A stretch of 64,000 nt of DNA, taken from positions 64,001 to 128,000 of the forward strand of contig CAVSHT010000007.1 of NCBI GenBank assembly GCA_963727895.1, written 5' to 3'. Shown here piece by piece: positions 1-64,000 of this stretch. The notes under the pieces are model-generated. The model was given only the letters and a program-made list of their open reading frames with translations, was not told where the DNA came from and did not search any database. Origin of the DNA: an uncultured Methanosarcinaceae archaeon (GTDB lineage: Archaea; Halobacteriota; Methanosarcinia; Methanosarcinales; Methanosarcinaceae). Numbering within the stretch: position 1 is the stretch's first letter; every line of letters begins with the position of its first letter. The position numbers and the translations under genes were made by a program.

Positions 1-12
1 TCTGAAGAAAAC

Positions 13-1206
13 ATGTTTTATGTCCAGGCTTGTGATCAGGAGCTACTGGAAAAAGGAGAGTCAGGTGGTGCTATTTCAGCCCTACTTAAGTTTGCACTGG
101 AAAGCGGAAATGTAGATGCAGTACTTGGTGTCAAAAAAGGAGCTGATATTTATGATGTTGTACCGGTACTAATTACGGATCCGGCAGAAATTTCGGAAAT
201 TTCAGGTTCCTTACATTTTGGGACTCTTCTTTTATCCAGGCTTTTCAGTAGGTACCTTGAGGGAGTAGAGAACTTAAAAATTGCAGTTGCTCTGAAGGGA
301 TGCGATGTCATGGGGCTTTATGAACTTGCAAAGCGGGGAGAAGTCAAGCTGGAAAATATTCTCATGATTGGGTTAAACTGTGGAGGTACAATCAGTTCCG
401 AGATGGCAAGGAAAATGATTGTAGAAAAATTTGAAGTTAATCCTGATCTGGTTAAAAAGGAAAGGATTGCTAAAGGAAAGTTTATCGTTGAAACTTCTGA
501 AGGAGAGTTTTCTATTCCCATAGACAAGCTGGAAGAGGAAAACTTAGGAAGAAGAAGCAACTGCAGGCGCTGCAAGCTGAAAATCCCTCGACAGGCTGAC
601 CTTGCCTGCGGGGAATGGGGTGTAATGGGCACAGAAGCAACCTTTGTAGAAGTATGCAGTGCAAAAGGTGCAGAAATACTTGAGCAGGCAAAGGCCGCAG
701 GCGTGGTTGAGACATTTATCCCTGTCCCGAAAGGACTGGAGATCAGAGGGAAGATCGAAAAGTCAATGCTAAACCTTTCCGAGAATGGAAGAACTAAAGA
801 TTTTCAGTCTTTAGGGGAAGGAAAAAACCGCCTGAGACAGCTAATAAACGAGACTTCACGCTGTATTAAGTGCTATAGCTGTATTGAAGTATGTCCTGCC
901 CTGTCCGGGGCAAAAGTATCAGATTTTACTGTAGACACCCCGGGAAAAATTCCTCCTTCCTTTGCCTTTCATGCACTACGTTATTCTCTTGTTGCAGATT
1001 CCTGTATCAACTGCGGACAATGCGAAGAACTCTGTCCAATGGAGATCCCAAATGCTCTTTTTATGCATTCTTTTGCCGTAGAATTTCAGGAACTTTACGG
1101 CTATCAGGCAGGTAAGGATCTCTCAGTCCCAAATATATCGCCACTGGAAATTTTCCTGCGGGAAGAAAATCGAGAAAATGGAAGTAGAAAACGATTGTGT
1201 AAATAA
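13..1206 (+). CDS. fdhB: F420-dependent formate dehydrogenase beta subunit (FrhB/FdhB family with C-terminal 4Fe-4S dicluster)
   Basis: GESGGAISALL N-terminal motif, GLNCGG, RRSNCRRC...ADLACGEWG, and two CxxCxxCxxxCP ferredoxin motifs. Confidence 0.85.
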   Translation: MFYVQACDQELLEKGESGGAISALLKFALESGNVDAVLGVKKGADIYDVVPVLITDPAEISEISGSLHFGTLLLSRLFSRYLEGVENLKIAVALKGCDVMGLYELAKRGEVKLENILMIGLNCGGTISSEMARKMIVEKFEVNPDLVKKERIAKGKFIVETSEGEFSIPIDKLEEENLGRRSNCRRCKLKIPRQADLACGEWGVMGTEATFVEVCSAKGAEILEQAKAAGVVETFIPVPKGLEIRGKIEKSMLNLSENGRTKDFQSLGEGKNRLRQLINETSRCIKCYSCIEVCPALSGAKVSDFTVDTPGKIPPSFAFHALRYSLVADSCINCGQCEELCPMEIPNALFMHSFAVEFQELYGYQAGKDLSVPNISPLEIFLREENRENGSRKRLCK

Positions 1207-1258
1207 TAAAAACATTATCTGATGATTGATAGTCAAATTGGAAAAAAGAAAAATAAAT

Positions 1259-1997
1259 GGTATTGATACTTAAATATAGTTATATACTATTAGAAAGTAT
1301 ATTTCTGCATGAACTGCCCCAGATGCAATAGTTCCAGTCACAAAAAGAATGGTATAGTTGGCGGGCGTCAACGGTACAAATGCTCTGATTGTGGCTATAA
1401 CTATACGGTAGAGCTAAAATCAACTGCTTTTTCCGCTTCTGTAAAAAGACAGGCTTTACAACTTTACCTTGAAGGATTGGGCTTTCGCTCAATAGGGCGG
1501 TTTCAGGGGTAAGTCACGTTTCTGTCCAAAAATGGATCAAGAAATTTGGTCAAGAGTTAGAGGCTCTAAAAAGCGAAAATGAGATATCTATTGTTGAAAT
1601 GGATGAGATGCACACTTACATCGGTAACAAAAAAAATATTGCTGGATCTGGATTGCTGTTGATAGAGTTGGAAAAAAGTTCATCAACTGCTCTTTTGGCA
1701 TCAGAGGAACGGAAACTGGAAAACTACTCTGGGAAAAATTGAAGAAAAAAGAGATTGGAGAAGTGATGACAGACCACTGGAGAGCATATGCAGAGTTTCT
1801 TCCAGAAAAGATCCATACTCAATCCAAAGCAAAAACGTATACTGTTAAGGGATATAACAGCATATTGAGGCACTTTTTAGCAAGATTGAGAAGAAAGACA
1901 AAGTGTTATACGAAGAGTCTTGAAATGCTAAAGTACTCGGTTATTCTATTGATGAAATACAGAAATAAAGAGTTAATTATGTTTAGTTAACAATACC
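1259..1997 (+). mobile_element. IS1-family element, copy 1 (frameshifted in insA)
   Basis: Ends GGTATTG...CAATACC; InsA zinc finger MNCPRC...YKCSDCG; A8 slippery site; InsB DDE part (DEMHTY, TDHWRAY). The two flanks do not match each other. Confidence 0.95.
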
Positions 1998-2180
1998 AAT
2001 TTTGATCCTTGCGTCTAGAAAAGTATCGTCTATTGATTCTTCAACTTCATCAAATCCACAGATATCCTTATTTAACAGAACTTCCTTCATTGCGAGAGCA
2101 TCATCTACTGCAAACCTCAGTTCTTTATCAGAATTTGGATAATTATTTCCAATAACGAGCCCGACTCTTTTATCAGTCAT
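1998..2180 (-). pseudogene. N-terminal half of a caspase-family (peptidase C14) gene, cut by IS1
   Basis: MTDKRVGLVIGNNY...LRFAVDDALAMKEVL is the typical C14 N-terminus; it ends at the IS1 right end and continues in frame at 54440. Confidence 0.9.
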
Positions 2181-2197
2181 GATGTTAATATATTGTA

Positions 2198-2626
2198 TTA
2201 TTTTTCAGAATGCATGAAAGAATTCAAGCCTTCACAGATTGATAACTGCGGGTTTTCTTCAAAGAATTCAGACAATTTTGTAAGAGACAGTTTAGAAATC
2301 TCAATCGTGCTTCCGTCAGAGCATTTCATTTCAATTTCAGCAGTTGGCCTGTATTCGAGCCATGTTTTCATTGCTTCAATAATTATCTCTGCAAAAACTT
2401 TTCCTGTGATGCCAAAAACTGCAAGTGTACTGAAAACAGTTGATATATCGGATCTTTCTTCTTCAGAAGAATTAGACGTTAAAGGTTCTATCCAACCATC
2501 AGGTAGATTCTTGCAAATTGAACCGTAAAACTGACAGCACTGTTCCTGCCAGTGTTCCGAAGAAACATCAATGTCTCCAGACGTAAGTACAATAGAAAAA
2601 TTAGACTTATCAAGAACTTGCTGTAT
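2198..2626 (-). CDS. EACC1-like (effector-associated constant component 1) small membrane protein; start codon appears mutated to ATA
   Basis: Open frame of 142 codons missing from the ORF track: IQQVLDKSNFSIVLTSGD...STVFSTLAVFGITGKVFAEIIIEAMKTWLEYRPTAEIEMKCSDGSTIEISKLS...; GGTGGT RBS just upstream of ATA; stops 17 bp before the caspase ATG. Confidence 0.7.
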   Translation of the reverse strand: MQQVLDKSNFSIVLTSGDIDVSSEHWQEQCCQFYGSICKNLPDGWIEPLTSNSSEEERSDISTVFSTLAVFGITGKVFAEIIIEAMKTWLEYRPTAEIEMKCSDGSTIEISKLSLTKLSEFFEENPQLSICEGLNSFMHSEK

Positions 2627-2804
2627 ACTACCACCAACGATTTTACAATCGAAAATTACACTATCGAAAACTTATATTTCTTGAGAGAATATATGGTTTA
2701 CGATATTTATTAAATCTTTATTTACTAAACAAAAATATTCAAGACAAAATATCAACTAGCTACTAATAAAAGCTTAAAAAAGAAGGAAATTACGATTCCT
2801 TTAA

Positions 2805-3710
2805 TTACAGTTCCCTTAATAAGCGAAATCCAAGGTTGGCGAAACAACTTCCAGATTCACGCTTAAAGCGACTAGCTGAACGGCAGAATTCCATATCGCA
2901 GAGCCAGCTACATCCACGAGAAATCCGATAGAAGCTATTTCCTTCATCCCATGCACTCCCATCCAAAGGAGCTCCATTGTAGTTGTTATGCCACACATCT
3001 TGTACCCATTCCCATACATTTCCATGAATGTCATAAAGTCCCCAGGGATTTGGTTTCTTACAGCCAATTACGTGAGTTTCATCACCTGAATTTCCAGCAT
3101 GCCAGACGTAGTCATTGAGTTTTGACGTGTCCTCACCAAAGAAACATCTTGTTTGTGTGCCTGCCCGGCAGGCGTATTCCCATTCAGCTTCGGAAGGTAA
3201 GCGGTATTTGTCAGTTCCTTCTTTCTCATTCAACTTTGTGATAAACTCCTGAACATCTTTCCAGGAAATCATCTCAACAGGGTGATCTTCACCTTTGCAA
3301 TACGAAGGATTGTTACCCATTATCTTTTTCCACTGTCTTTGCGTGACAGCTGATCTGCCTAGATAAAAATAGTTTTGAATTGTTACATTGTGGACCGGAA
3401 ATTCAGCATCTGATCTGTCCATCTCTTCAGAAGGTGATCCCATCTCAAATTTCCCAGCAGGAATAAGTACAAATTTCATACCTGTAAAAGGACTAGTAAA
3501 CGTTTCAATATCGTCAGGATTATCATCCATTGAAATAATAGATGACTCTTCAGTTTCTTCTTTTTTCAGGTAGTATCGAATTGTATTAATATAACTCTTA
3601 ATGCCAAATTTATTTCCCAAAAGCCCCACCCCTAAGATATTATAATTGTCTCCTAGTTTAGACATATCACTTATTATATTTAGACAGTATATGTAAAATT
3701 TTATTTTCAA
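2805..3710 (-). CDS. FGE-sulfatase / C-type lectin-fold domain protein (true start may be the ATG at 3530)
   Basis: MKFVLIPAGKFEMGS, YRLPSEAEWEYACRAG, PNPWGLYDIHGNVWEWVQD, RG.SW...CRSA.R...LGFRL. Confidence 0.9.
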   Translation of the reverse strand: MKIKFYIYCLNIISDMSKLGDNYNILGVGLLGNKFGIKSYINTIRYYLKKEETEESSIISMDDNPDDIETFTSPFTGMKFVLIPAGKFEMGSPSEEMDRSDAEFPVHNVTIQNYFYLGRSAVTQRQWKKIMGNNPSYCKGEDHPVEMISWKDVQEFITKLNEKEGTDKYRLPSEAEWEYACRAGTQTRCFFGEDTSKLNDYVWHAGNSGDETHVIGCKKPNPWGLYDIHGNVWEWVQDVWHNNYNGAPLDGSAWDEGNSFYRISRGCSWLCDMEFCRSASRFKRESGSCFANLGFRLLREL

Positions 3711-3846
3711 TCCTTACTTGTAATTTTTGGTTCCAGTTTTATTAAGAATCTATAACTCTATAGCATTTATCGTTGTTCAGTTAAAATTAAACTTTACTGC
3801 AATAAAAGACCTTGACAATAAGTATCTATTTCATTGTAATAAAAAG

Positions 3847-4592
3847 GGCATTGTTACTTAACTAGATCTAGTTCTTTATTTCTGTATTTCATCAATAGAA
3901 TAACGAGTACTTTAGCATTTCAAGACTCTTCGTATAACACTTTGTCTTTCTTCTCAATCTTGCTAAAAAGTGCCTCAATATGCTGTTATATCCCTTAACA
4001 GTATACGTTTTTGCTTTGGATTGAGTATGGATCTTTTCTGGAAGAAACTCTGCATATGCTCTCCAGTGGTCTGTCATCACTTCTCCAATCTCTTTTTTCT
4101 TCAATTTTTCCCAGAGTAGTTTTCCAGTTTCCGTTCCTCTGATGCCAAAAGAGCAGTTGATGAACTTTTTTCCAACTCTATCAACAGCAATCCAGATCCA
4201 GCAATATTTTTTTTGTTACCGATGTAAGTGTGCATCTCATCCATTTCAACAATAGATATCTCATTTTCGCTTTTTAGAGCCTCTAACTCTTGACCAAATT
4301 TCTTTATCCATTTTTGGACAGAAACGTGACTTACCCCTAAAAACCGCCCTATTGAGCGAAAGCCCAATCCTTCAAGATAGAGTTGTAAAGCCTGTCTTTT
4401 AACAGAAGCGGAAAAAGCAGTTGATTTTAGCTCTACTGTATAGTTATAGCCACAATCATGGATCATGGCATTTGTAGCGTTGACGCCCACCAACTATACC
4501 GTTCTTTTTGTGACTGGAACTATTGCATCTGGGGCGGTTCATGAAGAAATATACTTTCTAATAGTATATAACTATGTTTAAGTATCAATGTC
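3847..4592 (-). mobile_element. IS1-family element, copy 2
   Basis: Terminal IRs; 8-bp TSD ATAAAAAG (3839-3846 / 4593-4600); internal 7-bp duplication ATCATGG disrupts insA. Confidence 0.95.
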
Positions 4593-4715
4593 ATAAAAAG
4601 AATTACTTGAACTCAAACTAATTGTTATACGTTTTTAAAAAAACTCATATAACCAAAAGTAAAATATGAGATTGATTTATCTTAGGAAAATAACCAAACC
4701 TCATACTCAATCACT

Positions 4716-4945
4716 GATCAAAATCAGTGAATCAAAATATGATCAATCCATAATACCAAAATCCTGATTTAAGTTACTAAACTAAATCCAAGATAAAAGT
4801 CGTTATAATAGATCACGATTTAAATCATTAGATCAAAATCAGTGAATCAAAATATGATCAATCCATAATACCAAAATCCTGATTTAAGTTACTAAACTAA
4901 ATCCAAGATAAAAGTCGTTATAATAGATCACGATTTAAATCATTA
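4716..4945. repeat. Perfect 115-bp tandem duplication upstream of priS
   Basis: GATCAAAATCAGTG...TAAATCATTA at 4716-4830 and 4831-4945. Confidence 0.9.
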
Positions 4946-5044
4946 AACTGAAACTCGATCAAAATAAGTTCCTATTAGAATACTTTTGTTGAAATTCAAT
5001 CAAATTTCTAAATTAAGATCCAAAACTTCAAAAGCCCTATATCC

Positions 5045-6295
5045 ATGGACAATCGAACCGCCCGTTTTTTGAAAAGTCGCTTCCAAAAATATTACAAAAA
5101 TGCCGAAATAGGTCTCCCTGACCATCTGCCTAACAGAGAATGGGCTTTTATTTTCTATGACGATATGCCTGAAAAAATGATGCATAGGCACAAGGCCTTT
5201 GGCTCACCCGGAGAAGCTCTTGATTACCTTTACGGCATGGCTCCTGCTCACGTTTATAATTCAACTGCTTATTATGAATATCCTGATGCTAGAAAGATGA
5301 ATGAGAAGAACTGGCTTGGAGCAGAATTGATTTTTGACCTGGATGCCGATCACCTTCCAGATGCTCCGAAGAATTATGCAGATATGCTTGAGCTTGTAAA
5401 AAAAGAGGCTTTCAAACTAATGGATTTTCTGTTAGATGATTTTGGATTCTTGGAGCAAGAAATCGAACTGGTGTTTTCCGGGGGAAGAGGATATCATTTT
5501 CATATTCATAATCCAAAAGTTTTGGCACTTGGGAGCGCCGAAAGAAGAGAAATCGTAAATTATATCAGCGGAAGAGATATGGAAGTTAAGTATCTATTCA
5601 AAAAAGTTCCCATGAGTGGAGATGTAGGGACGGGTTCTACTGGTTTTTATGATAAAGTAAGGAACGTTCCACTAAAATGGGAAATCAGGGATTTCGATAG
5701 TGGATGGGGAAAAAGATTTGCAAATTACTTAGTTGAATATCTAAAAACAGAGATTTTTACTAAAAAGTACAAAAAAGATATGTTTAACGAATTAAAGATA
5801 GATTTAGAATTGGGCAGTAGTTCGATAAAAACATTGATAAAATTAGCATCCAATGAAAATGCCTTAAATGATATATTGACACGAGGACGCTTAGATTTTC
5901 CCGGAAAAGATTTTAAGAGGGTTTCTGAATATATTATGAGACAATCCATTGAAAAATCCGGTATCAACTTTGGAGCCAGTGTTGACGAACCTGTAACTGC
6001 AGACATTAAACGCTTGATAAGAGTACCGGGTTCATTGCATGGCGGATCAGGAATGATGGTTAAGAAACTTGCTTTATCTGAATTAGAAAAGTTTGATCCG
6101 CTTACTGATGCCGTTGTCTTTGGTGAAAGGTCAGTAAAAATAACAGTCTCAAAACCTTTTTCGATACAATTAAAGGGCAAGGATTTAAGTGTAGAAGAAG
6201 GCATACAGGAAGTTTCTGAGTATGCGGCAGTGTATCTAATTTGCAGAGGTGTTGCGGAGTATGGATATAGAAAAAATCAGCCAAATATTGCTTAA
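5045..6295 (+). CDS. priS: DNA primase catalytic small subunit
   Basis: REWAF, ELIFDLDAD, VFSGGRGYH, VDEPVTADIKRLIRVPGSLH motifs. Confidence 0.95.
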   Translation: MDNRTARFLKSRFQKYYKNAEIGLPDHLPNREWAFIFYDDMPEKMMHRHKAFGSPGEALDYLYGMAPAHVYNSTAYYEYPDARKMNEKNWLGAELIFDLDADHLPDAPKNYADMLELVKKEAFKLMDFLLDDFGFLEQEIELVFSGGRGYHFHIHNPKVLALGSAERREIVNYISGRDMEVKYLFKKVPMSGDVGTGSTGFYDKVRNVPLKWEIRDFDSGWGKRFANYLVEYLKTEIFTKKYKKDMFNELKIDLELGSSSIKTLIKLASNENALNDILTRGRLDFPGKDFKRVSEYIMRQSIEKSGINFGASVDEPVTADIKRLIRVPGSLHGGSGMMVKKLALSELEKFDPLTDAVVFGERSVKITVSKPFSIQLKGKDLSVEEGIQEVSEYAAVYLICRGVAEYGYRKNQPNIA

Positions 6296-6986
6296 GGAAG
6301 AAAAACAGAAATTAAAGACGATTCCAGCTGATTTTTATCAAGAATCTGAAAAATATATCCGGGAGCTTGAAGAGGATATAAAGAAAATCAACAATTCCCG
6401 TTCTACTGAATTTAAGATTCTCCGTGACGAGCATGAAGGAGCTCTTTCAGCCCTTGAAACCATCTTCATGAAGCGGATAGGAAAAGTTATTGAAATGGCA
6501 ACATTTCAGTCTCATGCGGATAAACCTATTTCAAAGGATATCGAAAAGCTGCTTCCTGCTGAAAAAAAACTTTATGACCTTGTATTGGAAGGAATTAAAG
6601 CCGCAAAAACAGAATTATTAGGTCCTATTCTATATCCGGATTCCAAAAATATTGCAGTCTGGCCTGAAATTGCAACAGCGGAAAAGGGTTTTGCTGATTC
6701 AAGAAAAGAAACTGAGGCTAAAGAATCTGGGATTCCCTTTATTACAAATGGAGCGGAATCAAAAGTAGAGTTGGACAAAAAGCATATAAATGAGGAATAC
6801 GTTGTTGTTCGAATACTGAAGGATCTGCCGACCTTCACAGGCGCAGATGGTCGAAATTATACCGTTAGTGCCGAAGACGTCGTTGTTTTGCCGCAGCTTA
6901 ATGCTACAGGGCTGGTAAAACGAAACGCAACTAAACTTATTGCAGAACAGGAATCCGGAAAAGACTCATTTCCCGAAAAAAATTAA
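6261..6986 (+). CDS. GINS complex subunit (Gins51/Gins15-type)
   Basis: Overlaps the priS end; C-terminal B-domain VVVRILKDLPTFTGADGRNY...EDVVVLP. Confidence 0.8.
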   Translation: MDIEKISQILLKEEKQKLKTIPADFYQESEKYIRELEEDIKKINNSRSTEFKILRDEHEGALSALETIFMKRIGKVIEMATFQSHADKPISKDIEKLLPAEKKLYDLVLEGIKAAKTELLGPILYPDSKNIAVWPEIATAEKGFADSRKETEAKESGIPFITNGAESKVELDKKHINEEYVVVRILKDLPTFTGADGRNYTVSAEDVVVLPQLNATGLVKRNATKLIAEQESGKDSFPEKN

Positions 6987-7153
6987 TAGCTTAATTAATT
7001 TCCTGAGATTTACGGCTTATTTTAGCTTGAAAAAAAGAAGGCAGATTTTTAGGAACACAATAAATACGAACTAAGGCGAGAAAGCGTATCAGTTAATAGT
7101 ATGAGTATATATATTTGTAACTATATCTGTGTAGCTTACCTTGTTAATGTGCG

Positions 7154-7183
7154 CAAGCTTTTTAAAAAAGCTTGAGCAAAAAC
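7154..7183. repeat. Palindromic dispersed-repeat unit (same family as the 48.9-kb array)
   Basis: CAAGCTTTTT-A-AAAAAGCTTG perfect 10-bp inverted repeat followed by AGCAAAAAC. Confidence 0.55.
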
Positions 7184-7420
7184 TGATAATCTAATCTTTG
7201 ACCTCGATAGAAGGATACAAATCATGATATCGAAATATTAAGAGGTAAGAAATCTCAAGTTCATCAAATCAAAGGCTTTCCAAATATGATCTTCCCAGGA
7301 TCAAAACGCCATACATTACTTATATATGTAAAATGTTATGATTTAAAGTAAGCAATAGTATCTTTCGCAAAGGCGAGATAAGGTAAAATTGCAATACAAA
7401 TAACCATTAAAAAGGTGTAA

Positions 7421-7897
<477 letters not shown>

Positions 7898-7969
7898 TCG
7901 GATTGTTAAGAGCACTTTACAGCATTAGAGTAATAAGAAATAAAAAAGTAATATTAAGAAGTGGTGCGA

Positions 7970-8776
7970 ATGGGAAACGATAACTGGCCCGAAGTCGGAG
8001 AGTTTGTTGTATGTACTGTAAAGACCGTGACGGATTTCGGAGCCTATGTCGAGCTTGAGGAATTCGGAGGAAGGGAAGGTTTTATCCACATATCCGAAAT
8101 TAAAGCAGGCTGGGTCAAGTACGTCAGGGACTACGTAAGGGAAGGGCAGAAAATAGTCTGCAAGGTTCTTAATGTGGACCCTTCCCGCGGCCACATAGAC
8201 CTTTCATTGAAAGACGTAAACGATCACCAGCGGCGCGCTAAAATCCAGGACTGGAAAAATGAGCAAAAGGCTACCAAGTGGCTCCAGTTCGTGGCTGAAG
8301 AAACGAATGCCGATGAAAGTGACCTGCAAGATTTACACGAAAAACTCGTTGAAGAGTTTGGAAGTGCATATTCCGCCTTTGAAGAAGCTGCTATTGAAGG
8401 GGAGAAACCCTTCAAAGGGATTAAAGTCAATAAAAAGTACTTAAAGAGCATAATCAAAATCGCAGGCGAAAATATCAAACTGCCTTTTGTAGACATCGCA
8501 GGCTATGTAGATCTGACCTGTAACCTTCCAAACGGTATAGAAGTTATAAGGCAGGCTCTCAGTGCTGCAAATTCTATGGATGAAGTTGATGGAAAAGATA
8601 TCAGGCTCGAAATAAGTTATACTGGGGCGCCAAGATATCGGATTAAGGTAATTGCCCCAGATTATAAGAAAGCCGAATCAGTCCTGAAAAAATCCGCTCA
8701 GACAGCAGTCGATACAATTGCTAAACTTGGTGGACATGGGATCTTTAAGCGGCATATCGAATCAGCAAAGGCGTGA
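7970..8776 (+). CDS. eif2a: Translation initiation factor aIF2 alpha subunit
   Basis: S1 domain WPEVGEFVV...EGFIHISEI, GHIDLSLK, GAPRYRI. Confidence 0.95.
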   Translation: MGNDNWPEVGEFVVCTVKTVTDFGAYVELEEFGGREGFIHISEIKAGWVKYVRDYVREGQKIVCKVLNVDPSRGHIDLSLKDVNDHQRRAKIQDWKNEQKATKWLQFVAEETNADESDLQDLHEKLVEEFGSAYSAFEEAAIEGEKPFKGIKVNKKYLKSIIKIAGENIKLPFVDIAGYVDLTCNLPNGIEVIRQALSAANSMDEVDGKDIRLEISYTGAPRYRIKVIAPDYKKAESVLKKSAQTAVDTIAKLGGHGIFKRHIESAKA

Positions 8777-8782
8777 TACCCT

Positions 8783-8938
8783 TTGGGACAAAAGATCCGC
8801 AAATGCAAAAATTGTGGCAGGTACACTTTAAGGGAAATTTGCCCGGTATGTGGGGAAAAAGCTTTCTCGCCACATCCGGCTCGCTTTTCTCCTCATGACC
8901 CTTATGGAAAATACCGCAGAATGGCAAAGAAAGGATAA
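8783..8938 (+). CDS. nop10: H/ACA RNP protein Nop10
   Basis: Manual translation from TTG: MGQKIRKCKNCGRYTLREICPVCG...PHPARFSPHDPYGKYRR; conserved position after aIF2a. Confidence 0.92.
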   Translation: MGQKIRKCKNCGRYTLREICPVCGEKAFSPHPARFSPHDPYGKYRRMAKKG

Positions 8939-8947
8939 GGAATTGTT

Positions 8948-9721
8948 ATGCAGCAAAATACACTTGTCCGTCTGAAAGAAAATCTTGAGCTAAAAAAACC
9001 TATACTTGTAGTTGGACTTCCAGGAGTCGGACTTGTAGGCAAGCTAGTAGCCGAGCATCTAGTAGACGAGCTTGGGGCTGAGAAAATCATGGAAATTTAT
9101 TCGCCATATTTTCCTCCTCAGGTAATGGTCAATAAGGACTGTACGGTCCGACCAGTAAGCAATATAATATACTACGGGAAAGCAAAGGATAATGATATTC
9201 TTTTCCTTGTAGGAGATCATCAGAGTACAACTTCGCAGGGACATTACGAACTCTGTTCGCTTTATCTTGACATTGCAGAAGAATTCGGAGTAACTAGAAT
9301 TTACACGCTTGGAGGATATCCTACAGGCAAACTTACTTATGATGAAACAGTTCTGGGGGTCGCTAATAGTATGGAACTTATCGAAGAAATCAAAGAATAT
9401 GGAGTAGAATTCAGAGAATCCGAGCCCAGTGGAGGAATAGTTGGAGCTTCGGGTTTGCTTGTAGCTTTTAGCAAGATGCGAGGTATTGATGCTGTCTGCC
9501 TTATGGGTATGACTCCGGGATATATAATGGACCCAAAAAGTGCTCAATCCCTTTTAAAAATATTCTGCAATATTTTTGATATCGACGTGAATACCGAGTC
9601 CCTTGAGAAAAAAGCTGAGGAAATGGAGAGCATTCTGGAAAAGATAAAAGAAAAAGAAGAGCAGCAGCGCGCAATCCCGGAAATCAAACCTACCGAAGAA
9701 GATCTACGCTATATCGGATAA
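8948..9721 (+). CDS. Proteasome assembly chaperone (PAC2 family)
   Basis: GLPGVGLVGKL, IYTLGG, IVGASGLL; conserved synteny with nop10. Confidence 0.88.
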   Translation: MQQNTLVRLKENLELKKPILVVGLPGVGLVGKLVAEHLVDELGAEKIMEIYSPYFPPQVMVNKDCTVRPVSNIIYYGKAKDNDILFLVGDHQSTTSQGHYELCSLYLDIAEEFGVTRIYTLGGYPTGKLTYDETVLGVANSMELIEEIKEYGVEFRESEPSGGIVGASGLLVAFSKMRGIDAVCLMGMTPGYIMDPKSAQSLLKIFCNIFDIDVNTESLEKKAEEMESILEKIKEKEEQQRAIPEIKPTEEDLRYIG

Positions 9722-9788
9722 TAGATAATAACTGGATTATTAAAAACGAAGCTCTAAAATTAGAAGAGCTTCTAATAAAGGGAATGAA

Positions 9789-11129
9789 ATGAAAGTCAAT
9801 ACAGATCTCCATCTCCATTCAAAATATTCTATGGCATCTTCCAGAAAAATGGAACTGCCTATGATTGCCAGGGAGGCTTCAAAAAAAGGGATGGAATTGA
9901 TCGGTACTGCCGACTGCACTCACCCAAAGTGGATTGAAGAAATCAAAAAAGTAGCTGTTTCTGATGAAGAAATCCGTATAGACGACATTTATTTCATTCC
10001 TACTACCGAGATCGAAGATATAAAACGTGTACATCATCTGCTTATTTTACCTTCAATCTCAAAAGCTGAAGAGCTGGCTGAACGCATCGCTCCTTTCGGC
10101 AACCTTGAAGCCGATGGACGTCCTAGTATCAGACTGGATGGCAGTGAAATTGCAGAAATTGCAAAGGATCTCGGAGCGTTAATTGGCCCCTGCCATGCCT
10201 TTACCCCGTGGACAGCACTTTATGGTTATCATGACAGTCTGAAAAGTTGTTATGGAGATATGACAGACTATATTTCTGTTCTGGAGCTCGGTCTTAGTGC
10301 AGACAGTGATTACGCTGACCGAATAGAAGATCTGCACCGTCTGACTTTTCTTTCGAATTCCGATGCTCATTCTCCTTCTACCAATAAACTGGCAAGAGAA
10401 TTCACGCAGTTTGATGTTCCTGATCTTACCTTTGATGGCTTAAAAAAGGCTATTCTTAGAGAACAGGGATACAAAGCTACTCTGAATGTAGGTTTTTTTC
10501 CAGAAGAAGGAAAATACAACCGGTCAGCCTGTATTAAGTGTTTTGCACAATATACACTTACAGAAGCCATTAATTATAAATGGCGCTGTCCGATCTGCAA
10601 CGGTCTCATAAAAAAAGGTGTTTTTGACCTTATCAATGAGCTTGCAGATTTTAATGAACCAAAGCACCCTGAACACCGTCCTCCTTACCTTCACCTGATT
10701 CCTCTAGCTGAAATCATCCAGATGACACTTGGCCATTCAAGTGTTCAGACGAAAGGTGTGCAAATTGCCTGGAATAAACTGATAGAACGTTTTGGAAACG
10801 AGGTTGAAGCTCTTATTTATTCTGATCCTGAAGACCTGAAAATTGTGGGTGATGACAGGATAGTAAACGCAATCCTGGCTTTCAGAAAAGGTAATGTTAT
10901 AATTCATCCAGGTGGAGGAGGTCAGTATGGCTGGATTGAGCTGCCTGAAAACCTGAATGATGCCGAAAACCGAGACAATGGACAGCTTTCATTTGCAGAC
11001 CTTGAAAAGATAAAGCCCCAAAAAAAAAGTGGACTCGAAAAAAAGAGTGAAAAAAGACCTCGAAAGGATACAGAAAAAAAGGAAGAATTAGTCAACAGTG
11101 AAGGTCAGAGTTCACTTTTCGATTTTTAA
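9789..11129 (+). CDS. PHP-domain TIGR00375-type protein, endonuclease Q-like
   Basis: DLHLHSKYS, HAFTPW, ELGLSAD, SNSDAHS, EGKY..C..C, PGGGGQYG. Confidence 0.85.
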   Translation: MKVNTDLHLHSKYSMASSRKMELPMIAREASKKGMELIGTADCTHPKWIEEIKKVAVSDEEIRIDDIYFIPTTEIEDIKRVHHLLILPSISKAEELAERIAPFGNLEADGRPSIRLDGSEIAEIAKDLGALIGPCHAFTPWTALYGYHDSLKSCYGDMTDYISVLELGLSADSDYADRIEDLHRLTFLSNSDAHSPSTNKLAREFTQFDVPDLTFDGLKKAILREQGYKATLNVGFFPEEGKYNRSACIKCFAQYTLTEAINYKWRCPICNGLIKKGVFDLINELADFNEPKHPEHRPPYLHLIPLAEIIQMTLGHSSVQTKGVQIAWNKLIERFGNEVEALIYSDPEDLKIVGDDRIVNAILAFRKGNVIIHPGGGGQYGWIELPENLNDAENRDNGQLSFADLEKIKPQKKSGLEKKSEKRPRKDTEKKEELVNSEGQSSLFDF

Positions 11130-11261
11130 AATTCAGAGTTTGGGAATAATAAGATATATAAGAAAGAAAGTATATTTATTAACTCTCGATCTAATTATAC
11201 GATACGTTACATCAAAAAAGTCCGACAATATACGAAAATTTTTCACACTTTTGAACAAAAT

Positions 11262-11345
11262 GCCCAGGTAGTCTAGTGGTAAGGCGACGGTCTCGAAAAC
11301 CGTTTCTTCTTTGGGAGAGCGCAGGTTCAAATCCTGCCCTGGGCG
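11262..11345 (+). tRNA. tRNA-Ser(CGA)
   Basis: GCCCAGG/CCTGGGC acceptor stem, ACGGT-CTCGAAA-ACCGT anticodon arm, long variable arm, GGTTCAAATCC T-loop. Confidence 0.95.
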
Positions 11346-11396
11346 CTAATCTTTGAGTTAATAGCTTAAAAAATTAAATTGATTTAGTATTTATTT

Positions 11397-12135
11397 GGCA
11401 TTGTTACTTAACTATATCTAGTTCTTTATTTCTGTATTTCATCAATAGAATAACCGAGTACTTTAGCATTTCAAGACTCTTCGTATAACACTTTGTCTTT
11501 CTTCTCAACCTTGCCAAAAAGTGCCTCAATATGCTGTTATATCCTTCAACAGTATACGTTTCTGCTTTTGATTGAGTATGGATCTTTTCTGGAAGAAACT
11601 CTGCATATGCTCTCCAGTGATCTGTCATCACTTCTCCAATCTCTTTTTTCTTCAATTTTTCCCAGAGTAATTTTCCAGTTTCCGTTCCTCTGATGCCAAA
11701 AGAGCAGTTGATGAACTTTTTCCCAACTCTATCAACAGCAATCCAGATCCAGCAATACTTTTTTTGTTACCGATGTACGTGTGCATTTCATCCATTTCAA
11801 CAATAGATATCTCATTTTCACTTTTTAGGTCCTCTAACTCCTGACCAAATTTCTTTATCCATCTTTGGACAGAAACATGACTTACCCCTAAAAATCGTCC
11901 TATTAAGCGAAAGCCCAATCCTTCAAGATAGAGTTGTAAAGCCTGTTTTTAACAGAGGTGGAAAAAGCAGTTGATTTTAGCTCTACTGTATAGTTATATC
12001 CACAATCATGGCATTTGTAGCGTTGACGACCACCAACTATACCATTCTTTTTGTGACTGGAACTATTGCATCTGGGGCAGTTAATGAAGAAATATATGTT
12101 ATAAGCATATATATCTATTTTTTATTACCAATGCC
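11397..12135 (-). mobile_element. IS1-family element, copy 3 (degenerate)
   Basis: GGCATTG...CAATGCC ends, insA/insB remnants; flanks do not match each other. Confidence 0.95.
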
Positions 12136-12243
12136 CAATCTTTTATTGAGATTCAAGTTATAGGAATCATTATCCATCTCACGCCACTCCATGAGATACG
12201 GAATTAAACAGTTGAATTTAATCCGCCTGAAGCGCAAAATCGT

Positions 12244-12315
12244 GCCGTCGTGGCTTAGCGGTATAGCGGCTGATTCGTAATCAGCAGGCCGAGGGTTCAA
12301 GTTCCTCCGGCGGCT
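12244..12315 (+). tRNA. tRNA-Thr(CGT)
   Basis: GCCGTCG/CGGCGGC acceptor stem, GCTGA-TTCGTAA-TCAGC anticodon arm, GGTTCAAG T-loop. Confidence 0.93.
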
Positions 12316-13028
12316 CTGTATTATTTTTGGTTCAAAGCCCATTTTCCGTAATTGTGAGTAAATGAAAGCATCGATATATAAACTGAATACTAAGAAATGT
12401 TTGAATTTATTGAAACTTTTAGATATTAAGACGTTCAGATATATCTAGTTAATCAAAAATTAATTCTGAATTTTGTAAATTTTTATTTTTTTGAAGGTTT
12501 TTTCATTAAATACTACCTATTTATTTCATTAAAAAAATAAAAAAATCTCAATAATCTATATTTACAGGAAAAATTATATTTCTATTACAAATTGAATATG
12601 AAGAACTGTAATAAGGTATAGAAAACTAAAATGTTTTTAAATCCCTTTAATTCAGTTTTAAGTGATAAATATAATACAAATAGAGTGTTTTTTGGCCTCA
12701 TCATTTTTTAAGTTTATTAATAAAGTTTTATAAAGCTTTAAACTCCATTTCTGATTTTTATTTGCATTTTTGAAAATAAGTATGTTTATACACTAATATT
12801 TCCCAATTAATTTCGATCCTATATACCACTTGATTAACAATCTTAAAATGAGGAAAATTAACGACATTTATGGAAACTCGAACGGGATTTCCTAATTTTT
12901 ATTTTGAATCCCCTTTGATTAGAGCCAAACGATCCCATTCCAAAATTACACATTTAAAGTGCAAGACTATGAAAGTGCAAGACTATGTAAAAAATTTGTA
13001 ATGACGTTAGTTAAAAAAAGGAAGTACA

Positions 13029-13649
13029 ATGATGAAACGAACAGGAACTTTTATTCTATTAATTTTATTAATTTTAACGTTATGTACTGCCACCGCAGGT
13101 GCTTCATCTAGTACTGCGTGTAATGTAAAAATTGTCAAGTTTATAGTACATCCTGCAACTGGTACAGCACCGGCTAAAATTGGATTTACAACTTATATGT
13201 CAGGTACTGTTACACGTGTTACATACCAGGTATTGGATAAAACTGGAAAAGTAGTTGCTTCCTGCAGTTCCTACTGTGTACACTGCACGAAAAAACATAT
13301 CTGTACTTGTTCTCTTACTATAAAACAGGCTGGAACTTATAATGTAAAAGTAACTGCATATGGTACTGGAAGCTGTTCTGTAACACAACTTCATAAATCA
13401 GCCGTTACGATAAAGGCTCCAACACTCACTCCACGTTTTGCATGTGCAGTATCTGGTAAGAAAGTAACTTTCACAGACTCATCTATAGGAGAAACAACAA
13501 GAACCTGGAATTTCGGTGACGGTTCAAAATCAACTTCAAAAAATCCAACTCACACATATAAAAAGGCAGGAACCTATAAAGTTTGCTTGACTGCATGCAA
13601 TTCCGCAGGCACTTGTAAGTCTCTCTGCAAGAGTGTAACTGTAAAGTAA
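13029..13649 (+). CDS. Secreted Cys-rich PKD-domain surface protein
   Basis: Signal peptide; VTFTDSS...WNFGDGSKSTSKNPTHTYKKAGTYKVCLT PKD motif. Confidence 0.85.
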   Translation: MMKRTGTFILLILLILTLCTATAGASSSTACNVKIVKFIVHPATGTAPAKIGFTTYMSGTVTRVTYQVLDKTGKVVASCSSYCVHCTKKHICTCSLTIKQAGTYNVKVTAYGTGSCSVTQLHKSAVTIKAPTLTPRFACAVSGKKVTFTDSSIGETTRTWNFGDGSKSTSKNPTHTYKKAGTYKVCLTACNSAGTCKSLCKSVTVK

Positions 13650-13803
13650 TAAAGGGATAACTCCCTTCCTATTTTTTAATGAATATTTTATTAACATATT
13701 GTGTGGTGATCCTGTCAAGTCTACGGAGCTAGACAATCTATAAATTCAAAATTAACTATAAAAATATCTTGGCATCTGTTTGCAAAAATTATGTCAAAAT
13801 TGC

Positions 13804-13875
13804 ATTGTATTAACTTAGCGGTATAACGGTTGATTCATTATCAGCAGGCAGGGGGTTCAAGTTTCTCCCACGTCT
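13804..13875 (+). pseudogene. Degenerate copy of tRNA-Thr
   Basis: CTTAGCGGTATAACGGTTGATTCATTATCAGCAGGCAGGGGGTTCAAGT aligns without gaps to 12244-12315 at offset +1560; acceptor stem destroyed. Confidence 0.8.
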
Positions 13876-14048
13876 ATTTTTTATAATCTTTTGCATGTAG
13901 ATGGATCAATAACTCAATAGTAAGATCCGGTTTTTAAGAAATGCACATGATATTCTTCCAATTACAGGAACAAATAAATGAAAGTACTTGAAAGCACTTT
14001 CATGCCAGAGAAAAAATAAAATTTTGCAAAATCAATTACGAGCTTATT

Positions 14049-14336
14049 TTATTGTTTAATTTTCAGGTCTGCCTGATAGCCTCTTGGGAAGCAGTCACTA
14101 TATCCTCTTTCGTAACCTCTACCATAATCAGTTTTAGTGACTGGTTTCCTCATAACCGCACCATAAGGCTTCTTGCTGTCGGCCTTTCCTTCTCTAAATC
14201 CATCCTTATAGCCGTCTCTACAACCGTCTTTAAATCCTTTGTTATATTCTTGTTGGTTTGCTGTTGCTACTGCAGCTGTTAATGAAACTACAAAGACGAC
14301 TAACAGCAAGACGGTTATTGCTTTTTTCATACTCAT
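14049..14336 (-). CDS. Small secreted protein with GYxxG repeats
   Basis: Signal peptide followed by YNKGFKDGCRDGYKDGFREG...YGRGYERGY; GGGGA RBS upstream. Confidence 0.7.
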   Translation of the reverse strand: MSMKKAITVLLLVVFVVSLTAAVATANQQEYNKGFKDGCRDGYKDGFREGKADSKKPYGAVMRKPVTKTDYGRGYERGYSDCFPRGYQADLKIKQ

Positions 14337-14411
14337 TTGTTGATTCCCCCGTTTATACTCACTTCATGAATTTACGGATGTTATATTTTTCTTCACGCAG
14401 TGTTGGCAGAC

Positions 14412-14570
14412 ATGTTCATTCTATCAATAAATTAGCTCAATGCTTACTTTTGATGAGAATGATAACAGCAGTATTTTTTATCCTCATTGATATGTTTATT
14501 CTATCAATAAATTAGTTCAATGCTTACTTTTGATGAGAATGATAACAGCAGTATTTTTTTATCCTCATTG
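14412..14570. repeat. 80-bp tandem duplication (2 copies)
   Basis: ATGTTyATTCTATCAATAAATTAG...ATCCTCATTG at 14412 and 14492. Confidence 0.85.
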
Positions 14571-15084
14571 TTTTTATTCTCATTTTATGTGACGGAATTT
14601 GCCAACAGAAGTGATTTCAAACATACGCAATAAAATAATTATTATATATATTATAATTATATATTATAATACTAGCAGAAAACTAAATATTGAAAGGATT
14701 TTAATCATAATTTCTAACCAGACTTTTTTACAAAAAACTCACTATAATATTTACAATACTTATATTCTTCACATTTTTTCCTTTTAAAATGTATATATAT
14801 TTTTCATTGATTATCTAAATTTAGAACTTACATTCACCTCTGTTTGATTTCTGAGAAAAAATGATGAATTCTCCTACCTCTTACAGCAAAATTAAGAACA
14901 CATCCGTTAATAGTAAAACAGTTAATTTTTTATCGCCATTTTATGTCGGTTTATTTTTTCCTGTACATTGGATTAAATGTGTTTTTATGCACATTTCAAT
15001 TTAAAAACAACTACACTCATAAAAATTAATTTTAATTAAATAGAGAACATTGTCTAATGAATCAGAAAAATAAGTTAGTTTAGC

Positions 15085-15273
15085 TTATTGCCTTGGTACA
15101 GCAAACTTACTTTCAATATTAATCTGCTCATTTGCATACTGAACAGGTACATTTACAGCTGTAAATGAGGATATACCCCCACATTTTTTACAATAATAAA
15201 ACTTGTTTGATCCGATTACCTGTTTTTTGAGGAGTGTTCCACATCGAGTACACTCTATAGATAATTCGAGCAT
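15085..15273 (-). CDS. Small zinc-ribbon protein (CxxC...CxxC)
   Basis: ECTRCG...YCKKCG. Confidence 0.65.
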   Translation of the reverse strand: MLELSIECTRCGTLLKKQVIGSNKFYYCKKCGGISSFTAVNVPVQYANEQINIESKFAVPRQ

Positions 15274-15278
15274 ATTTT

Positions 15279-15416
15279 TTACTCCATGATTATTAACGGT
15301 TCAAGCTTTGCAGTTTCTTTCTTTGTCCAGTACCCACATACAGGGCAGTACTGATAATCCATATAGGTATCGTTTTCAAGTTCTGAGGTACACTTAGGAC
15401 ATTTTTTCAATAACAT
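15279..15416 (-). CDS. 45-aa zinc-finger microprotein (CPxC...CPxCG)
   Basis: Manual translation MLLKKCPKCTSELENDTYMDYQYCPVCGYWTKKETAKLEPLIIME; strong AGGAGG RBS; 5 bp upstream of the next zinc-ribbon ORF. Confidence 0.7.
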   Translation of the reverse strand: MLLKKCPKCTSELENDTYMDYQYCPVCGYWTKKETAKLEPLIIME

Positions 15417-15647
15417 TTAACAACCTCCTGTTCTTTAAAAAAATATAAGAGTTCTAAAGGTCATAGGTGTCACAGAAGTTTTTAAAAAATTTCAGTATAT
15501 TAAGTGGTATGTATTAAGTGGTTCAGCCATTATAGATTTTCTTAATAGATTATCGAGAATCTCTTCTGTGTTTATGGCTGAACCATATGCCAGAGGCATA
15601 ATTTTATACTCAATTAGAATTCTGCATAATTTAACTGTAATTTTTTT

Positions 15648-15730
15648 GGGTTTTATTAGTTATTGGGTTTATCAGCTATTGGGTTTATCAGCTATTGGGT
15701 TTTATCAGCTATTGGGATTTATCAACTATT
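15648..15730. repeat. Short tandem repeat, about 5 x 16-17 bp
   Basis: Unit GGGTTT(T)ATCAGCTATT. Confidence 0.8.
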
Positions 15731-15842
15731 ATTTGGAAAGAGGTCGGTAAATATTTAATATCAGCTCCTTCTTTTTTGGATTTATCGGTGGTTATTTGAA
15801 AAGAAATGGTAGAGAGTTCCTACATACTCCCTCTGTCAAAGT

Positions 15843-16709
15843 TTATGCTTCAGTGCTGTTCTCTGCATTGTTTTTAGGCATATTTCCTGGATCCATTGGA
15901 CAATTGCCTACATGATGCATCATATCTCCATCTCCCATTCCGAACATTATATGGGAAGAAGACATTACTTTCTTAAGATCTTCTAGTGAATTTGCTCCTT
16001 TGACATCTTCTAATAGATTCTTGAGTTCTGTGGTCCTACTACTAAGGTTTTCACTCATGTTTTCATTGGTAGTGCTTTCTGTCTCGTTTCCCATTTTTTC
16101 AAGATGCTCTATTTCCATTTCGATTGAATCAGTAGCCTGGGTTTGTATTTGGGTGAATACAACATTCTTTAGTTCTTCTGCGCTGGAAGCTGAACTTATT
16201 TTACTGGAGAAGTTTTCAAGGTTAGTTATTTTTTCATTGAGTATCGTAGTCATATTTTCATCAGTTGTGTTATTCAGCTGACCATTAAGCATTTCAGTCA
16301 TATTCCCAATGTTACTGACCATTTCTTCCTGGACATCAGTGTAATTATCATCAGTTACGTTTTCAACCTTAGATATGTCACATAATCCGGACATTTTACC
16401 TGCCCCCATATTTATCCCATGAGGTATGTCTGCACATCTCTGATTGGCCAGAACTTTATGGAGTTCGGAGGCATTGGAAGCTTCGCTTACATTGCCATAG
16501 AAACCCTGAAGGTCAGTAATTTGTTCATTAATTAAATTCAGCATTTCTTTCTGAATAGTCGCAAAATTTTCGTTAGTTATGTTCTCTCCAGGAGCGAATA
16601 CAGGTTTGTTTTCCGAAGCAAAAGCTCCTGAAGGTAAAATAATGCATAATACTACCATTACCACTGCAAATCGGCAAATTGAGTTTAATACTGTTGTTTT
16701 TATTCTCAT
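15843..16709 (-). CDS. Secreted acidic helical-repeat hypothetical protein
   Basis: Signal peptide; internal repeats (ENITNENF...ASNASELHKV / ENVTDDNY...ASSAEELKNV / ANSLEDLKKV). Confidence 0.75.
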   Translation of the reverse strand: MRIKTTVLNSICRFAVVMVVLCIILPSGAFASENKPVFAPGENITNENFATIQKEMLNLINEQITDLQGFYGNVSEASNASELHKVLANQRCADIPHGINMGAGKMSGLCDISKVENVTDDNYTDVQEEMVSNIGNMTEMLNGQLNNTTDENMTTILNEKITNLENFSSKISSASSAEELKNVVFTQIQTQATDSIEMEIEHLEKMGNETESTTNENMSENLSSRTTELKNLLEDVKGANSLEDLKKVMSSSHIMFGMGDGDMMHHVGNCPMDPGNMPKNNAENSTEA

Positions 16710-17070
16710 GGTTTCTTCCTTTCCTGATTTTTATTTCTGTTTTTTTCTTTTATTTCATTTTAGAGGGATCTTTTGTTTTTTACAAATTTTTTCAGTTTTT
16801 ATTGTTTCTCGGTCTTTCCTCTGCCTAGTTTTTCTAATACTTTATTTAGTCTATTTTTTCGTTTTTCTTTTTGTCTTCAGAAAATCAACTGTTGACATCC
16901 GTAACATGAACTGGAAAAAATATATATTTACTTCTCAATACAAAGGATTTAACTCGATTTAATTTTAAAAAGAAGCTTTATATATTCTTTTAAGTCTTAA
17001 CAAACCTTAAAAAAGATAATAGATACTTATTGGAATCCTTAAATGTCATATCTTCTACATAAAAACAAGT

Positions 17071-17122
17071 GATATTGTTAACTAAACATAGTTAACTCTT
17101 TATTTCTGTATTTCATCAATAT
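17071..17122 (-). mobile_element. IS1 right-end stub (about 52 bp)
   Basis: GATATTGTTAACTAAACATAGTTAACTCTTTATTTCTGTATTTCATCAATAT is the reverse complement of the IS1 terminus. Confidence 0.85.
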
Positions 17123-17216
17123 AGGAGTAACGCAGTTGGGTCTTAGCACATCGTTTTTGGCAACTTATTAACTATTAAAATTAATTTAATGTGTATAGGG
17201 GGTTATTAAAATATTC

Positions 17217-17956
17217 GGTATTGTTATCTAAACATAGTTAACTCTTTATTTCTTTATTTCATCAATAGAATAACCGAGTACTTTAGCATTTCAATACTCT
17301 TCGTATAACACTTTGTCTTTCTTCTCAATCTTGCTAGAAAATGCCTCAATATGCTGTTATATCCCTCAACTGTAAATGTTTCTGCTTTTGATTGAGTATG
17401 ACTCTTTTCTGGAATAAACTCTGCATATGCCCTCCAGTGATCTGTCATCACTTCTCCAATCTCTTTTTTCTTCAATTTTTCCCAGAGTAGTTTTCCAGTT
17501 TCCGTTCCTCTACTACCAAAAGAGCAGTTGATGAACTTTTTCCCAACTCTATCAACAGCAATCCAGATCCAGCAATATTTTTTTTGTTACCGATGTAAGT
17601 GTGCATTTTATCCATTTCAACAATAGATATCTCATTTTCACTTTTTAGGTCTTCTAACTCCTGACCAAATTTCTTGATCCATCTTTGGGCAGAAACATGA
17701 CTCACCCCTAAAAATCTTCCTATTGAACGAAAGCCCAATCCTTCAAGGTAAAGTTGTAAAGCCTGTTTTTTAACAGAGGCGGAAAAATCAGTTGATTTTA
17801 GCTCTACTGTATAGTTATAGCCACAATCATGGCATTTGTAGCGTTGACGCCCACCAACTATACCGTTCTTTTTGTGACTGGAACTATTGCATTTGGGGCA
17901 GTTCATGAAGAAATATATGTTATAAGCATATATATCTATTTTTGATTACCGATACC
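17217..17956 (-). mobile_element. IS1-family element, copy 4
   Basis: Intact insA ORF 17472-17906 plus insB 17254-17475 with a premature TAA; terminal IRs. Confidence 0.95.
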
Positions 17957-18130
17957 ATCATTTTTTATAGGGCTATTATTCCCTTTAACGGAATTTAGCG
18001 AAGAATAGACACAAGCTTTATTGAATTACGTAAAAAATATTTTCAGGATATAAGATCAAAAAATGATTATACCCTGAAGTTGTAATGTTAGAAGCAATAA
18101 TGAGGTTAGATGAAGTTTTTGGATAAACTC

Positions 18131-20448
18131 CTACAATACATCATCTAACGACTCAACAAATTTATAATGTGACAATGATATTTTTGTCTCATTTATATGT
18201 TTGTCACCTGAATTTTCAAAAAAATTCTTCATCAAATATGTCATCAAAGCAACAAGTAACCCAAAAGAACCTGATACTATAAAGACTGTGTTAAGATCAA
18301 AATGTAATAGGACTATACCAAGTACTATGGGTGCAAGACTCTGACCTACATTTCTCATAGCATTGTGAATAGATAGACACACCCCCTGTAGATTCTGCAG
18401 GAGCTACATGAATTATTTGTGTGTCTATTAATGGTTGAGCAAGCCCATAACCAGCTCCGAACAGTAATATTAAGAGGATAATCATGTAAATTGAATACGC
18501 AAATGAGATAGCTATTATTGCCAGTCCGACAATTGCAAAACCAATAGCAATAATTAACATGCTTGAATGCTTACTAACCAGATTCTTCACGCAGGATATA
18601 GTAACGATGACAGCTATTCCCTCCAAAGCCAATATAAGTCCTGCTTCCCTTGCAGTATAACCAAATACACCTTCAAGCATAAAGGGCAAGTAAACAACTA
18701 CTGAAAATAATAAAAAGTAGATAGTAAAACTCAGGAATACAGTGTACATTACTCGCAAATCCTTGAGTGCTTTAAAAGCATTAAGTATTCCGTCGTGTTC
18801 ATCGTTTTCGTTCTTAACAACCCTTGTCTCTGGAAAGAAAAAGATCACAACAAAAGCAAATGGTAGAGATAATACATAGAAAAGGAATGGACAGTTCCAT
18901 TTAAAACTTGCCAGTCCCCCACCTATAGTCACCACTTTAAATAATGCGACATTTTATGTTTAAATGTATGTTTCTCCCAAAATTCATTCATTTCTTCCTT
19001 TAATGCTTCAATATTTTTAAATGATTTTATTGACGTTAAGTTTTCTCTTGTCACTTTCCAACAGTATTCTGTTGGGTTCCTATCTGGAGTAGCTGGAGGG
19101 AAAAATATTATTTTCAACCAATGCTTATTATTTTGATAAAATTCCTTTGCCTTTGCTGATCTATGCCATGTAGCTCTGTCCAGTAAAAGAAATATCCTTG
19201 CCCCTATATCTCTTTGAAACTTGATTAATGATTTTAAGTAAGAGTCTGTATTCTGTGTAATTCCTAAATCATACCAATAAAACTCTCCATTTTCAGTGTA
19301 GAATCCTCCAATATTGATTTTTGCTTTTGAACCACTTGTAAATTTAATAGGTTTTGAGCCCTTTATTGCCCAACATCTTGATCTATTTGAATCCACACAA
19401 AAATTACTTTCATCATGGGTAACGAATAAATGATTAGGGTTTAGTAATCTGTTTTTTGGACTTCTCTTATGAATTATTTTTTAAGCACCTCATTTCTTCT
19501 TTTAGATTGAGGTCGACATGTGATTTTTCTCAACCCTAAATTTTTTAAAATTTGTCTCATTCTTGATTTGGAATAAGATACTCCAAATTTTTCCTTGACA
19601 AATTGAACTGCATCTTTTGTTTGCCAACCACGAGAATAAACATCATCTGTTGGTATAGGTTCTAAAAATGTCTCTCTTAACTCAGATAATTGTTCTGCAG
19701 TTAAAAAAGACTTGATTCCTCGACCAGGTTTACATTTAAGGCTAAACAAACCGTCGGTTTCAGCTCGTTTTATCCAGCGATGAACAGTTGAACGGTGAAC
19801 TGAAAAATCGTCGGCAACTTTAGCGGGACTCAAACCATTTTTGACCAATAATAAGGCTTGAAGTTTAATCTGCTCGTTTTTGTTACAGGAATTTATGATA
19901 GCTGTAGAAATATCAAAAGTTGTAAACATTTCCAAACTCATATATAAAATTATATACTAATTTCAGGTATAAGAATGTTGCAGTAAATACAGAGGTAACT
20001 ATATAAGAGGACCAAATATTGAGCCAATAGCAAGAGCCGTACTAATCTTGCTTGTGGCACTTAATCTTTCATGATCATTGTATACATCCCTTATGACCAG
20101 CATAGTCAAAGACAGCATTCCTGCTGCTCCAATACCCTGTATTAACCTCAAGATAATAAGTAACTTCAGACTAGAAGTGAAATAACTTACAAGTCCCATT
20201 AGACCGTAAATCACAAGGCAGGGAACAAGTAGCTTCTTACGGTTCATACGGTCTATGAAATTTCCAATCATCAGAGTAAAAATAGCCGTTGAGATAGTGT
20301 ACCCCGATATCAACAATGCTACTTCCTGGAATGTTGTCTGAAGGGGTTTCACCATATCTGGTAATGCTGGTGCTAAAATAGCACCTCCAGCCATTGCAAA
20401 AAATGCAGTAATACAAAGCATTAGAAGGTGAATGTTTTTGAATTTCAT
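18131..20448 (-). pseudogene. MFS transporter interrupted by IS630 and frameshifted near its 3' end
   Basis: N-part 19999-20448 (GNFIDRMNRKK, RLIQGIG) and C-part rejoin as ...GPLI-GGGL once the IS and one TA are removed; frameshift near 18380. Confidence 0.88.
18926..20001 (-). mobile_element. IS630-family element (HTH ORF 19474-19941 plus DDE ORF 18929-19396)
   Basis: TA target duplication; imperfect IRs TAGTCACCACT / TAGTTACCTCT; LDRATWH...PDRNPTEYCW DDE motifs. Confidence 0.9.
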
Positions 20449-20461
20449 GATCTTTATCTCT

Positions 20462-20935
20462 TTATTTCACATTATTTTGAGCTACATTCTCAAACATAAT
20501 TCTAAGTAACTTCATAATTTCTTTTTTTTGACTGTCATCAAAATTGGAGAAAATAATGTTTTCCCAATCTGAAGCTATCTTTTTCATATCAGGTTTTACT
20601 TTTTTTCCTTTCTCAGTGAGAAAAATCCTGTATGATCGCTTGTCTTTCTCATCCCTTTCTCGGAAAACATAGCCTTCATCAACAAGTTTCTGTATGGCGC
20701 GTGTAGTAGTGCCCTTATCTAGTTTTTGATGTTCAGAAAGAGTTTCCTGATTGATCCCATCTTCTTGATACAACCTCATCAGAAAAGGAAACTGTCCGCT
20801 TCCAAAACCATATGGCTCAATTTGTTTCCCAATGTAGATTTGTTCATATCTGTAGAGAAATGAGATGAGCTTTCCAATGAATTCCTTCTCACATGTTCCT
20901 TGAGCATGTACGCTTCCAGTGAAGTCTCCATTCAT
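20462..20935 (-). CDS. MarR-family transcriptional regulator
   Basis: GINQETL...DKGTTTRAIQKLVDEGYV.RERDEKDKRSYRIFLTEKG. Confidence 0.92.
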   Translation of the reverse strand: MNGDFTGSVHAQGTCEKEFIGKLISFLYRYEQIYIGKQIEPYGFGSGQFPFLMRLYQEDGINQETLSEHQKLDKGTTTRAIQKLVDEGYVFRERDEKDKRSYRIFLTEKGKKVKPDMKKIASDWENIIFSNFDDSQKKEIMKLLRIMFENVAQNNVK

Positions 20936-20966
20936 TTTTATTATCCACCAGATTGTCCAATCAAAT

Positions 20967-21035
20967 TAGTTGCATATACAACTAGATTATTTGCGTTATA
21001 TGCACCAACGTCATATATAGTTGTTGATGCAACTA
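20967..21035. promoter_or_regulatory. Putative MarR operator pair TAGTTG-N6-CAACTA
   Basis: Two palindromes (20967-20984 and 21018-21035) upstream of marR, with a TATA-like TATATA between them. Confidence 0.7.
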
Positions 21036-21999
21036 ATTTTTTATTAGTTGGTTGATATTTCATTTAAAAACCACTTTTTCAAGTGCGATCTTTTCTAAGC
21101 TTGTCCGTATACAAAAAAATCGAAATCCAATCCAAGTGAAAGATGGTATGTAAAGCACAAATTTGTGAATTTTTAAAATAAGTTTTAACTTATAGTGAGA
21201 GATAATTATTTATTAAAAGAAGTTAAGTAAAATAGTTCAAAAAGTAAAATATCGGGTAAGTAGCAAATGACCCTGATTTTGGCATTCCATAAAAACTATT
21301 TATTAATTATTATAATTAGATAGTTGAGCTATTAATAGGAAAAATTTGCTTGAAATATATTATATCAAGCTGATTTCAAAATTTCGACCATTCATGTTTT
21401 AGACCAAAACCAGATATCCAATTTAGTTCTGTTGACCTTGATTTATCGACTAAGAGATCTTGATCCAGAAGCAGTGGAAGCAGTTTTGAAACAGGTTTAT
21501 AGTAATATTTATTATATTCAGAGCCCATTATTGCAATGGGCATTAAAGGGGAAAATCTTTAAGGAGATATATTCAGGGACCAACATTATAAAACGGATCT
21601 TAAAGAAGCTAAACTTAAAACTTCTCAATAATTAAAAGAGAAATATCTCCTTCATTTAGAAATATTTAATATAACGAATAACTGGAAATTTGAATATTCC
21701 TTGTGAATTTGTGTTTCCTATCTTATGAAAGAAATAGTTAACATGATATCAGTTGGGGATCAGCATAATCTGTGAAATCTTCAAAAATTTAAAGAAAGCA
21801 ATATTTCTCTTGATAAGGAAATTTCATTTTATTCCTGTGTAATTTTTATAAAATTTATTGAAAAATTAATTTAAATCTGTTTTTAAATATATCCTTTCAG
21901 ATAAAGAACATTAAGCACATAAGGTCATATTTTAATAGTATGACCATGTGAGGGAACATGATCTATAGCTCGTAAAATAGTTACACTCATTAAAAAGCA

Positions 22000-22121
22000 G
22001 GCTCTGTAAAAAACCTATATAAGTCAGTTGCAGTAGGCTGAGACTCAATTCGCAAAAATATATCATCCCATTCAGTTCAAATTAATGAAGGCTTTTCATA
22101 TCAGAGCATTTCTACAGAGCC
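22000..22121. mobile_element. 122-bp MITE with ISL3-like ends
   Basis: IRs GGCTCTGTAaAAA / TTTCTACAGAGCC; 8-bp TSD AAAAAGCA on both sides. Confidence 0.85.
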
Positions 22122-22166
22122 AAAAAGCAATTAGTTAATAAACAGCAATATACAGGAAGTGAATGT

Positions 22167-22673
22167 ACGACCGAACGACAGGTTGAAAGTGTATTTATCG
22201 AAATTCCGAAAGGAAGCCGTAACAAATATGAATACGACAAAGAAAAAAAAGTGCTTAAATACGACAGAATGCTTTCTTCTTCAATGGTATATCCCTCAGA
22301 TTATGGCTTTTTCCCCGAGACCTTAGCCCTTGACGGCGATCCTTTAGATGCCATGGTATTAACATGGGAACCTACCTTTCCAGGTTGTATGATAGATGTA
22401 CATCTTGTAGCATTGTTTGACATGGAAGATGATAAAGGCAGAGATGAAAAAATACTCTGTGTTCCAAAGAGTGACCCTATGTGGAATTATATTGAAACAG
22501 TTGACCAAGTTCCACCTCATCTATTTAAGGAAATTACTCATTTCTTCCAAACTTACAAGAATTTAGAGGAAAAACGCGTGAGGGTTCTCGGTTGGAGAGA
22601 CCTTGAAACAGCAGTCAACATACTTCAGGAAGCTAAAGATCGATATCATGAAAAACAGAACGGAAAAAAATAA
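22167..22673 (+). CDS. ppa: Soluble inorganic pyrophosphatase (family I); start codon appears to be ACG
   Basis: IEIPKGSRNKYEYD, YPSDYGFFP, DGDPLD, DEKIL, HFFQTYK; the frame extends upstream to ACG at 22167 with no in-frame ATG. Confidence 0.85.
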   Translation, partial: TTERQVESVFIEIPKGSRNKYEYDKEKKVLKYDRMLSSSMVYPSDYGFFPETLALDGDPLDAMVLTWEPTFPGCMIDVHLVALFDMEDDKGRDEKILCVPKSDPMWNYIETVDQVPPHLFKEITHFFQTYKNLEEKRVRVLGWRDLETAVNILQEAKDRYHEKQNGKK

Positions 22674-22735
22674 TCAATTAGATATTCTAAACTAGAATAA
22701 TATTTATTAAAAATATAAATTAAAAATTTATAATT

Positions 22736-22863
22736 TAACCTATTCCAAAATCTTTTTTGTTCTAAATCAGCAGTTTATTCAGGATAATCTCGCTTTTCAG
22801 ATATTCGATTAACTGTTTCGAATATAAGAATGAGGAATTAAATTTGAGTTTCGGAATAGGTTA
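22736..22863. mobile_element. Putative MITE of about 128 bp
   Basis: Terminal IRs TAACCTATTCCaAAA / TTTcGGAATAGGTTA around a non-coding interior. Confidence 0.6.
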
Positions 22864-23073
22864 TCATAATAAACTTGAAGACATCCAGAAGATAGATCGT
22901 TCTTGTGCAGAGTAGTATGATCATCCTCAATGATTAAATTCTTCATATTCACTTTCTTTTTGACCACTTTATCCGTTGATCTTTACACAGCTTTTTTAGG
23001 AATAATTCATGGACAGATATATTTTATAAGATATTTGCACTTAAAACCTGCAAAATAAAAAAATAATTTGTTT

Positions 23074-23811
23074 GGCATTGGTATTTAAAAATAGATATAT
23101 ATGCTTATAACATATATTTCTTCATGAACTGCCCAGATGCAATAGTTCTAATTACAAAAAGAACGGTATAGTTGGTGGTCGTCAACGCTACAAATGCTCT
23201 GATTGTGGCTATAACTATACAGTAGAGCTAAAATCAACTGCTTTTTCCGCCTCTGTTAAAAACAGGCTTTACAACTTTACCTTGAAGGATTGGGCTTTCG
23301 CTCAATAGGAAGAGTTTTAGGGGTGAGTCATGTTTCCGTCCAAAAATGGATAAAGAAATTTGGTCAGGAGTTAGAGGCCCTAAAAAGTGAAAATGAGATA
23401 TCTATTGTTGAAATGGATGAAATGCACACTTACATCGGTAACAAAAAAAATATTGCTGGATCTGGATTGCTGTTGATAGAGTTGGGAAAAAGTTTATCAA
23501 CTGCTCTTTTGGTAGCAGAGGAACAGAAACTGGAAAACTACTCTGGGAAAAAGTGAAGAAAAAAGAGATTGGAGAAGTGATGACAGATCACTGGAGAGCA
23601 TATGCAGAGTTAATTCCAGAAAAGAGTCATACTCAATCAAAAGCAGAAACATTTACAGTTGAGGGATATAACAGCATATTGAGGCATTTCCTGGCAAGAT
23701 TGAGAAGAAAGACAAAGTGTTATAAAAAAAGTCTTGAAATGCTAAAGTACTCGGTTATTCTATTGATGAAATAAAAAAATAAAGAGTTAACTATGTTTAG
23801 ATAACAATGCC
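23074..23811 (+). mobile_element. IS1-family element, copy 5 (degenerate)
   Basis: GGCATTGG...CAATGCC ends; shares variants with copy 4. Confidence 0.95.
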
Positions 23812-23863
23812 CTATTGATGAAATACAGAAATAAAGAGTTAACCATGTTTAGTTAACAATACC
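23812..23863 (+). mobile_element. IS1 right-end stub (52 bp) abutting copy 5
   Basis: CTATTGATGAAATACAGAAATAAAGAGTTAACCATGTTTAGTTAACAATACC. Confidence 0.85.
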
Positions 23864-23980
23864 TGATTTTTGTATCCATACCTAAAAATTTATTATGTAA
23901 TTATCGTTTTTTCAATTTTAAAAAATTTTCAAAATCTATGTTTAAAACTGTCTTTTGATATGACAGTTCATTGTTTAAAC

Positions 23981-25141
23981 TTATTTGTAATACCTTTTAT
24001 TATATATGTGAGACTTTTTTAACATCAAGTTTAATAATATAGTATGAAACTTCAAAAACATTTGGTCAAATGTGTGTCCTAGGGATGCAGATTCATACAT
24101 TATATTTGCAAAATAAGACATCCCGAGAGTAAATGAGCGGGGAAGATGTCCATAAAAGAATTTTCCTGTATGATATGCAAACCTCAAGCCTCTAATAATT
24201 TCTCTTTGATATCTTTTTTGTAGTGACTGAGAATCAAAAACTCCTGATTTTATGCTTGAATAAATCACATCTGCAGCAATGGTCCCACTTTTTACTGCAT
24301 AATAGATGCCTTCTCCAGTCCAATACTCTCCAAAGCCTGCAGCATCTCCAACAAGGATACATGGAAAATCTGGTTGCTTGTAGTAAATTCCATAATAAGG
24401 AATAATGTGTCCTTTAAATTCTTTAGACTCAGGTACAAGCCCAAGCTGTTCAATGTAATCAGAAAGATATTTTTGGATATTCTTCATTTTTTTATTTGTT
24501 GTATAAGCCCCAACGCAAACGTATTTATCTTTTGGAAAAATCCACAGATAACCATTTGGAACTGTCCCAAAATCAAAAGTCATATTAAATTTTCCAATAT
24601 TTTCCTTACTTAGGGGACAGTTAATTTCTATTGCAAAACCGTAAATACTTCTTTTAATAATATTAAATTTCCTATTGACAATGCTGTTAGTACCATCAGC
24701 CCCGATTAAGTAATTACAACGGAACGACTGCTCCTCTGTTTTGACACTAAATTCTCCATTTTCCCAACTGACTTCAGTCACCTTTATTCCATCAAGAAAG
24801 GTTGCTCCTGACTCAACAGCTTTTTTAACCATAAAGTTATCGAACTCTGTTCTTTCGACCATTTTAGTAAGTGTTTTGTCACCTGAGATCTTATGAAATA
24901 TCTTATTTTTGTATGAGGCTACAACAGAATTTGCACTATATTTTACTTCTTTAGAAATAGGAAAATCAAAAGACTTGAAAGTTTTTACTGTTAACCCTCC
25001 AGCACAGGGTTTGTAACGTGGAAAAACATGTTTATCAATAACAAGCACATTAACTTTTGATCTGGCTAATGTATACGCTGCAGATGAGCCCGCAGGTCCT
25101 GCTCCAATAATAACAACATCATATTTTTTCATATAGATCAT
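23981..25141 (-). CDS. Geranylgeranyl-reductase-family FAD oxidoreductase
   Basis: DVVIIGAGPAG, PRYKPCAGG, IGADGTNS, GYLWIFPK, LVGDAAG...GEGIYYA. Confidence 0.88.
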   Translation of the reverse strand: MIYMKKYDVVIIGAGPAGSSAAYTLARSKVNVLVIDKHVFPRYKPCAGGLTVKTFKSFDFPISKEVKYSANSVVASYKNKIFHKISGDKTLTKMVERTEFDNFMVKKAVESGATFLDGIKVTEVSWENGEFSVKTEEQSFRCNYLIGADGTNSIVNRKFNIIKRSIYGFAIEINCPLSKENIGKFNMTFDFGTVPNGYLWIFPKDKYVCVGAYTTNKKMKNIQKYLSDYIEQLGLVPESKEFKGHIIPYYGIYYKQPDFPCILVGDAAGFGEYWTGEGIYYAVKSGTIAADVIYSSIKSGVFDSQSLQKRYQREIIRGLRFAYHTGKFFYGHLPRSFTLGMSYFANIMYESASLGHTFDQMFLKFHTILLNLMLKKSHIYNKRYYK

Positions 25142-25371
25142 TATAAAAATGGAAATTTGAATATAATGGTTATTAATCTTACAAAAATTTTACTAAAAAT
25201 TCAGATAGAAATCAATATTGCGATTAGTCTTAATACTGATTGATACTATAAAGAATAAGTTATTTAGAACAACTGGAAAGTAAAGAAGAGGAAGACGAAG
25301 AGAGGGGTATAGAGCAAATTTTACCAAAATTAAACACATTATTTTTACAGAGCTGAATAATCAGAGGAAAT

Positions 25372-25995
25372 CTAATTTTTATCAAAATGTTCTATTGTTT
25401 CAATTACTTTCTTATAATCCACTTTCGTGTTATAACAACCATCGTTCAACAGAGGAACACCATACGTCACAACTTTTTTTCCATTTAAAGCGCACATTCC
25501 TTTGTTTATTTCGTAATCACATGCTATTCCAAGTAGCCCGTCTGCAGGTTTATATTTAAGGATATTGACGAGGGCCGAGGAACCGGTGAATATATATAAA
25601 TCGTATCCATACTTTTTGGCATCTTTTCTTAATTGAGTTACAATGCACTTCCCGCAGTCTCGACATTGAATCCCTAAAATTGTTGACAAAGCAGGGCAAT
25701 CGAGTGAACGCACACAATGCGGAACAACAATTATGCGATTTTTGGTTTTTGAAAAATCTGATGCATGAGCTATGTTTTTCAAAGACACTATCCATTTATC
25801 CAAAATTCGTGGATCTGAAAATTTACAGAAGAAATATTTTATAGGTAAATAAAAAAAGTCAAGTATATTTGAAAAGAAACCTGCAAGCCATACGTTTCTT
25901 TTCAGGCTTATTCGACTCACTAAGAGAGCAGATATCGATATCAAAACCGAAAAAATGATGGTAAAAAACAGAGCTTTTCCTATAAAACTATACAT
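25372..25995 (-). CDS. DUF116-family membrane protein
   Basis: N-terminal TM segment; PHCVRSLDCPA...CRDCGKC...GSS...GIAC...DGCYNT. Confidence 0.85.
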   Translation of the reverse strand: MYSFIGKALFFTIIFSVLISISALLVSRISLKRNVWLAGFFSNILDFFYLPIKYFFCKFSDPRILDKWIVSLKNIAHASDFSKTKNRIIVVPHCVRSLDCPALSTILGIQCRDCGKCIVTQLRKDAKKYGYDLYIFTGSSALVNILKYKPADGLLGIACDYEINKGMCALNGKKVVTYGVPLLNDGCYNTKVDYKKVIETIEHFDKN

Positions 25996-26629
25996 CGCAT
26001 ATCTCCATTTTTCGGATAATTTCTTCCACATCAGCTTTGGTATTGAAACAACCATCTCGAAGAAGAAGAACTCCTTGCACAGGGATAAAAGATACTTCCT
26101 GCATATCTTCTGCAAGCTCATTGTAACAAGCTACACCCACGCAAGATTGAGGACTGTACTCCTTGAAGATCTTTTTGACAAAGCTGCTTCCAGGAATTAT
26201 AAAAACCTTAAAATTGTACTTATCTGCAGCTTCATATATTTTTGAAATGTCACATTTCCCACAGCGTTTGCATTCGTAGCCATGAATAGGGTCACATCTA
26301 GCCCTGCATTCCGGGTGCCTCATACACTGAGGTAGGAATACAACCCTATTCTCTTTTGTGTGAACAAAGCGATCCAACATTAAGGCGTTTCGGATATCAA
26401 TAAGGATATCGTCAACAAGTGTTTCTCTTATCCTGAAAACCTTGCAGATCCATTTTGCAGGAGAATAAAATAGATAAAGTGTAAACAGTACAAATCCCGG
26501 AAAAACAATTCTGTGATTTTTAAAGGAATATGCCCCTATGAGCAGGGCGATAACGGTTCCTGCGATAACAAAAATTACTAAGTATATAAATATTTCACCT
26601 AGAAATTCATAAGGGATATTCATGTTCAA
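25988..26629 (-). CDS. DUF116-family membrane protein
   Basis: PQCMRHPEC...CKRCGKC...PGSSF...GVAC...DGCFNT. Confidence 0.85.
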   Translation of the reverse strand: MNMNIPYEFLGEIFIYLVIFVIAGTVIALLIGAYSFKNHRIVFPGFVLFTLYLFYSPAKWICKVFRIRETLVDDILIDIRNALMLDRFVHTKENRVVFLPQCMRHPECRARCDPIHGYECKRCGKCDISKIYEAADKYNFKVFIIPGSSFVKKIFKEYSPQSCVGVACYNELAEDMQEVSFIPVQGVLLLRDGCFNTKADVEEIIRKMEICDV

Positions 26630-26728
26630 GGGGAGGTGTATATCGGTATTTAAGTTTTACTCTAAAACAAAAAGAATCAAGAAAATAGAACAAAGAAAGC
26701 TGGAGGAAACCAGCCTTCATCTTCACGC

Positions 26729-27958
26729 TTACGTAGTGCTCAGGCCCAGTGCCTCTGCAACCAGCTCGATGACGTCTTCTACATCTATGTGAGCTTTGAG
26801 GGAATCACGGCCGTCCGAGAGGTTCCTCTTACAGAAGGGGCACGCACTGGAAAGAATGTCTGCATTGGTTTCAAGAGCGTCCTTAACTCTGGCTTCTCCA
26901 ATTGCCACAGCAAGATCACCCATTCCTGCTTTTACACCACCGCCAGCTCCACAGCAGCGCTGGAATTCTTTTGACCTTTCCATTTCGACGAACTTAACGC
27001 CTGGAATATGGGAAAGCACAAACCTGGGAGCATTAAAGACGCCGACGTGGCGGCCAAGGTGACAGGGATCGTGATAGGTAACCGTCTTGTTAATAGACTT
27101 CTCCCATTTGATTTTGTCCTCCTTTATAAGGTCTGCAAGGAACTGTGTGATATGAATAACCTCAAAAGGCAGTTCCTGCCCGAGAAGCCTGGGCCAGTCG
27201 ATCTTTGCAGCACGGAAACAGCCTGCACATGCAAAGAGAACTTTTTTGGCACCTTTCTTCTTAAGGGCTTCGACATTGTGTCTTGCAGCTTCATGGGCTA
27301 CCTGCTCGTAACCTATCTGACCTGTTCTGATAGGATTTGAACCACAACACCACTCATCTTCTCCAAGCATGGCAAATTTAACGCCCAGCTTGTTAAGTAC
27401 ACGCGAGGTCGCAAAAGCCAGAGAAAGCTGCTTGTATCCTGCAGTACAGCCAGTGAAATAGACGATGTCTGCTTTGTCTGCGATTTTCACATCTGCAGGA
27501 ACCCATGCAAGTCTGTCTTTCTGGTCAAGCATGTAGGCGTTATGGTATTGCTTTATCATCTTAGGGATAGCGCCCAGCTTTCCATAAGGTCCGATTCCTT
27601 TCTTGACAAGGTTTGTCCTCAGGGCTTCCCAGAGTTCCACAGTGTTAATACCTGCTTCACAAACGGTTCCACAGACACCACATGTAGTACAACCATATAT
27701 ATCGTCTTTGAATTCTTCAAGCTCTGATTGAGGAATTTCCTGTGGACCAAAAATTTTTGCTTTAAACCCGTAGGACTTGTTCATGAACTGCTTCCAGCGC
27801 AAGATTTTATCCCTGGGGGCTAATCCTGGTTTCCCGCCGGAAGCGGCATAAGTCGGACACCATTTTACACACTCACCACAGCGAACGCAGGAATCAAGTT
27901 CCATGAGCTGGACTGCAGTAAGATTCTTCGTATCAATTGAAGGGGTACGTTTTGCCAT
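26729..27958 (-). CDS. hdrD: Membrane-bound CoB-CoM heterodisulfide reductase Fe-S subunit D
   Basis: Two CxxCxxCxxxC motifs and two CCG domains ([28 protein letters not shown]). Confidence 0.95.
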
Positions 27959-27962
27959 CTTT

Positions 27963-28739
27963 TTATTCGCCTCCTTTATTTGCAAGAAGTGCAAGCGGTA
28001 TGGCGATTACATGTATATATTTGCTGTATGGAATAAATGCGATACAGAAGATCAGGGCAAATATGGAATGGAAGAGAGCTGCCGGTGGTGCTGCTGACGG
28101 GGCAAGCCCAAAGCTCCATATAAGTCCTGTTCGTATTCCATCGGCGAGGAAACCGGAAATAGTAACTATGAAAAGTATTCCAATTAAAATCCAATCATAC
28201 TTAATGGAAGCTTCCCTGACTTCAGAGACAAACAGTCTTCTTACTAATGCTATAAGAACTCCAATAAGCAGGATGTACCCGAAGATATAGTTCGGAATGG
28301 AGAGCCAATCTCTAAATACGTCAGGAGTAAACGGGAGTTCAATTCCGATCTTCTCTATCATTTCGACTGAAAACATCAACCCTGACAAGGCAAAGAGGGT
28401 CACCCAGCCTCCAAAAATACATAAGTGCATGATCCAGCGGAAAGGACTTCTCTGGAGAATTCTTCTCTGGAAGATAATATCAAGAATAAGAACTTCTAAG
28501 ATACCATGTCCATGATGAGATTTTGCTGTTACCTGTTTCCACCAGGTTTTCAAGAATGTTATTGCACTTCCTTTCTTTCCTGGCTGAGGTTCAAGGTTGT
28601 AACCCGTAACTCCTGTTCCCCATTTCTGTAGGTTAACTATTAGACCATATAAGAATATCACAACGGCTAGTATAGCCATTATCATTACCTGGACAAACGT
28701 CATTCGTAGTGTATCCGAGAGCCCAGAGAAATACAACAT
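27963..28739 (-). CDS. hdrE: Heterodisulfide reductase cytochrome b subunit E
   Basis: Multi-[18 protein letters not shown]...[11 protein letters not shown]; directly upstream of hdrD. Confidence 0.93.
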
Positions 28740-29161
28740 TTCACTGATAGTTTATTCCTCCTATGTGTGGATAAAAAATTTGGGATTCTTAATTTTACAA
28801 TTGTCATGTACAGAACATCATAATAATAAAGATAGAATAATAAACCGTAGCGACTTTCAGCATAAGGTTTAGGTAGTTTGTTAGTCTTTGTATCTATTAT
28901 ATTTAAACGTTATCTTTATTAAACAATACCTCGAAAAGCTCACTGAGTTGCAAAAATGAGATGAATGGAAGTTATCGTAGTAAGCAAGAAAAAAGTGAAA
29001 GTAATAAAATAACACTTATTTTATACTATTTAATATATATTATATACTTCTAGAATTATGCCGATCGGAAAAATAAGAAATCTGATGGCAAAATAGTTAG
29101 TAAAAATAATTACAGTTAAAAATTTTAAATATAGAAAAGGATCAAATGATCCTTTTTTCCT

Positions 29162-29542
29162 TTACTGTTTTTTCATTTTGTCGAGAAATCCTTTCAATCC
29201 TGCTTTATGCCTGGCTTCATCTAAGGATGCTTTCTCAAAGAAAAGAACAGCTTTTTTATTTCCTTCTTTCTTGGCTATTTCTGCGGCTTCAGCTTTCTCA
29301 ATTTCGGCTTTACTTTCTCCTTCAAACATCATCTCAAGATTTTCAAGAGTTGTCTCTTTAACGAGTCCTAGTATTTCAGCTACTTCGGTAGCATGCCAGG
29401 CTTCGTCCATAGCAACCTGACGGAGGTAAACCGCAACATCTGGAAATCCTTCCCGCTCAGCAATTTTTGACATTGCGAGATACCAGCCAACTTCAGTAGT
29501 CTCTCCTTTAAAAGTGTTTTTTAGAATTTCTTCAAGAGTCAT
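29162..29542 (-). CDS. Rubrerythrin/ferritin-like di-iron protein
   Basis: GETTEVGWY, DEAWHA, DEARH motifs. Confidence 0.85.
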   Translation of the reverse strand: MTLEEILKNTFKGETTEVGWYLAMSKIAEREGFPDVAVYLRQVAMDEAWHATEVAEILGLVKETTLENLEMMFEGESKAEIEKAEAAEIAKKEGNKKAVLFFEKASLDEARHKAGLKGFLDKMKKQ

Positions 29543-29960
29543 CCTATCACCATTTCTTTTTTAATATAGTCTTATTTATAGTTTAAACATACAGCAGTCT
29601 TTGAATTTAAGGTTTAGCCATGTTTAAGAACAAAAATGGACTGAAATCAGAAAAATAGTGACGGTAAAACCGAAATAAACCATTAATATCTCGAAGAACA
29701 CCACAATGAAATCGAAACATACGGAAAAAAATCTGTATGAAAATATATATTGATGAGAAGAAATGTACAGGCTGTGGTAAATAAAAGTTGCCTGCTCAAA
29801 AAGTTTCACTGGAGTTATTACTCAATGGAGGAAAAACCACGGAAAAAGGCTGCATTTTAATGGAACATTTTTAGTAATCGGGTTGCAGAATATGTGTGAT
29901 TATCTAGATGAAATATGTAAATCACGCCTGAAAACTAATTTTAAAAAAGGACTGAGAAAT

Positions 29961-30719
29961 TTGTCACTTGAAATTCGTATAATACTTGTGGAACCAATGT
30001 ATCAGGGGAATGTCGGATCTGTTGCAAGAGCAATGAAAAACTTCGGATATACTGATTTAGTGCTTGTAAATCCCTGTAAACTCGAAGGAGAGGCAAGAGC
30101 TATGTCGTCTCATGCAAGAGACGTGCTTGAAGGAGCAAAAATTACCTCAACGCTTGATGAAGCTGTAAAAGGAGCAAACTTAACAATAGGGACTACGGGA
30201 GTCGCAAGTCTGAAAACCGGAGAACATATTCGTCTTCCTCTTTATACCCCCAAAGAGATCAAAGAGAAACTTAAAGATTGTAGTGGAACAATTGCAATTC
30301 TTTTTGGGCGTGAAGACGCAGGTTTCCGAAATGATGAACTCAAAAGTTTTGATATGCTTGTTGCGGTTCCAACTTCTGAAATTTATCCTATTATGAATCT
30401 TTCACATGCCGTTGCAGTTGTGCTTTACGAGCTTTCGGAACTGGAAGGAGGAAACAGTCCTCTTGCCGACGGGTTTGATCTCCAGCTTTTATATGAGCAT
30501 CTTGATGAACTACTTGAGGAAATTGAGTATCCCCCTCATAAAAAAGACAAAACATCTCTGATGTTGCGGAGAATCTTAGGAAGAGCAGGACTAACTCCTA
30601 GAGAAGTCCAGACTTTGAGGGGCATAATAAGAAAAACCGAGAGAAAAATGGGATATGCAATAAAGGATTCCGATGATCAGAAACTGAAAACTCCTGAGAG
30701 CATGGAAAAGTTCATATGA
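29961..30719 (+). CDS. trmJ: TrmJ-type SPOUT RNA methyltransferase
   Basis: ILVEP..QGNVGSVARAMKNFG, LFGRED.G, MNLSHAVAVVLYE. Confidence 0.88.
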   Translation: MSLEIRIILVEPMYQGNVGSVARAMKNFGYTDLVLVNPCKLEGEARAMSSHARDVLEGAKITSTLDEAVKGANLTIGTTGVASLKTGEHIRLPLYTPKEIKEKLKDCSGTIAILFGREDAGFRNDELKSFDMLVAVPTSEIYPIMNLSHAVAVVLYELSELEGGNSPLADGFDLQLLYEHLDELLEEIEYPPHKKDKTSLMLRRILGRAGLTPREVQTLRGIIRKTERKMGYAIKDSDDQKLKTPESMEKFI

Positions 30720-30843
30720 GAATAAATCTGATTTTACATCAGAACTTACGGATACATGTTTTTTAACTTTTTTAAAATATTATTTAAACCGAATTTTTGT
30801 AAAGAAATATAAAAATTTTGCATATAACTAGATAGAGAATGAT

Positions 30844-32953
30844 ATGACTGAAACCGAAAGCAAGTGGGATGAAAAGCTAAAAAGGTTTTTTAAAGATTAT
30901 TACTGGAACGAAATTCTTCAGCTTGCAAATGAATATCCAGATCAGCGAAGCCTTTGTGTGGATTTTACGGATATAGAGAAATTTGACAGAGAGCTTTCAA
31001 GAGAGTTTCTGGATCACCCTGGAGAACTTATCCCGGCTGCCGAAATTGCCCTGAAAGAAATCGACCTTCCTGTTGAGAAAAGTCTTGATCAAGCTCATGT
31101 AAGGATAATTAAAATCCCGAACAGAATATCCATAAGGGAACTCAGAAGCAAGCATCTTACTAAGTTTATTGCATTAGAAGGTATGATACGGAAAGCGACT
31201 GAAGTAAGACCAAGAATCACTAAAGCTGCTTTTCAGTGCCTCAGGTGCGGGCATGTGACCATTGTTGAGCAAAACAGCTTCAAATTTGAAGAACCCTTTG
31301 CAGGCTGTGAAGAAGAAACCTGTGGGAAGAAGGGACCTTTCAAAGTGATCATTGAGGAATCCACCTTTACAGATGCCCAGAAGCTTCAGATTCAGGAATC
31401 ACCCGAAAACCTCAAAGGAGGTTCACAGCCCCAGAGCCTTGAGGTCGATTCAGAAGACGATCTAGCAGGGAATATTACCCCTGGAGATCGAGTCATAATT
31501 AACGGAATCCTTAGGTCAAGACAGCGCACCCTGAAAGACGGGAAATCGACCTTCTATGACCTTGTGCTTGAAGCAAATTCTATAGAGCAACTGGACAAAG
31601 ATTACGACGAACTTGAAATAACTGCTGAAGACGAAGAACAGATTCTTGAGCTTTCCCATGACCCTGAAATCTACAACAAAATTATCGGTTCGGTTGCGCC
31701 GTCTATCTATGGGTATGAAGACATAAAAGAAGCCCTTGCTCTTCAATTGTTTTCTGGCGTTGTAAAAAATCTTCCTGACGGTTCCAGAATTAGGGGAGAT
31801 ATTCATATTATGCTTGTAGGAGACCCTGGAATTGCAAAATCCCAGCTCCTTCGCTATGTAGTAAAACTTTCTCCCAGAGGTGTTTTTACTTCAGGGCGTA
31901 GTGCATCTGCAAGCGGTTTGACTGCGGCTGCTGTAAAAGACGACCTTAACGATGGTAGATGGACAATCGAGGGAGGAGCCCTTGTCATGGCTGATATGGG
32001 AGTCGCTGCAGTTGATGAAATGGACAAAATGAAAACGGAAGATAAAAGCGCCCTTCACGAGGCAATGGAGCAGCAGACCATAAGTATTGCCAAGGCTGGG
32101 ATTATTGCTACGCTTAAATCCCGCTGTGCTCTTTTAGGGGCTGCAAATCCTGAAATATGGGCGTTTTGACCGGTATGAAGGCCTTGCAGAACAAATAAAT
32201 ATGCCACCTGCCTTACTTTCCCGTTTTGACCTTATATTCGTTTTGCTTGACACACCTGACCATAATCTGGACACTAAAATTGCTAACCATATTCTACAGT
32301 CTCATTATGCAGGAGAACTCTTTGAGCAGCGGGAAAAGCTTCCGGGATCACATATTACGGAAGAGTTTGTCGAAGCTGAAATGGAAGTGATAGAACCTGT
32401 CATACAGCCAGAAATCATGAGAAAATACGTTGCATATGCCCGGAAAAATGTATTTCCTATTATGGAGGAAGATGCAAGAGCTTACCTTATAAATTTCTAC
32501 ACAAATTTACGAAAAACCGGAGAGAGTAAAAACACCCCAGTGCCCGTAACTGCCAGGCAACTCGAAGCACTTGTTCGTCTCTCTGAAGCAAGCTCAAGAG
32601 TCCGGTTAAGCAATACAGTCAAGCTTGAAGATGCAAAAAGAACTATCAGAATCGTTATGAATTGCCTGAAAAATGTAGGCGTTGACCCCGATACTGGAGT
32701 CCTTGATGCAGATATACTTGCATCTGGCACAAGTATGAGTCAGAGAAACAAAATAAAAATCCTGAGAGATTTAATTAAAAAGATATGTGAAAGGCATCCC
32801 GGAAATGAAGGAGCCCCGTTAGAAGAAGTATATACAGAAGCTGAAAACGAAAATGGTATCGATAAAGCTCATGCAGAAGATTTAATTAAAAAGATGGTAA
32901 CCAAAGGAGACCTCTTTAAACCAAACTTATCTCATATAAAAGTAATTAAATAA
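30844..32953 (+). CDS. mcm: Replicative helicase MCM, with an apparent +1 frameshift at about 32152
   Basis: Zinc finger CLRC...C, Walker A GDPGIAKS, VDEMDKM, ALLSRFDL; AANP-KYGRFD is broken by one extra base (CCT G AAA TAT GGG CGT). Confidence 0.93.
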
Positions 32954-33050
32954 TATACAAACTATATTATTTAATAAGTCAATTACAAATAAAGTGCATA
33001 CGGCTAAGCTGTAAATAATAAAAGGGCAAATAATATTTAAAAGGGAGAGT

Positions 33051-33341
33051 ATGTATATAAAGATATATAAAAATGGGGGGCATATTCTTGTTGCAGCCTG
33101 TGATAAAGAAGTGCTCGGAAAGACCCTGAAGCATGGTAATAATGTATTGGAGATCAGCAGGGCCTTTTACGAAGGAGAATGCGTTTCCGAAGAAGAGCTA
33201 CAGAAAGCTCTTGAAGAAGCTACGACTGCAAATCTCTTTGGGGAAAAAACGATCAAATGTGCCATAAAATTTGGGTTACTTGATTCGGATTCCGTGATAA
33301 TTATCGATAATGTGCCTCATGCTCAGATTTTCAGGATTTAA
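33051..33341 (+). CDS. DUF424-family protein
   Basis: ILVAACDKEVLGK...FYEG...ANLFG...VPHAQI. Confidence 0.85.
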   Translation: MYIKIYKNGGHILVAACDKEVLGKTLKHGNNVLEISRAFYEGECVSEEELQKALEEATTANLFGEKTIKCAIKFGLLDSDSVIIIDNVPHAQIFRI

Positions 33342-33469
33342 TTAGAATTATATATTGCCAAATAAAATCGATAGATTAAATCAGTGGGAAGCCAAAAACT
33401 GGTTTTTAGGGCTGAGCATATAGGTATAGGGTCAACATAAGTGTAAATAAAAATTCAGATCGTGATACA

Positions 33470-34084
33470 ATGACTGAAAACATTGGAATCAAAGTGATGA
33501 CAGAAGAGGAACTGGTCTCCGCAGTTGTGGAAAAACACAAACGGTTTCTGGAAGAAAATCGGAAAGAATTTGGAGAACTGGACAGCAAGCTGAGCCAAGT
33601 AGAAGAATATGTAAAAAATGCGAAGAATTCCAGAATCCAAATGGAAGAGAGAAAAGAGGTACTCAAGGAGAAACGCCAGCAATTTTATCACCAGGCCGAA
33701 AATCTCCTTGAAAAAGATGTATTCTCTAAGTTAGATCTGATTACTACTAACAAACTCAAAGAAGAGATTAAAAAACTAAAAGGACAAATTGACCCCGAAG
33801 AAGAACAGAAGATTAAAAATTCGTTTATGGAAAAACTCCAGGAAATTATTCAAGTAACAGGACTTAGTGAAAATCTTCTCCAGCAAACTGATTCCAAAAT
33901 GGAGGGAGCCAGAAACTCAAATCTGGAACTAAAAGAGATAGTGCAGTCTGAAAAGCAGTTTGTAAATGATGATGGTAGCAAGAGTGAAGAGATTTCTAAA
34001 GGCAAATCCCAGCATAAATGGCTTAGTGAAAGAATAAAAAAACATGAAGAAGCTTTGAATTACTGGGGAAAATTGAAAATATAA
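33470..34084 (+). CDS. Coiled-coil hypothetical protein
   Basis: E/K-rich heptad pattern. Confidence 0.7.
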   Translation: MTENIGIKVMTEEELVSAVVEKHKRFLEENRKEFGELDSKLSQVEEYVKNAKNSRIQMEERKEVLKEKRQQFYHQAENLLEKDVFSKLDLITTNKLKEEIKKLKGQIDPEEEQKIKNSFMEKLQEIIQVTGLSENLLQQTDSKMEGARNSNLELKEIVQSEKQFVNDDGSKSEEISKGKSQHKWLSERIKKHEEALNYWGKLKI

Positions 34085-34115
34085 CCCTTTTTTGAAAACA
34101 CGCGGGTGATAGTAC

Positions 34116-35075
34116 ATGACCAATGACGTTTCAACTACAGAAATTGCAACGGCCGACCTTTCAAACCTTAACGAACGTGAGCTGAAAGGCAAGGTAAACG
34201 AGTTCAGGAGCAAGATAGAGAAAAGCGAAAGGCAGTTGGCTTCGATTTTTAAGGAACTGAATATTAACAGGACCAATATCGACGAACTGAGAGAAAAGAG
34301 AGATTCTCTGAACCATCAGGTTAAGGAAAAAGTTGCAAAAGCACAGGAACTTAGAAACAAACGGGATGAGATTAACAAAACAATCAGTGAATACAAAGGA
34401 AAAAGAAGTGATGTAAACTCAAAGACGCAGGAACTGTTTTCAGGAATTGCTGGATTCAAGGAACAGCGGGACGAGTGTAATAAACAGTCTCATGGAAGTG
34501 TGGAATCTCTCACTAAAGCTTATGAAGCCGAACTTGATTCTTTTCTCAATAAAGAACTGCCACTTACAGTGGAAATAAAAATATTCCAGAAATTAAATGA
34601 CCTCAGTAAACGTCTGCAAGCTGCAAAGAAAGCAAATGAACTGCATGCGCAAATTCAGGAAAGTTACAAAGAATCAAAAGGAATTCATAAAAAAGGAGAC
34701 GAATTCCATGAACAAATCCAGGCCCTCTCAAATGAATCTCAGGCCTGTCATATCGAAATGCTCGAAAACTTCAAAGCTGCTGATGAGATTCGAAAAGAAG
34801 CAAATACATACCATGCCCAGCTTACAGATAAAGTCACAAATATAAACGCAATCAAAGAAAAAATTGACCCGCTTAAAACCAGCATTTCTAATAACCGAAA
34901 AGATCTCTCTTTATACCTTGACAGGTTGAAAGACCTTCAAATTACCAAAGACGAGATTAAAGTAAATCAGAAACACAACGATGCCCGCGAAAAGCTTCAG
35001 AAAAATGCTCGTTTGAGCCTGGAAGATCTAAAGCTTCTTATTGAGAAAGGAGACGTTAAATTCTCCAATGAATAA
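34116..35075 (+). CDS. Archaeal coiled-coil protein (COG1340-like)
   Basis: Repeating KRD.LN heptads; C-terminal KL..N.RLSLEDL. Confidence 0.75.
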   Translation: MTNDVSTTEIATADLSNLNERELKGKVNEFRSKIEKSERQLASIFKELNINRTNIDELREKRDSLNHQVKEKVAKAQELRNKRDEINKTISEYKGKRSDVNSKTQELFSGIAGFKEQRDECNKQSHGSVESLTKAYEAELDSFLNKELPLTVEIKIFQKLNDLSKRLQAAKKANELHAQIQESYKESKGIHKKGDEFHEQIQALSNESQACHIEMLENFKAADEIRKEANTYHAQLTDKVTNINAIKEKIDPLKTSISNNRKDLSLYLDRLKDLQITKDEIKVNQKHNDAREKLQKNARLSLEDLKLLIEKGDVKFSNE

Positions 35076-35123
35076 ATATTCTACAATAAAGTGATTTTCC
35101 CTTTGAATTAAAACACTAAACTT

Positions 35124-35762
35124 TTACTTTTTTTTCCTTTTTCCTGCAAAGAAACTTATCACCAGAATTATGGCTCCCATACTAAGGAAAACGAGAGGCA
35201 TATCAAAACCATTGGACTGAGTTTCAAGTTCAAAATGAGATGGATATGTGTTGTTCGAAGTGTTGGCAACTGACTCTATTGGCGTTTGAGAAATCGGGAA
35301 TTTGGGATCAAGGTACTGATATACAGGTGAAAACTTTACCAGTACTCCATCAGCTCCTTCGTATATCGTGTCCACTGTAAGATTAAGGATTTCGGTAGAA
35401 TTCTGAGAATATACAAACTGAGAACCTTCAGTGACAATGGAATCCTGTAGAGGAACTCCTTTTCTGCTAAGTTCGATCCAGATTCTTTTGCCTTCAGTAT
35501 CTGTGCCTTTTATATGAAGTTGATAATCCTGGAAAAGATTGTGGGTATATCCTGACCTTAGATAAATCTCGCCTCCATCTTCAAGAAGAACGGGGAGTTT
35601 TTCTTTATCATCAGAGGCTAAAGCTGGTGATATGAAATAAAAGAACATTGAAGAACATAATGAGATAATGATGATGAAGGAAAATAAAGAGATGAATCTT
35701 GTTTCTGTATTTTCCTTTATTCTTTGTTCACTTAGGACGCGCATAAATGCATCTGCCTGCAA
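35124..35762 (-). CDS. S-layer-related domain protein with C-terminal membrane anchor
   Basis: YQLHIKGTDTEGKRIWIELSRKG resembles the S-layer repeat; TM segment plus KRKKK tail. Confidence 0.6.
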   Translation of the reverse strand: MQADAFMRVLSEQRIKENTETRFISLFSFIIIISLCSSMFFYFISPALASDDKEKLPVLLEDGGEIYLRSGYTHNLFQDYQLHIKGTDTEGKRIWIELSRKGVPLQDSIVTEGSQFVYSQNSTEILNLTVDTIYEGADGVLVKFSPVYQYLDPKFPISQTPIESVANTSNNTYPSHFELETQSNGFDMPLVFLSMGAIILVISFFAGKRKKK

Positions 35763-36705
35763 TAATTTCTTCTTTTGTATCGTCAGCTTTTCTTATTACT
35801 AAAGCTCCGTCAGGAGTTACTCCTATTGCTTTACCTTCTATAATTCTTGAAGGCGTAGTGACTTTTACTTCTCTTCCAATAGTATCGGAAATAGCGAGCC
35901 AGTCATTAAGAATATGTGAAAAAGGCTGGGTCTTGAAATTTATGTATTGCTGTTCAAGCTCGAACAGGAAATCTTGAAGGAATAACACCCTTTTTATATG
36001 TCTTCCAAGTTCGACTTTCAAAGTAGTCGAACCTTCACGGAAAGACTCCGGGATATCCTTTAAATCCATGTTTACATTAATCCCTATTCCCAGCACAACA
36101 TAGTCCACTCTATCCACTTCAGCCTTTGCCTCGGTAAGAATTCCACAAACCTTTTTTCCATGAATGCGAATGTCGTTTGGCCATTTTATCCTGGCGTCAA
36201 GTCCTATATCACGAATAACATTTGCAACTGCAAGCCCTGCAACCAGAGTAAGTCTTGAGGCGTGCCTTAGAGGAATTCCAGGTTTCAGGATCACAGACAT
36301 CCAGATTCCACCGTGAGGAGAAACCCATTCTCTGCCCATCCTGCCTCTTCCTCCTTTCTGCACTTCGGCAATTACAAGCGTTCCTTCTTCTTGTGAAGCT
36401 GCTATTTCTTTTGCAACACTATTTGTAGAAGTTACTTCTTCGAAATAATGAATTTTTTTCCCCAGAAGAGTTGTTTTGAGACCCATCTGTATTTCTTCCG
36501 GGTACAGGAGTTGAGGTACTGATTTCAGGACATATCCCTTTTTAGGAGATGATTCTATTTCATAACCATCAGTCTGAAGGGATTTGATATATTTCCAGAC
36601 CATTGTCCTTGAGATCCCTAGTTTGAGCCCCAATTCCTCTCCTGAAACAGGGCTTTTCTGTGCATCTTTAAGTGCTTTTATAATTCGAGATCTTTTATCT
36701 CCCAT
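35728..36705 (-). CDS. birA: Bifunctional biotin protein ligase / HTH regulator
   Basis: N-terminal HTH SGEELG...SRTMVWKYI; GRGRMGR, KWPND, KKVCGILTE. Confidence 0.93.
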   Translation of the reverse strand: MGDKRSRIIKALKDAQKSPVSGEELGLKLGISRTMVWKYIKSLQTDGYEIESSPKKGYVLKSVPQLLYPEEIQMGLKTTLLGKKIHYFEEVTSTNSVAKEIAASQEEGTLVIAEVQKGGRGRMGREWVSPHGGIWMSVILKPGIPLRHASRLTLVAGLAVANVIRDIGLDARIKWPNDIRIHGKKVCGILTEAKAEVDRVDYVVLGIGINVNMDLKDIPESFREGSTTLKVELGRHIKRVLFLQDFLFELEQQYINFKTQPFSHILNDWLAISDTIGREVKVTTPSRIIEGKAIGVTPDGALVIRKADDTKEEIIAGRCIYARPK

Positions 36706-36816
36706 CCGTGCACCCCATATAATTGTATACGTTCCACCGTATATAATTTTTTAGTTTATACAGATCCATGTAACATAGATCTGAATCCTACTGCTGTTTA
36801 TTAGATGGCACGTCTT

Positions 36817-38298
36817 TCACCGTTGTGTTTCCTGTGCCATTCTAACATAAGCATGTACGGCAGCTGTAATAGCTGCAATTTTTTTGTCTTTTGCTTGAAG
36901 AGCTGAAGCCAGAGTAGCCCCTTTTTCAGCGTCTGCTTTGACAACATCTTCAACAGCTTCCATAATATTATTATCTTCGATAAAGGCCGTTGTAAGATCG
37001 CCTCTGCGAAAAGCTGGACTGCGCATAACAGCTTTATGGAAGGGGATATTGGTTTTTACTCCAACTACCACATACTCATAAAGAGCTCTTTCCATTCTGG
37101 CAATCGCTACATCTCTTGTTTTTGCCCATACGCAAAGTTTCGAAATCATTGAATCGTAGTATGGAGAAATTGTATAACCTGTATGTACTCCACTATCCAC
37201 CCTGACACCAGGTCCGCCTGCAGACCGGTATCCTCGAATCTTTCCAGGAGATGGAGCAAAATCATTTAATGGATCTTCTGCGTTGATCCTGCATTCAATG
37301 GAATGCCCATCAATAACAATATCTTCCTGATTAAATTCAAGCTTTTCTCCCCAGGCTACTCTTAGCTGCTCCCTTACAATATCAATACCTGTGACCATTT
37401 CAGTTATCCCATGTTCAACCTGCAAGCGAGTATTGACTTCAAGGAAGTAGAAGTTACCCTTTGAATAAAGAAATTCCACTGTTCCGGCATTTACATAACC
37501 AATTGTCTTTGCTACCCTGACTGCAGCTTCTCCCATCTGTGCCCTGAGTTCAGGGGTCATGATAGGAGAAGGAGCTTCTTCAATAAGCTTCTGATGCCTT
37601 CTCTGGATGGAACATTCTCTATCTGAGAGATAAACTGTATTTCCAAATCCGTCTGCTAGAATCTGAATCTCGATGTGTCTGGGTTCTTCCACATATTTTT
37701 CAATGAAAACCGAAGAATCTCCAAAAGCTGAGCCAGCCATTTGTCTGGTAGAATTGAGTGCATTGGCGAGTTCATCGCTGGAATTAACTATTTTCATCCC
37801 AATTCCGCCGCCTCCTGCAGAGGCTTTAATCAAAACAGGATAGCCAATTTCTTCCGCGATTTTTATAGCTTCGACCGGATCCTCAACTGCATCTTTTGTC
37901 CCAGGTACAACAGGCACACCAGCTTTCATCATAAGGTTTCGAGCTCTTATTTTGCTCCCCATCTCAGCAATAACATGGCTGGGAGGCCCTATGAAAACAA
38001 TTCCTTCTTTTTCACAGCGTTTTGCAAAGACAGGATTTTCAGACAGGAAACCGTAGCCCGGATGAATTGCTTCAGCTCCTGTACTTTTTGCAACTGTAAG
38101 GATAGCTTCCATATTCAGATAACTCTGGCTTGAAGGGGCTGGGCCTATAAGATAGGCTTCATCTGCATATTTGGCAAAGAGGGCATTTTTATCAGCCTCT
38201 GAACAAACCGCGACCGTGGAAATTCCAAGCTCTCGGCAGGCACGCATGACCCTGATCGCAATCTCACCACGATTTGCAACGAGTACTTTTTTGAACAT
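36817..38298 (-). CDS. pycA: Pyruvate carboxylase subunit A (biotin carboxylase)
   Basis: [38 protein letters not shown]. Confidence 0.95.
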
Positions 38299-38320
38299 GA
38301 TACCTTCAACCTCGTTACAT

Positions 38321-40042
38321 TTATTCAATTGACATTATTATATCACCAGGAGATACTGTGTCCCCTTCGGAAACAAAGATTTCTCTTACAACGCCTGAAT
38401 GAGAAGCATGGATAGCGTTTTCCATTTTCATGGCTTCGATTACAGCTATAGTATCGCCTTCTGCAACAGTGTCCTCGACCTTGACCTTAAGAGAAAGGAC
38501 CATACCCTGCATTGAGCTGCAAACTGCTCCTTTAACAGAATCAGAGCTTGGTTTTTTGGGAGATGCTTCAGATACGGAAATTCCACCGCCGATAGGCTCA
38601 ATCTTAACCTCATAGATTTCATCGTCCACTTCTACCTTGAAATGAGTTGGAATTACACATTCCTTCTGCAGAGCTGGAGCAGAAGCAACTACTGCAAGAG
38701 CTTCTTCTTCCATTTCTCCTTTCAAGAACTTCGGGGCGATAGCTGGATAGAGAATATAGGTAAGTATGTCTTCTTCAGATTTAGCAATTCCCATTTCCTC
38801 AGCTTCCTTTTTCCTTTTCTCATATTCAGGCTTAAGGAGATCAGCAGGACGGCAATGAATAGGTTCTTCGTCTCCAATTATCTTACCTATTATTTCTGGG
38901 CTTATCGGAGCAGGAGATCGTCCATAAAGACCGCGAACATAATCTTTTACTTCTTTAGGGATAACCTTGTACCTCTCGCCCATAAGCACGTTAAGTACTG
39001 CCTGTGTACCAACTATCTGGCTTGTTGGGGTTACAAGAGGCGGATATCCAAGCTCCTCGCGAACCCTGGGCATTTCACTGAGTACGGCATCATACTTGTC
39101 AAGAGCATTCTGTTCCTTTAGTTGAGAAACGAGGTTTGAGAGCATTCCTCCTGGAATCTGATAGATAAGGACGTTAGTATCTATCTGCTCGGTAATAGGG
39201 TCAAGTATTCCCCGATATTTCTCTTTAAGACCTTTGAAATATGCGACAACCTCTTCAAAAGCCTCAAGCTCCAGACCAGTATCATAAGGAGTGCCTTTAA
39301 GAGCGGCTATAACTGATTCAGTTGGAGGCTGAGAAGTTCCCCATGACAGGGGCGAAAGTGCAGTATCCAGAATATCGATTCCTGCCTCACAGGCTGCCAT
39401 ATAGGTCATAGGGGCCATTCCGGAGGTACAGTGGCAGTGCAGAGAAATCGGAATGGAAATTTCTTTTTTCATGGCACTGATTATATGGGTAGCGTTATTA
39501 GGGGAAAGAAGGCCTGCCATATCTTTGATACAAATAGAATCGCAATCAAGTTCCTCAAGCTGTTTTGCGAGCTCAATATATTTCTCAACAGTGTGCACAG
39601 GACTTATGGTGTAGCAGACAGTACCCTGTACGTGAGCACCGAGCTTTTTTGCCACTTTAATAGAAAATTCCATGTTCCGAACATCATTGACTGCATCAAA
39701 AATCCGGAAAATGTCAATCCCATTCTGATAAGACTTAGTAACGAATTTTTCGACTACGTCATCAGAATAGTGTCTGTAACCTACAAGGTTTTGACCTCGA
39801 AGTAACATCTGAGCATAGGTGTTATTCATTTCTTTTTTGATATCCCGCAGGCGCTGCCAGGGGTCCTCATTCAGGTAGCGGATACAGCTGTCAAAGGTGG
39901 CGCCTCCCCACATTTCAAGGGAGAAATACCCTATCTGATCCAGTTGTTCAACCACTTCGAGCATATCTCTTGTCCGCATTCTGGTTGCCAGGAGAGATTG
40001 ATGTGCATCCCGAAGGATAGTTTCGGTAATTTTTACACTCAT
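38321..40042 (-). CDS. pycB: Pyruvate carboxylase subunit B (carboxyltransferase plus biotin carrier)
   Basis: [32 protein letters not shown]. Confidence 0.95.
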
Positions 40043-40670
40043 GGATGAACCTCTTAAAATCGAATCAAAAAACCTGATATACTATTTTATATAGCACACT
40101 TCTACTATTTTTTCCGGTGGGTTTAGTTTTGTGTACCGGAATTATTCGGGTAAAGTTTTGATTCAGATTGAATAAAGTGTATAAATCCTCAAATTGCTAT
40201 TTTGATGCAATTTCCTGCAGCTTTCCCGAAGAAAGAGTTCTTTGTAGACAAATTTAACTTACTTTCCGGAACCACAGTCAGAGTAAATCAATTTTATAGA
40301 GCCAAACACATTACTTGACAAATCTGTGTTGACAAGTTGCCAAGAATTCTTTAAAATACAATTGTTAACAAGTATATACTTTTCGCCTGTTAACATTAAA
40401 AAAATCGTTTTTAGATAAAGTATAAAATTAAGAAGCAAGATCGATCTTTAAGAATAAAACTTTCTGTTTTTTATGAATACAAAACTTACCTTGAATTAAA
40501 AACTTATCCTAATTAATTGTTCTGAAGTGAAACAAATTAAAGTTAATAATGTAAGGCAAGAAATCTAAACAATTACAGACTCTGAACTAAAGAATGAAAA
40601 ATACAGAAGAAAAACATATTCATTTGACATTTCATAAAATGAATAATTTTTGACATCTGATTGTTGTAAG

Positions 40671-41627
40671 TTAATTTTTTTGTTTTCTTCCCATAAAGAA
40701 CCACTGATCATAAGTTCCTTCAGAGTCAGTGTTATCCACAATCTCACCTTTAACTCCTTCCATGAGCAGAGCCTTGTAGAGAATTTCAATTTCAGGCTTG
40801 CTGCTAACCGTAAACAGAATTAACGCACCTTCATTTGCTACTGAGACTGCTTCTCTTATAATGTTTATCCAAAGATTTTTGTTGAAGTCATATACGAGTC
40901 CCAACATGAATCCCATTACTGCATCAAAACTATCAGGCTCAAAATATCGGGAAAGAGTTGTTGCATCCATTACAACTGTTTTTTGAGGGTTCAAAACTCC
41001 CTGCTCAAGTCCTTGACAGACTGCACATTTATTAATTTCTACAGCTAGCGGATTAAATCCAAGTCTGTAGAGAGCAAGAGTGGACATCCCGTTTCCACAG
41101 CAGACTTCAAGAAGTTTTCCTTCAGGATAAAATCCTTTTTCTTGGAGAATGTTGAAGATTTCCGTAACTTTTCGAACACGGTTTTCAGAAAAAACGTTCT
41201 TATAAGATTCGGGTTTGACATTGCAGTTCTGGCAAAGATTTCTATTTAAAAGCATGAGCGAATAATATTCATTAACGGCATCCCTCCAGTTTTCCGAAGA
41301 AATTTCAATGTCTTTTTCAGGAAGATTTAAAGCAAGAAGAGAGTCTGTAAGAACCTCAAAATCCTTTTTTGAGTGAGTTACCGCAAGAGCCCCTGTGAAT
41401 ACTGAACAGAAATCTACAGGGACTTCCTTGTCTGCAGAATTGAAAACCAGTAACCCAAGCGTATGCTCTCCTTGTCTAACTCTAATAAACCGCATCTGCT
41501 GATTCTCTGCAAACCTTCGAACCCCGTTAAGATAGTCAAGCGTACGTTCAATAGTCCTCTGGGCTAGATAGCTTTCTTCTACAAAATAGATTTCTTCATC
41601 AATGCCAAGGAGTTCCTGTAAAAGCAT
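40671..41627 (-). CDS. Class I SAM-dependent methyltransferase-like protein
   Basis: LLEVCCGNGMS motif I. Confidence 0.75.
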   Translation of the reverse strand: MLLQELLGIDEEIYFVEESYLAQRTIERTLDYLNGVRRFAENQQMRFIRVRQGEHTLGLLVFNSADKEVPVDFCSVFTGALAVTHSKKDFEVLTDSLLALNLPEKDIEISSENWRDAVNEYYSLMLLNRNLCQNCNVKPESYKNVFSENRVRKVTEIFNILQEKGFYPEGKLLEVCCGNGMSTLALYRLGFNPLAVEINKCAVCQGLEQGVLNPQKTVVMDATTLSRYFEPDSFDAVMGFMLGLVYDFNKNLWINIIREAVSVANEGALILFTVSSKPEIEILYKALLMEGVKGEIVDNTDSEGTYDQWFFMGRKQKN

Positions 41628-41793
41628 ATCTGTCTAGATTCTGATAATCTCATATCAAGATTTCGAAAAAAAGATATTAATATCTGAATTGGAAGTAAAA
41701 CTCCAATTTAAGCAAAGGTATTTATAGAATCTGTTTACAAAAACAGGTGTTAAAAGGATATTTATTAGCAAAAAAAGTAGATTGGAGGATAAT

Positions 41794-42003
41794 ATGGCAA
41801 AAGTAATACCATTTGCGCCAATTGAGCGTTTAATAAGAACAGCAGGTGCTCATAGAGTAAGTGAAAGTGCAGGAATGGCTCTTACGGAAATTCTAGAAGA
41901 ATACGGACTTGAGATTTCTAGAGAAGCAATTAAACTTGCAGAACACGCAGGCCGAAAAACCGTAAAAGCTGAAGATATAAAATTAGCAAAAGAAATGCTG
42001 TAA
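41794..42003 (+). CDS. Archaeal histone
   Basis: IPFAPIERLIR.AGAHRVSE...AEHAGRKTVKAEDI. Confidence 0.95.
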   Translation: MAKVIPFAPIERLIRTAGAHRVSESAGMALTEILEEYGLEISREAIKLAEHAGRKTVKAEDIKLAKEML

Positions 42004-42340
42004 GTTAAATACTGAATATCCCTTAAAAGTTATTTCTATTAATATTTTTTAGGGGTTTAGATAAAATGCTGATTCTCAGCATTTTCTTATTTATTGTTTA
42101 GATTCAGTTATCTTATATGTTGTACTATGTATAGTAGTAAACTCTGGAATCACTATGGTTAGAGGTTCCAGAGGGCAATTTTTAAGCAGGCTCCATTAGT
42201 GATGTAGATTTAATCAGTATAACTACCTTCAAAGCAGCTTTTTTAAAAGGTTTACCCTAAATAGGGAAACCTTTGATCTTTAGATCCTGAAATAAAATTA
42301 TCTATGTGATCAATTCGCTCAATGATTTAATCACAGGAAA

Positions 42341-42853
42341 TTATGCTCCCAGAATTAAACCAGCGAGACTTATACCTGTTACAGTAACAGTAGTTACCAC
42401 AATTCCCGCTATTAGAACCCCTGCGAAAATTGCCAATAACGCCTGTCTGAATTTAACTCCAAAAACAAATGCTGCTGCACATCCTGACCAGGCTCCTGTA
42501 GCTGGTAGGGGTATGGCTACAAAGATAGTCAATGCAAGGAGTCCATATTTTTCAAAACTCTCGGTACTGTTTTTGCGAGTTCTTGAGAATAGCCATGTGA
42601 AAAAATTGTCAAAGATAGTGTAGCGTCTGAGATAATTTGATACAGGCTCAAGAAAGAGCAGTAGAGGAATTACAGGAAGAAGGTTTCCGAGCACCGATAA
42701 GAAAAACGCCTCATAAGGTCCCATTCCATAAATGCCCATCGCAACAGGAATTGCCCCTCTCAGTTCGGAGACCGGTAGAGCTCCCAGAATCAAAACAGCA
42801 AGCCAGTGGGGAACAGATCCCAACAGTTCTACTAATGTTATTTCAACAGACAT
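42341..42853 (-). CDS. COG2426 / small multidrug export-family membrane protein
   Basis: LPVSELRGAIP, FVAIPLPATGAWSG. Confidence 0.85.
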   Translation of the reverse strand: MSVEITLVELLGSVPHWLAVLILGALPVSELRGAIPVAMGIYGMGPYEAFFLSVLGNLLPVIPLLLFLEPVSNYLRRYTIFDNFFTWLFSRTRKNSTESFEKYGLLALTIFVAIPLPATGAWSGCAAAFVFGVKFRQALLAIFAGVLIAGIVVTTVTVTGISLAGLILGA

Positions 42854-42967
42854 GGTAATCAGTATATTAATTCTATGTTTTTAAATAAAGAGAAACAGGA
42901 TTTAAGCCCTTTTAATCTCTTTTTAGAGATATGGAGTGTAAAACATACATCTTCCATTCATCAAATA

Positions 42968-43972
42968 TTAATCTGTATTAGAAAGCGCAAAATGCGCGAG
43001 CAAAGCTTCGAGCTGGATCTTTTCAGTAGCTCCTTCAGTTAGCCTGAAATCAATCTCGCCTATTATATCTACAAGTTCAACAATACGCTTTTCAGAAAGC
43101 CCGAGATCCAGAATCATCTGGTTATCCATTTCAGAGATTGCCCTGTAAATCTGCCCAATTATATCTTCTCCAGAGAGACCTTCTTCATAGAGCAATCTGT
43201 TCAGCTCTTTTCTTGCAGCCCTAAAATTTCCACCAAGGGCAGTTTCGATCATGTCTCTGATATCTTCGGGATTTGCGGTTGCAGTAGTTCTGTAAATGGT
43301 TTCCCTGGATATAGGTTTTTCCGGATCTATAAAAGCAGCAGCCTGAAGAGAGTTCACAGCTTTCCTCATGTCTCCCTGAGATACGTAAGTAAGAGCTTCA
43401 TATCCGTCGTCAGTGATGGATAAAACCTGATCTTTAGCTATGTACTCAAGGCGTTTTCTGATAGCTTCATTTGAAAGACGTCTGAACCTGAAGACTGCAC
43501 AGCGAGATTGGATAGGTTCAATAATTCTGGAAGAATAATTGCAGGATAAAATAAATCTGCAGTTATTGCTGAAACGTTCCATTGTTCGCCTTAGTGCAGA
43601 TTGGGCATCCGAGGTCAGCGCATCAGCTTCATCCAAAAAGATGATCTTGAATCCAGCTCCACCTATAGGAGCAGTTTTTGCAAAGTTTTTAATTTTTGTC
43701 CTGACAACATCAATACCCCTTTCATCAGAAGCATTGAGTTCAGTAAAGTTTTCACGCCAGAGATCTTCCCCGAAGATTTCTCTTGCAATCGATACTGCAG
43801 AAGCCGTTTTCCCAACTCCTGGCGGGCCGGAAAATAGAAGATGAGGAAGATTTTTCGTTGCAACATAAGATTTCAGGCGTTCGATTGTTTCTTCCTGTCC
43901 TGTTACCTGATCCAGTCTAGTAGGCCTATATTTTTCGATCCAGATCTCTTCTTTAATCGTAAAGTCCTCCAT
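42968..43972 (-). CDS. rfcS: Replication factor C small subunit
   Basis: WIEKYRP, GPPGVGKT, ELNASDERGID, LDEAD, SRC. Confidence 0.95.
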   Translation of the reverse strand: MEDFTIKEEIWIEKYRPTRLDQVTGQEETIERLKSYVATKNLPHLLFSGPPGVGKTASAVSIAREIFGEDLWRENFTELNASDERGIDVVRTKIKNFAKTAPIGGAGFKIIFLDEADALTSDAQSALRRTMERFSNNCRFILSCNYSSRIIEPIQSRCAVFRFRRLSNEAIRKRLEYIAKDQVLSITDDGYEALTYVSQGDMRKAVNSLQAAAFIDPEKPISRETIYRTTATANPEDIRDMIETALGGNFRAARKELNRLLYEEGLSGEDIIGQIYRAISEMDNQMILDLGLSEKRIVELVDIIGEIDFRLTEGATEKIQLEALLAHFALSNTD

Positions 43973-44126
43973 TAATGCTTGAACCGTATTTGAAGAATAT
44001 GATATTTAAACTTTTGAATGTTTGTGATTTCTAAGACATAGAAAGTTATTCATTCAGAAGTAGAACTCTCATAGCTGCATTTTTTATTAACTAGTACCTT
44101 TTATTAAATAGTACATTCGGATTAAA

Positions 44127-44262
44127 GGCAGTGTCGCGAATTTGCTGTAAATTCTAAGTTAATTTTTTGTATACAGTAGGGAAAATTGATCTTCGGATAT
44201 GGAATTGTTGGCTCAAAAACTTTTTAAAATTTGTAATTTTACATAACTTATGTTACACTGTC
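44127..44262. mobile_element. Degenerate MITE-like element (IS256-like ends)
   Basis: Imperfect IRs GGCAGTGT... / ...ACACTGTC; flanks GGATTAAA / CAATTAAA match 6 of 8. Confidence 0.45.
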
Positions 44263-44440
44263 CAATTAAATATATAATCATTCTCTTACATAAAACTAAA
44301 AATTTTTAAAGTACGCTGTCCTGAACACACAATGAACAAGAAAGGCTGGTTTCAGAGTAAAAATTCTCTAACAAAACAAGCCAATATTACAGTAGATATA
44401 GTAATAAGAAAGTAATGGAGATAAAGAAAAGGCAATAAAT

Positions 44441-44998
44441 TTAATCCAAATACACTGTATGCAGAGTTTCATAAATAGGTCCTTTTGGAGTAAGTGTGCT
44501 TTTCTTTAAAAATACTCTATTTACCCACATAGTACCGATTTTGGTATCCTGTAACTCCTTTAAAGTGTTTATGAAAGCGTTTCTTTTATCTTTTTTCAGA
44601 AACTTTACCCTGGCAAGAGTAGCGTGGGCAGTAAATTCCCTTTCATCTTTTTCAAATTTAAAAGGTTCCAATAAATGCTCTACCTCTTCATGTAACGCCT
44701 TGAAATTTCCAGTTGCCCCCAGCCAGAGGACTTTGGGATTTGAAGGCTTTGGAAAAACTCCAATCCCCTTTATTATTGATTCAAAAGGTTCGCATGTTAT
44801 AGAATCGAGAGTGACAGAAAGAGAAGGAATTTTTGATTCTTCCACGTTTCCTAGAAACTTCAAAGTAATGTGAACTAGTTCAGGATCAACAAACTTCAGA
44901 TCAAAATCCGAGAATCTATCCTGAAGATTCTGAATCTTCTCCTTAAAGCCAGGGTCCAATTCCACTGCTATAAATGTCCTGATCAAAGAATTCACCAA
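44441..44998 (-). CDS. thpR: RNA 2',3'-cyclic phosphodiesterase (2H family)
   Basis: RTFIAV, HITLKFLG, AHATLAR, STLTPKGPIY. Confidence 0.9.
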   Translation of the reverse strand: MVNSLIRTFIAVELDPGFKEKIQNLQDRFSDFDLKFVDPELVHITLKFLGNVEESKIPSLSVTLDSITCEPFESIIKGIGVFPKPSNPKVLWLGATGNFKALHEEVEHLLEPFKFEKDEREFTAHATLARVKFLKKDKRNAFINTLKELQDTKIGTMWVNRVFLKKSTLTPKGPIYETLHTVYLD

Positions 44999-45411
44999 TC
45001 TTAATTGAAAAGCTAACCAGAAAAATCTTCCTGTAAAATACTCTGAAAAAAATAAGTTTTAATATGTCGTTTTTAAGAATTGTAAACCTTCATGAAGATA
45101 TTTGATAAAAATATGTTATATAAAAAGTGCAAAAAAGTAAAAATAAAATAAGAAAGATCGACTGATCACAGGATAATTATAAAATAGATAAGATAAGTAA
45201 AGAAAGATAAATAAGCTTAAGTATTTATAAAGTTGGGTTCAATGTTAACTTGATAACGTTCATTTTAATTCAGAACTCTAAGTGAAAAAAATTTAATAAA
45301 CATAACTTAAAAAATAGTATTAATTCAAAGGAATAATTAACTTCACTAAATAACTTCACTAATATTTAAATCGAAAATAAATTGCTGCAAAAAGAAAAAG
45401 CGGTGGATCAT

Positions 45412-46287
45412 ATGGATAGAGCACGTATAATTGCAGAAACTGCAGCCCGGATTTCCAAAGAACTAGATGCTGCCGCAATTATGGTTTCTGGGGAATTGAG
45501 TTTTGAAGGGATTGATACAGGGGGGATTCCGGTATATTACATATCCATGCGTCCAAAAAGCATAATAGACCATTTGGTTTCCACTGGAAAGGATGGGAAA
45601 AATCCTTTAAAGGAGCTTGGTGACCAGATAAACCGCGAAGCCTCAGGGAATTCGGATCACCTTCAACAGGTTGTTGCCATAGAATACGTGCTCGGAGAAC
45701 TGGAAAATGGAATTATTGTAGGTGTAGTCGAAACACGTGGTTCCAGTTCAATTATTGTACATAGCCTTGATGAAAATCCTCTTGTAAAAGCCATGAAAGA
45801 ATGTCAGGAAAGGATAAAGCCGGAAGTAATGAGTGCAATTATGAAAATTTCTTTTGATATTATCCTGACAGGCAGAGAAGGAAGGAAAATGGGAGCTGCC
45901 TTCATCATAGGTGATTCGGAAGAAGTTCTGAAACGCTCTCATCAGCTAATATTGAATCCATATGAGGGTCACGATGAAATTTACCGTAACGTCCTTGATA
46001 AGAGAAACTGGGAATCTATAAAGGAATTTTCCCAGCTTGATGGTGTTTTTGTAGTGGACGAAAATGGCATTATTCGTGCCGCAGGCCGCTACCTTGATGT
46101 CGATGGAAAAAATGTGGATATCGAGAAAGGACTTGGAGGAAGGCATGTTTCGGCAGCAGCAATTAGTAGAGATACTGTTGCAATCGCAGTTACAGTATCG
46201 GAGTCTGGGGGAGTTCTCAGAGTATATAAAGATGCAAAGGAGACAATTTGCATTGAATCAATGAGTCCTGCAGTAAGATATTTTTGA
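45412..46287 (+). CDS. dacZ: Diadenylate cyclase (DacZ-type)
   Basis: LDGVFVV and GLGGRHVSA DAC motifs, AVTVSESGG. Confidence 0.88.
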   Translation: MDRARIIAETAARISKELDAAAIMVSGELSFEGIDTGGIPVYYISMRPKSIIDHLVSTGKDGKNPLKELGDQINREASGNSDHLQQVVAIEYVLGELENGIIVGVVETRGSSSIIVHSLDENPLVKAMKECQERIKPEVMSAIMKISFDIILTGREGRKMGAAFIIGDSEEVLKRSHQLILNPYEGHDEIYRNVLDKRNWESIKEFSQLDGVFVVDENGIIRAAGRYLDVDGKNVDIEKGLGGRHVSAAAISRDTVAIAVTVSESGGVLRVYKDAKETICIESMSPAVRYF

Positions 46288-46490
46288 ATTCTGAGACGTC
46301 TAATTATAATCATTGAAAACTTTTTTTCAGATTCGAAGATTTTTAATTGCACGCAAAAGTATCTAATTGAAGCCTTCTAAATATCAATCTTTCAACTGAG
46401 CCTTTAAGGAATAAGGACAGTGCATAGGCTCATAAACAATGAAAATATATTTAGAAATATGAGACGAAATAAAGAAAGTGAGGGAATTTT

Positions 46491-47210
46491 ATGAGAAGAC
46501 AACTTTTTTACATTCCGTTTAGCCTTACATTCCTTCTTCTTTTAGTCTTTGTTCTAATTTTCGGGCTTAGTTTTCTCTTTTTTGGAGTAATTGTTTCAGC
46601 TTTTACGAAAATCGGTTTTTCTCTGGAAAATGCACTTCTGATCCTTGTAATGTCCCTTGTAGGAAGCAGCATAAACATTCCTCTAGCAACTCTCAAATCT
46701 GATATTCCGGTAGTTCGAGAAAATTACATCCGAGTCTTTGGTGTATCTTACAGGATTCCAGTTCGGCAAATTACAAGAAACGAAACGACAATTGCTGTCA
46801 ATGTAGGAGGCGCAGTTATTCCGGTTCTGATTTCAGTTTACCTTCTTACAAAATTCCCTTCTGCTCTCATGCTTGCAGGAGCTGGCGTCTTAATAGTTGC
46901 AATCATAACTCATTCCGTAGCGAAGCCTATTCGTGGGATAGGTATTGCAACTCCCGCTCTAGTTCCACCCCTTACAGCTGCCCTTGCTGCGATTTTGTTA
47001 ACTTCAATAATTCATATCCCAGGCTGTCCAGTTGACCAGTGCCGTGTCGTCACTGCCTATGCAGGAGGGGTACTTGGTACTCTTATAGGAGCCGATCTTC
47101 TTAATCTGGGAAAAATAAAGAATCTGGGAGCACCTGTTGCAAGCATAGGAGGAGCCGGAACTTTTGATGGAATATTTTTAAGTGGGTTCATTGCTCTCCT
47201 TTTGATATAA
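46491..47210 (+). CDS. DUF1614-family membrane protein
   Basis: GSSINIP, IAVNVGGAVIP, GTLIGADLL, SIGGAGTFDGIF. Confidence 0.88.
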   Translation: MRRQLFYIPFSLTFLLLLVFVLIFGLSFLFFGVIVSAFTKIGFSLENALLILVMSLVGSSINIPLATLKSDIPVVRENYIRVFGVSYRIPVRQITRNETTIAVNVGGAVIPVLISVYLLTKFPSALMLAGAGVLIVAIITHSVAKPIRGIGIATPALVPPLTAALAAILLTSIIHIPGCPVDQCRVVTAYAGGVLGTLIGADLLNLGKIKNLGAPVASIGGAGTFDGIFLSGFIALLLI

Positions 47211-47313
47211 AAAAATAGGAAAAGCGATTAGAAGATTCAAAACACAGAAACAGAACTAAAAAAGAAAAAAGGAAGAGAAAAAAGAGGTTTAAAGTGATTA
47301 TTCTTTTTTAATC

Positions 47314-48630
47314 TTACTTCTTGAGGGTTATTTTCTTAATCCCTTTTTTTAAAAGAATCTGGCATAAAACAACCCCAAAAATTCCTGTAAGTATCTCGAA
47401 ACCAGGAGTTTTTGCGGAAGTTTTGGTTCCAGCTTCTCCTTTAGGAATAGTGTTATTGTCTTTGGAATCTTCAACCTTAGAATTAGTATTATTAAGTGCC
47501 ATTTTTGTTACATTTGTTTCTTTTTCAAGGGTCTTATTTCAGTGGCTCCTATAATAGAATTATCTCCTATGTATGTTTCCTATTGTAATATCGGTTGCTG
47601 GGTATATAACATAGCCTTCTGGAGAAGTGCTGCCTTTTCCTTCATCTGAGGTCTGGAAATACCATGAATCGGTAAAGTAATTCTTAACATCTTTATCAAG
47701 ATCTAAAGTAATAGATTTTGAGTTTTTCAGGACAATTTCATTTTCTGAAGCTTCTTTTACCTCAAAACCCTGATAATCGTCACCGGTTTTTATCTTCATC
47801 ACGTTATCTTTGTCAATTAGCCAGGTGTACTTGAAAACTGCAAAAGACTCATTAGCACTCGTGAATACAGAGTCAACGTATGTAGTAAAGTAAATCTGGT
47901 CTGTTTTATCACCAATGTCTGCAGTTGCAGCAAACGTTTTATCATTAACTGTCCCATTCGCATCAACAATTGCAGATTCATATTCTTTTCCGTTTTTATA
48001 CAGTGAGAACCAGACCTTTTTACCATCTACATCAACCTGATGAACTGTAAGAGAATAGTTTTTACCAAGATCCCAAGATTCTCCGGTCTTTAATACTTTT
48101 TTCTCTCCGGAAACTTGAGAGATCACCAGGTTTGTAAGCTGAGTAGCATCGCCTCCAACTGCGATATATGGTTTTCCGAACCATCCAAGTTTATAGTAGA
48201 ACATTTCTCCAAGTTTTGAAGGAGTTGTTTTGGGATTTAGTTCAAGATCGGAAATAAGTTCATATTTGAAGGATAAAGGAAGGGTAGAATATACGAGCTC
48301 ATCTTCGCCTATTACATGGTTTCCAGGATGTTCTTTTCCAAGTTCATCTTGCCCATCTTTTTCTACATATTGAAGGCGTTCCCCAGTCCAGTTTTCAGAA
48401 GCTATGATGTTTTTATTCTGGTTTACAGGATAAAAAAAGCCACCAAAAGTAGTAGCGTTCCAGCTAAAACCATCAGGTGAAGTTTCATTAGTGTCGAAGG
48501 AAATTCCAGAAATAGCTGGAGCTGAACCTGGAGCTGCAAATCCATATGGTACTAGCATCAGACAAACTGTGAGCGAAGCAAACAGTAAAAGTAAAGTTTT
48601 GTGATTATTGGGTTTCATACAAAGTATCAC
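47314..48630 (-). pseudogene. S-layer-domain protein with PGF-CTERM anchor, frameshifted before the anchor
   Basis: WNATTFGGFFY and VHQVDVDGKKVWFSLYKNG S-layer repeat; TPGFE-TM-KK tail lies in a separate ORF, 47314-47502. Confidence 0.75.
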
Positions 48631-48940
48631 TTATTTGTATTTGATATCGCACATACAAACATGATATAATGAAATATATGAATAAATATTATAATTTATA
48701 AATTAAAATGTAACAACACATAAATCCAAATAGTTAATAAGTTTTACTAATTTGAATTAAAAAGCAAAAATAATAAGATCTTTTACATAAAACTAGAATA
48801 TAAAAAATTATCAGCTTATCAACCAGAGCCAACAAGAATTGGAAATTAGGAATAAAGGTAAAAATCAATAAAAAAGTTTGTAGATTGAAAATATAGGCTC
48901 AATTAGGATTAACCTTTCACCCTGAACCGAAGCAGATCTG

Positions 48941-49053
48941 CAACCCTTTTCCAAAAAGACTTGGCCACAAACCTTTTGAGAAAAGGCTTGACCGCAAACC
49001 TTTTGAGAAAAGGCTTGACCGCAAACCTTTTGAGAAAAGGTTTGATCGAAAAC
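48941..49053. repeat. Tandem array of 4 x 27-bp hairpin units
   Basis: CAAACCTTTTGAGAAAAGGCTTGACCG repeated head to tail with no spacers; each unit has a CCTTTT/AAAAGG stem. Confidence 0.88.
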
Positions 49054-49138
49054 CCTGGCAACGTTTGGATTTAATAATCTTATCCCCAAACCCTATCGGC
49101 GTGATCAACCGGCGCAACGGTTGTGCTTGACCTAAAAA

Positions 49139-50191
49139 TTATCCTCTTACTTTGAACCGTAGCAGTGCTGCGACTCCACCCAACTTATGGAGCTTTTCTC
49201 CGGGTTCAAAGTCCGTGCTGAAAACAACAACCTTCCCCTGAGCTTGCTCGACTTCCATGAGGAGTTTATCAATATCCTCTCCTTTTTCCCGTCCTTCACG
49301 CAATGTTTCGTCGGCAACAAGCAGGGTTTCGACAGCCCCGAAATTGAGAGCATTCTTAACATCTGCAAGACCATAGGCAGCCTTTCCGTCCATTGAAATC
49401 TCACGAATTAAGTCCTCCATCAAGGATGATTCGCGGGCTATACGAGATTCCTGCATAATCCTGTCCACTGCACCTCTTCGCAGAACTTCTTGAAAACCGG
49501 ACATTCCTATCATGGAGGTATCTTCGATCAGAGCTTTTGAAGCCATAGCCGGTTCGAGTTCCTGAAAATATTTCACAAAATCTTCTTTAGTAAATCCAGG
49601 TCCTGCAATAACTATAGACGCTTCTTCAGGAACTGCATGTTTGAGCTGTTCTACAACTTCTCTGAAAAACTCATTTCTCAAGCCAGTTTCTCGCTTTCCT
49701 GAGGATTGTCGGATATGAGAATATATCTCTATTCCGTAGTGATGCACAAAACCAATATCTGCATCTCCTTCCTCTATTGCGACCATAACGACTTTTGGGC
49801 GTTTTGAAGCTTCTTCAGCATCCTTAATTCGCTGGAACTGGTCATTTTTCCAGTGTTCTTTAATGATAGATATATTGGTTCCGATTTCTACATTGAGAGT
49901 ATGAAAAGAACCCACATCCATTCCGTGTTCTATCATTCCATGTATCCGTAGCCGGTTAGCAAATTTATGAAATTCAATATCGTCAACTCTTATTCCTAAT
50001 CTAACCTTTACTTTCTCAACTTTTTCAGGGCGGATTTTATCACTTGCACTATCAGCTTTTCTTTTGGTAACTGAAAAAATCAGATCCCCTTTTTCGACTA
50101 TATATTTAAGGTGCCAGAGATCGTCGAGGGTTTCGGCAGTTACTGAAATTTCTCCCTCTCTTCCTTTAAGGGAACGATTTGTAACTCTCAT
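49139..50191 (-). CDS. pelA: mRNA surveillance protein pelota
   Basis: ETLDDLWHL, HTLNVE, IAGPGF, AAYG, LGGVAALLRF. Confidence 0.95.
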   Translation of the reverse strand: MRVTNRSLKGREGEISVTAETLDDLWHLKYIVEKGDLIFSVTKRKADSASDKIRPEKVEKVKVRLGIRVDDIEFHKFANRLRIHGMIEHGMDVGSFHTLNVEIGTNISIIKEHWKNDQFQRIKDAEEASKRPKVVMVAIEEGDADIGFVHHYGIEIYSHIRQSSGKRETGLRNEFFREVVEQLKHAVPEEASIVIAGPGFTKEDFVKYFQELEPAMASKALIEDTSMIGMSGFQEVLRRGAVDRIMQESRIARESSLMEDLIREISMDGKAAYGLADVKNALNFGAVETLLVADETLREGREKGEDIDKLLMEVEQAQGKVVVFSTDFEPGEKLHKLGGVAALLRFKVRG

Positions 50192-50224
50192 GCCTTTTTC
50201 CTTCCGTTCATTTCAATTTCTTCT

Positions 50225-52522
50225 TTACTTACTTCTATATTCATTTTCAATTTCTTCGTTATCTTCAGGTTCGTTCTCGATTTCTAGAACCTCATGCTCC
50301 TCACTTTCGTGTTCCTCACCCTCGTGTTCTTCAATATTCTCTCCCTTTCGTTTTGGCTTCTGGTCCTTTAAGTCTGATTCACCTGGTGGAATCATCATAG
50401 CTATTTGATCAGGAGATGCAATCTGCTTTACGAAACGTGGGTCACTGAGTTCATCAGCATAAATTCTGTAGATCTTTTTTGAAATGTCGTTCTGATTAAA
50501 AGCTCCAGGTACTATTTCGAGAATATAATCTCCATGCTTCCTAACAGCAGATGCTGGTCCGCCTATAACTCTTGTTTCACCTTTGAGTTCAAGCCCAACC
50601 GCAATGCCAAGAGGAATATCCTTAAAGTAATTGCGTTCTCCACGGATAATGAAAGCACCTTTTTTCACATACTCTCCTGATTCAGGGGTCTTACTGACCT
50701 GCTCAGATTTGACCCAGTAACAGTCTCCGCTGAAATGCCCGGCTTTCCAGAGGCTTGAATAAGAAACTGCAAATTGTGCAGCTTCCTGTAAGGTAGATTC
50801 AGGAACGTCTTTTCCTCCGGTTTTGATAACTGTGAGAGGGGCTCCTGGAGTCTGAGTATGGAAGACCAGATCTCTCTTTTCCATATATTTTTTGAAAATC
50901 TCCTCATTTGTGTCTGCATCCCTGCCTCCTACAACAAAGAAGTCATCTGAGGATACAAACCACCTGAATCTATCATACCAGTGCTTTTTCCGGGATGCAT
51001 GAAGCTTCTTTCCTGCCTTTGAAGCCTTTGCCACAGCTTTTTTTTCCATAGCTTTTCTGGTATCTTCGATAGCTTTGATAGCGCCGTCTTTTTTCTTACT
51101 AAATTTTTTCACTTTTTCATAATATTCCTGAGCATTCTGAGGTACTGTTTTTCGGATGTCAATATTAACCCTCTTTCCTTCAATATCTACAGTTATAGTT
51201 CCGGTTTTAGGGTCGATGTTTGTGATCTTTTGTGCATCAGGCATAGTCTTCTTAGCCTGCTTCAGAATGGACCGGATCTCGTCCCAGGAATATCCTTTAG
51301 CCCTTGCACCATTGAGTACGGAAAGAAGTTCTTCAATAACCTGATAATTTGCGTAAACTGTTTCGGCAAGGGTGTTATTTTTTTGGATTTCTTTTTCGAA
51401 CTTTGAAAGGCTTTCTTCCTGCTGGAGAAGTCGTCTTTCGTAGACTCCAAGAGTTTTTTCTTTTTTCTGAGCCGCTTTTACTTCTTCAACCTTTTCAAGC
51501 GATTTTTTCCCAAAAAACTCATCAAGTGCCGTGTTAAATGAATCAAAATATTCTTTTTCAAATTCTGAATAGCGAATAAGATCAAAAGGTAATACATCGA
51601 AGGTTTCCAGCTTTCCATTAATTTCCTTTTTCACATGCTGGGGCTTGAACTTAGGAGTCTCGCCTTCAACTTCTATTTCTGGTTTAAGTTCAGGTTCAAG
51701 TTTAGCCTCGGTTGCAGTTTTAATTTCAGTTTCAGGTTTAATTCCAGTTTCGGCTTTTGCTTCTTTTTCTACTTCTTCTACTTCTGAGGAACCTTTTTCA
51801 CCGGCTTCTGCCATCAAAAGCGGGGAAAAAAGATCGTGCATGGCATTACAAAGTCTTGATGCATCCTCTTCAGTTGCTTCCTTTGAAGGCTTTGATTTGT
51901 CAATTCCTGCCCTGGCACAGATTTCTTCTGCCAGAACTCCACCCAGATTGAACCTTGTGGCTACAGTCCGCACAATATCAGCTGTAGATATAGAAAACTC
52001 TTTCATAAGGTCCCAAACTTGAACTTTAAGAGGACTGATCTGTGCCTCAGGAAGTTCGTAAATTTCTCCACTCCGAAGCCGCCTGTCTCTCATGGTTACA
52101 GGATTCATAGGCAGGATAATCCTGTTTTCCGAATCTACAATAAGTATATTCCCAGGGGCGAAAAGCTCCACAATAAGAGTACTCTTCACTCCCCCTCTCT
52201 CAATCCCTATCTTTACTATCCTGTCAAAATCGTGCTGCTCCACAAATGTGATCCTTCCCCCCAGCAGGTATTTTCTAAGCAGCATTGGAAAAGCCTGGGG
52301 GAGCGTTGGGCTTGCCCTTAGATATTTACTTAAATGAATGCGCTTCCCAGCCTCAATAACCAGGTTGTCCCTGCCCTGGTGAAAAACGTAAAGGTTGATG
52401 CGAATCTCCTCGTTCGCGGGCTGATATATCTTCCCTATCTTCGCATCAATTATGGATTTTGGCCCTGCTGACAGCTCGGCAACAACTGCAGCAACGTCGG
52501 CGCTCGACATATCCTGTTTCAT
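50225..52522 (-). CDS. rqcH: Ribosome quality-control protein Rqc2/NEMF (RqcH)
   Basis: MSSADV, FPMLLRKYL, FDRI, WYDRFRWF, GGRDADTNE, SKTPESGEY. Confidence 0.92.
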   Translation of the reverse strand: MKQDMSSADVAAVVAELSAGPKSIIDAKIGKIYQPANEEIRINLYVFHQGRDNLVIEAGKRIHLSKYLRASPTLPQAFPMLLRKYLLGGRITFVEQHDFDRIVKIGIERGGVKSTLIVELFAPGNILIVDSENRIILPMNPVTMRDRRLRSGEIYELPEAQISPLKVQVWDLMKEFSISTADIVRTVATRFNLGGVLAEEICARAGIDKSKPSKEATEEDASRLCNAMHDLFSPLLMAEAGEKGSSEVEEVEKEAKAETGIKPETEIKTATEAKLEPELKPEIEVEGETPKFKPQHVKKEINGKLETFDVLPFDLIRYSEFEKEYFDSFNTALDEFFGKKSLEKVEEVKAAQKKEKTLGVYERRLLQQEESLSKFEKEIQKNNTLAETVYANYQVIEELLSVLNGARAKGYSWDEIRSILKQAKKTMPDAQKITNIDPKTGTITVDIEGKRVNIDIRKTVPQNAQEYYEKVKKFSKKKDGAIKAIEDTRKAMEKKAVAKASKAGKKLHASRKKHWYDRFRWFVSSDDFFVVGGRDADTNEEIFKKYMEKRDLVFHTQTPGAPLTVIKTGGKDVPESTLQEAAQFAVSYSSLWKAGHFSGDCYWVKSEQVSKTPESGEYVKKGAFIIRGERNYFKDIPLGIAVGLELKGETRVIGGPASAVRKHGDYILEIVPGAFNQNDISKKIYRIYADELSDPRFVKQIASPDQIAMMIPPGESDLKDQKPKRKGENIEEHEGEEHESEEHEVLEIENEPEDNEEIENEYRSK

Positions 52523-52686
52523 GAAGTGGATATAATAGAGGCTTTTGGTATAAGCATTACTGAAGAATTTAATGAAATTAGATGTAAAGTGAAGCGGCTC
52601 AGTACTCATGTTTGGAGGCTCCGCACGCTTCGAGCTTCATCATGGCTATTTTCTATATACAATGTAAGTGGTAAAATAAAAAGTGG

Positions 52687-54440
52687 TTACAGTTCCTTCA
52701 ATAGACGGAAACCAACGTAGCTGTCTCGATCGCCGACGCCGCGTCCAACGCGAAAAGCCGACCGGCAGTATCCGGCACTATTGCCACAACTGCCACCCCT
52801 AACCACACGGAAGGAGCTGTTTCCATCTTCCCAAGCACGACCATCAAAAGGAGCTCCTTTTTTATAATTATCATGCCACCTGTCCTGAACCCATTCCTAA
52901 ACATTACCATGCATGTCAAAAAGACCCAAGCGATTTGGTTTTTCGGGTCAACTGGATGAGTTCTACCACCTGAGTTTGTATCTCAATATGCGTAATCCTC
53001 AATACATATATCGTCACTAAAATAATAATTTGTAGTTGTTCCTGCACGACATGAATACTCCCATTCAGCTTCAGAAGGAAGACGGTACTTGTCGTTGCCT
53101 TCCATTTCATTGATCATTTTGAGGAATTCTTGGATTTGATTCCAAGAAATATATTCTACAGGTAGAGACTCGCCTTTGAAATTTGAAGGATTATTTTCCG
53201 TAACCTTCTCCCACTGTTTTTGAGTGAATGGATATTTACTAATATAGAAAGAGTTTCTTATTTTTACTTTGTGAACTGGACCTTCGTCTTCATGGGACCA
53301 TCCCTGCTTTTCCAAAAGCGACCCCATCATAAATTTCTCCGGCTGGGATAAGTACGAATTCCATATCTGTAGAAGGGCTGATGAAGGTTTTTGGAATTTC
53401 GTGTTTGTTGGTGTCTTCAGGAATCTCGATAGTCTCATATTTCGAGTTCCTTAAATTATAAATATTAACATTTTCCTTTTCATGTTGACTTCCAGAACTT
53501 ACGTATATTCCTTTAAGTTGCTGTATAGATTCAATGTAGTTTTCGTGAGAAAGGTCTCCTTTCAGAAAAGAAGTAAGTAAACCATGTACAGTTTCATCAA
53601 CAGGCTCAAGGGTACTTTGAGCCTCATAATATTTTCTCAGGACTGTCTGGGACTCATTAAGTATTGAGGGAGAAAATTTGTATTTAAGGTATTTCTCGAA
53701 TAAATCTCTCTTTTTAAAAGCATATTCGTTTTCTCTAATTTAAAGAGGGTTTTTTCCAATGAAAAATGGTCCTTCTATGCTTCCTTCCTTTTTTGGAGAC
53801 TGGGAACAACTCTCAGTTGTCTTTTCAAAAGCATAGTCGTACAAATCGTCAATAGAGATTTTACCTTCACCTCTTTTACCAGCTTGACCTTTCTCCAATC
53901 CTTCTATCAAATAGTAAGTGAAGATTCCATGTCCTAACTTTTCCTCTTCTTTTGCAGTTGGAGAACCAGTCAATCCGGTTGAAGTAAGAATGATTGTTCC
54001 TGAACCGGAATGTTTTTTCAAAGCTTCCATCACATCAGAAACATCTCCATTTGTATTCGGTTAAGATACGATCTATAAAAAATGTGTTATATTTGTTGCC
54101 ATTTCTGTAAACCTATAAATGTAAATCGAGATGCATAGATTATTGCAGTAGTCATTATAACGTTAACAGATTCCTTAACCGAATACAAATGGAAACATCT
54201 CTAATTCCGGCGACACCACTATAGCAACAATCAAGAACGATAATAACAGACTTAAGTGTTGGATATTTCATGCACCTGTTAATGTAATCAAAATTTAACG
54301 AGGTTGCCAGAGGACAATCTTCTCTAAAATCCTTGAATAGCAAACGCAGTCCATTGTCGAGATGTTTTTTCCCATGGCCTGAGAAGTAAATGAAAACAAG
54401 ATCGTCATGATTCGCATTTTTCAGTATTTTTTCAATTTTG
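52687..54440 (-). pseudogene. C-terminal part of a caspase (C14)-linker-FGE/CLec fusion gene; carries a MITE insertion, stops and frameshifts
   Basis: Catalytic motifs YFSGHG and LDCCYSG; HGIFTYYLIEGL; then MEFVLIPAG, YRLPSEAEWEYSCRAG, DMHGNV.EWVQD, RGGS...CRSA...GFRLLKEL. Confidence 0.9.
54048..54191. mobile_element. 144-bp MITE with IS4/ISH8-like ends inserted in the caspase gene
   Basis: Perfect 18-bp IRs CATTTGTATTCGGTTAAG; 10-bp TSD GAAACATCTC; excision restores GIRDVSDVMEA in frame. Confidence 0.92.
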
Positions 54441-55180
54441 GGCATTGGTAATCAAAAATAGATATATATGCTTATAACATATATTTCTTCATGAACTGCC
54501 CAAAATGTAATAGTTCCAGTCACAAAAAGAATGGTATAGTTGGTGGTCGTCAACGCTACAAATGCCATGATTGTGGATATAACTATACAGTAGAGCTAAA
54601 ATCAACTGCTTTTTCCACCTCTGTTAAAAACAGGCTTTACAACTTTGCCTTGAAGGATTGGGCTTTCGTTCAATAGGAAGAGTTTTAGGGGTTAGTCATG
54701 TTTCTGTCCAAAGATGGATAAAGAAATTTGGTCAAGAGTGAGAGAACCTAAAAAGTGAAAGTGAGATATCTATTGTTGAAATGGATGAGATGCACACTTA
54801 CATCGGTAACAAAAAAAAATATTGCTGGATCTGGATTGCTGTTGATAGAGTTGGGAAAAAGTTTATCAACTGCTCTTTTGGTAGCAGAGGAACGGAAACT
54901 GGAAAACTACTCTGGGAAAAATTGAAGAAAAAAGAGATTGGAGAAGTGATGACCTATCACTGGAGGGCATATGCAGAGTTTCTTCCAGAAAAGAGTCATA
55001 CTCAATCCAAAGCAGAAACGTATACTGTTGAAGGATATAACAGCATATTGAGGCATTTTTTAGCAAGGTTGAGAAGAAAGACAAAGTGTTATACGAAGAG
55101 TCTTGAAATGCTAAAGTACTCGGTTATTATATTGATGAAATACAGAAATAAAGAGTTAACTATGTTTAGTTAACAATACC
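54441..55180 (+). mobile_element. IS1-family element, copy 6
   Basis: GGCATTGG...CAATACC ends; A9 at the slippery site; upstream frameshift and stop; flanks do not match each other. Confidence 0.95.
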
Positions 55181-55182
55181 CT

Positions 55183-57921
55183 CGAAATTTATCTGAAGGA
55201 ACAACATTTGTTGGATTAATTTCCGAGAAACCGATAGTTTTTGCATGTTCGATGCAAAAAGAAAATATCTTGAGTAAAATCAAATCAGATATTAAAAAAA
55301 TTGTGGGTTCTGGAACCCAAGTTGAATCAATTTATTTTTTCTTAACTTCTGGAGTTCCAATATCTCTAAACCATAAATTAAAGGACTGGACAAAGGAAAA
55401 ATACTTAATTTCTTCAGAAATTATTGATGGTCAAGCTATTTCTGAATTACTTGCAGACAGAAAAATATTCTGGATTGCAGAACAATATCTAGGTATTCCC
55501 AGTGAAATTTTTCCTAGGGCATTCAATGAGAAGGATTGGCATCAGAAGTCACTAAATAAATGGAAGTCTCTTGATTCTCCTAATTATAACTTTGCGGATT
55601 TTCATGAAGTGAAATCCGCTGCACGCCACGCTATATTTTCAAGAGATGCAAATCAAGACATACTTTTCTGGATAGGCATTTTGGAAAAATTCAGGAAGAA
55701 TAAATTTCTGGAGTTATTGAGGAAAACTGTTTATGAGATTTCTGTAGCTAAACTAAGGGGTCTTGGAACGTTAGAACAAGAAGAAGACTATATTCGGGAG
55801 TATTTTTGTGAGATCTCAAACTTAAATAAATCTGTTGATTTGGAAGATGCCAATAGCCTACTAACTTACTGTATTGCGGCATATTTCCAGAATTTAGTCA
55901 GGTTGAAGCCTGAAGAACCTGATAGTTGGCATAATGAATTAACCCAAAGAGTTGATGAGCTATTATCTAGTACTACAAAACCTGGGTATAAATGCTCGCT
56001 TTTAGACATCAGAGGATGTATCTCTCTTTATATCATCAATTCAGTTACATAAAATCCACTTACGCCGCTTGATGTTGAAACTGCAATTGAATGGTGGATG
56101 CAATTCGCTGATAATGTAAAAAATGCTCCTTTATTCCCATTGAGGAGATTTGCTGACCGTCTAACGGATCTAATATATTTAATAGGATGCAGTACAAGAT
56201 ATGGTAAAATTTCTGAAAAAATAGATACAGTTCTGTCTGAAAGATATGGAAATTTTGTTGCAGCTGAAAAATGTAGAGACAGGGCCATACAATTTTACAA
56301 AAATAAAAATATTACAAAAGCAATAAATCAACTTCATCAATCAAAAGTTAAATGGTTTTCAGAAGAAACACTAAGAGGGTCAATTCTTTCAATTTTGCTG
56401 ATTTCAGAGTGGTATAAAGAATTAAATCTCGCATTTGCTGCTAAATATTACGCTTTAGCAGCTGCTTTTATCTCATCTAATTCTTCTGACCCTCTCATTC
56501 TTTCCTATTTGCCAAAAGCTTTAGTTCAAGCTGCTGAATGTGACTATTTACAGGGCTCATGGTTAGGTTATTTACATTTATCGGATATAGGTTTTAGTAG
56601 TCATTGTACTTTTTCTCCTGATGTAGGAAATCTGGAAAAGGATAAAGTTTTTGAAAGGTTTTTATTCCATACAACCACACTCATTTCGATAACAAAACAA
56701 ATAGATTCTCAATTGTTTGACTATGTAATGGAATTTGTGGCAAAGTGGAATATTGAAGACTATCTCGAAGAAAATATTTCTATCTCACAAAAATTCTGGT
56801 CGGAGAAAAGTCTATCTGAAGTTTGGGGAACTCTTAACTATAATTTATTAGGAATGCCCTTTGGAGATGTTGGTAATCTTCGTGAAGTTACTTGGTCTGA
56901 ACTTGGAATTATATGGAAAGTAAAGTGGAATAATAGTTACTGTACAACATCGATCTGTGAGCAATTTATTGCAGTTTTACAAATTTTACTTGCAGATTTG
57001 GCAGAAACTGATTTATGTTTGATGAAAACTGAAGTTAATATTTTTATCATTTTTGATAAGGTTCCTTCTCCAAGTGTTAAGCCCAGAGTGTCAAATTCAA
57101 TACGATATTGGGAAATAACATTGCCTCTAAATCCTACCGAAAGTATGATTACTTATGAAAAACTCGAACTTTACGTTGTTTCTGCTGCTTCTCGTATTTT
57201 GTTTGAAGTCTCTTTATTGCCTGAAGCTAAGTTTAATTAAGTAATTGAAAGCTCCTTTAAGAATGGTCTTTCGATGAAGCTATTTGTGGGCCAAACATAC
57301 GAATTTTTATATTGTTATTTTATTGATGAAAAATTTTTTAATGAAACTCGGTTAAGTGGCTTACAGGTTCCTCATTCTCTCCATCCATTCAGATCAAAAT
57401 ATGATGAAAAGCTTCCATGGTTTGATGGTCCTATTTCTGGGTATAGTAAAAAAATAGCTGAAAAATACCTTCATGATAGGTATTCAAACGTTATTCCTCC
57501 TATTAAATTCACATTAGGAAGATTATCAAAAAATCAGCAACTTATATCGATGTTGAGTAAACTACGTTTAGAAGGTTGGCTGGATTGGCATATTTTAGCT
57601 GCCATCTGTATGATAACTGTTAATTATCGTATGAATTTACAAATCAAACCGTTTATGAATAAAGCTGAAATTAACAAGTTATTTAATATTTGTTTATCCA
57701 AGTCTGAAGATGAGTTTGATCCGGAGATCCCAATTTCTGAGTTTACAATGGAAAATATTCAAATATCTCTTAAAGTAAATATGATATCAACACTGAAACT
57801 TCTAGGACTAGAATGCCACCAAATAACTCCTGATTTTGATGGTATTGAACATTTTTTGCGCTACAGATGTAATTATTGGGATGACGACTTGGAGCATGAT
57901 GATCCATTTGTGTCTGATTAG
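55183..57921 (+). pseudogene. Large (>900 aa) hypothetical protein, 5'-truncated by IS1, with two in-frame TAA stops
   Basis: ORFs 55252-56052, 56098-57240 and 57274-57921 share one frame, which is open back to the IS end (RNLSEG...IVFACSMQK). Confidence 0.8.
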
Positions 57922-58154
57922 GGAGTTGAATGAGGTATTTCTCAAATGCTTTAGTGGTCAAAAACTCTGGATTTTGTGATGCTCAATAAACTTCAAAACA
58001 GCGGCGCAATCGAAGATTTTCGGTCGAAAAATTTTAGGGGGGCTGGGGCGGAAATATAATAAAAGGTTATATCTCTCCGAAATCCTCTTTACCAGATCTA
58101 TTATCTTCTTTTCTTGCCATCATTTCACTCTAGCATACGTTTAAATGATAACAA

Positions 58155-58466
58155 ATGAAATTATACCACATGGGGGAAGTTGTCCGGCACAAAGAGTTGT
58201 TCGAAAAAATCTCTTCATTCCTTGAAAAAGAAGGAGCAACTAAGATAGCAGTGTTTGGCTCTTATTCTCGGGGGGAGGAAAAGCCGGAAAGCGATATAGA
58301 TATTCTTGTAGAATTTTCAGAAACAAAAAGCTTGCTTACCCTTGTCAGGATTGAAAGGGAGCTATCTGAGTTTCTTGGGGTAAAAGTCGATTTACTTACT
58401 GAGAAATCAATAAGTCCATATCTCATTGACGGAATCAAAAAAGAAGCAAAAGTGATCTCTGCATGA
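58155..58466 (+). CDS. Minimal nucleotidyltransferase (MntA-like antitoxin)
   Basis: VFGSYSRGEEKPESDIDILVEF...LGVKVDLLT. Confidence 0.9.
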   Translation: MKLYHMGEVVRHKELFEKISSFLEKEGATKIAVFGSYSRGEEKPESDIDILVEFSETKSLLTLVRIERELSEFLGVKVDLLTEKSISPYLIDGIKKEAKVISA

Positions 58467-58507
58467 AAAAGAATGACTCTGTTTATCTCAGTCATATCCT
58501 TAATTGA
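58463..58507 (+). pseudogene. N-terminal remnant of a HEPN/DUF86 toxin
   Basis: ATGA overlap with the MNT stop; MKKNDSVYLSHILN* resembles a DUF86 N-terminus; the rest is missing. Confidence 0.6.
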
Positions 58508-58616
58508 AACTATTTTCAATACTTTACATAAATACAAAAACGCAATGGAAACCTTATAATACAATACATCTCTTCTGAATTCATATAGCCAAAAATGGAA
58601 TTTTAGGCGATTGTAT

Positions 58617-59129
58617 ATGAAAAAATACATCTACTTCATATTGTTTATTTTGCTGGTGGCAGTGGTTGTCGGGGTTTTTGTAGGATCACAAAACGATAAA
58701 AATGCCTCTCAGAATCAATCAAAATCTCAGCAAAACCCTATAAAATCAGCTTACCAGGATGTTGCATGGGGAAATAACGTCCAGAAACATTTGAGGATAC
58801 TTAATGCAGATTTGGATAGTGTATCCAATGCTTCAAGCAATTCTGATTATGCCACGCTCGCGGTTTATGCAGAAAAAATAGTAAATGATACTCAGAATAC
58901 CATTCAGGAAAACGATCAATATACCGTATCTTCCAAACTCCAGGGTGCGCAAAAAGAATGGAGAGCTGCTCTTCAGGACTATAACTCTGCAGGCAAGTTT
59001 TTGTTGCAGGGGGCAAATGAGGCGAAAAATGGCACTGGAGGAATTGAAAATTTACAAAAAGCCAGAACACTTCAAGATTCCGGTACAGCTCATCTTGAGA
59101 ATGCTTCCAGGTTAGCAGGAATAAAATAA
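58617..59129 (+). CDS. Membrane-anchored/secreted hypothetical protein
   Basis: N-terminal hydrophobic helix followed by a helical domain. Confidence 0.7.
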   Translation: MKKYIYFILFILLVAVVVGVFVGSQNDKNASQNQSKSQQNPIKSAYQDVAWGNNVQKHLRILNADLDSVSNASSNSDYATLAVYAEKIVNDTQNTIQENDQYTVSSKLQGAQKEWRAALQDYNSAGKFLLQGANEAKNGTGGIENLQKARTLQDSGTAHLENASRLAGIK

Positions 59130-59378
59130 ATTTATTTTTTTTGAAGCAGAGAATATTTATAAAAAACCTGGTTTTTTGTGAAAACAATTTTTTGTTTGGT
59201 ATTTAACTTTTTAAATCTTTCACTTTTTCATTTATTCTTAAATCTTCTATTGATCCTCATTAAGCAAGTATTAGAGTTACACGTAAAAGAGGAAAGAAAG
59301 GTAAAAGGTTGGAAAAAAGTGGAAAAAAGGTTGGAAAGAAAAGGTGAAAAATTAAGAACTTTGTTTTTAAGACGTGGT

Positions 59379-59807
59379 TCAAACAACCACAATATTAAGT
59401 TTGAATGTCTGTTCATTGCCTGTTTCAGTTTCCCAGGATCTTTTGTATATTGCATTTACCTGCTGGCTTCCTTTTTCCGTGGCCTTAATTTCCCATAAAC
59501 GATATCCTGCTGCACCAATAACAGATCTTCCCTCTTTTTTGGAAGTTTCAGGAGAGTAGTATTTGTCTGAAAGCTGGTTAAGTCCGCTGCTCAGGCTGAG
59601 TTGCCATGAATAACCAGTACTTGGGTTTTCTTTAAGTTTCAGGTAAAAAGTGTGTCCTTCTTTAATATGTATGGTATTTCCGTTGTCAACTTCAGTAATA
59701 ATCTTATTTTGACTTGTTGTATCAGGTTTAGCACATAAAGCTGTTGGAAGCATTGCCAGAACTAAAAATATTATTAAAAATATTATTCCATACCTTGCTC
59801 TTACCAT
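59379..59807 (-). CDS. Chagasin-family (I42) cysteine protease inhibitor, secreted
   Basis: ENPSTGYSW, IGAAG, YKRSWE motifs; signal peptide; GGAGGTG RBS. Confidence 0.9.
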   Translation of the reverse strand: MVRARYGIIFLIIFLVLAMLPTALCAKPDTTSQNKIITEVDNGNTIHIKEGHTFYLKLKENPSTGYSWQLSLSSGLNQLSDKYYSPETSKKEGRSVIGAAGYRLWEIKATEKGSQQVNAIYKRSWETETGNEQTFKLNIVVV

Positions 59808-59838
59808 CTTTTCACCTCCCATATCAACAATTTTCAAG

Positions 59839-59887
59839 TAATTCTGATTACACATAATTCTGGTTACACATAATTCTGGTTACACAT
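59839..59887. repeat. 3 x 16-bp tandem repeat upstream of the chagasin gene
   Basis: TAATTCTGrTTACACA x3. Confidence 0.8.
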
Positions 59888-60201
59888 TTCTTTTTGCGTA
59901 TTCTTTGAAATTTAATCGAATTTTCAAAATACATATTTATATTTTCAGCACACAAAAGCTGTAATCAACCAGCCAAGTAGAAAAGAAAACCCAATTCATT
60001 TTTGACTAACAAATCTAAATTTTAATGGTTCGGTGTCTATATGCACATAACTAATTAATAGATAAATATATAAATTACACAGAATTCTATTTTCTTATAA
60101 TTCTTATTTCTCCAAAATTAATCGTTGCAGTAAGAACTTTTCTATCCAGTAACCCGTTTCAGAATTAAATAGTCAGATTACTTGAATCAGGTTAATTAAG
60201 A

Positions 60202-60615
60202 TCACAGATTAGCAAAGTTGCTATCAGTACTCATTTTCCAAATTCTATAGTCTTCCAGGTCATCTTTAATAAAGCTAAATGCAAAAGCCATGACAGCAAC
60301 ATCATCCACAAGTCCGATTACAGGTAATACATCTGGAAAGATGTCAACTGGACTTATTAAATAAAGAAAGGCAAGTATCAGCACTAATGTTGTTTTCTTT
60401 GGAAGCGTATATTTTCCTTTAAATGAATCCAGTAACATAGAAAACAACAACCCTAAATAATCCCAAATTTTTCTATAATCTGTTGAACGATAACGATAAT
60501 TTATTTCTTCTTCAGGGAAATCCAGATTAGTATCAGAAACTTTTTTTGAACTAATCTCAAACTGTTCCAGATTTGTTCCAACATGTTTTATTCTGTAATT
60601 ATTTGTTTTATCCAT
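60202..60615 (-). CDS. YkvA/DUF1232-family membrane protein
   Basis: LYLISPVDIFPDVLPVIGLVDD. Confidence 0.88.
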   Translation of the reverse strand: MDKTNNYRIKHVGTNLEQFEISSKKVSDTNLDFPEEEINYRYRSTDYRKIWDYLGLLFSMLLDSFKGKYTLPKKTTLVLILAFLYLISPVDIFPDVLPVIGLVDDVAVMAFAFSFIKDDLEDYRIWKMSTDSNFANL

Positions 60616-60794
60616 AGCATCCCCCTGTATTCATTGCTTAAATTGTATGTCAAGCTTTTTATATTAATTTTTGAGTTTTTCTATTTCCATATAGACTTTC
60701 CCTGGATTAAGTGGTTTGGCATGTACATGATAAATTCCGCTTTCTTTTACAGTAAACTCGGGATTTTCAGGAAGATAACCTCTTTTTGGCTGTG

Positions 60795-61070
60795 TCAATA
60801 CGAATGTGTTTTGGAGAACGCAATGTATGAATCTTTACTTATTGTCACATTTATTTTCTCGGGGCCATTGGGATTATCAATCCAGAATTTATATTTTGCA
60901 CCTTCAGCGAGGTTAACTTGAAAATCCGATTCCTTGGATACTGCTTCCAATAGGACATGATTTTCACCTCCTTGAAAGGCAGCGATTATATAATATAAAG
61001 TAATGACTATATAAAGCGGTATAAGACTCCTTGATTTTTTTGTTGTTCTAATATTTTTCTCCCCCCACAT
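60795..61070 (-). pseudogene. Fragment of a membrane-anchored hypothetical protein
   Basis: TM segment plus short beta-rich region; flanks look coding but are disrupted. Confidence 0.35.
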
Positions 61071-61737
61071 GGAATATCGGATGCTCAGAAAATATCAATC
61101 TTAAAAATGCTTTCCAAAAAACTTCATTTTCAGTCAAGTACCTGCATTATAATTCAATTTTAAATATATTAATATTTCTATAAATCAATTTTCATTAATT
61201 ATCCTCTGAAAAATAAAATCATATCAACAAACATTTCTATTTCTATTATTTTATTCTGTTTTTCTTCGTTTTGTGTAATAAATTTTGTTATCCTAAAGTT
61301 TTCTCTTTGATTATGTAGTTTCTAGTCCTTAGTTAAACTTATATAACACTATAATTTTTTTAAGTATGTGTAACATTTAGAAATTTGGACAGTATCCCCT
61401 AGAAAATGCTGTCTTCCTATGCTATAACAGCTATACTATCAGGGCGACAAAACCGGATAAAAATTAAATGGGAATATTATTTTGAGTGTTGAGTTTTTTT
61501 CTTCTTTTTTAAGGACTTGCCTCAAAGAATGTAATTTACAGGTTATTGTGAAGATTCGATATGGTCCTATCTGATCTTATCTAATCGATCCAGCTGATTA
61601 ATTAATATCAGTTTCTTGGGTTTTGTGACATCTGTATACTACGCCAGGTTCTCCACAGCCGGTTATTTACGCTGATAATTGCTGCAAAAACAAAACCTTG
61701 CGACTTCATCTAAAATTTTACTACGGGGCTTACCATG

Positions 61738-64000
61738 ATGTATGTAAAAGAAATCTCGAAAATTATTTTTTGTCAATTTTCACTCTTCACCTGATGACTG
61801 CAGGAAGTGCAGCAGCTACTGTAATTTCTGTAAATAACGGTACAGGTCAGGAGTGCAAATTTCACCATCTATCCAGGCTGCTGTAGCTGCTGCAAATCCA
61901 GGAGATGAAATAGTTGTCAAACCCGGTATTTATGAGGAGAATATTGTTATTGACAAGAACGTATCTATTGTTTCCGAATCTGGAAATTTCTCCGATACTA
62001 TTGTCCAGGCAGCCGATAGTTCTCAAGATATTTTCAGTATCTGGCAAACGGTGTAAGCATTAAAGGTTTTGGCATAAGTGGATCCAATTCCGCTGGAATT
62101 CATCTTCTTGGAGTTAGTGACTGCCATATTGAAAACAATAAATTGTTCAATAACAACTGTGGTATCGATCTGTACATGATGAGTTCAGGCAACAGGCTTG
62201 AAAATAATGAAATTTCAGACTGTCCAACCGGTATCAGTCTTGGTGGCAGCTTGTACAATAATTTGAGTAATAATTTAATCTCAAACTGCAGTAGCGGAAT
62301 TTCACTCTTTGATTCGTCTAATAATTTCCTGGAGAACAATACAATCTCAGAAAATATCGAAGGCATCTCTCTTGCAGGCGAGTCAAACGATAATACGCTG
62401 ATAAATAATACTGTAATCTTCAATGAAGAACTAGGACTGCATATATACGAAACTTCAAACAATCTGGATTTATAACAATCATTTCAATAACACGGTAAAT
62501 GTAAAGTCCGAAGTCGATTTCGGATACAAATATCTGGAACACGACTAAAACCAAGGGTATTAACATAGCTGGTGGCCCTTACCTCGGAGGCAATCTCTGG
62601 GCAAGACCTGATGGGACTATATATCCTGAAGAGTCAAGGGATGTTGACCTTGACGGAATTCTTGATTCTCAGTATAATATTGAGGGCAGCCAGTTCATAG
62701 ATTATCTCCCCCTCAAGGAATCCAAGCAAGTAATGCTTACTGTAAATAACAGTACAGGGAAAGCTGCGGATTTTACCTCTATCCAGGCTGCAATAGACAA
62801 TGCATCTCCTGGTGACACGATCCTTATTTTCCCGGGTATCTATGAAGAAAATGTTGATGTATATGTAACAGAACTTAACCCTTACCTCCGAATCTGCCAG
62901 CAATGGGGATACAATTGTCAAGGCAGCCAGCAGTCAGGATGATGTTTTCTACATTACTGCGGACGGAGTGACAATTCAAGGGCTGAATATAACGGGGCCT
63001 GTAGACTTCCCATATGCAGGCATACGTCTTAATGGAGTTAAGTATTGTAATATCGAAAATAATCAGCTATCTAACAATTACAGCGACCTATTCTAAATAT
63101 TTCCTCTGGGACCAGTTCCTTCACTCTCAATAATTCAAGTTCAGATGCAGGACTTGGAATTCGCCTTGATTCTTCCAGCAGTAATATTTTAAATAATAAT
63201 GCATTGGTAAACAAAAATGGATATGTATGCTTATAACATATATTTCTTCATGAACTGCCCAAAATGTAATAGTTCCAGTCACAATAAGAACGGTATAGTT
63301 GGTGGGCGTCAACGCTACAAATGCCATGATTGTGGATATAACTATGCCCTTGAAGGATTGGGCTTTCGTTCAATAGGAAGAGTTTTAGGGGTGAGTCATG
63401 TTTCTGTCCAAAAATAGATAAAGAAATTTGGTCAGGAGTTAGAGAACCTAAAAAGTGAAAATGAGATATCTATTGTTGAAATGGATGAGATGCACACTTA
63501 CATTGGTAACAAAAAAAATATTGCTGGATCTGGATTGCTGTTGATAGAGTTGGGAAAAAGTTCATCAACTGCTCTTTTGGTAGCAGAGGGACGGAAACTG
63601 GAAAACTACTCTGGGAAAAATTGAAGAAAAAAGAGATTGGAGAAGTGATGACAGATCACTGGAGAGCATATGCAGAGTTTCTTCCAGAAAAGATCCATAC
63701 TCAATCCAAAGCAGAAACGTATACTGTTGAAGGATATAACAGCATATTGAGGCACTTTTTGGCAAGGTTGAGAAGAAAGACAAAGTGTTATACGAAGAGT
63801 CTTGAAATGCTAAAGTACTCGGTTATTCTATTGATGAAATAAAGAAATAAAGAACTAGATATAGTTAAGTAACAATACCAATAATAATACTATAACTGGG
63901 AACAGGATCTCAATTCTTTTGCGTAACTCCATAGAAAATACACTTATTAACAATTCTGCATTAGGCAGCAAGTATGGAATATGGGTGGATTCTTCCAGTA
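61738..64000 (+). pseudogene. NosD/CASH right-handed beta-helix cell-surface protein, multiply frameshifted and IS1-interrupted; runs off the window
   Basis: SIQAAVAAANPGDEIVVKPGIYEENI (twice), NN.I..N..GI.L repeats, GGPYLGGN.W motif spread over several frames. Confidence 0.85.
63201..63879 (+). mobile_element. IS1-family element, copy 7 (internal deletion in insA)
   Basis: Ends GCATTGG...CAATACC; TSD AATAATAAT on both sides; about 60 bp missing after GYNY. Confidence 0.95.

Follow-up and report, generated by a model that had tools for sequence, protein, structure and literature searches.

Remnant of a probable two-gene EACC1-caspase module at the rqc2-priS site of a Methanosarcina-type genome

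The two-gene conflict system in which an EACC1 protein is paired with a caspase was described as System 4 by Kaur, Burroughs, Iyer and Aravind (Kaur et al., 2020, eLife, PMC7159879). In that study, EACC1 is recognized by a hydrophobic helix that is conserved, contains a patch of glycines or other small residues and has short α+β extensions on either side. EACC1 forms membrane pores after cleavage by the caspase (Evans et al., 2025, bioRxiv 10.1101/2025.11.14.688446), and the same preprint lists FGE domains as sensors of Pepco-linked proteases. Here, a locus with the components of System 4 was analyzed in a 64,000-nucleotide stretch of DNA (the window) from an uncultured Methanosarcinaceae archaeon. 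With a probability of roughly 0.78, it represents the remnant of a two-gene EACC1-caspase module at a conserved rqc2-priS site in a Methanosarcina-type genome, which would have served cell death or defence. The locus is chromosomal and syntenic and lies outside any obvious defence island, which speaks against this reading. Its features are listed in Table 1; L005, L011-L015 and L017 denote orthologous or paralogous loci from other genomes.

Table 1. Features of the EACC1-caspase locus and of the mobile elements that interrupt it (positions in the window).
Feature	Position	Strand	Remarks
EACC1-like gene, 142 codons plus TAA	2198..2626	-	Frame intact; coding part 2201-2626
Caspase gene, codons 1-61	1998..2180	-	ATG at 2180; Peptidase_C14 profile positions 2-35
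Caspase catalytic core, codons 62 to ~141	54192..54440	-	Peptidase_C14 positions 55-128; His (SGHG), Cys (DCCYSG)
Decayed 3' part (end of caspase domain, helical linker, FGE-sulfatase domain)	52687..54047	-	tblastn with orthologues
Stand-alone FGE-sulfatase (C-type-lectin-like fold) gene	2805..3710	-	Intact; Pfam E 1.7e-51
MITE, 144 bp, terminal inverted repeats	54048..54191		Between caspase codons ~139 and 142
IS1-family copy A	1259..1997	+	Transposase frame broken; right end abuts caspase 5' piece
IS1-family copy B	54441..55180	+	Left end abuts caspase 3' part; DDE_Tnp_IS1 on its ORF
IS1-family copy C	3847..4592	-	Simple insertion between FGE gene and priS
IS1-family copy D	11397..12136	-	Far end of the 9.4-kb block starting with the caspase 5' piece

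Homologues of the small ORF were detected in 10 of the 24 further genomes searched within the genus and in none of the 16 that represent other genera of the same order. At its start position (2624-2626) the small ORF carries ATA, preceded by GGTGGT, where relatives have ATG or GTG; ATA occupies this position in the source genome and three relatives. No ATG, GTG or TTG was found before codon 86, and translation of the frame in the source genome is assumed. Contigs from two RNA libraries (X15 and X16) covered 2092-2647 and 2092-2659 at ~95% identity, which is sequence of relatives and no proof of transcription here.

The small protein scored 12.2 bits (E 0.18) against the Pfam EACC1 family PF19953, below the gathering score of 23.6. 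Every other archaeal member tested was also below this cut-off (the best of 11 with E 0.024), and PF19953 was the commonest sub-threshold family among these 11 members (four of them). A profile built from the 11 archaeal members retrieved 61 representatives at E≤1e-3, and 54 of these were scanned with Pfam, the seven of ≤80 aa being left out. EACC1 was found at E≤0.1 in 20 of the 54, four of which passed the gathering score (26.4, 25.1, 25.3 and 25.3 bits). Alignment of the archaeal proteins against 12 of the bridging proteins by hhalign gave a probability of 99.87% (E 8e-32) over 118 columns. In a language-model search, EACC1 clusters ranked first with a score of 0.92 and 26 of 30 matches. 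No NCBIfam model matched the small proteins. PADLOC had no family for them either and returned one chance AbiEi row (E 0.068). Since the Pfam score is below the cut-off and NCBIfam gives no match, membership in EACC1 rests on transitive and profile-profile evidence. These matches contradict the concern, raised with the original prediction, that the frame might have no EACC1-like homologues.

The hydrophobic segment (...AVFGITGKVF...) has a small-residue patch like that reported previously (Kaur et al., 2020), and the stretch with this small/Gly patch (...FSTLAVFGITGKVFAEII...) is conserved in the alignment of the small proteins. An AlphaFold2 monomer model (pLDDT 85) displayed a soluble fold of two α+β halves, in the order β-α-β, loop, β-α-β-β and two helices. 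The loop, residues 52-61, has low confidence and contains a conserved Arg/Lys. The hydrophobic segment is modelled as a strand plus a helix, with no free TM helix. The open frame at 2198-2626 recognized originally stands, but its reading as a single-TM protein does not agree with this model. The two halves and the loop match the cleavable architecture described for EACC1 (Evans et al., 2025). A Foldseek search of the model against the PDB returned nothing at E≤0.001, and only weak ferredoxin-like α+β rows were listed.

In principle, the small ORF could be a conserved neighbour without relation to EACC1, for example a regulator or an antitoxin, that resembles EACC1 by chance. Its scores under the curated Pfam and NCBIfam cut-offs would allow this, and a complex prediction for the caspase domain of L014 (residues 1-245) with its own small protein gave no verdict (score 0.00, run without controls, and counting neither way). 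The hhalign result over 118 columns, the independent embedding support and the same gene order with a caspase argue against it, as does the order of motifs common to both families: W.E.C..LY, then G.R, the small-residue hydrophobic segment, and K.WL..RP.AE(I/V)..K.PDG. A chance resemblance is therefore extremely improbable, and the small ORF is, judged by its sequence, a divergent EACC1.

The second gene of the module is a single C14 caspase gene split by an IS1-family insertion after codon 61. AATTTTG follows the right end of the element (...CAATACC, 1991-1997) at 1998-2004, and the second copy of this target duplication (54434-54440) precedes the left end of an IS copy at 54441. When one AATTTTG copy is removed, reading resumes at 54433 and gives ...ARIKI|EKIL... 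in frame, as had been proposed; intact orthologues read ...DARIKIEKILKNAN... across the same junction. The far-side piece (caspM) matched Peptidase_C14 positions 55-128 with 54191-54439 on the minus strand. H81 and C130/C131 of the His and Cys catalytic motifs are invariant in an alignment of eight homologues.

The 5' piece is 90-92% identical to the N-termini of the orthologues L011-L014 and the middle piece is 85-94% identical to the same proteins, in which both are contiguous. Therefore, the halves belong to one gene and do not derive from different paralogues. The only other caspase paralogue in the genome, on contig C9, begins near residue 73 and shows 42% identity, and an origin of the 5' piece from it was rejected for these reasons. 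In related genomes the gene is unbroken, lies 3' of the small ORF between rqc2 and priS, and encodes 589-598 aa comprising caspase, helical linker and FGE-sulfatase domain, which bears out the ancestral protein of about 590 aa with this C14 caspase-linker-FGE layout that had been predicted.

The best caspase model for all homologues was NCBIfam NF047832, "caspase, EACC1-associated type" (cut-off 140 bits). L015 scored 151 bits, L017 120.8, L013 110.6 and L014 104.7; the orthologue group of the window caspase (105-111 bits) thus falls below the cut-off, while the paralogue clade of L015 passes it. The window pieces themselves scored 62.6 bits (54192-54440, profile positions 62-136) and 25.7 bits. 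Three Methanosarcina proteins in UniRef are already named "caspase, EACC1-associated type", and NCBI names some likewise. In databases, members of the window's orthologue clade are called "SUMF1/EgtB/PvdO family nonheme iron enzyme" or "serine/threonine kinase". Among the 120 rows listed, every archaeal EACC1 partner bears the name "hypothetical protein" and lacks a precomputed Pfam domain.

In the window, 18 bp separate the stop of the small ORF (2198) from the caspase ATG (2180). The caspase is directly downstream of the small ORF in nine of the 10 loci fetched, and the tenth keeps the first 12 caspase codons, so a linkage to caspases does exist elsewhere. Intact operons of FGE, small ORF and caspase-FGE between priS and rqc2, which the original prediction had proposed to look for, were found in L013 and L014, and L005 shows the same operon as far as its locus extends. 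The C-terminal modules of 116 caspase homologues included FGE in 59 (counted by hand), as well as TPR, PKD, β-propeller, S-layer domain, HEAT, TIR and SIR2_2+CHAT. The related loci encoded caspases with FGE, TM+FGE, TM+PKD and TM+YVTN propeller architectures. A constant caspase joined to varied C-terminal modules is the pattern of the published EACC1-caspase system.

In the source genome, the caspase gene is a pseudogene. A MITE with a 10-bp target duplication (GAAACATCTC, at 54038-47 and 54192-201) is inserted in the gene, and 15 further copies of it, each covering at least 141 of the 144 bases with 89-99% identity, occur in the genome. Removing the MITE and one copy of the duplication restores the frame locally. 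It was wrongly predicted to restore the rest of the gene: the 3' part (52687-54047) retains four in-frame stops (TAA 53740-42, TGA 52983-85, TGA 52948-50 and TAG 52897-99) and two frameshifts (near 53302-53336 and 52926-52962). The inactivation claimed at first is therefore real and more advanced than thought. Homology is still detectable, with NF047832 profile positions 146-207 on 53740-54033 and an FGE-sulfatase match (Pfam E 1.7e-19) on 52983-53438, and the original stop is the TAA at 52687-89. Read-through by pyrrolysine was rejected, since only one of the four stops is TAG, the others being TAA, TGA and TGA, and the gene has frameshifts as well. Four of the six closest loci have a broken caspase, and all six have an open EACC1 frame.

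The two parts of the caspase gene are now 52 kb apart. The flanks of the IS1-family copies carry traces of how this may have arisen. Copy C has an 8-bp duplication (ATAAAAAG, at 3839-46 and 4593-4600), and two metagenome runs yielded contigs with its empty site (3838 joined to 4593). The left flank of copy A, AAATAAAT (1251-1258), is also the right-end flank of copy D, which is the mark of an IS-by-IS inversion; an inversion also fits the gene order compared with relatives. The transposase family of copy A was assigned from the DDE_Tnp_IS1 domain on the equivalent ORF of copy B. A simple model of two inversions was rejected: it predicts that the left flank of D equals the right flank of B, and no match between the two was found. 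Thus, the history of the rearrangement is only partly reconstructed and includes at least one further event. In the order we propose, an IS1-family element first entered the gene after codon 61. Subsequent recombination between IS copies inverted and displaced the flanks, which left the halves 52 kb apart, and the MITE, the four nonsense codons and the two frameshifts would have come later.

A mis-join inside a repeat gives the same flank pattern as true recombination, so the separation might be an assembly artefact at near-identical IS copies, with one simple IS insertion in the real chromosome. The window holds seven IS copies, of which A and C share 439 identical bases, and the source genome is a draft of 19 contigs with 84% completeness. 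Among public sequencing runs, none holds the source strain, and the best contains 0.49 of the sampled words. However, copies A and B, which flank the two caspase parts, are only ~92% identical and should be resolvable in assembly, and the ancestral order is not regained by flipping a single block. We regard an artefact as unlikely; under that reading, too, the caspase gene is dead, since it carries the IS, the MITE, stops and frameshifts.

The second FGE gene of the original prediction, stand-alone and upstream of the small ORF, is present as expected. Its product has a Cys-x4-Cys motif aligned to two cysteines of human FGE and kept in five of five orthologues (itself and four others). In the FGE domains fused to caspases, only the second cysteine of this pair is kept. 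The C-terminal cysteine pair of formylglycine-generating enzyme is catalytic. Because the first cysteine is missing, the fused domain is probably not a formylglycine-generating enzyme. A methanogen would be an unexpected host for an FGE that depends on O2. The PDB alignments were to PvdO (5hha, E 2.7e-35), TvpA (2y3c, 7.4e-27) and FGE (1y1e and others, ~1e-20).

Within the caspase-FGE protein, variation is greatest in the C-terminal tail of the FGE domain. The last ~50 residues of this domain are 37-48% identical where the caspase domains are 87-97% identical, and the scaffold residues RGG, CRSA.R and GFRLL are kept. The variable region of TvpA presumably sits at the same place. Such localized divergence with a conserved scaffold, together with the resemblance to the DGR target TvpA (E 7e-27), would be expected if the domain were diversified by a diversity-generating retroelement (DGR) like many bacterial targets with the C-type-lectin fold. 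A DGR rests on adenine mutagenesis of AAY codons, which does not yield K, E, M, Q or W, and all five occur at the variable positions. A search of the genome and six related loci for a reverse transcriptase and a template repeat found no DGR: neither FGE 3' end has a template-like repeat in the genome, the three reverse-transcriptase loci there are of the group II intron type (RVT_N, RVT_1, GIIM) with none on the contig of the window, and no reverse transcriptase was seen among the scanned ORFs of ≥100 aa in the six loci. Diversification by a DGR is therefore highly improbable here, although DGR-linked EACC1 proteases are mentioned by Evans et al. (2025). Of the hypervariability supposed originally, only the localized divergence of the FGE tail holds.

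Beyond the observed anatomy, homology, synteny and lesions, we infer an activation logic, a P1 residue and a defence role for intact copies. By homology, gene 1 would encode a small protein in an autoinhibited state, with a C-terminal half that can form membrane pores once a protease has cut the loop between the halves. Gene 2 would encode an N-terminal C14 caspase, a conserved helical linker and a cytoplasmic C-terminal FGE-sulfatase domain, with the variable FGE tail as the likely ligand sensor. Binding of a ligand to the FGE domain would activate the caspase, which would cut EACC1 in the disordered loop of residues 52-61, probably after the conserved Arg/Lys; the predicted P1 residue thus differs from the Asp proposed for the bacterial protein. 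The cut EACC1 would form pores and cause the death of the infected or stressed cell. We infer both cleavage and pore function of the archaeal module by analogy with the bacterial system.

The same homology would also hold for a module that is not antiviral and serves developmental or envelope-stress suicide or signalling in aggregate-forming Methanosarcina, for example in the control of lysis or disaggregation, with variable domains that sense self or environmental ligands. This would fit a chromosomal locus that is syntenic across species and flanked by housekeeping genes. In many paralogues, a TM helix precedes extracellular domains of kinds typical for the surface proteins of Methanosarcina (PKD, YVTN-propeller or S-layer-type), and EACC1 fusions to DnaK-like chaperones have led to suggestions of stress-response roles (Evans et al., 2025). 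However, in toxicity assays with co-expression in E. coli, phage tail connector proteins triggered a bacterial EACC1-caspase fused to Avs12 (Evans et al., 2025), the archaeal caspase fusions include TIR and SIR2-type domains, and patchy presence (10 of 24 genomes) with repeated decay is typical of defence genes. A role other than antiviral defence thus appears rather unlikely.

A bolder view is offered tentatively. The module may belong to an old, vertically kept branch in Methanosarcina and its relatives, in which many members have an extracellular PKD, β-propeller or FGE sensor that signals by way of a TM helix to the caspase in the cytoplasm and on to the pore-former, as an "outside-in" archaeal death pathway of an aggregate-forming archaeon. 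The pro-toxin might then remain under purifying selection after loss of the protease in cis, and the non-canonical ATA start might throttle a dangerous protein.

Archaeal programmed cell death and non-CRISPR antiviral immunity are poorly charted, and the locus would extend the protease-licensed pore-forming death module, recently shown in bacteria, to methanogenic archaea. The copy in the window, as a pseudogene, does nothing alone; intact copies exist in sister genomes. The archaeal profile could annotate ~130 "hypothetical" small proteins as EACC1 (133 at E≤0.01). The repeated independent loss of the caspase with an open pro-toxin frame represents a natural experiment on the cost of the system.

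Compared with described systems, the locus is closest to System 4, and NF047832 and PF19953 are the best-matching curated models for its two components. As in System 4, the small EACC1 gene lies 5' of a gene whose product joins a constant caspase at the N-terminus to a C-terminal module that varies, the EACC1 has a Gly/small-residue patch in its hydrophobic segment and two α+β halves with a flexible loop, and some of the caspases carry a TM helix and extracellular domains. In contrast to System 4, the host is an archaeon; the main texts of the papers deal with actinobacteria, some proteobacteria and Ktedonobacter, and the family tables of Kaur et al. (2020) may include Methanosarcina. The archaeal EACC1 also scores below the Pfam cut-off, is ~20-30 aa longer and has two extra C-terminal helices, the locus occupies a fixed chromosomal position, and the caspase partner is a pseudogene here. 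The Pepco-protease modules (Evans et al., 2025) follow the same logic, in which one cut by a sensor-fused protease licenses a small pro-toxin that forms pores, and the pair of bacterial gasdermin and caspase-like protease shares this single-cut licensing; these modules differ in their effector family, which is Pepco or gasdermin instead of EACC1. The ligand-binding proteins TvpA, PvdO and FGE have their fold in common with the FGE-sulfatase domains of the locus, and TvpA is a DGR variable protein whereas the locus has no DGR. The system itself is thus known and partly characterized, and the copy described here is a dead member of a new, unannotated archaeal branch.

The small ORF (an EACC1-like frame; EACC1 is Pfam family PF19953) and the neighbouring caspase gene are an EACC1-caspase two-gene system. 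In a search of 40 other genomes, the small ORF was matched in 10 of the 24 from the genus and in none of the 16 from other genera of the order. Outside the window's genome there were 15 matches, and for 10 of them a region of up to 20 kb was retrieved. This survey excluded G015:C312, G009:C105, G009:C140 and G001:C173 (genome and contig), which were short contigs or matched only in part; one match fell within locus L014, and G015 was examined later as locus L005. The predicted linkage was borne out, as the caspase N-terminal piece lay directly downstream of the small ORF in nine of the 10 loci, and both caspase pieces of the window mapped end to end in 9/10 fetched loci.

The 5' and core pieces were 90-92% and 85-94% identical, respectively, to their orthologues in L011-L014. 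The sole other caspase paralogue in the genome (contig C9) was 42% identical and started at about residue 73. Since the same orthologues matched both pieces at about 90% and the C9 paralogue only at 42%, the comparison does not refute the proposed origin of the halves from one gene. AATTTTG stood directly outside both IS ends and, with one copy dropped, the pieces joined in frame across it (…ARIKI followed by EKILKNAN…), as did the original prediction have it. Full-length orthologues of 589 aa (L014) and 598 aa (L013) with a helical linker agreed with the anticipated ancestral caspase-linker-FGE protein of about 590 aa (FGE, FGE-sulfatase domain). The linker piece of the window (53740-54033) was 88% identical to L005 and 56-58% to L012-L014, the reverse of the two N-terminal pieces (66-72% to L005 vs 85-94% to L011-L014). 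This mosaic similarity, switching near codon 140, points to recombination between alleles or paralogues of the family.

The MITE was found exactly where it had been placed, with a 10-bp target duplication (GAAACATCTC); 15 more copies occur in the genome, each spanning at least 141 of the 144 bases at 89-99% identity. However, its removal does not restore the gene as had been claimed, because alignment to intact orthologues left stops and two frameshifts in the 3' remainder. The window caspase copy is a pseudogene.

Features of the split caspase locus
Feature	Position	Strand	Remarks
Caspase 5' piece	1998-2180	minus	61 residues (MTDKRVGLVIGNNYP…DARIKI); ATG at 2180; Pfam Peptidase_C14 profile positions 2-35
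Caspase core piece	54191-54439	minus	SGHG and DCCYSG motifs; Peptidase_C14 profile positions 55-128
Right end of IS1-family element	1997		…CAATACC
Left end of another IS1-family copy	54441		GGCATTGG…
AATTTTG copies	1998-2004; 54434-54440		
MITE	54048-54191		
Stops in caspase 3' remainder	53740-42; 52983-85; 52948-50; 52897-99		TAA; TGA; TGA; TAG
Frameshifts in caspase 3' remainder	near 53302-53336; near 52926-52962		
Small ORF	2201-2626	minus	142 open codons
Stand-alone FGE gene	2805-3710		

In relatives the gene order was S-layer, pelota, rqc2(-), caspase-FGE(-), small ORF(-), FGE(-), priS(+), gins, eIF2alpha, PAC2, a 457-aa ORF and fdhB(-). In the window, the order was fdhB(+), IS-A, caspase 5' piece, small ORF, FGE and IS-C, then priS, gins, eIF2alpha, PAC2, a 446-aa ORF and IS-D(-), and after about 38 kb S-layer, pelota, rqc2, caspase 3' part and IS-B (IS-A to IS-D being IS1-family copies). 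The sequence AAATAAAT formed both the left flank of IS-A and the right-end flank of IS-D. This common flank is the signature of IS-by-IS recombination, in which the copy inside the caspase gene would have recombined with one of inverted orientation that had earlier inserted between the 446-aa ORF and fdhB. An assembler mis-join within the IS copies would give an identical flank pattern, and none of the public sequencing runs searched holds this strain; we nevertheless regard a mis-join as an improbable cause of the separation, and the gene is dead in either case. The left flank of IS-D and the right flank of IS-B did not match, indicating at least one more rearrangement event. IS-C was a simple insertion flanked by an 8-bp duplication of its own, and the empty site was present in two metagenome runs.

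Among the six closest loci (window, L011, L012, L013, L014 and L018), the caspase gene was intact in two (L013 and L014) and broken in four. In L011 an insertion of about 3 kb cut it at codon 126, the L012 copy carried seven in-frame stops together with a shifted stretch in its FGE part, and in L018 it was reduced to 12 codons. The small ORF frame was open in all six. The second caspase-FGE paralogue of the genome (C9:108420-110400, outside the window) was cut by an IS1 copy with loss of about 72 N-terminal codons and had an internal deletion in the FGE domain; thus, both caspase genes of this genome are dead. With the one small-protein query used, no EACC1 match turned up beside this paralogue or anywhere else in the genome. 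In L014, a fragment (L014:2484-2615) downstream of the intact caspase-FGE gene resembled residues 1-44 of the small protein at 41% identity and may be left over from a second module.

No ATG, GTG or TTG occurred in the small ORF ahead of codon 86. The start was MQ/ME… at ATG or GTG in seven relatives and MQQVLDK in closer database homologues. In the window genome, L011, L013 and L014, ATA occupied the start codon (window 2624-2626) with GGTGGT, a Shine-Dalgarno-like motif, upstream. Two of these four ATA genomes keep an intact caspase partner, therefore ATA may be a genuine non-canonical start of the EACC1-like gene. Gene callers shortened the ATA copies to 104-136 aa. The dN/dS against orthologues was about 0.2, a value mostly reflecting the time before caspase loss. 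Contigs from two anaerobic-digester metatranscriptome libraries matched window 2092-2659 at about 95% identity, a span that takes in the EACC1-like gene and the caspase gene's first 90 bases; the adjoining intergenic bins (2721-2954) had no cover. This is a weak hint at transcription of a relative's copy.

The assignment of the small ORF to EACC1 gained support from profile, profile-profile and language-model searches, although the protein itself scored 12.2 bits, below the Pfam cut-off of 23.6. Pfam reported EACC1 sub-threshold for 4/11 archaeal members. A profile built from these 11 proteins gave 61 matches at E<=1e-3 among 1.84 billion representatives. After excluding seven of at most 80 aa, EACC1 was detected at E<=0.1 in 20 of the 54 scanned, four of them above the gathering score. 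In profile-profile comparison, the archaeal alignment matched 12 of these proteins with 99.87% probability over 118 columns and a common motif order; as the 12 came from the archaeal profile search, the independent evidence is their own Pfam scores. EACC1 clusters ranked first in the language-model search (score 0.92, 26 of 30 hits).

The AlphaFold2 model of the small protein (pLDDT 85, pTM 0.79) contained an N-terminal beta-alpha-beta unit, a low-confidence loop (residues 52-61), a strand (62-71), a helix (75-92), two strands and two helices. For EACC1, Kaur 2020 (PMC7159879) describes a conserved hydrophobic segment that bears a glycine patch and is accompanied by alpha+beta extensions, and Evans 2025 (bioRxiv 10.1101/2025.11.14.688446) reports cleavage by a caspase domain between autoinhibitory N-terminal and pore-forming C-terminal parts. 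The predicted structure fits both descriptions. Arg/Lys in the loop was conserved in the archaeal and bridging alignments. Given the Asp two residues ahead of the catalytic Cys (DCC) and the precedent of metacaspases and orthocaspases, we guess that P1 of the predicted cleavage would be basic. Evans 2025 proposes Asp49 for its own EACC1.

NCBIfam NF047832 ('caspase, EACC1-associated type') was the top caspase model for every homologue; L015 exceeded its 140-bit cut-off (151 bits) and the window's clade scored 105-111 bits. FGE-sulfatase occurred in 59 of 116 database homologues of the caspase constant part (hand count), other modules being TPR, PKD, beta-propeller, S-layer-type, HEAT, TIR and SIR2_2+CHAT. 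Several paralogues combined a coiled coil, a TM helix and extracellular domains. The window-type caspase has no TM helix, hence its FGE domain is cytoplasmic. In six close homologues the caspase domain was 87-97% identical and the last 50 or so FGE residues 37-48%, with scaffold residues conserved. Therefore, of the suggested hypervariable sensor, 'variable sensor' is fair but 'DGR-type hypervariable' is unsupported: the genome held no DGR template repeat for FGE 3' ends, its reverse transcriptases were of group II intron type and all on contigs other than the window's, and none was found among the ORFs of at least 100 aa scanned in six related loci.

The stand-alone FGE protein kept a Cys-x4-Cys pair, aligned to two human FGE cysteines, in 5/5 orthologues; the caspase-fused FGE domains did not keep it. 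PvdO was the best solved relative of the stand-alone protein. For a strict anaerobe the pair would be odd, if the enzyme depends on O2.

Elsewhere in the window, an insertion encoding HTH and DDE_3 transposase ORFs (18932-19941) divided an MFS transporter gene into an N-terminal part at 20002-20448 and a C-terminal one at 18300-18935. MCM (30844-32950) read as two adjoining ORFs (441 and 250 aa) with the break within the P-loop domain, which could be a frameshift, sequencing error or real split. Between genes, upstream of priS, a 115-bp unit was perfectly duplicated in tandem (4716-4945). Directly past IS-B, three successive plus-strand ORFs (55181-57921; 266, 380 and 215 aa) had no Pfam match; together they may represent a large gene that was broken or lost its 5' end.

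Neither Kaur 2020 nor Evans 2025, the latter as available, mentions an archaeal EACC1 in the main text; Kaur 2020 says only that Methanosarcina mazei is among the few archaea with such systems. Among the literature matches listed for EACC1, four were, by title or abstract, on prokaryotic conflict/immunity systems; none of the matches listed for EACC1 or, judged by title, for Methanosarcina caspases reported an archaeal EACC1 system, although supplements may list one, and there was no match for Methanosarcina orthocaspases. For the caspase, database names show prior recognition in the genus, the UniRef name 'caspase, EACC1-associated type' being on three Methanosarcina entries. What is new is an archaeal EACC1 branch, unannotated and sub-threshold, with a fixed chromosomal site.
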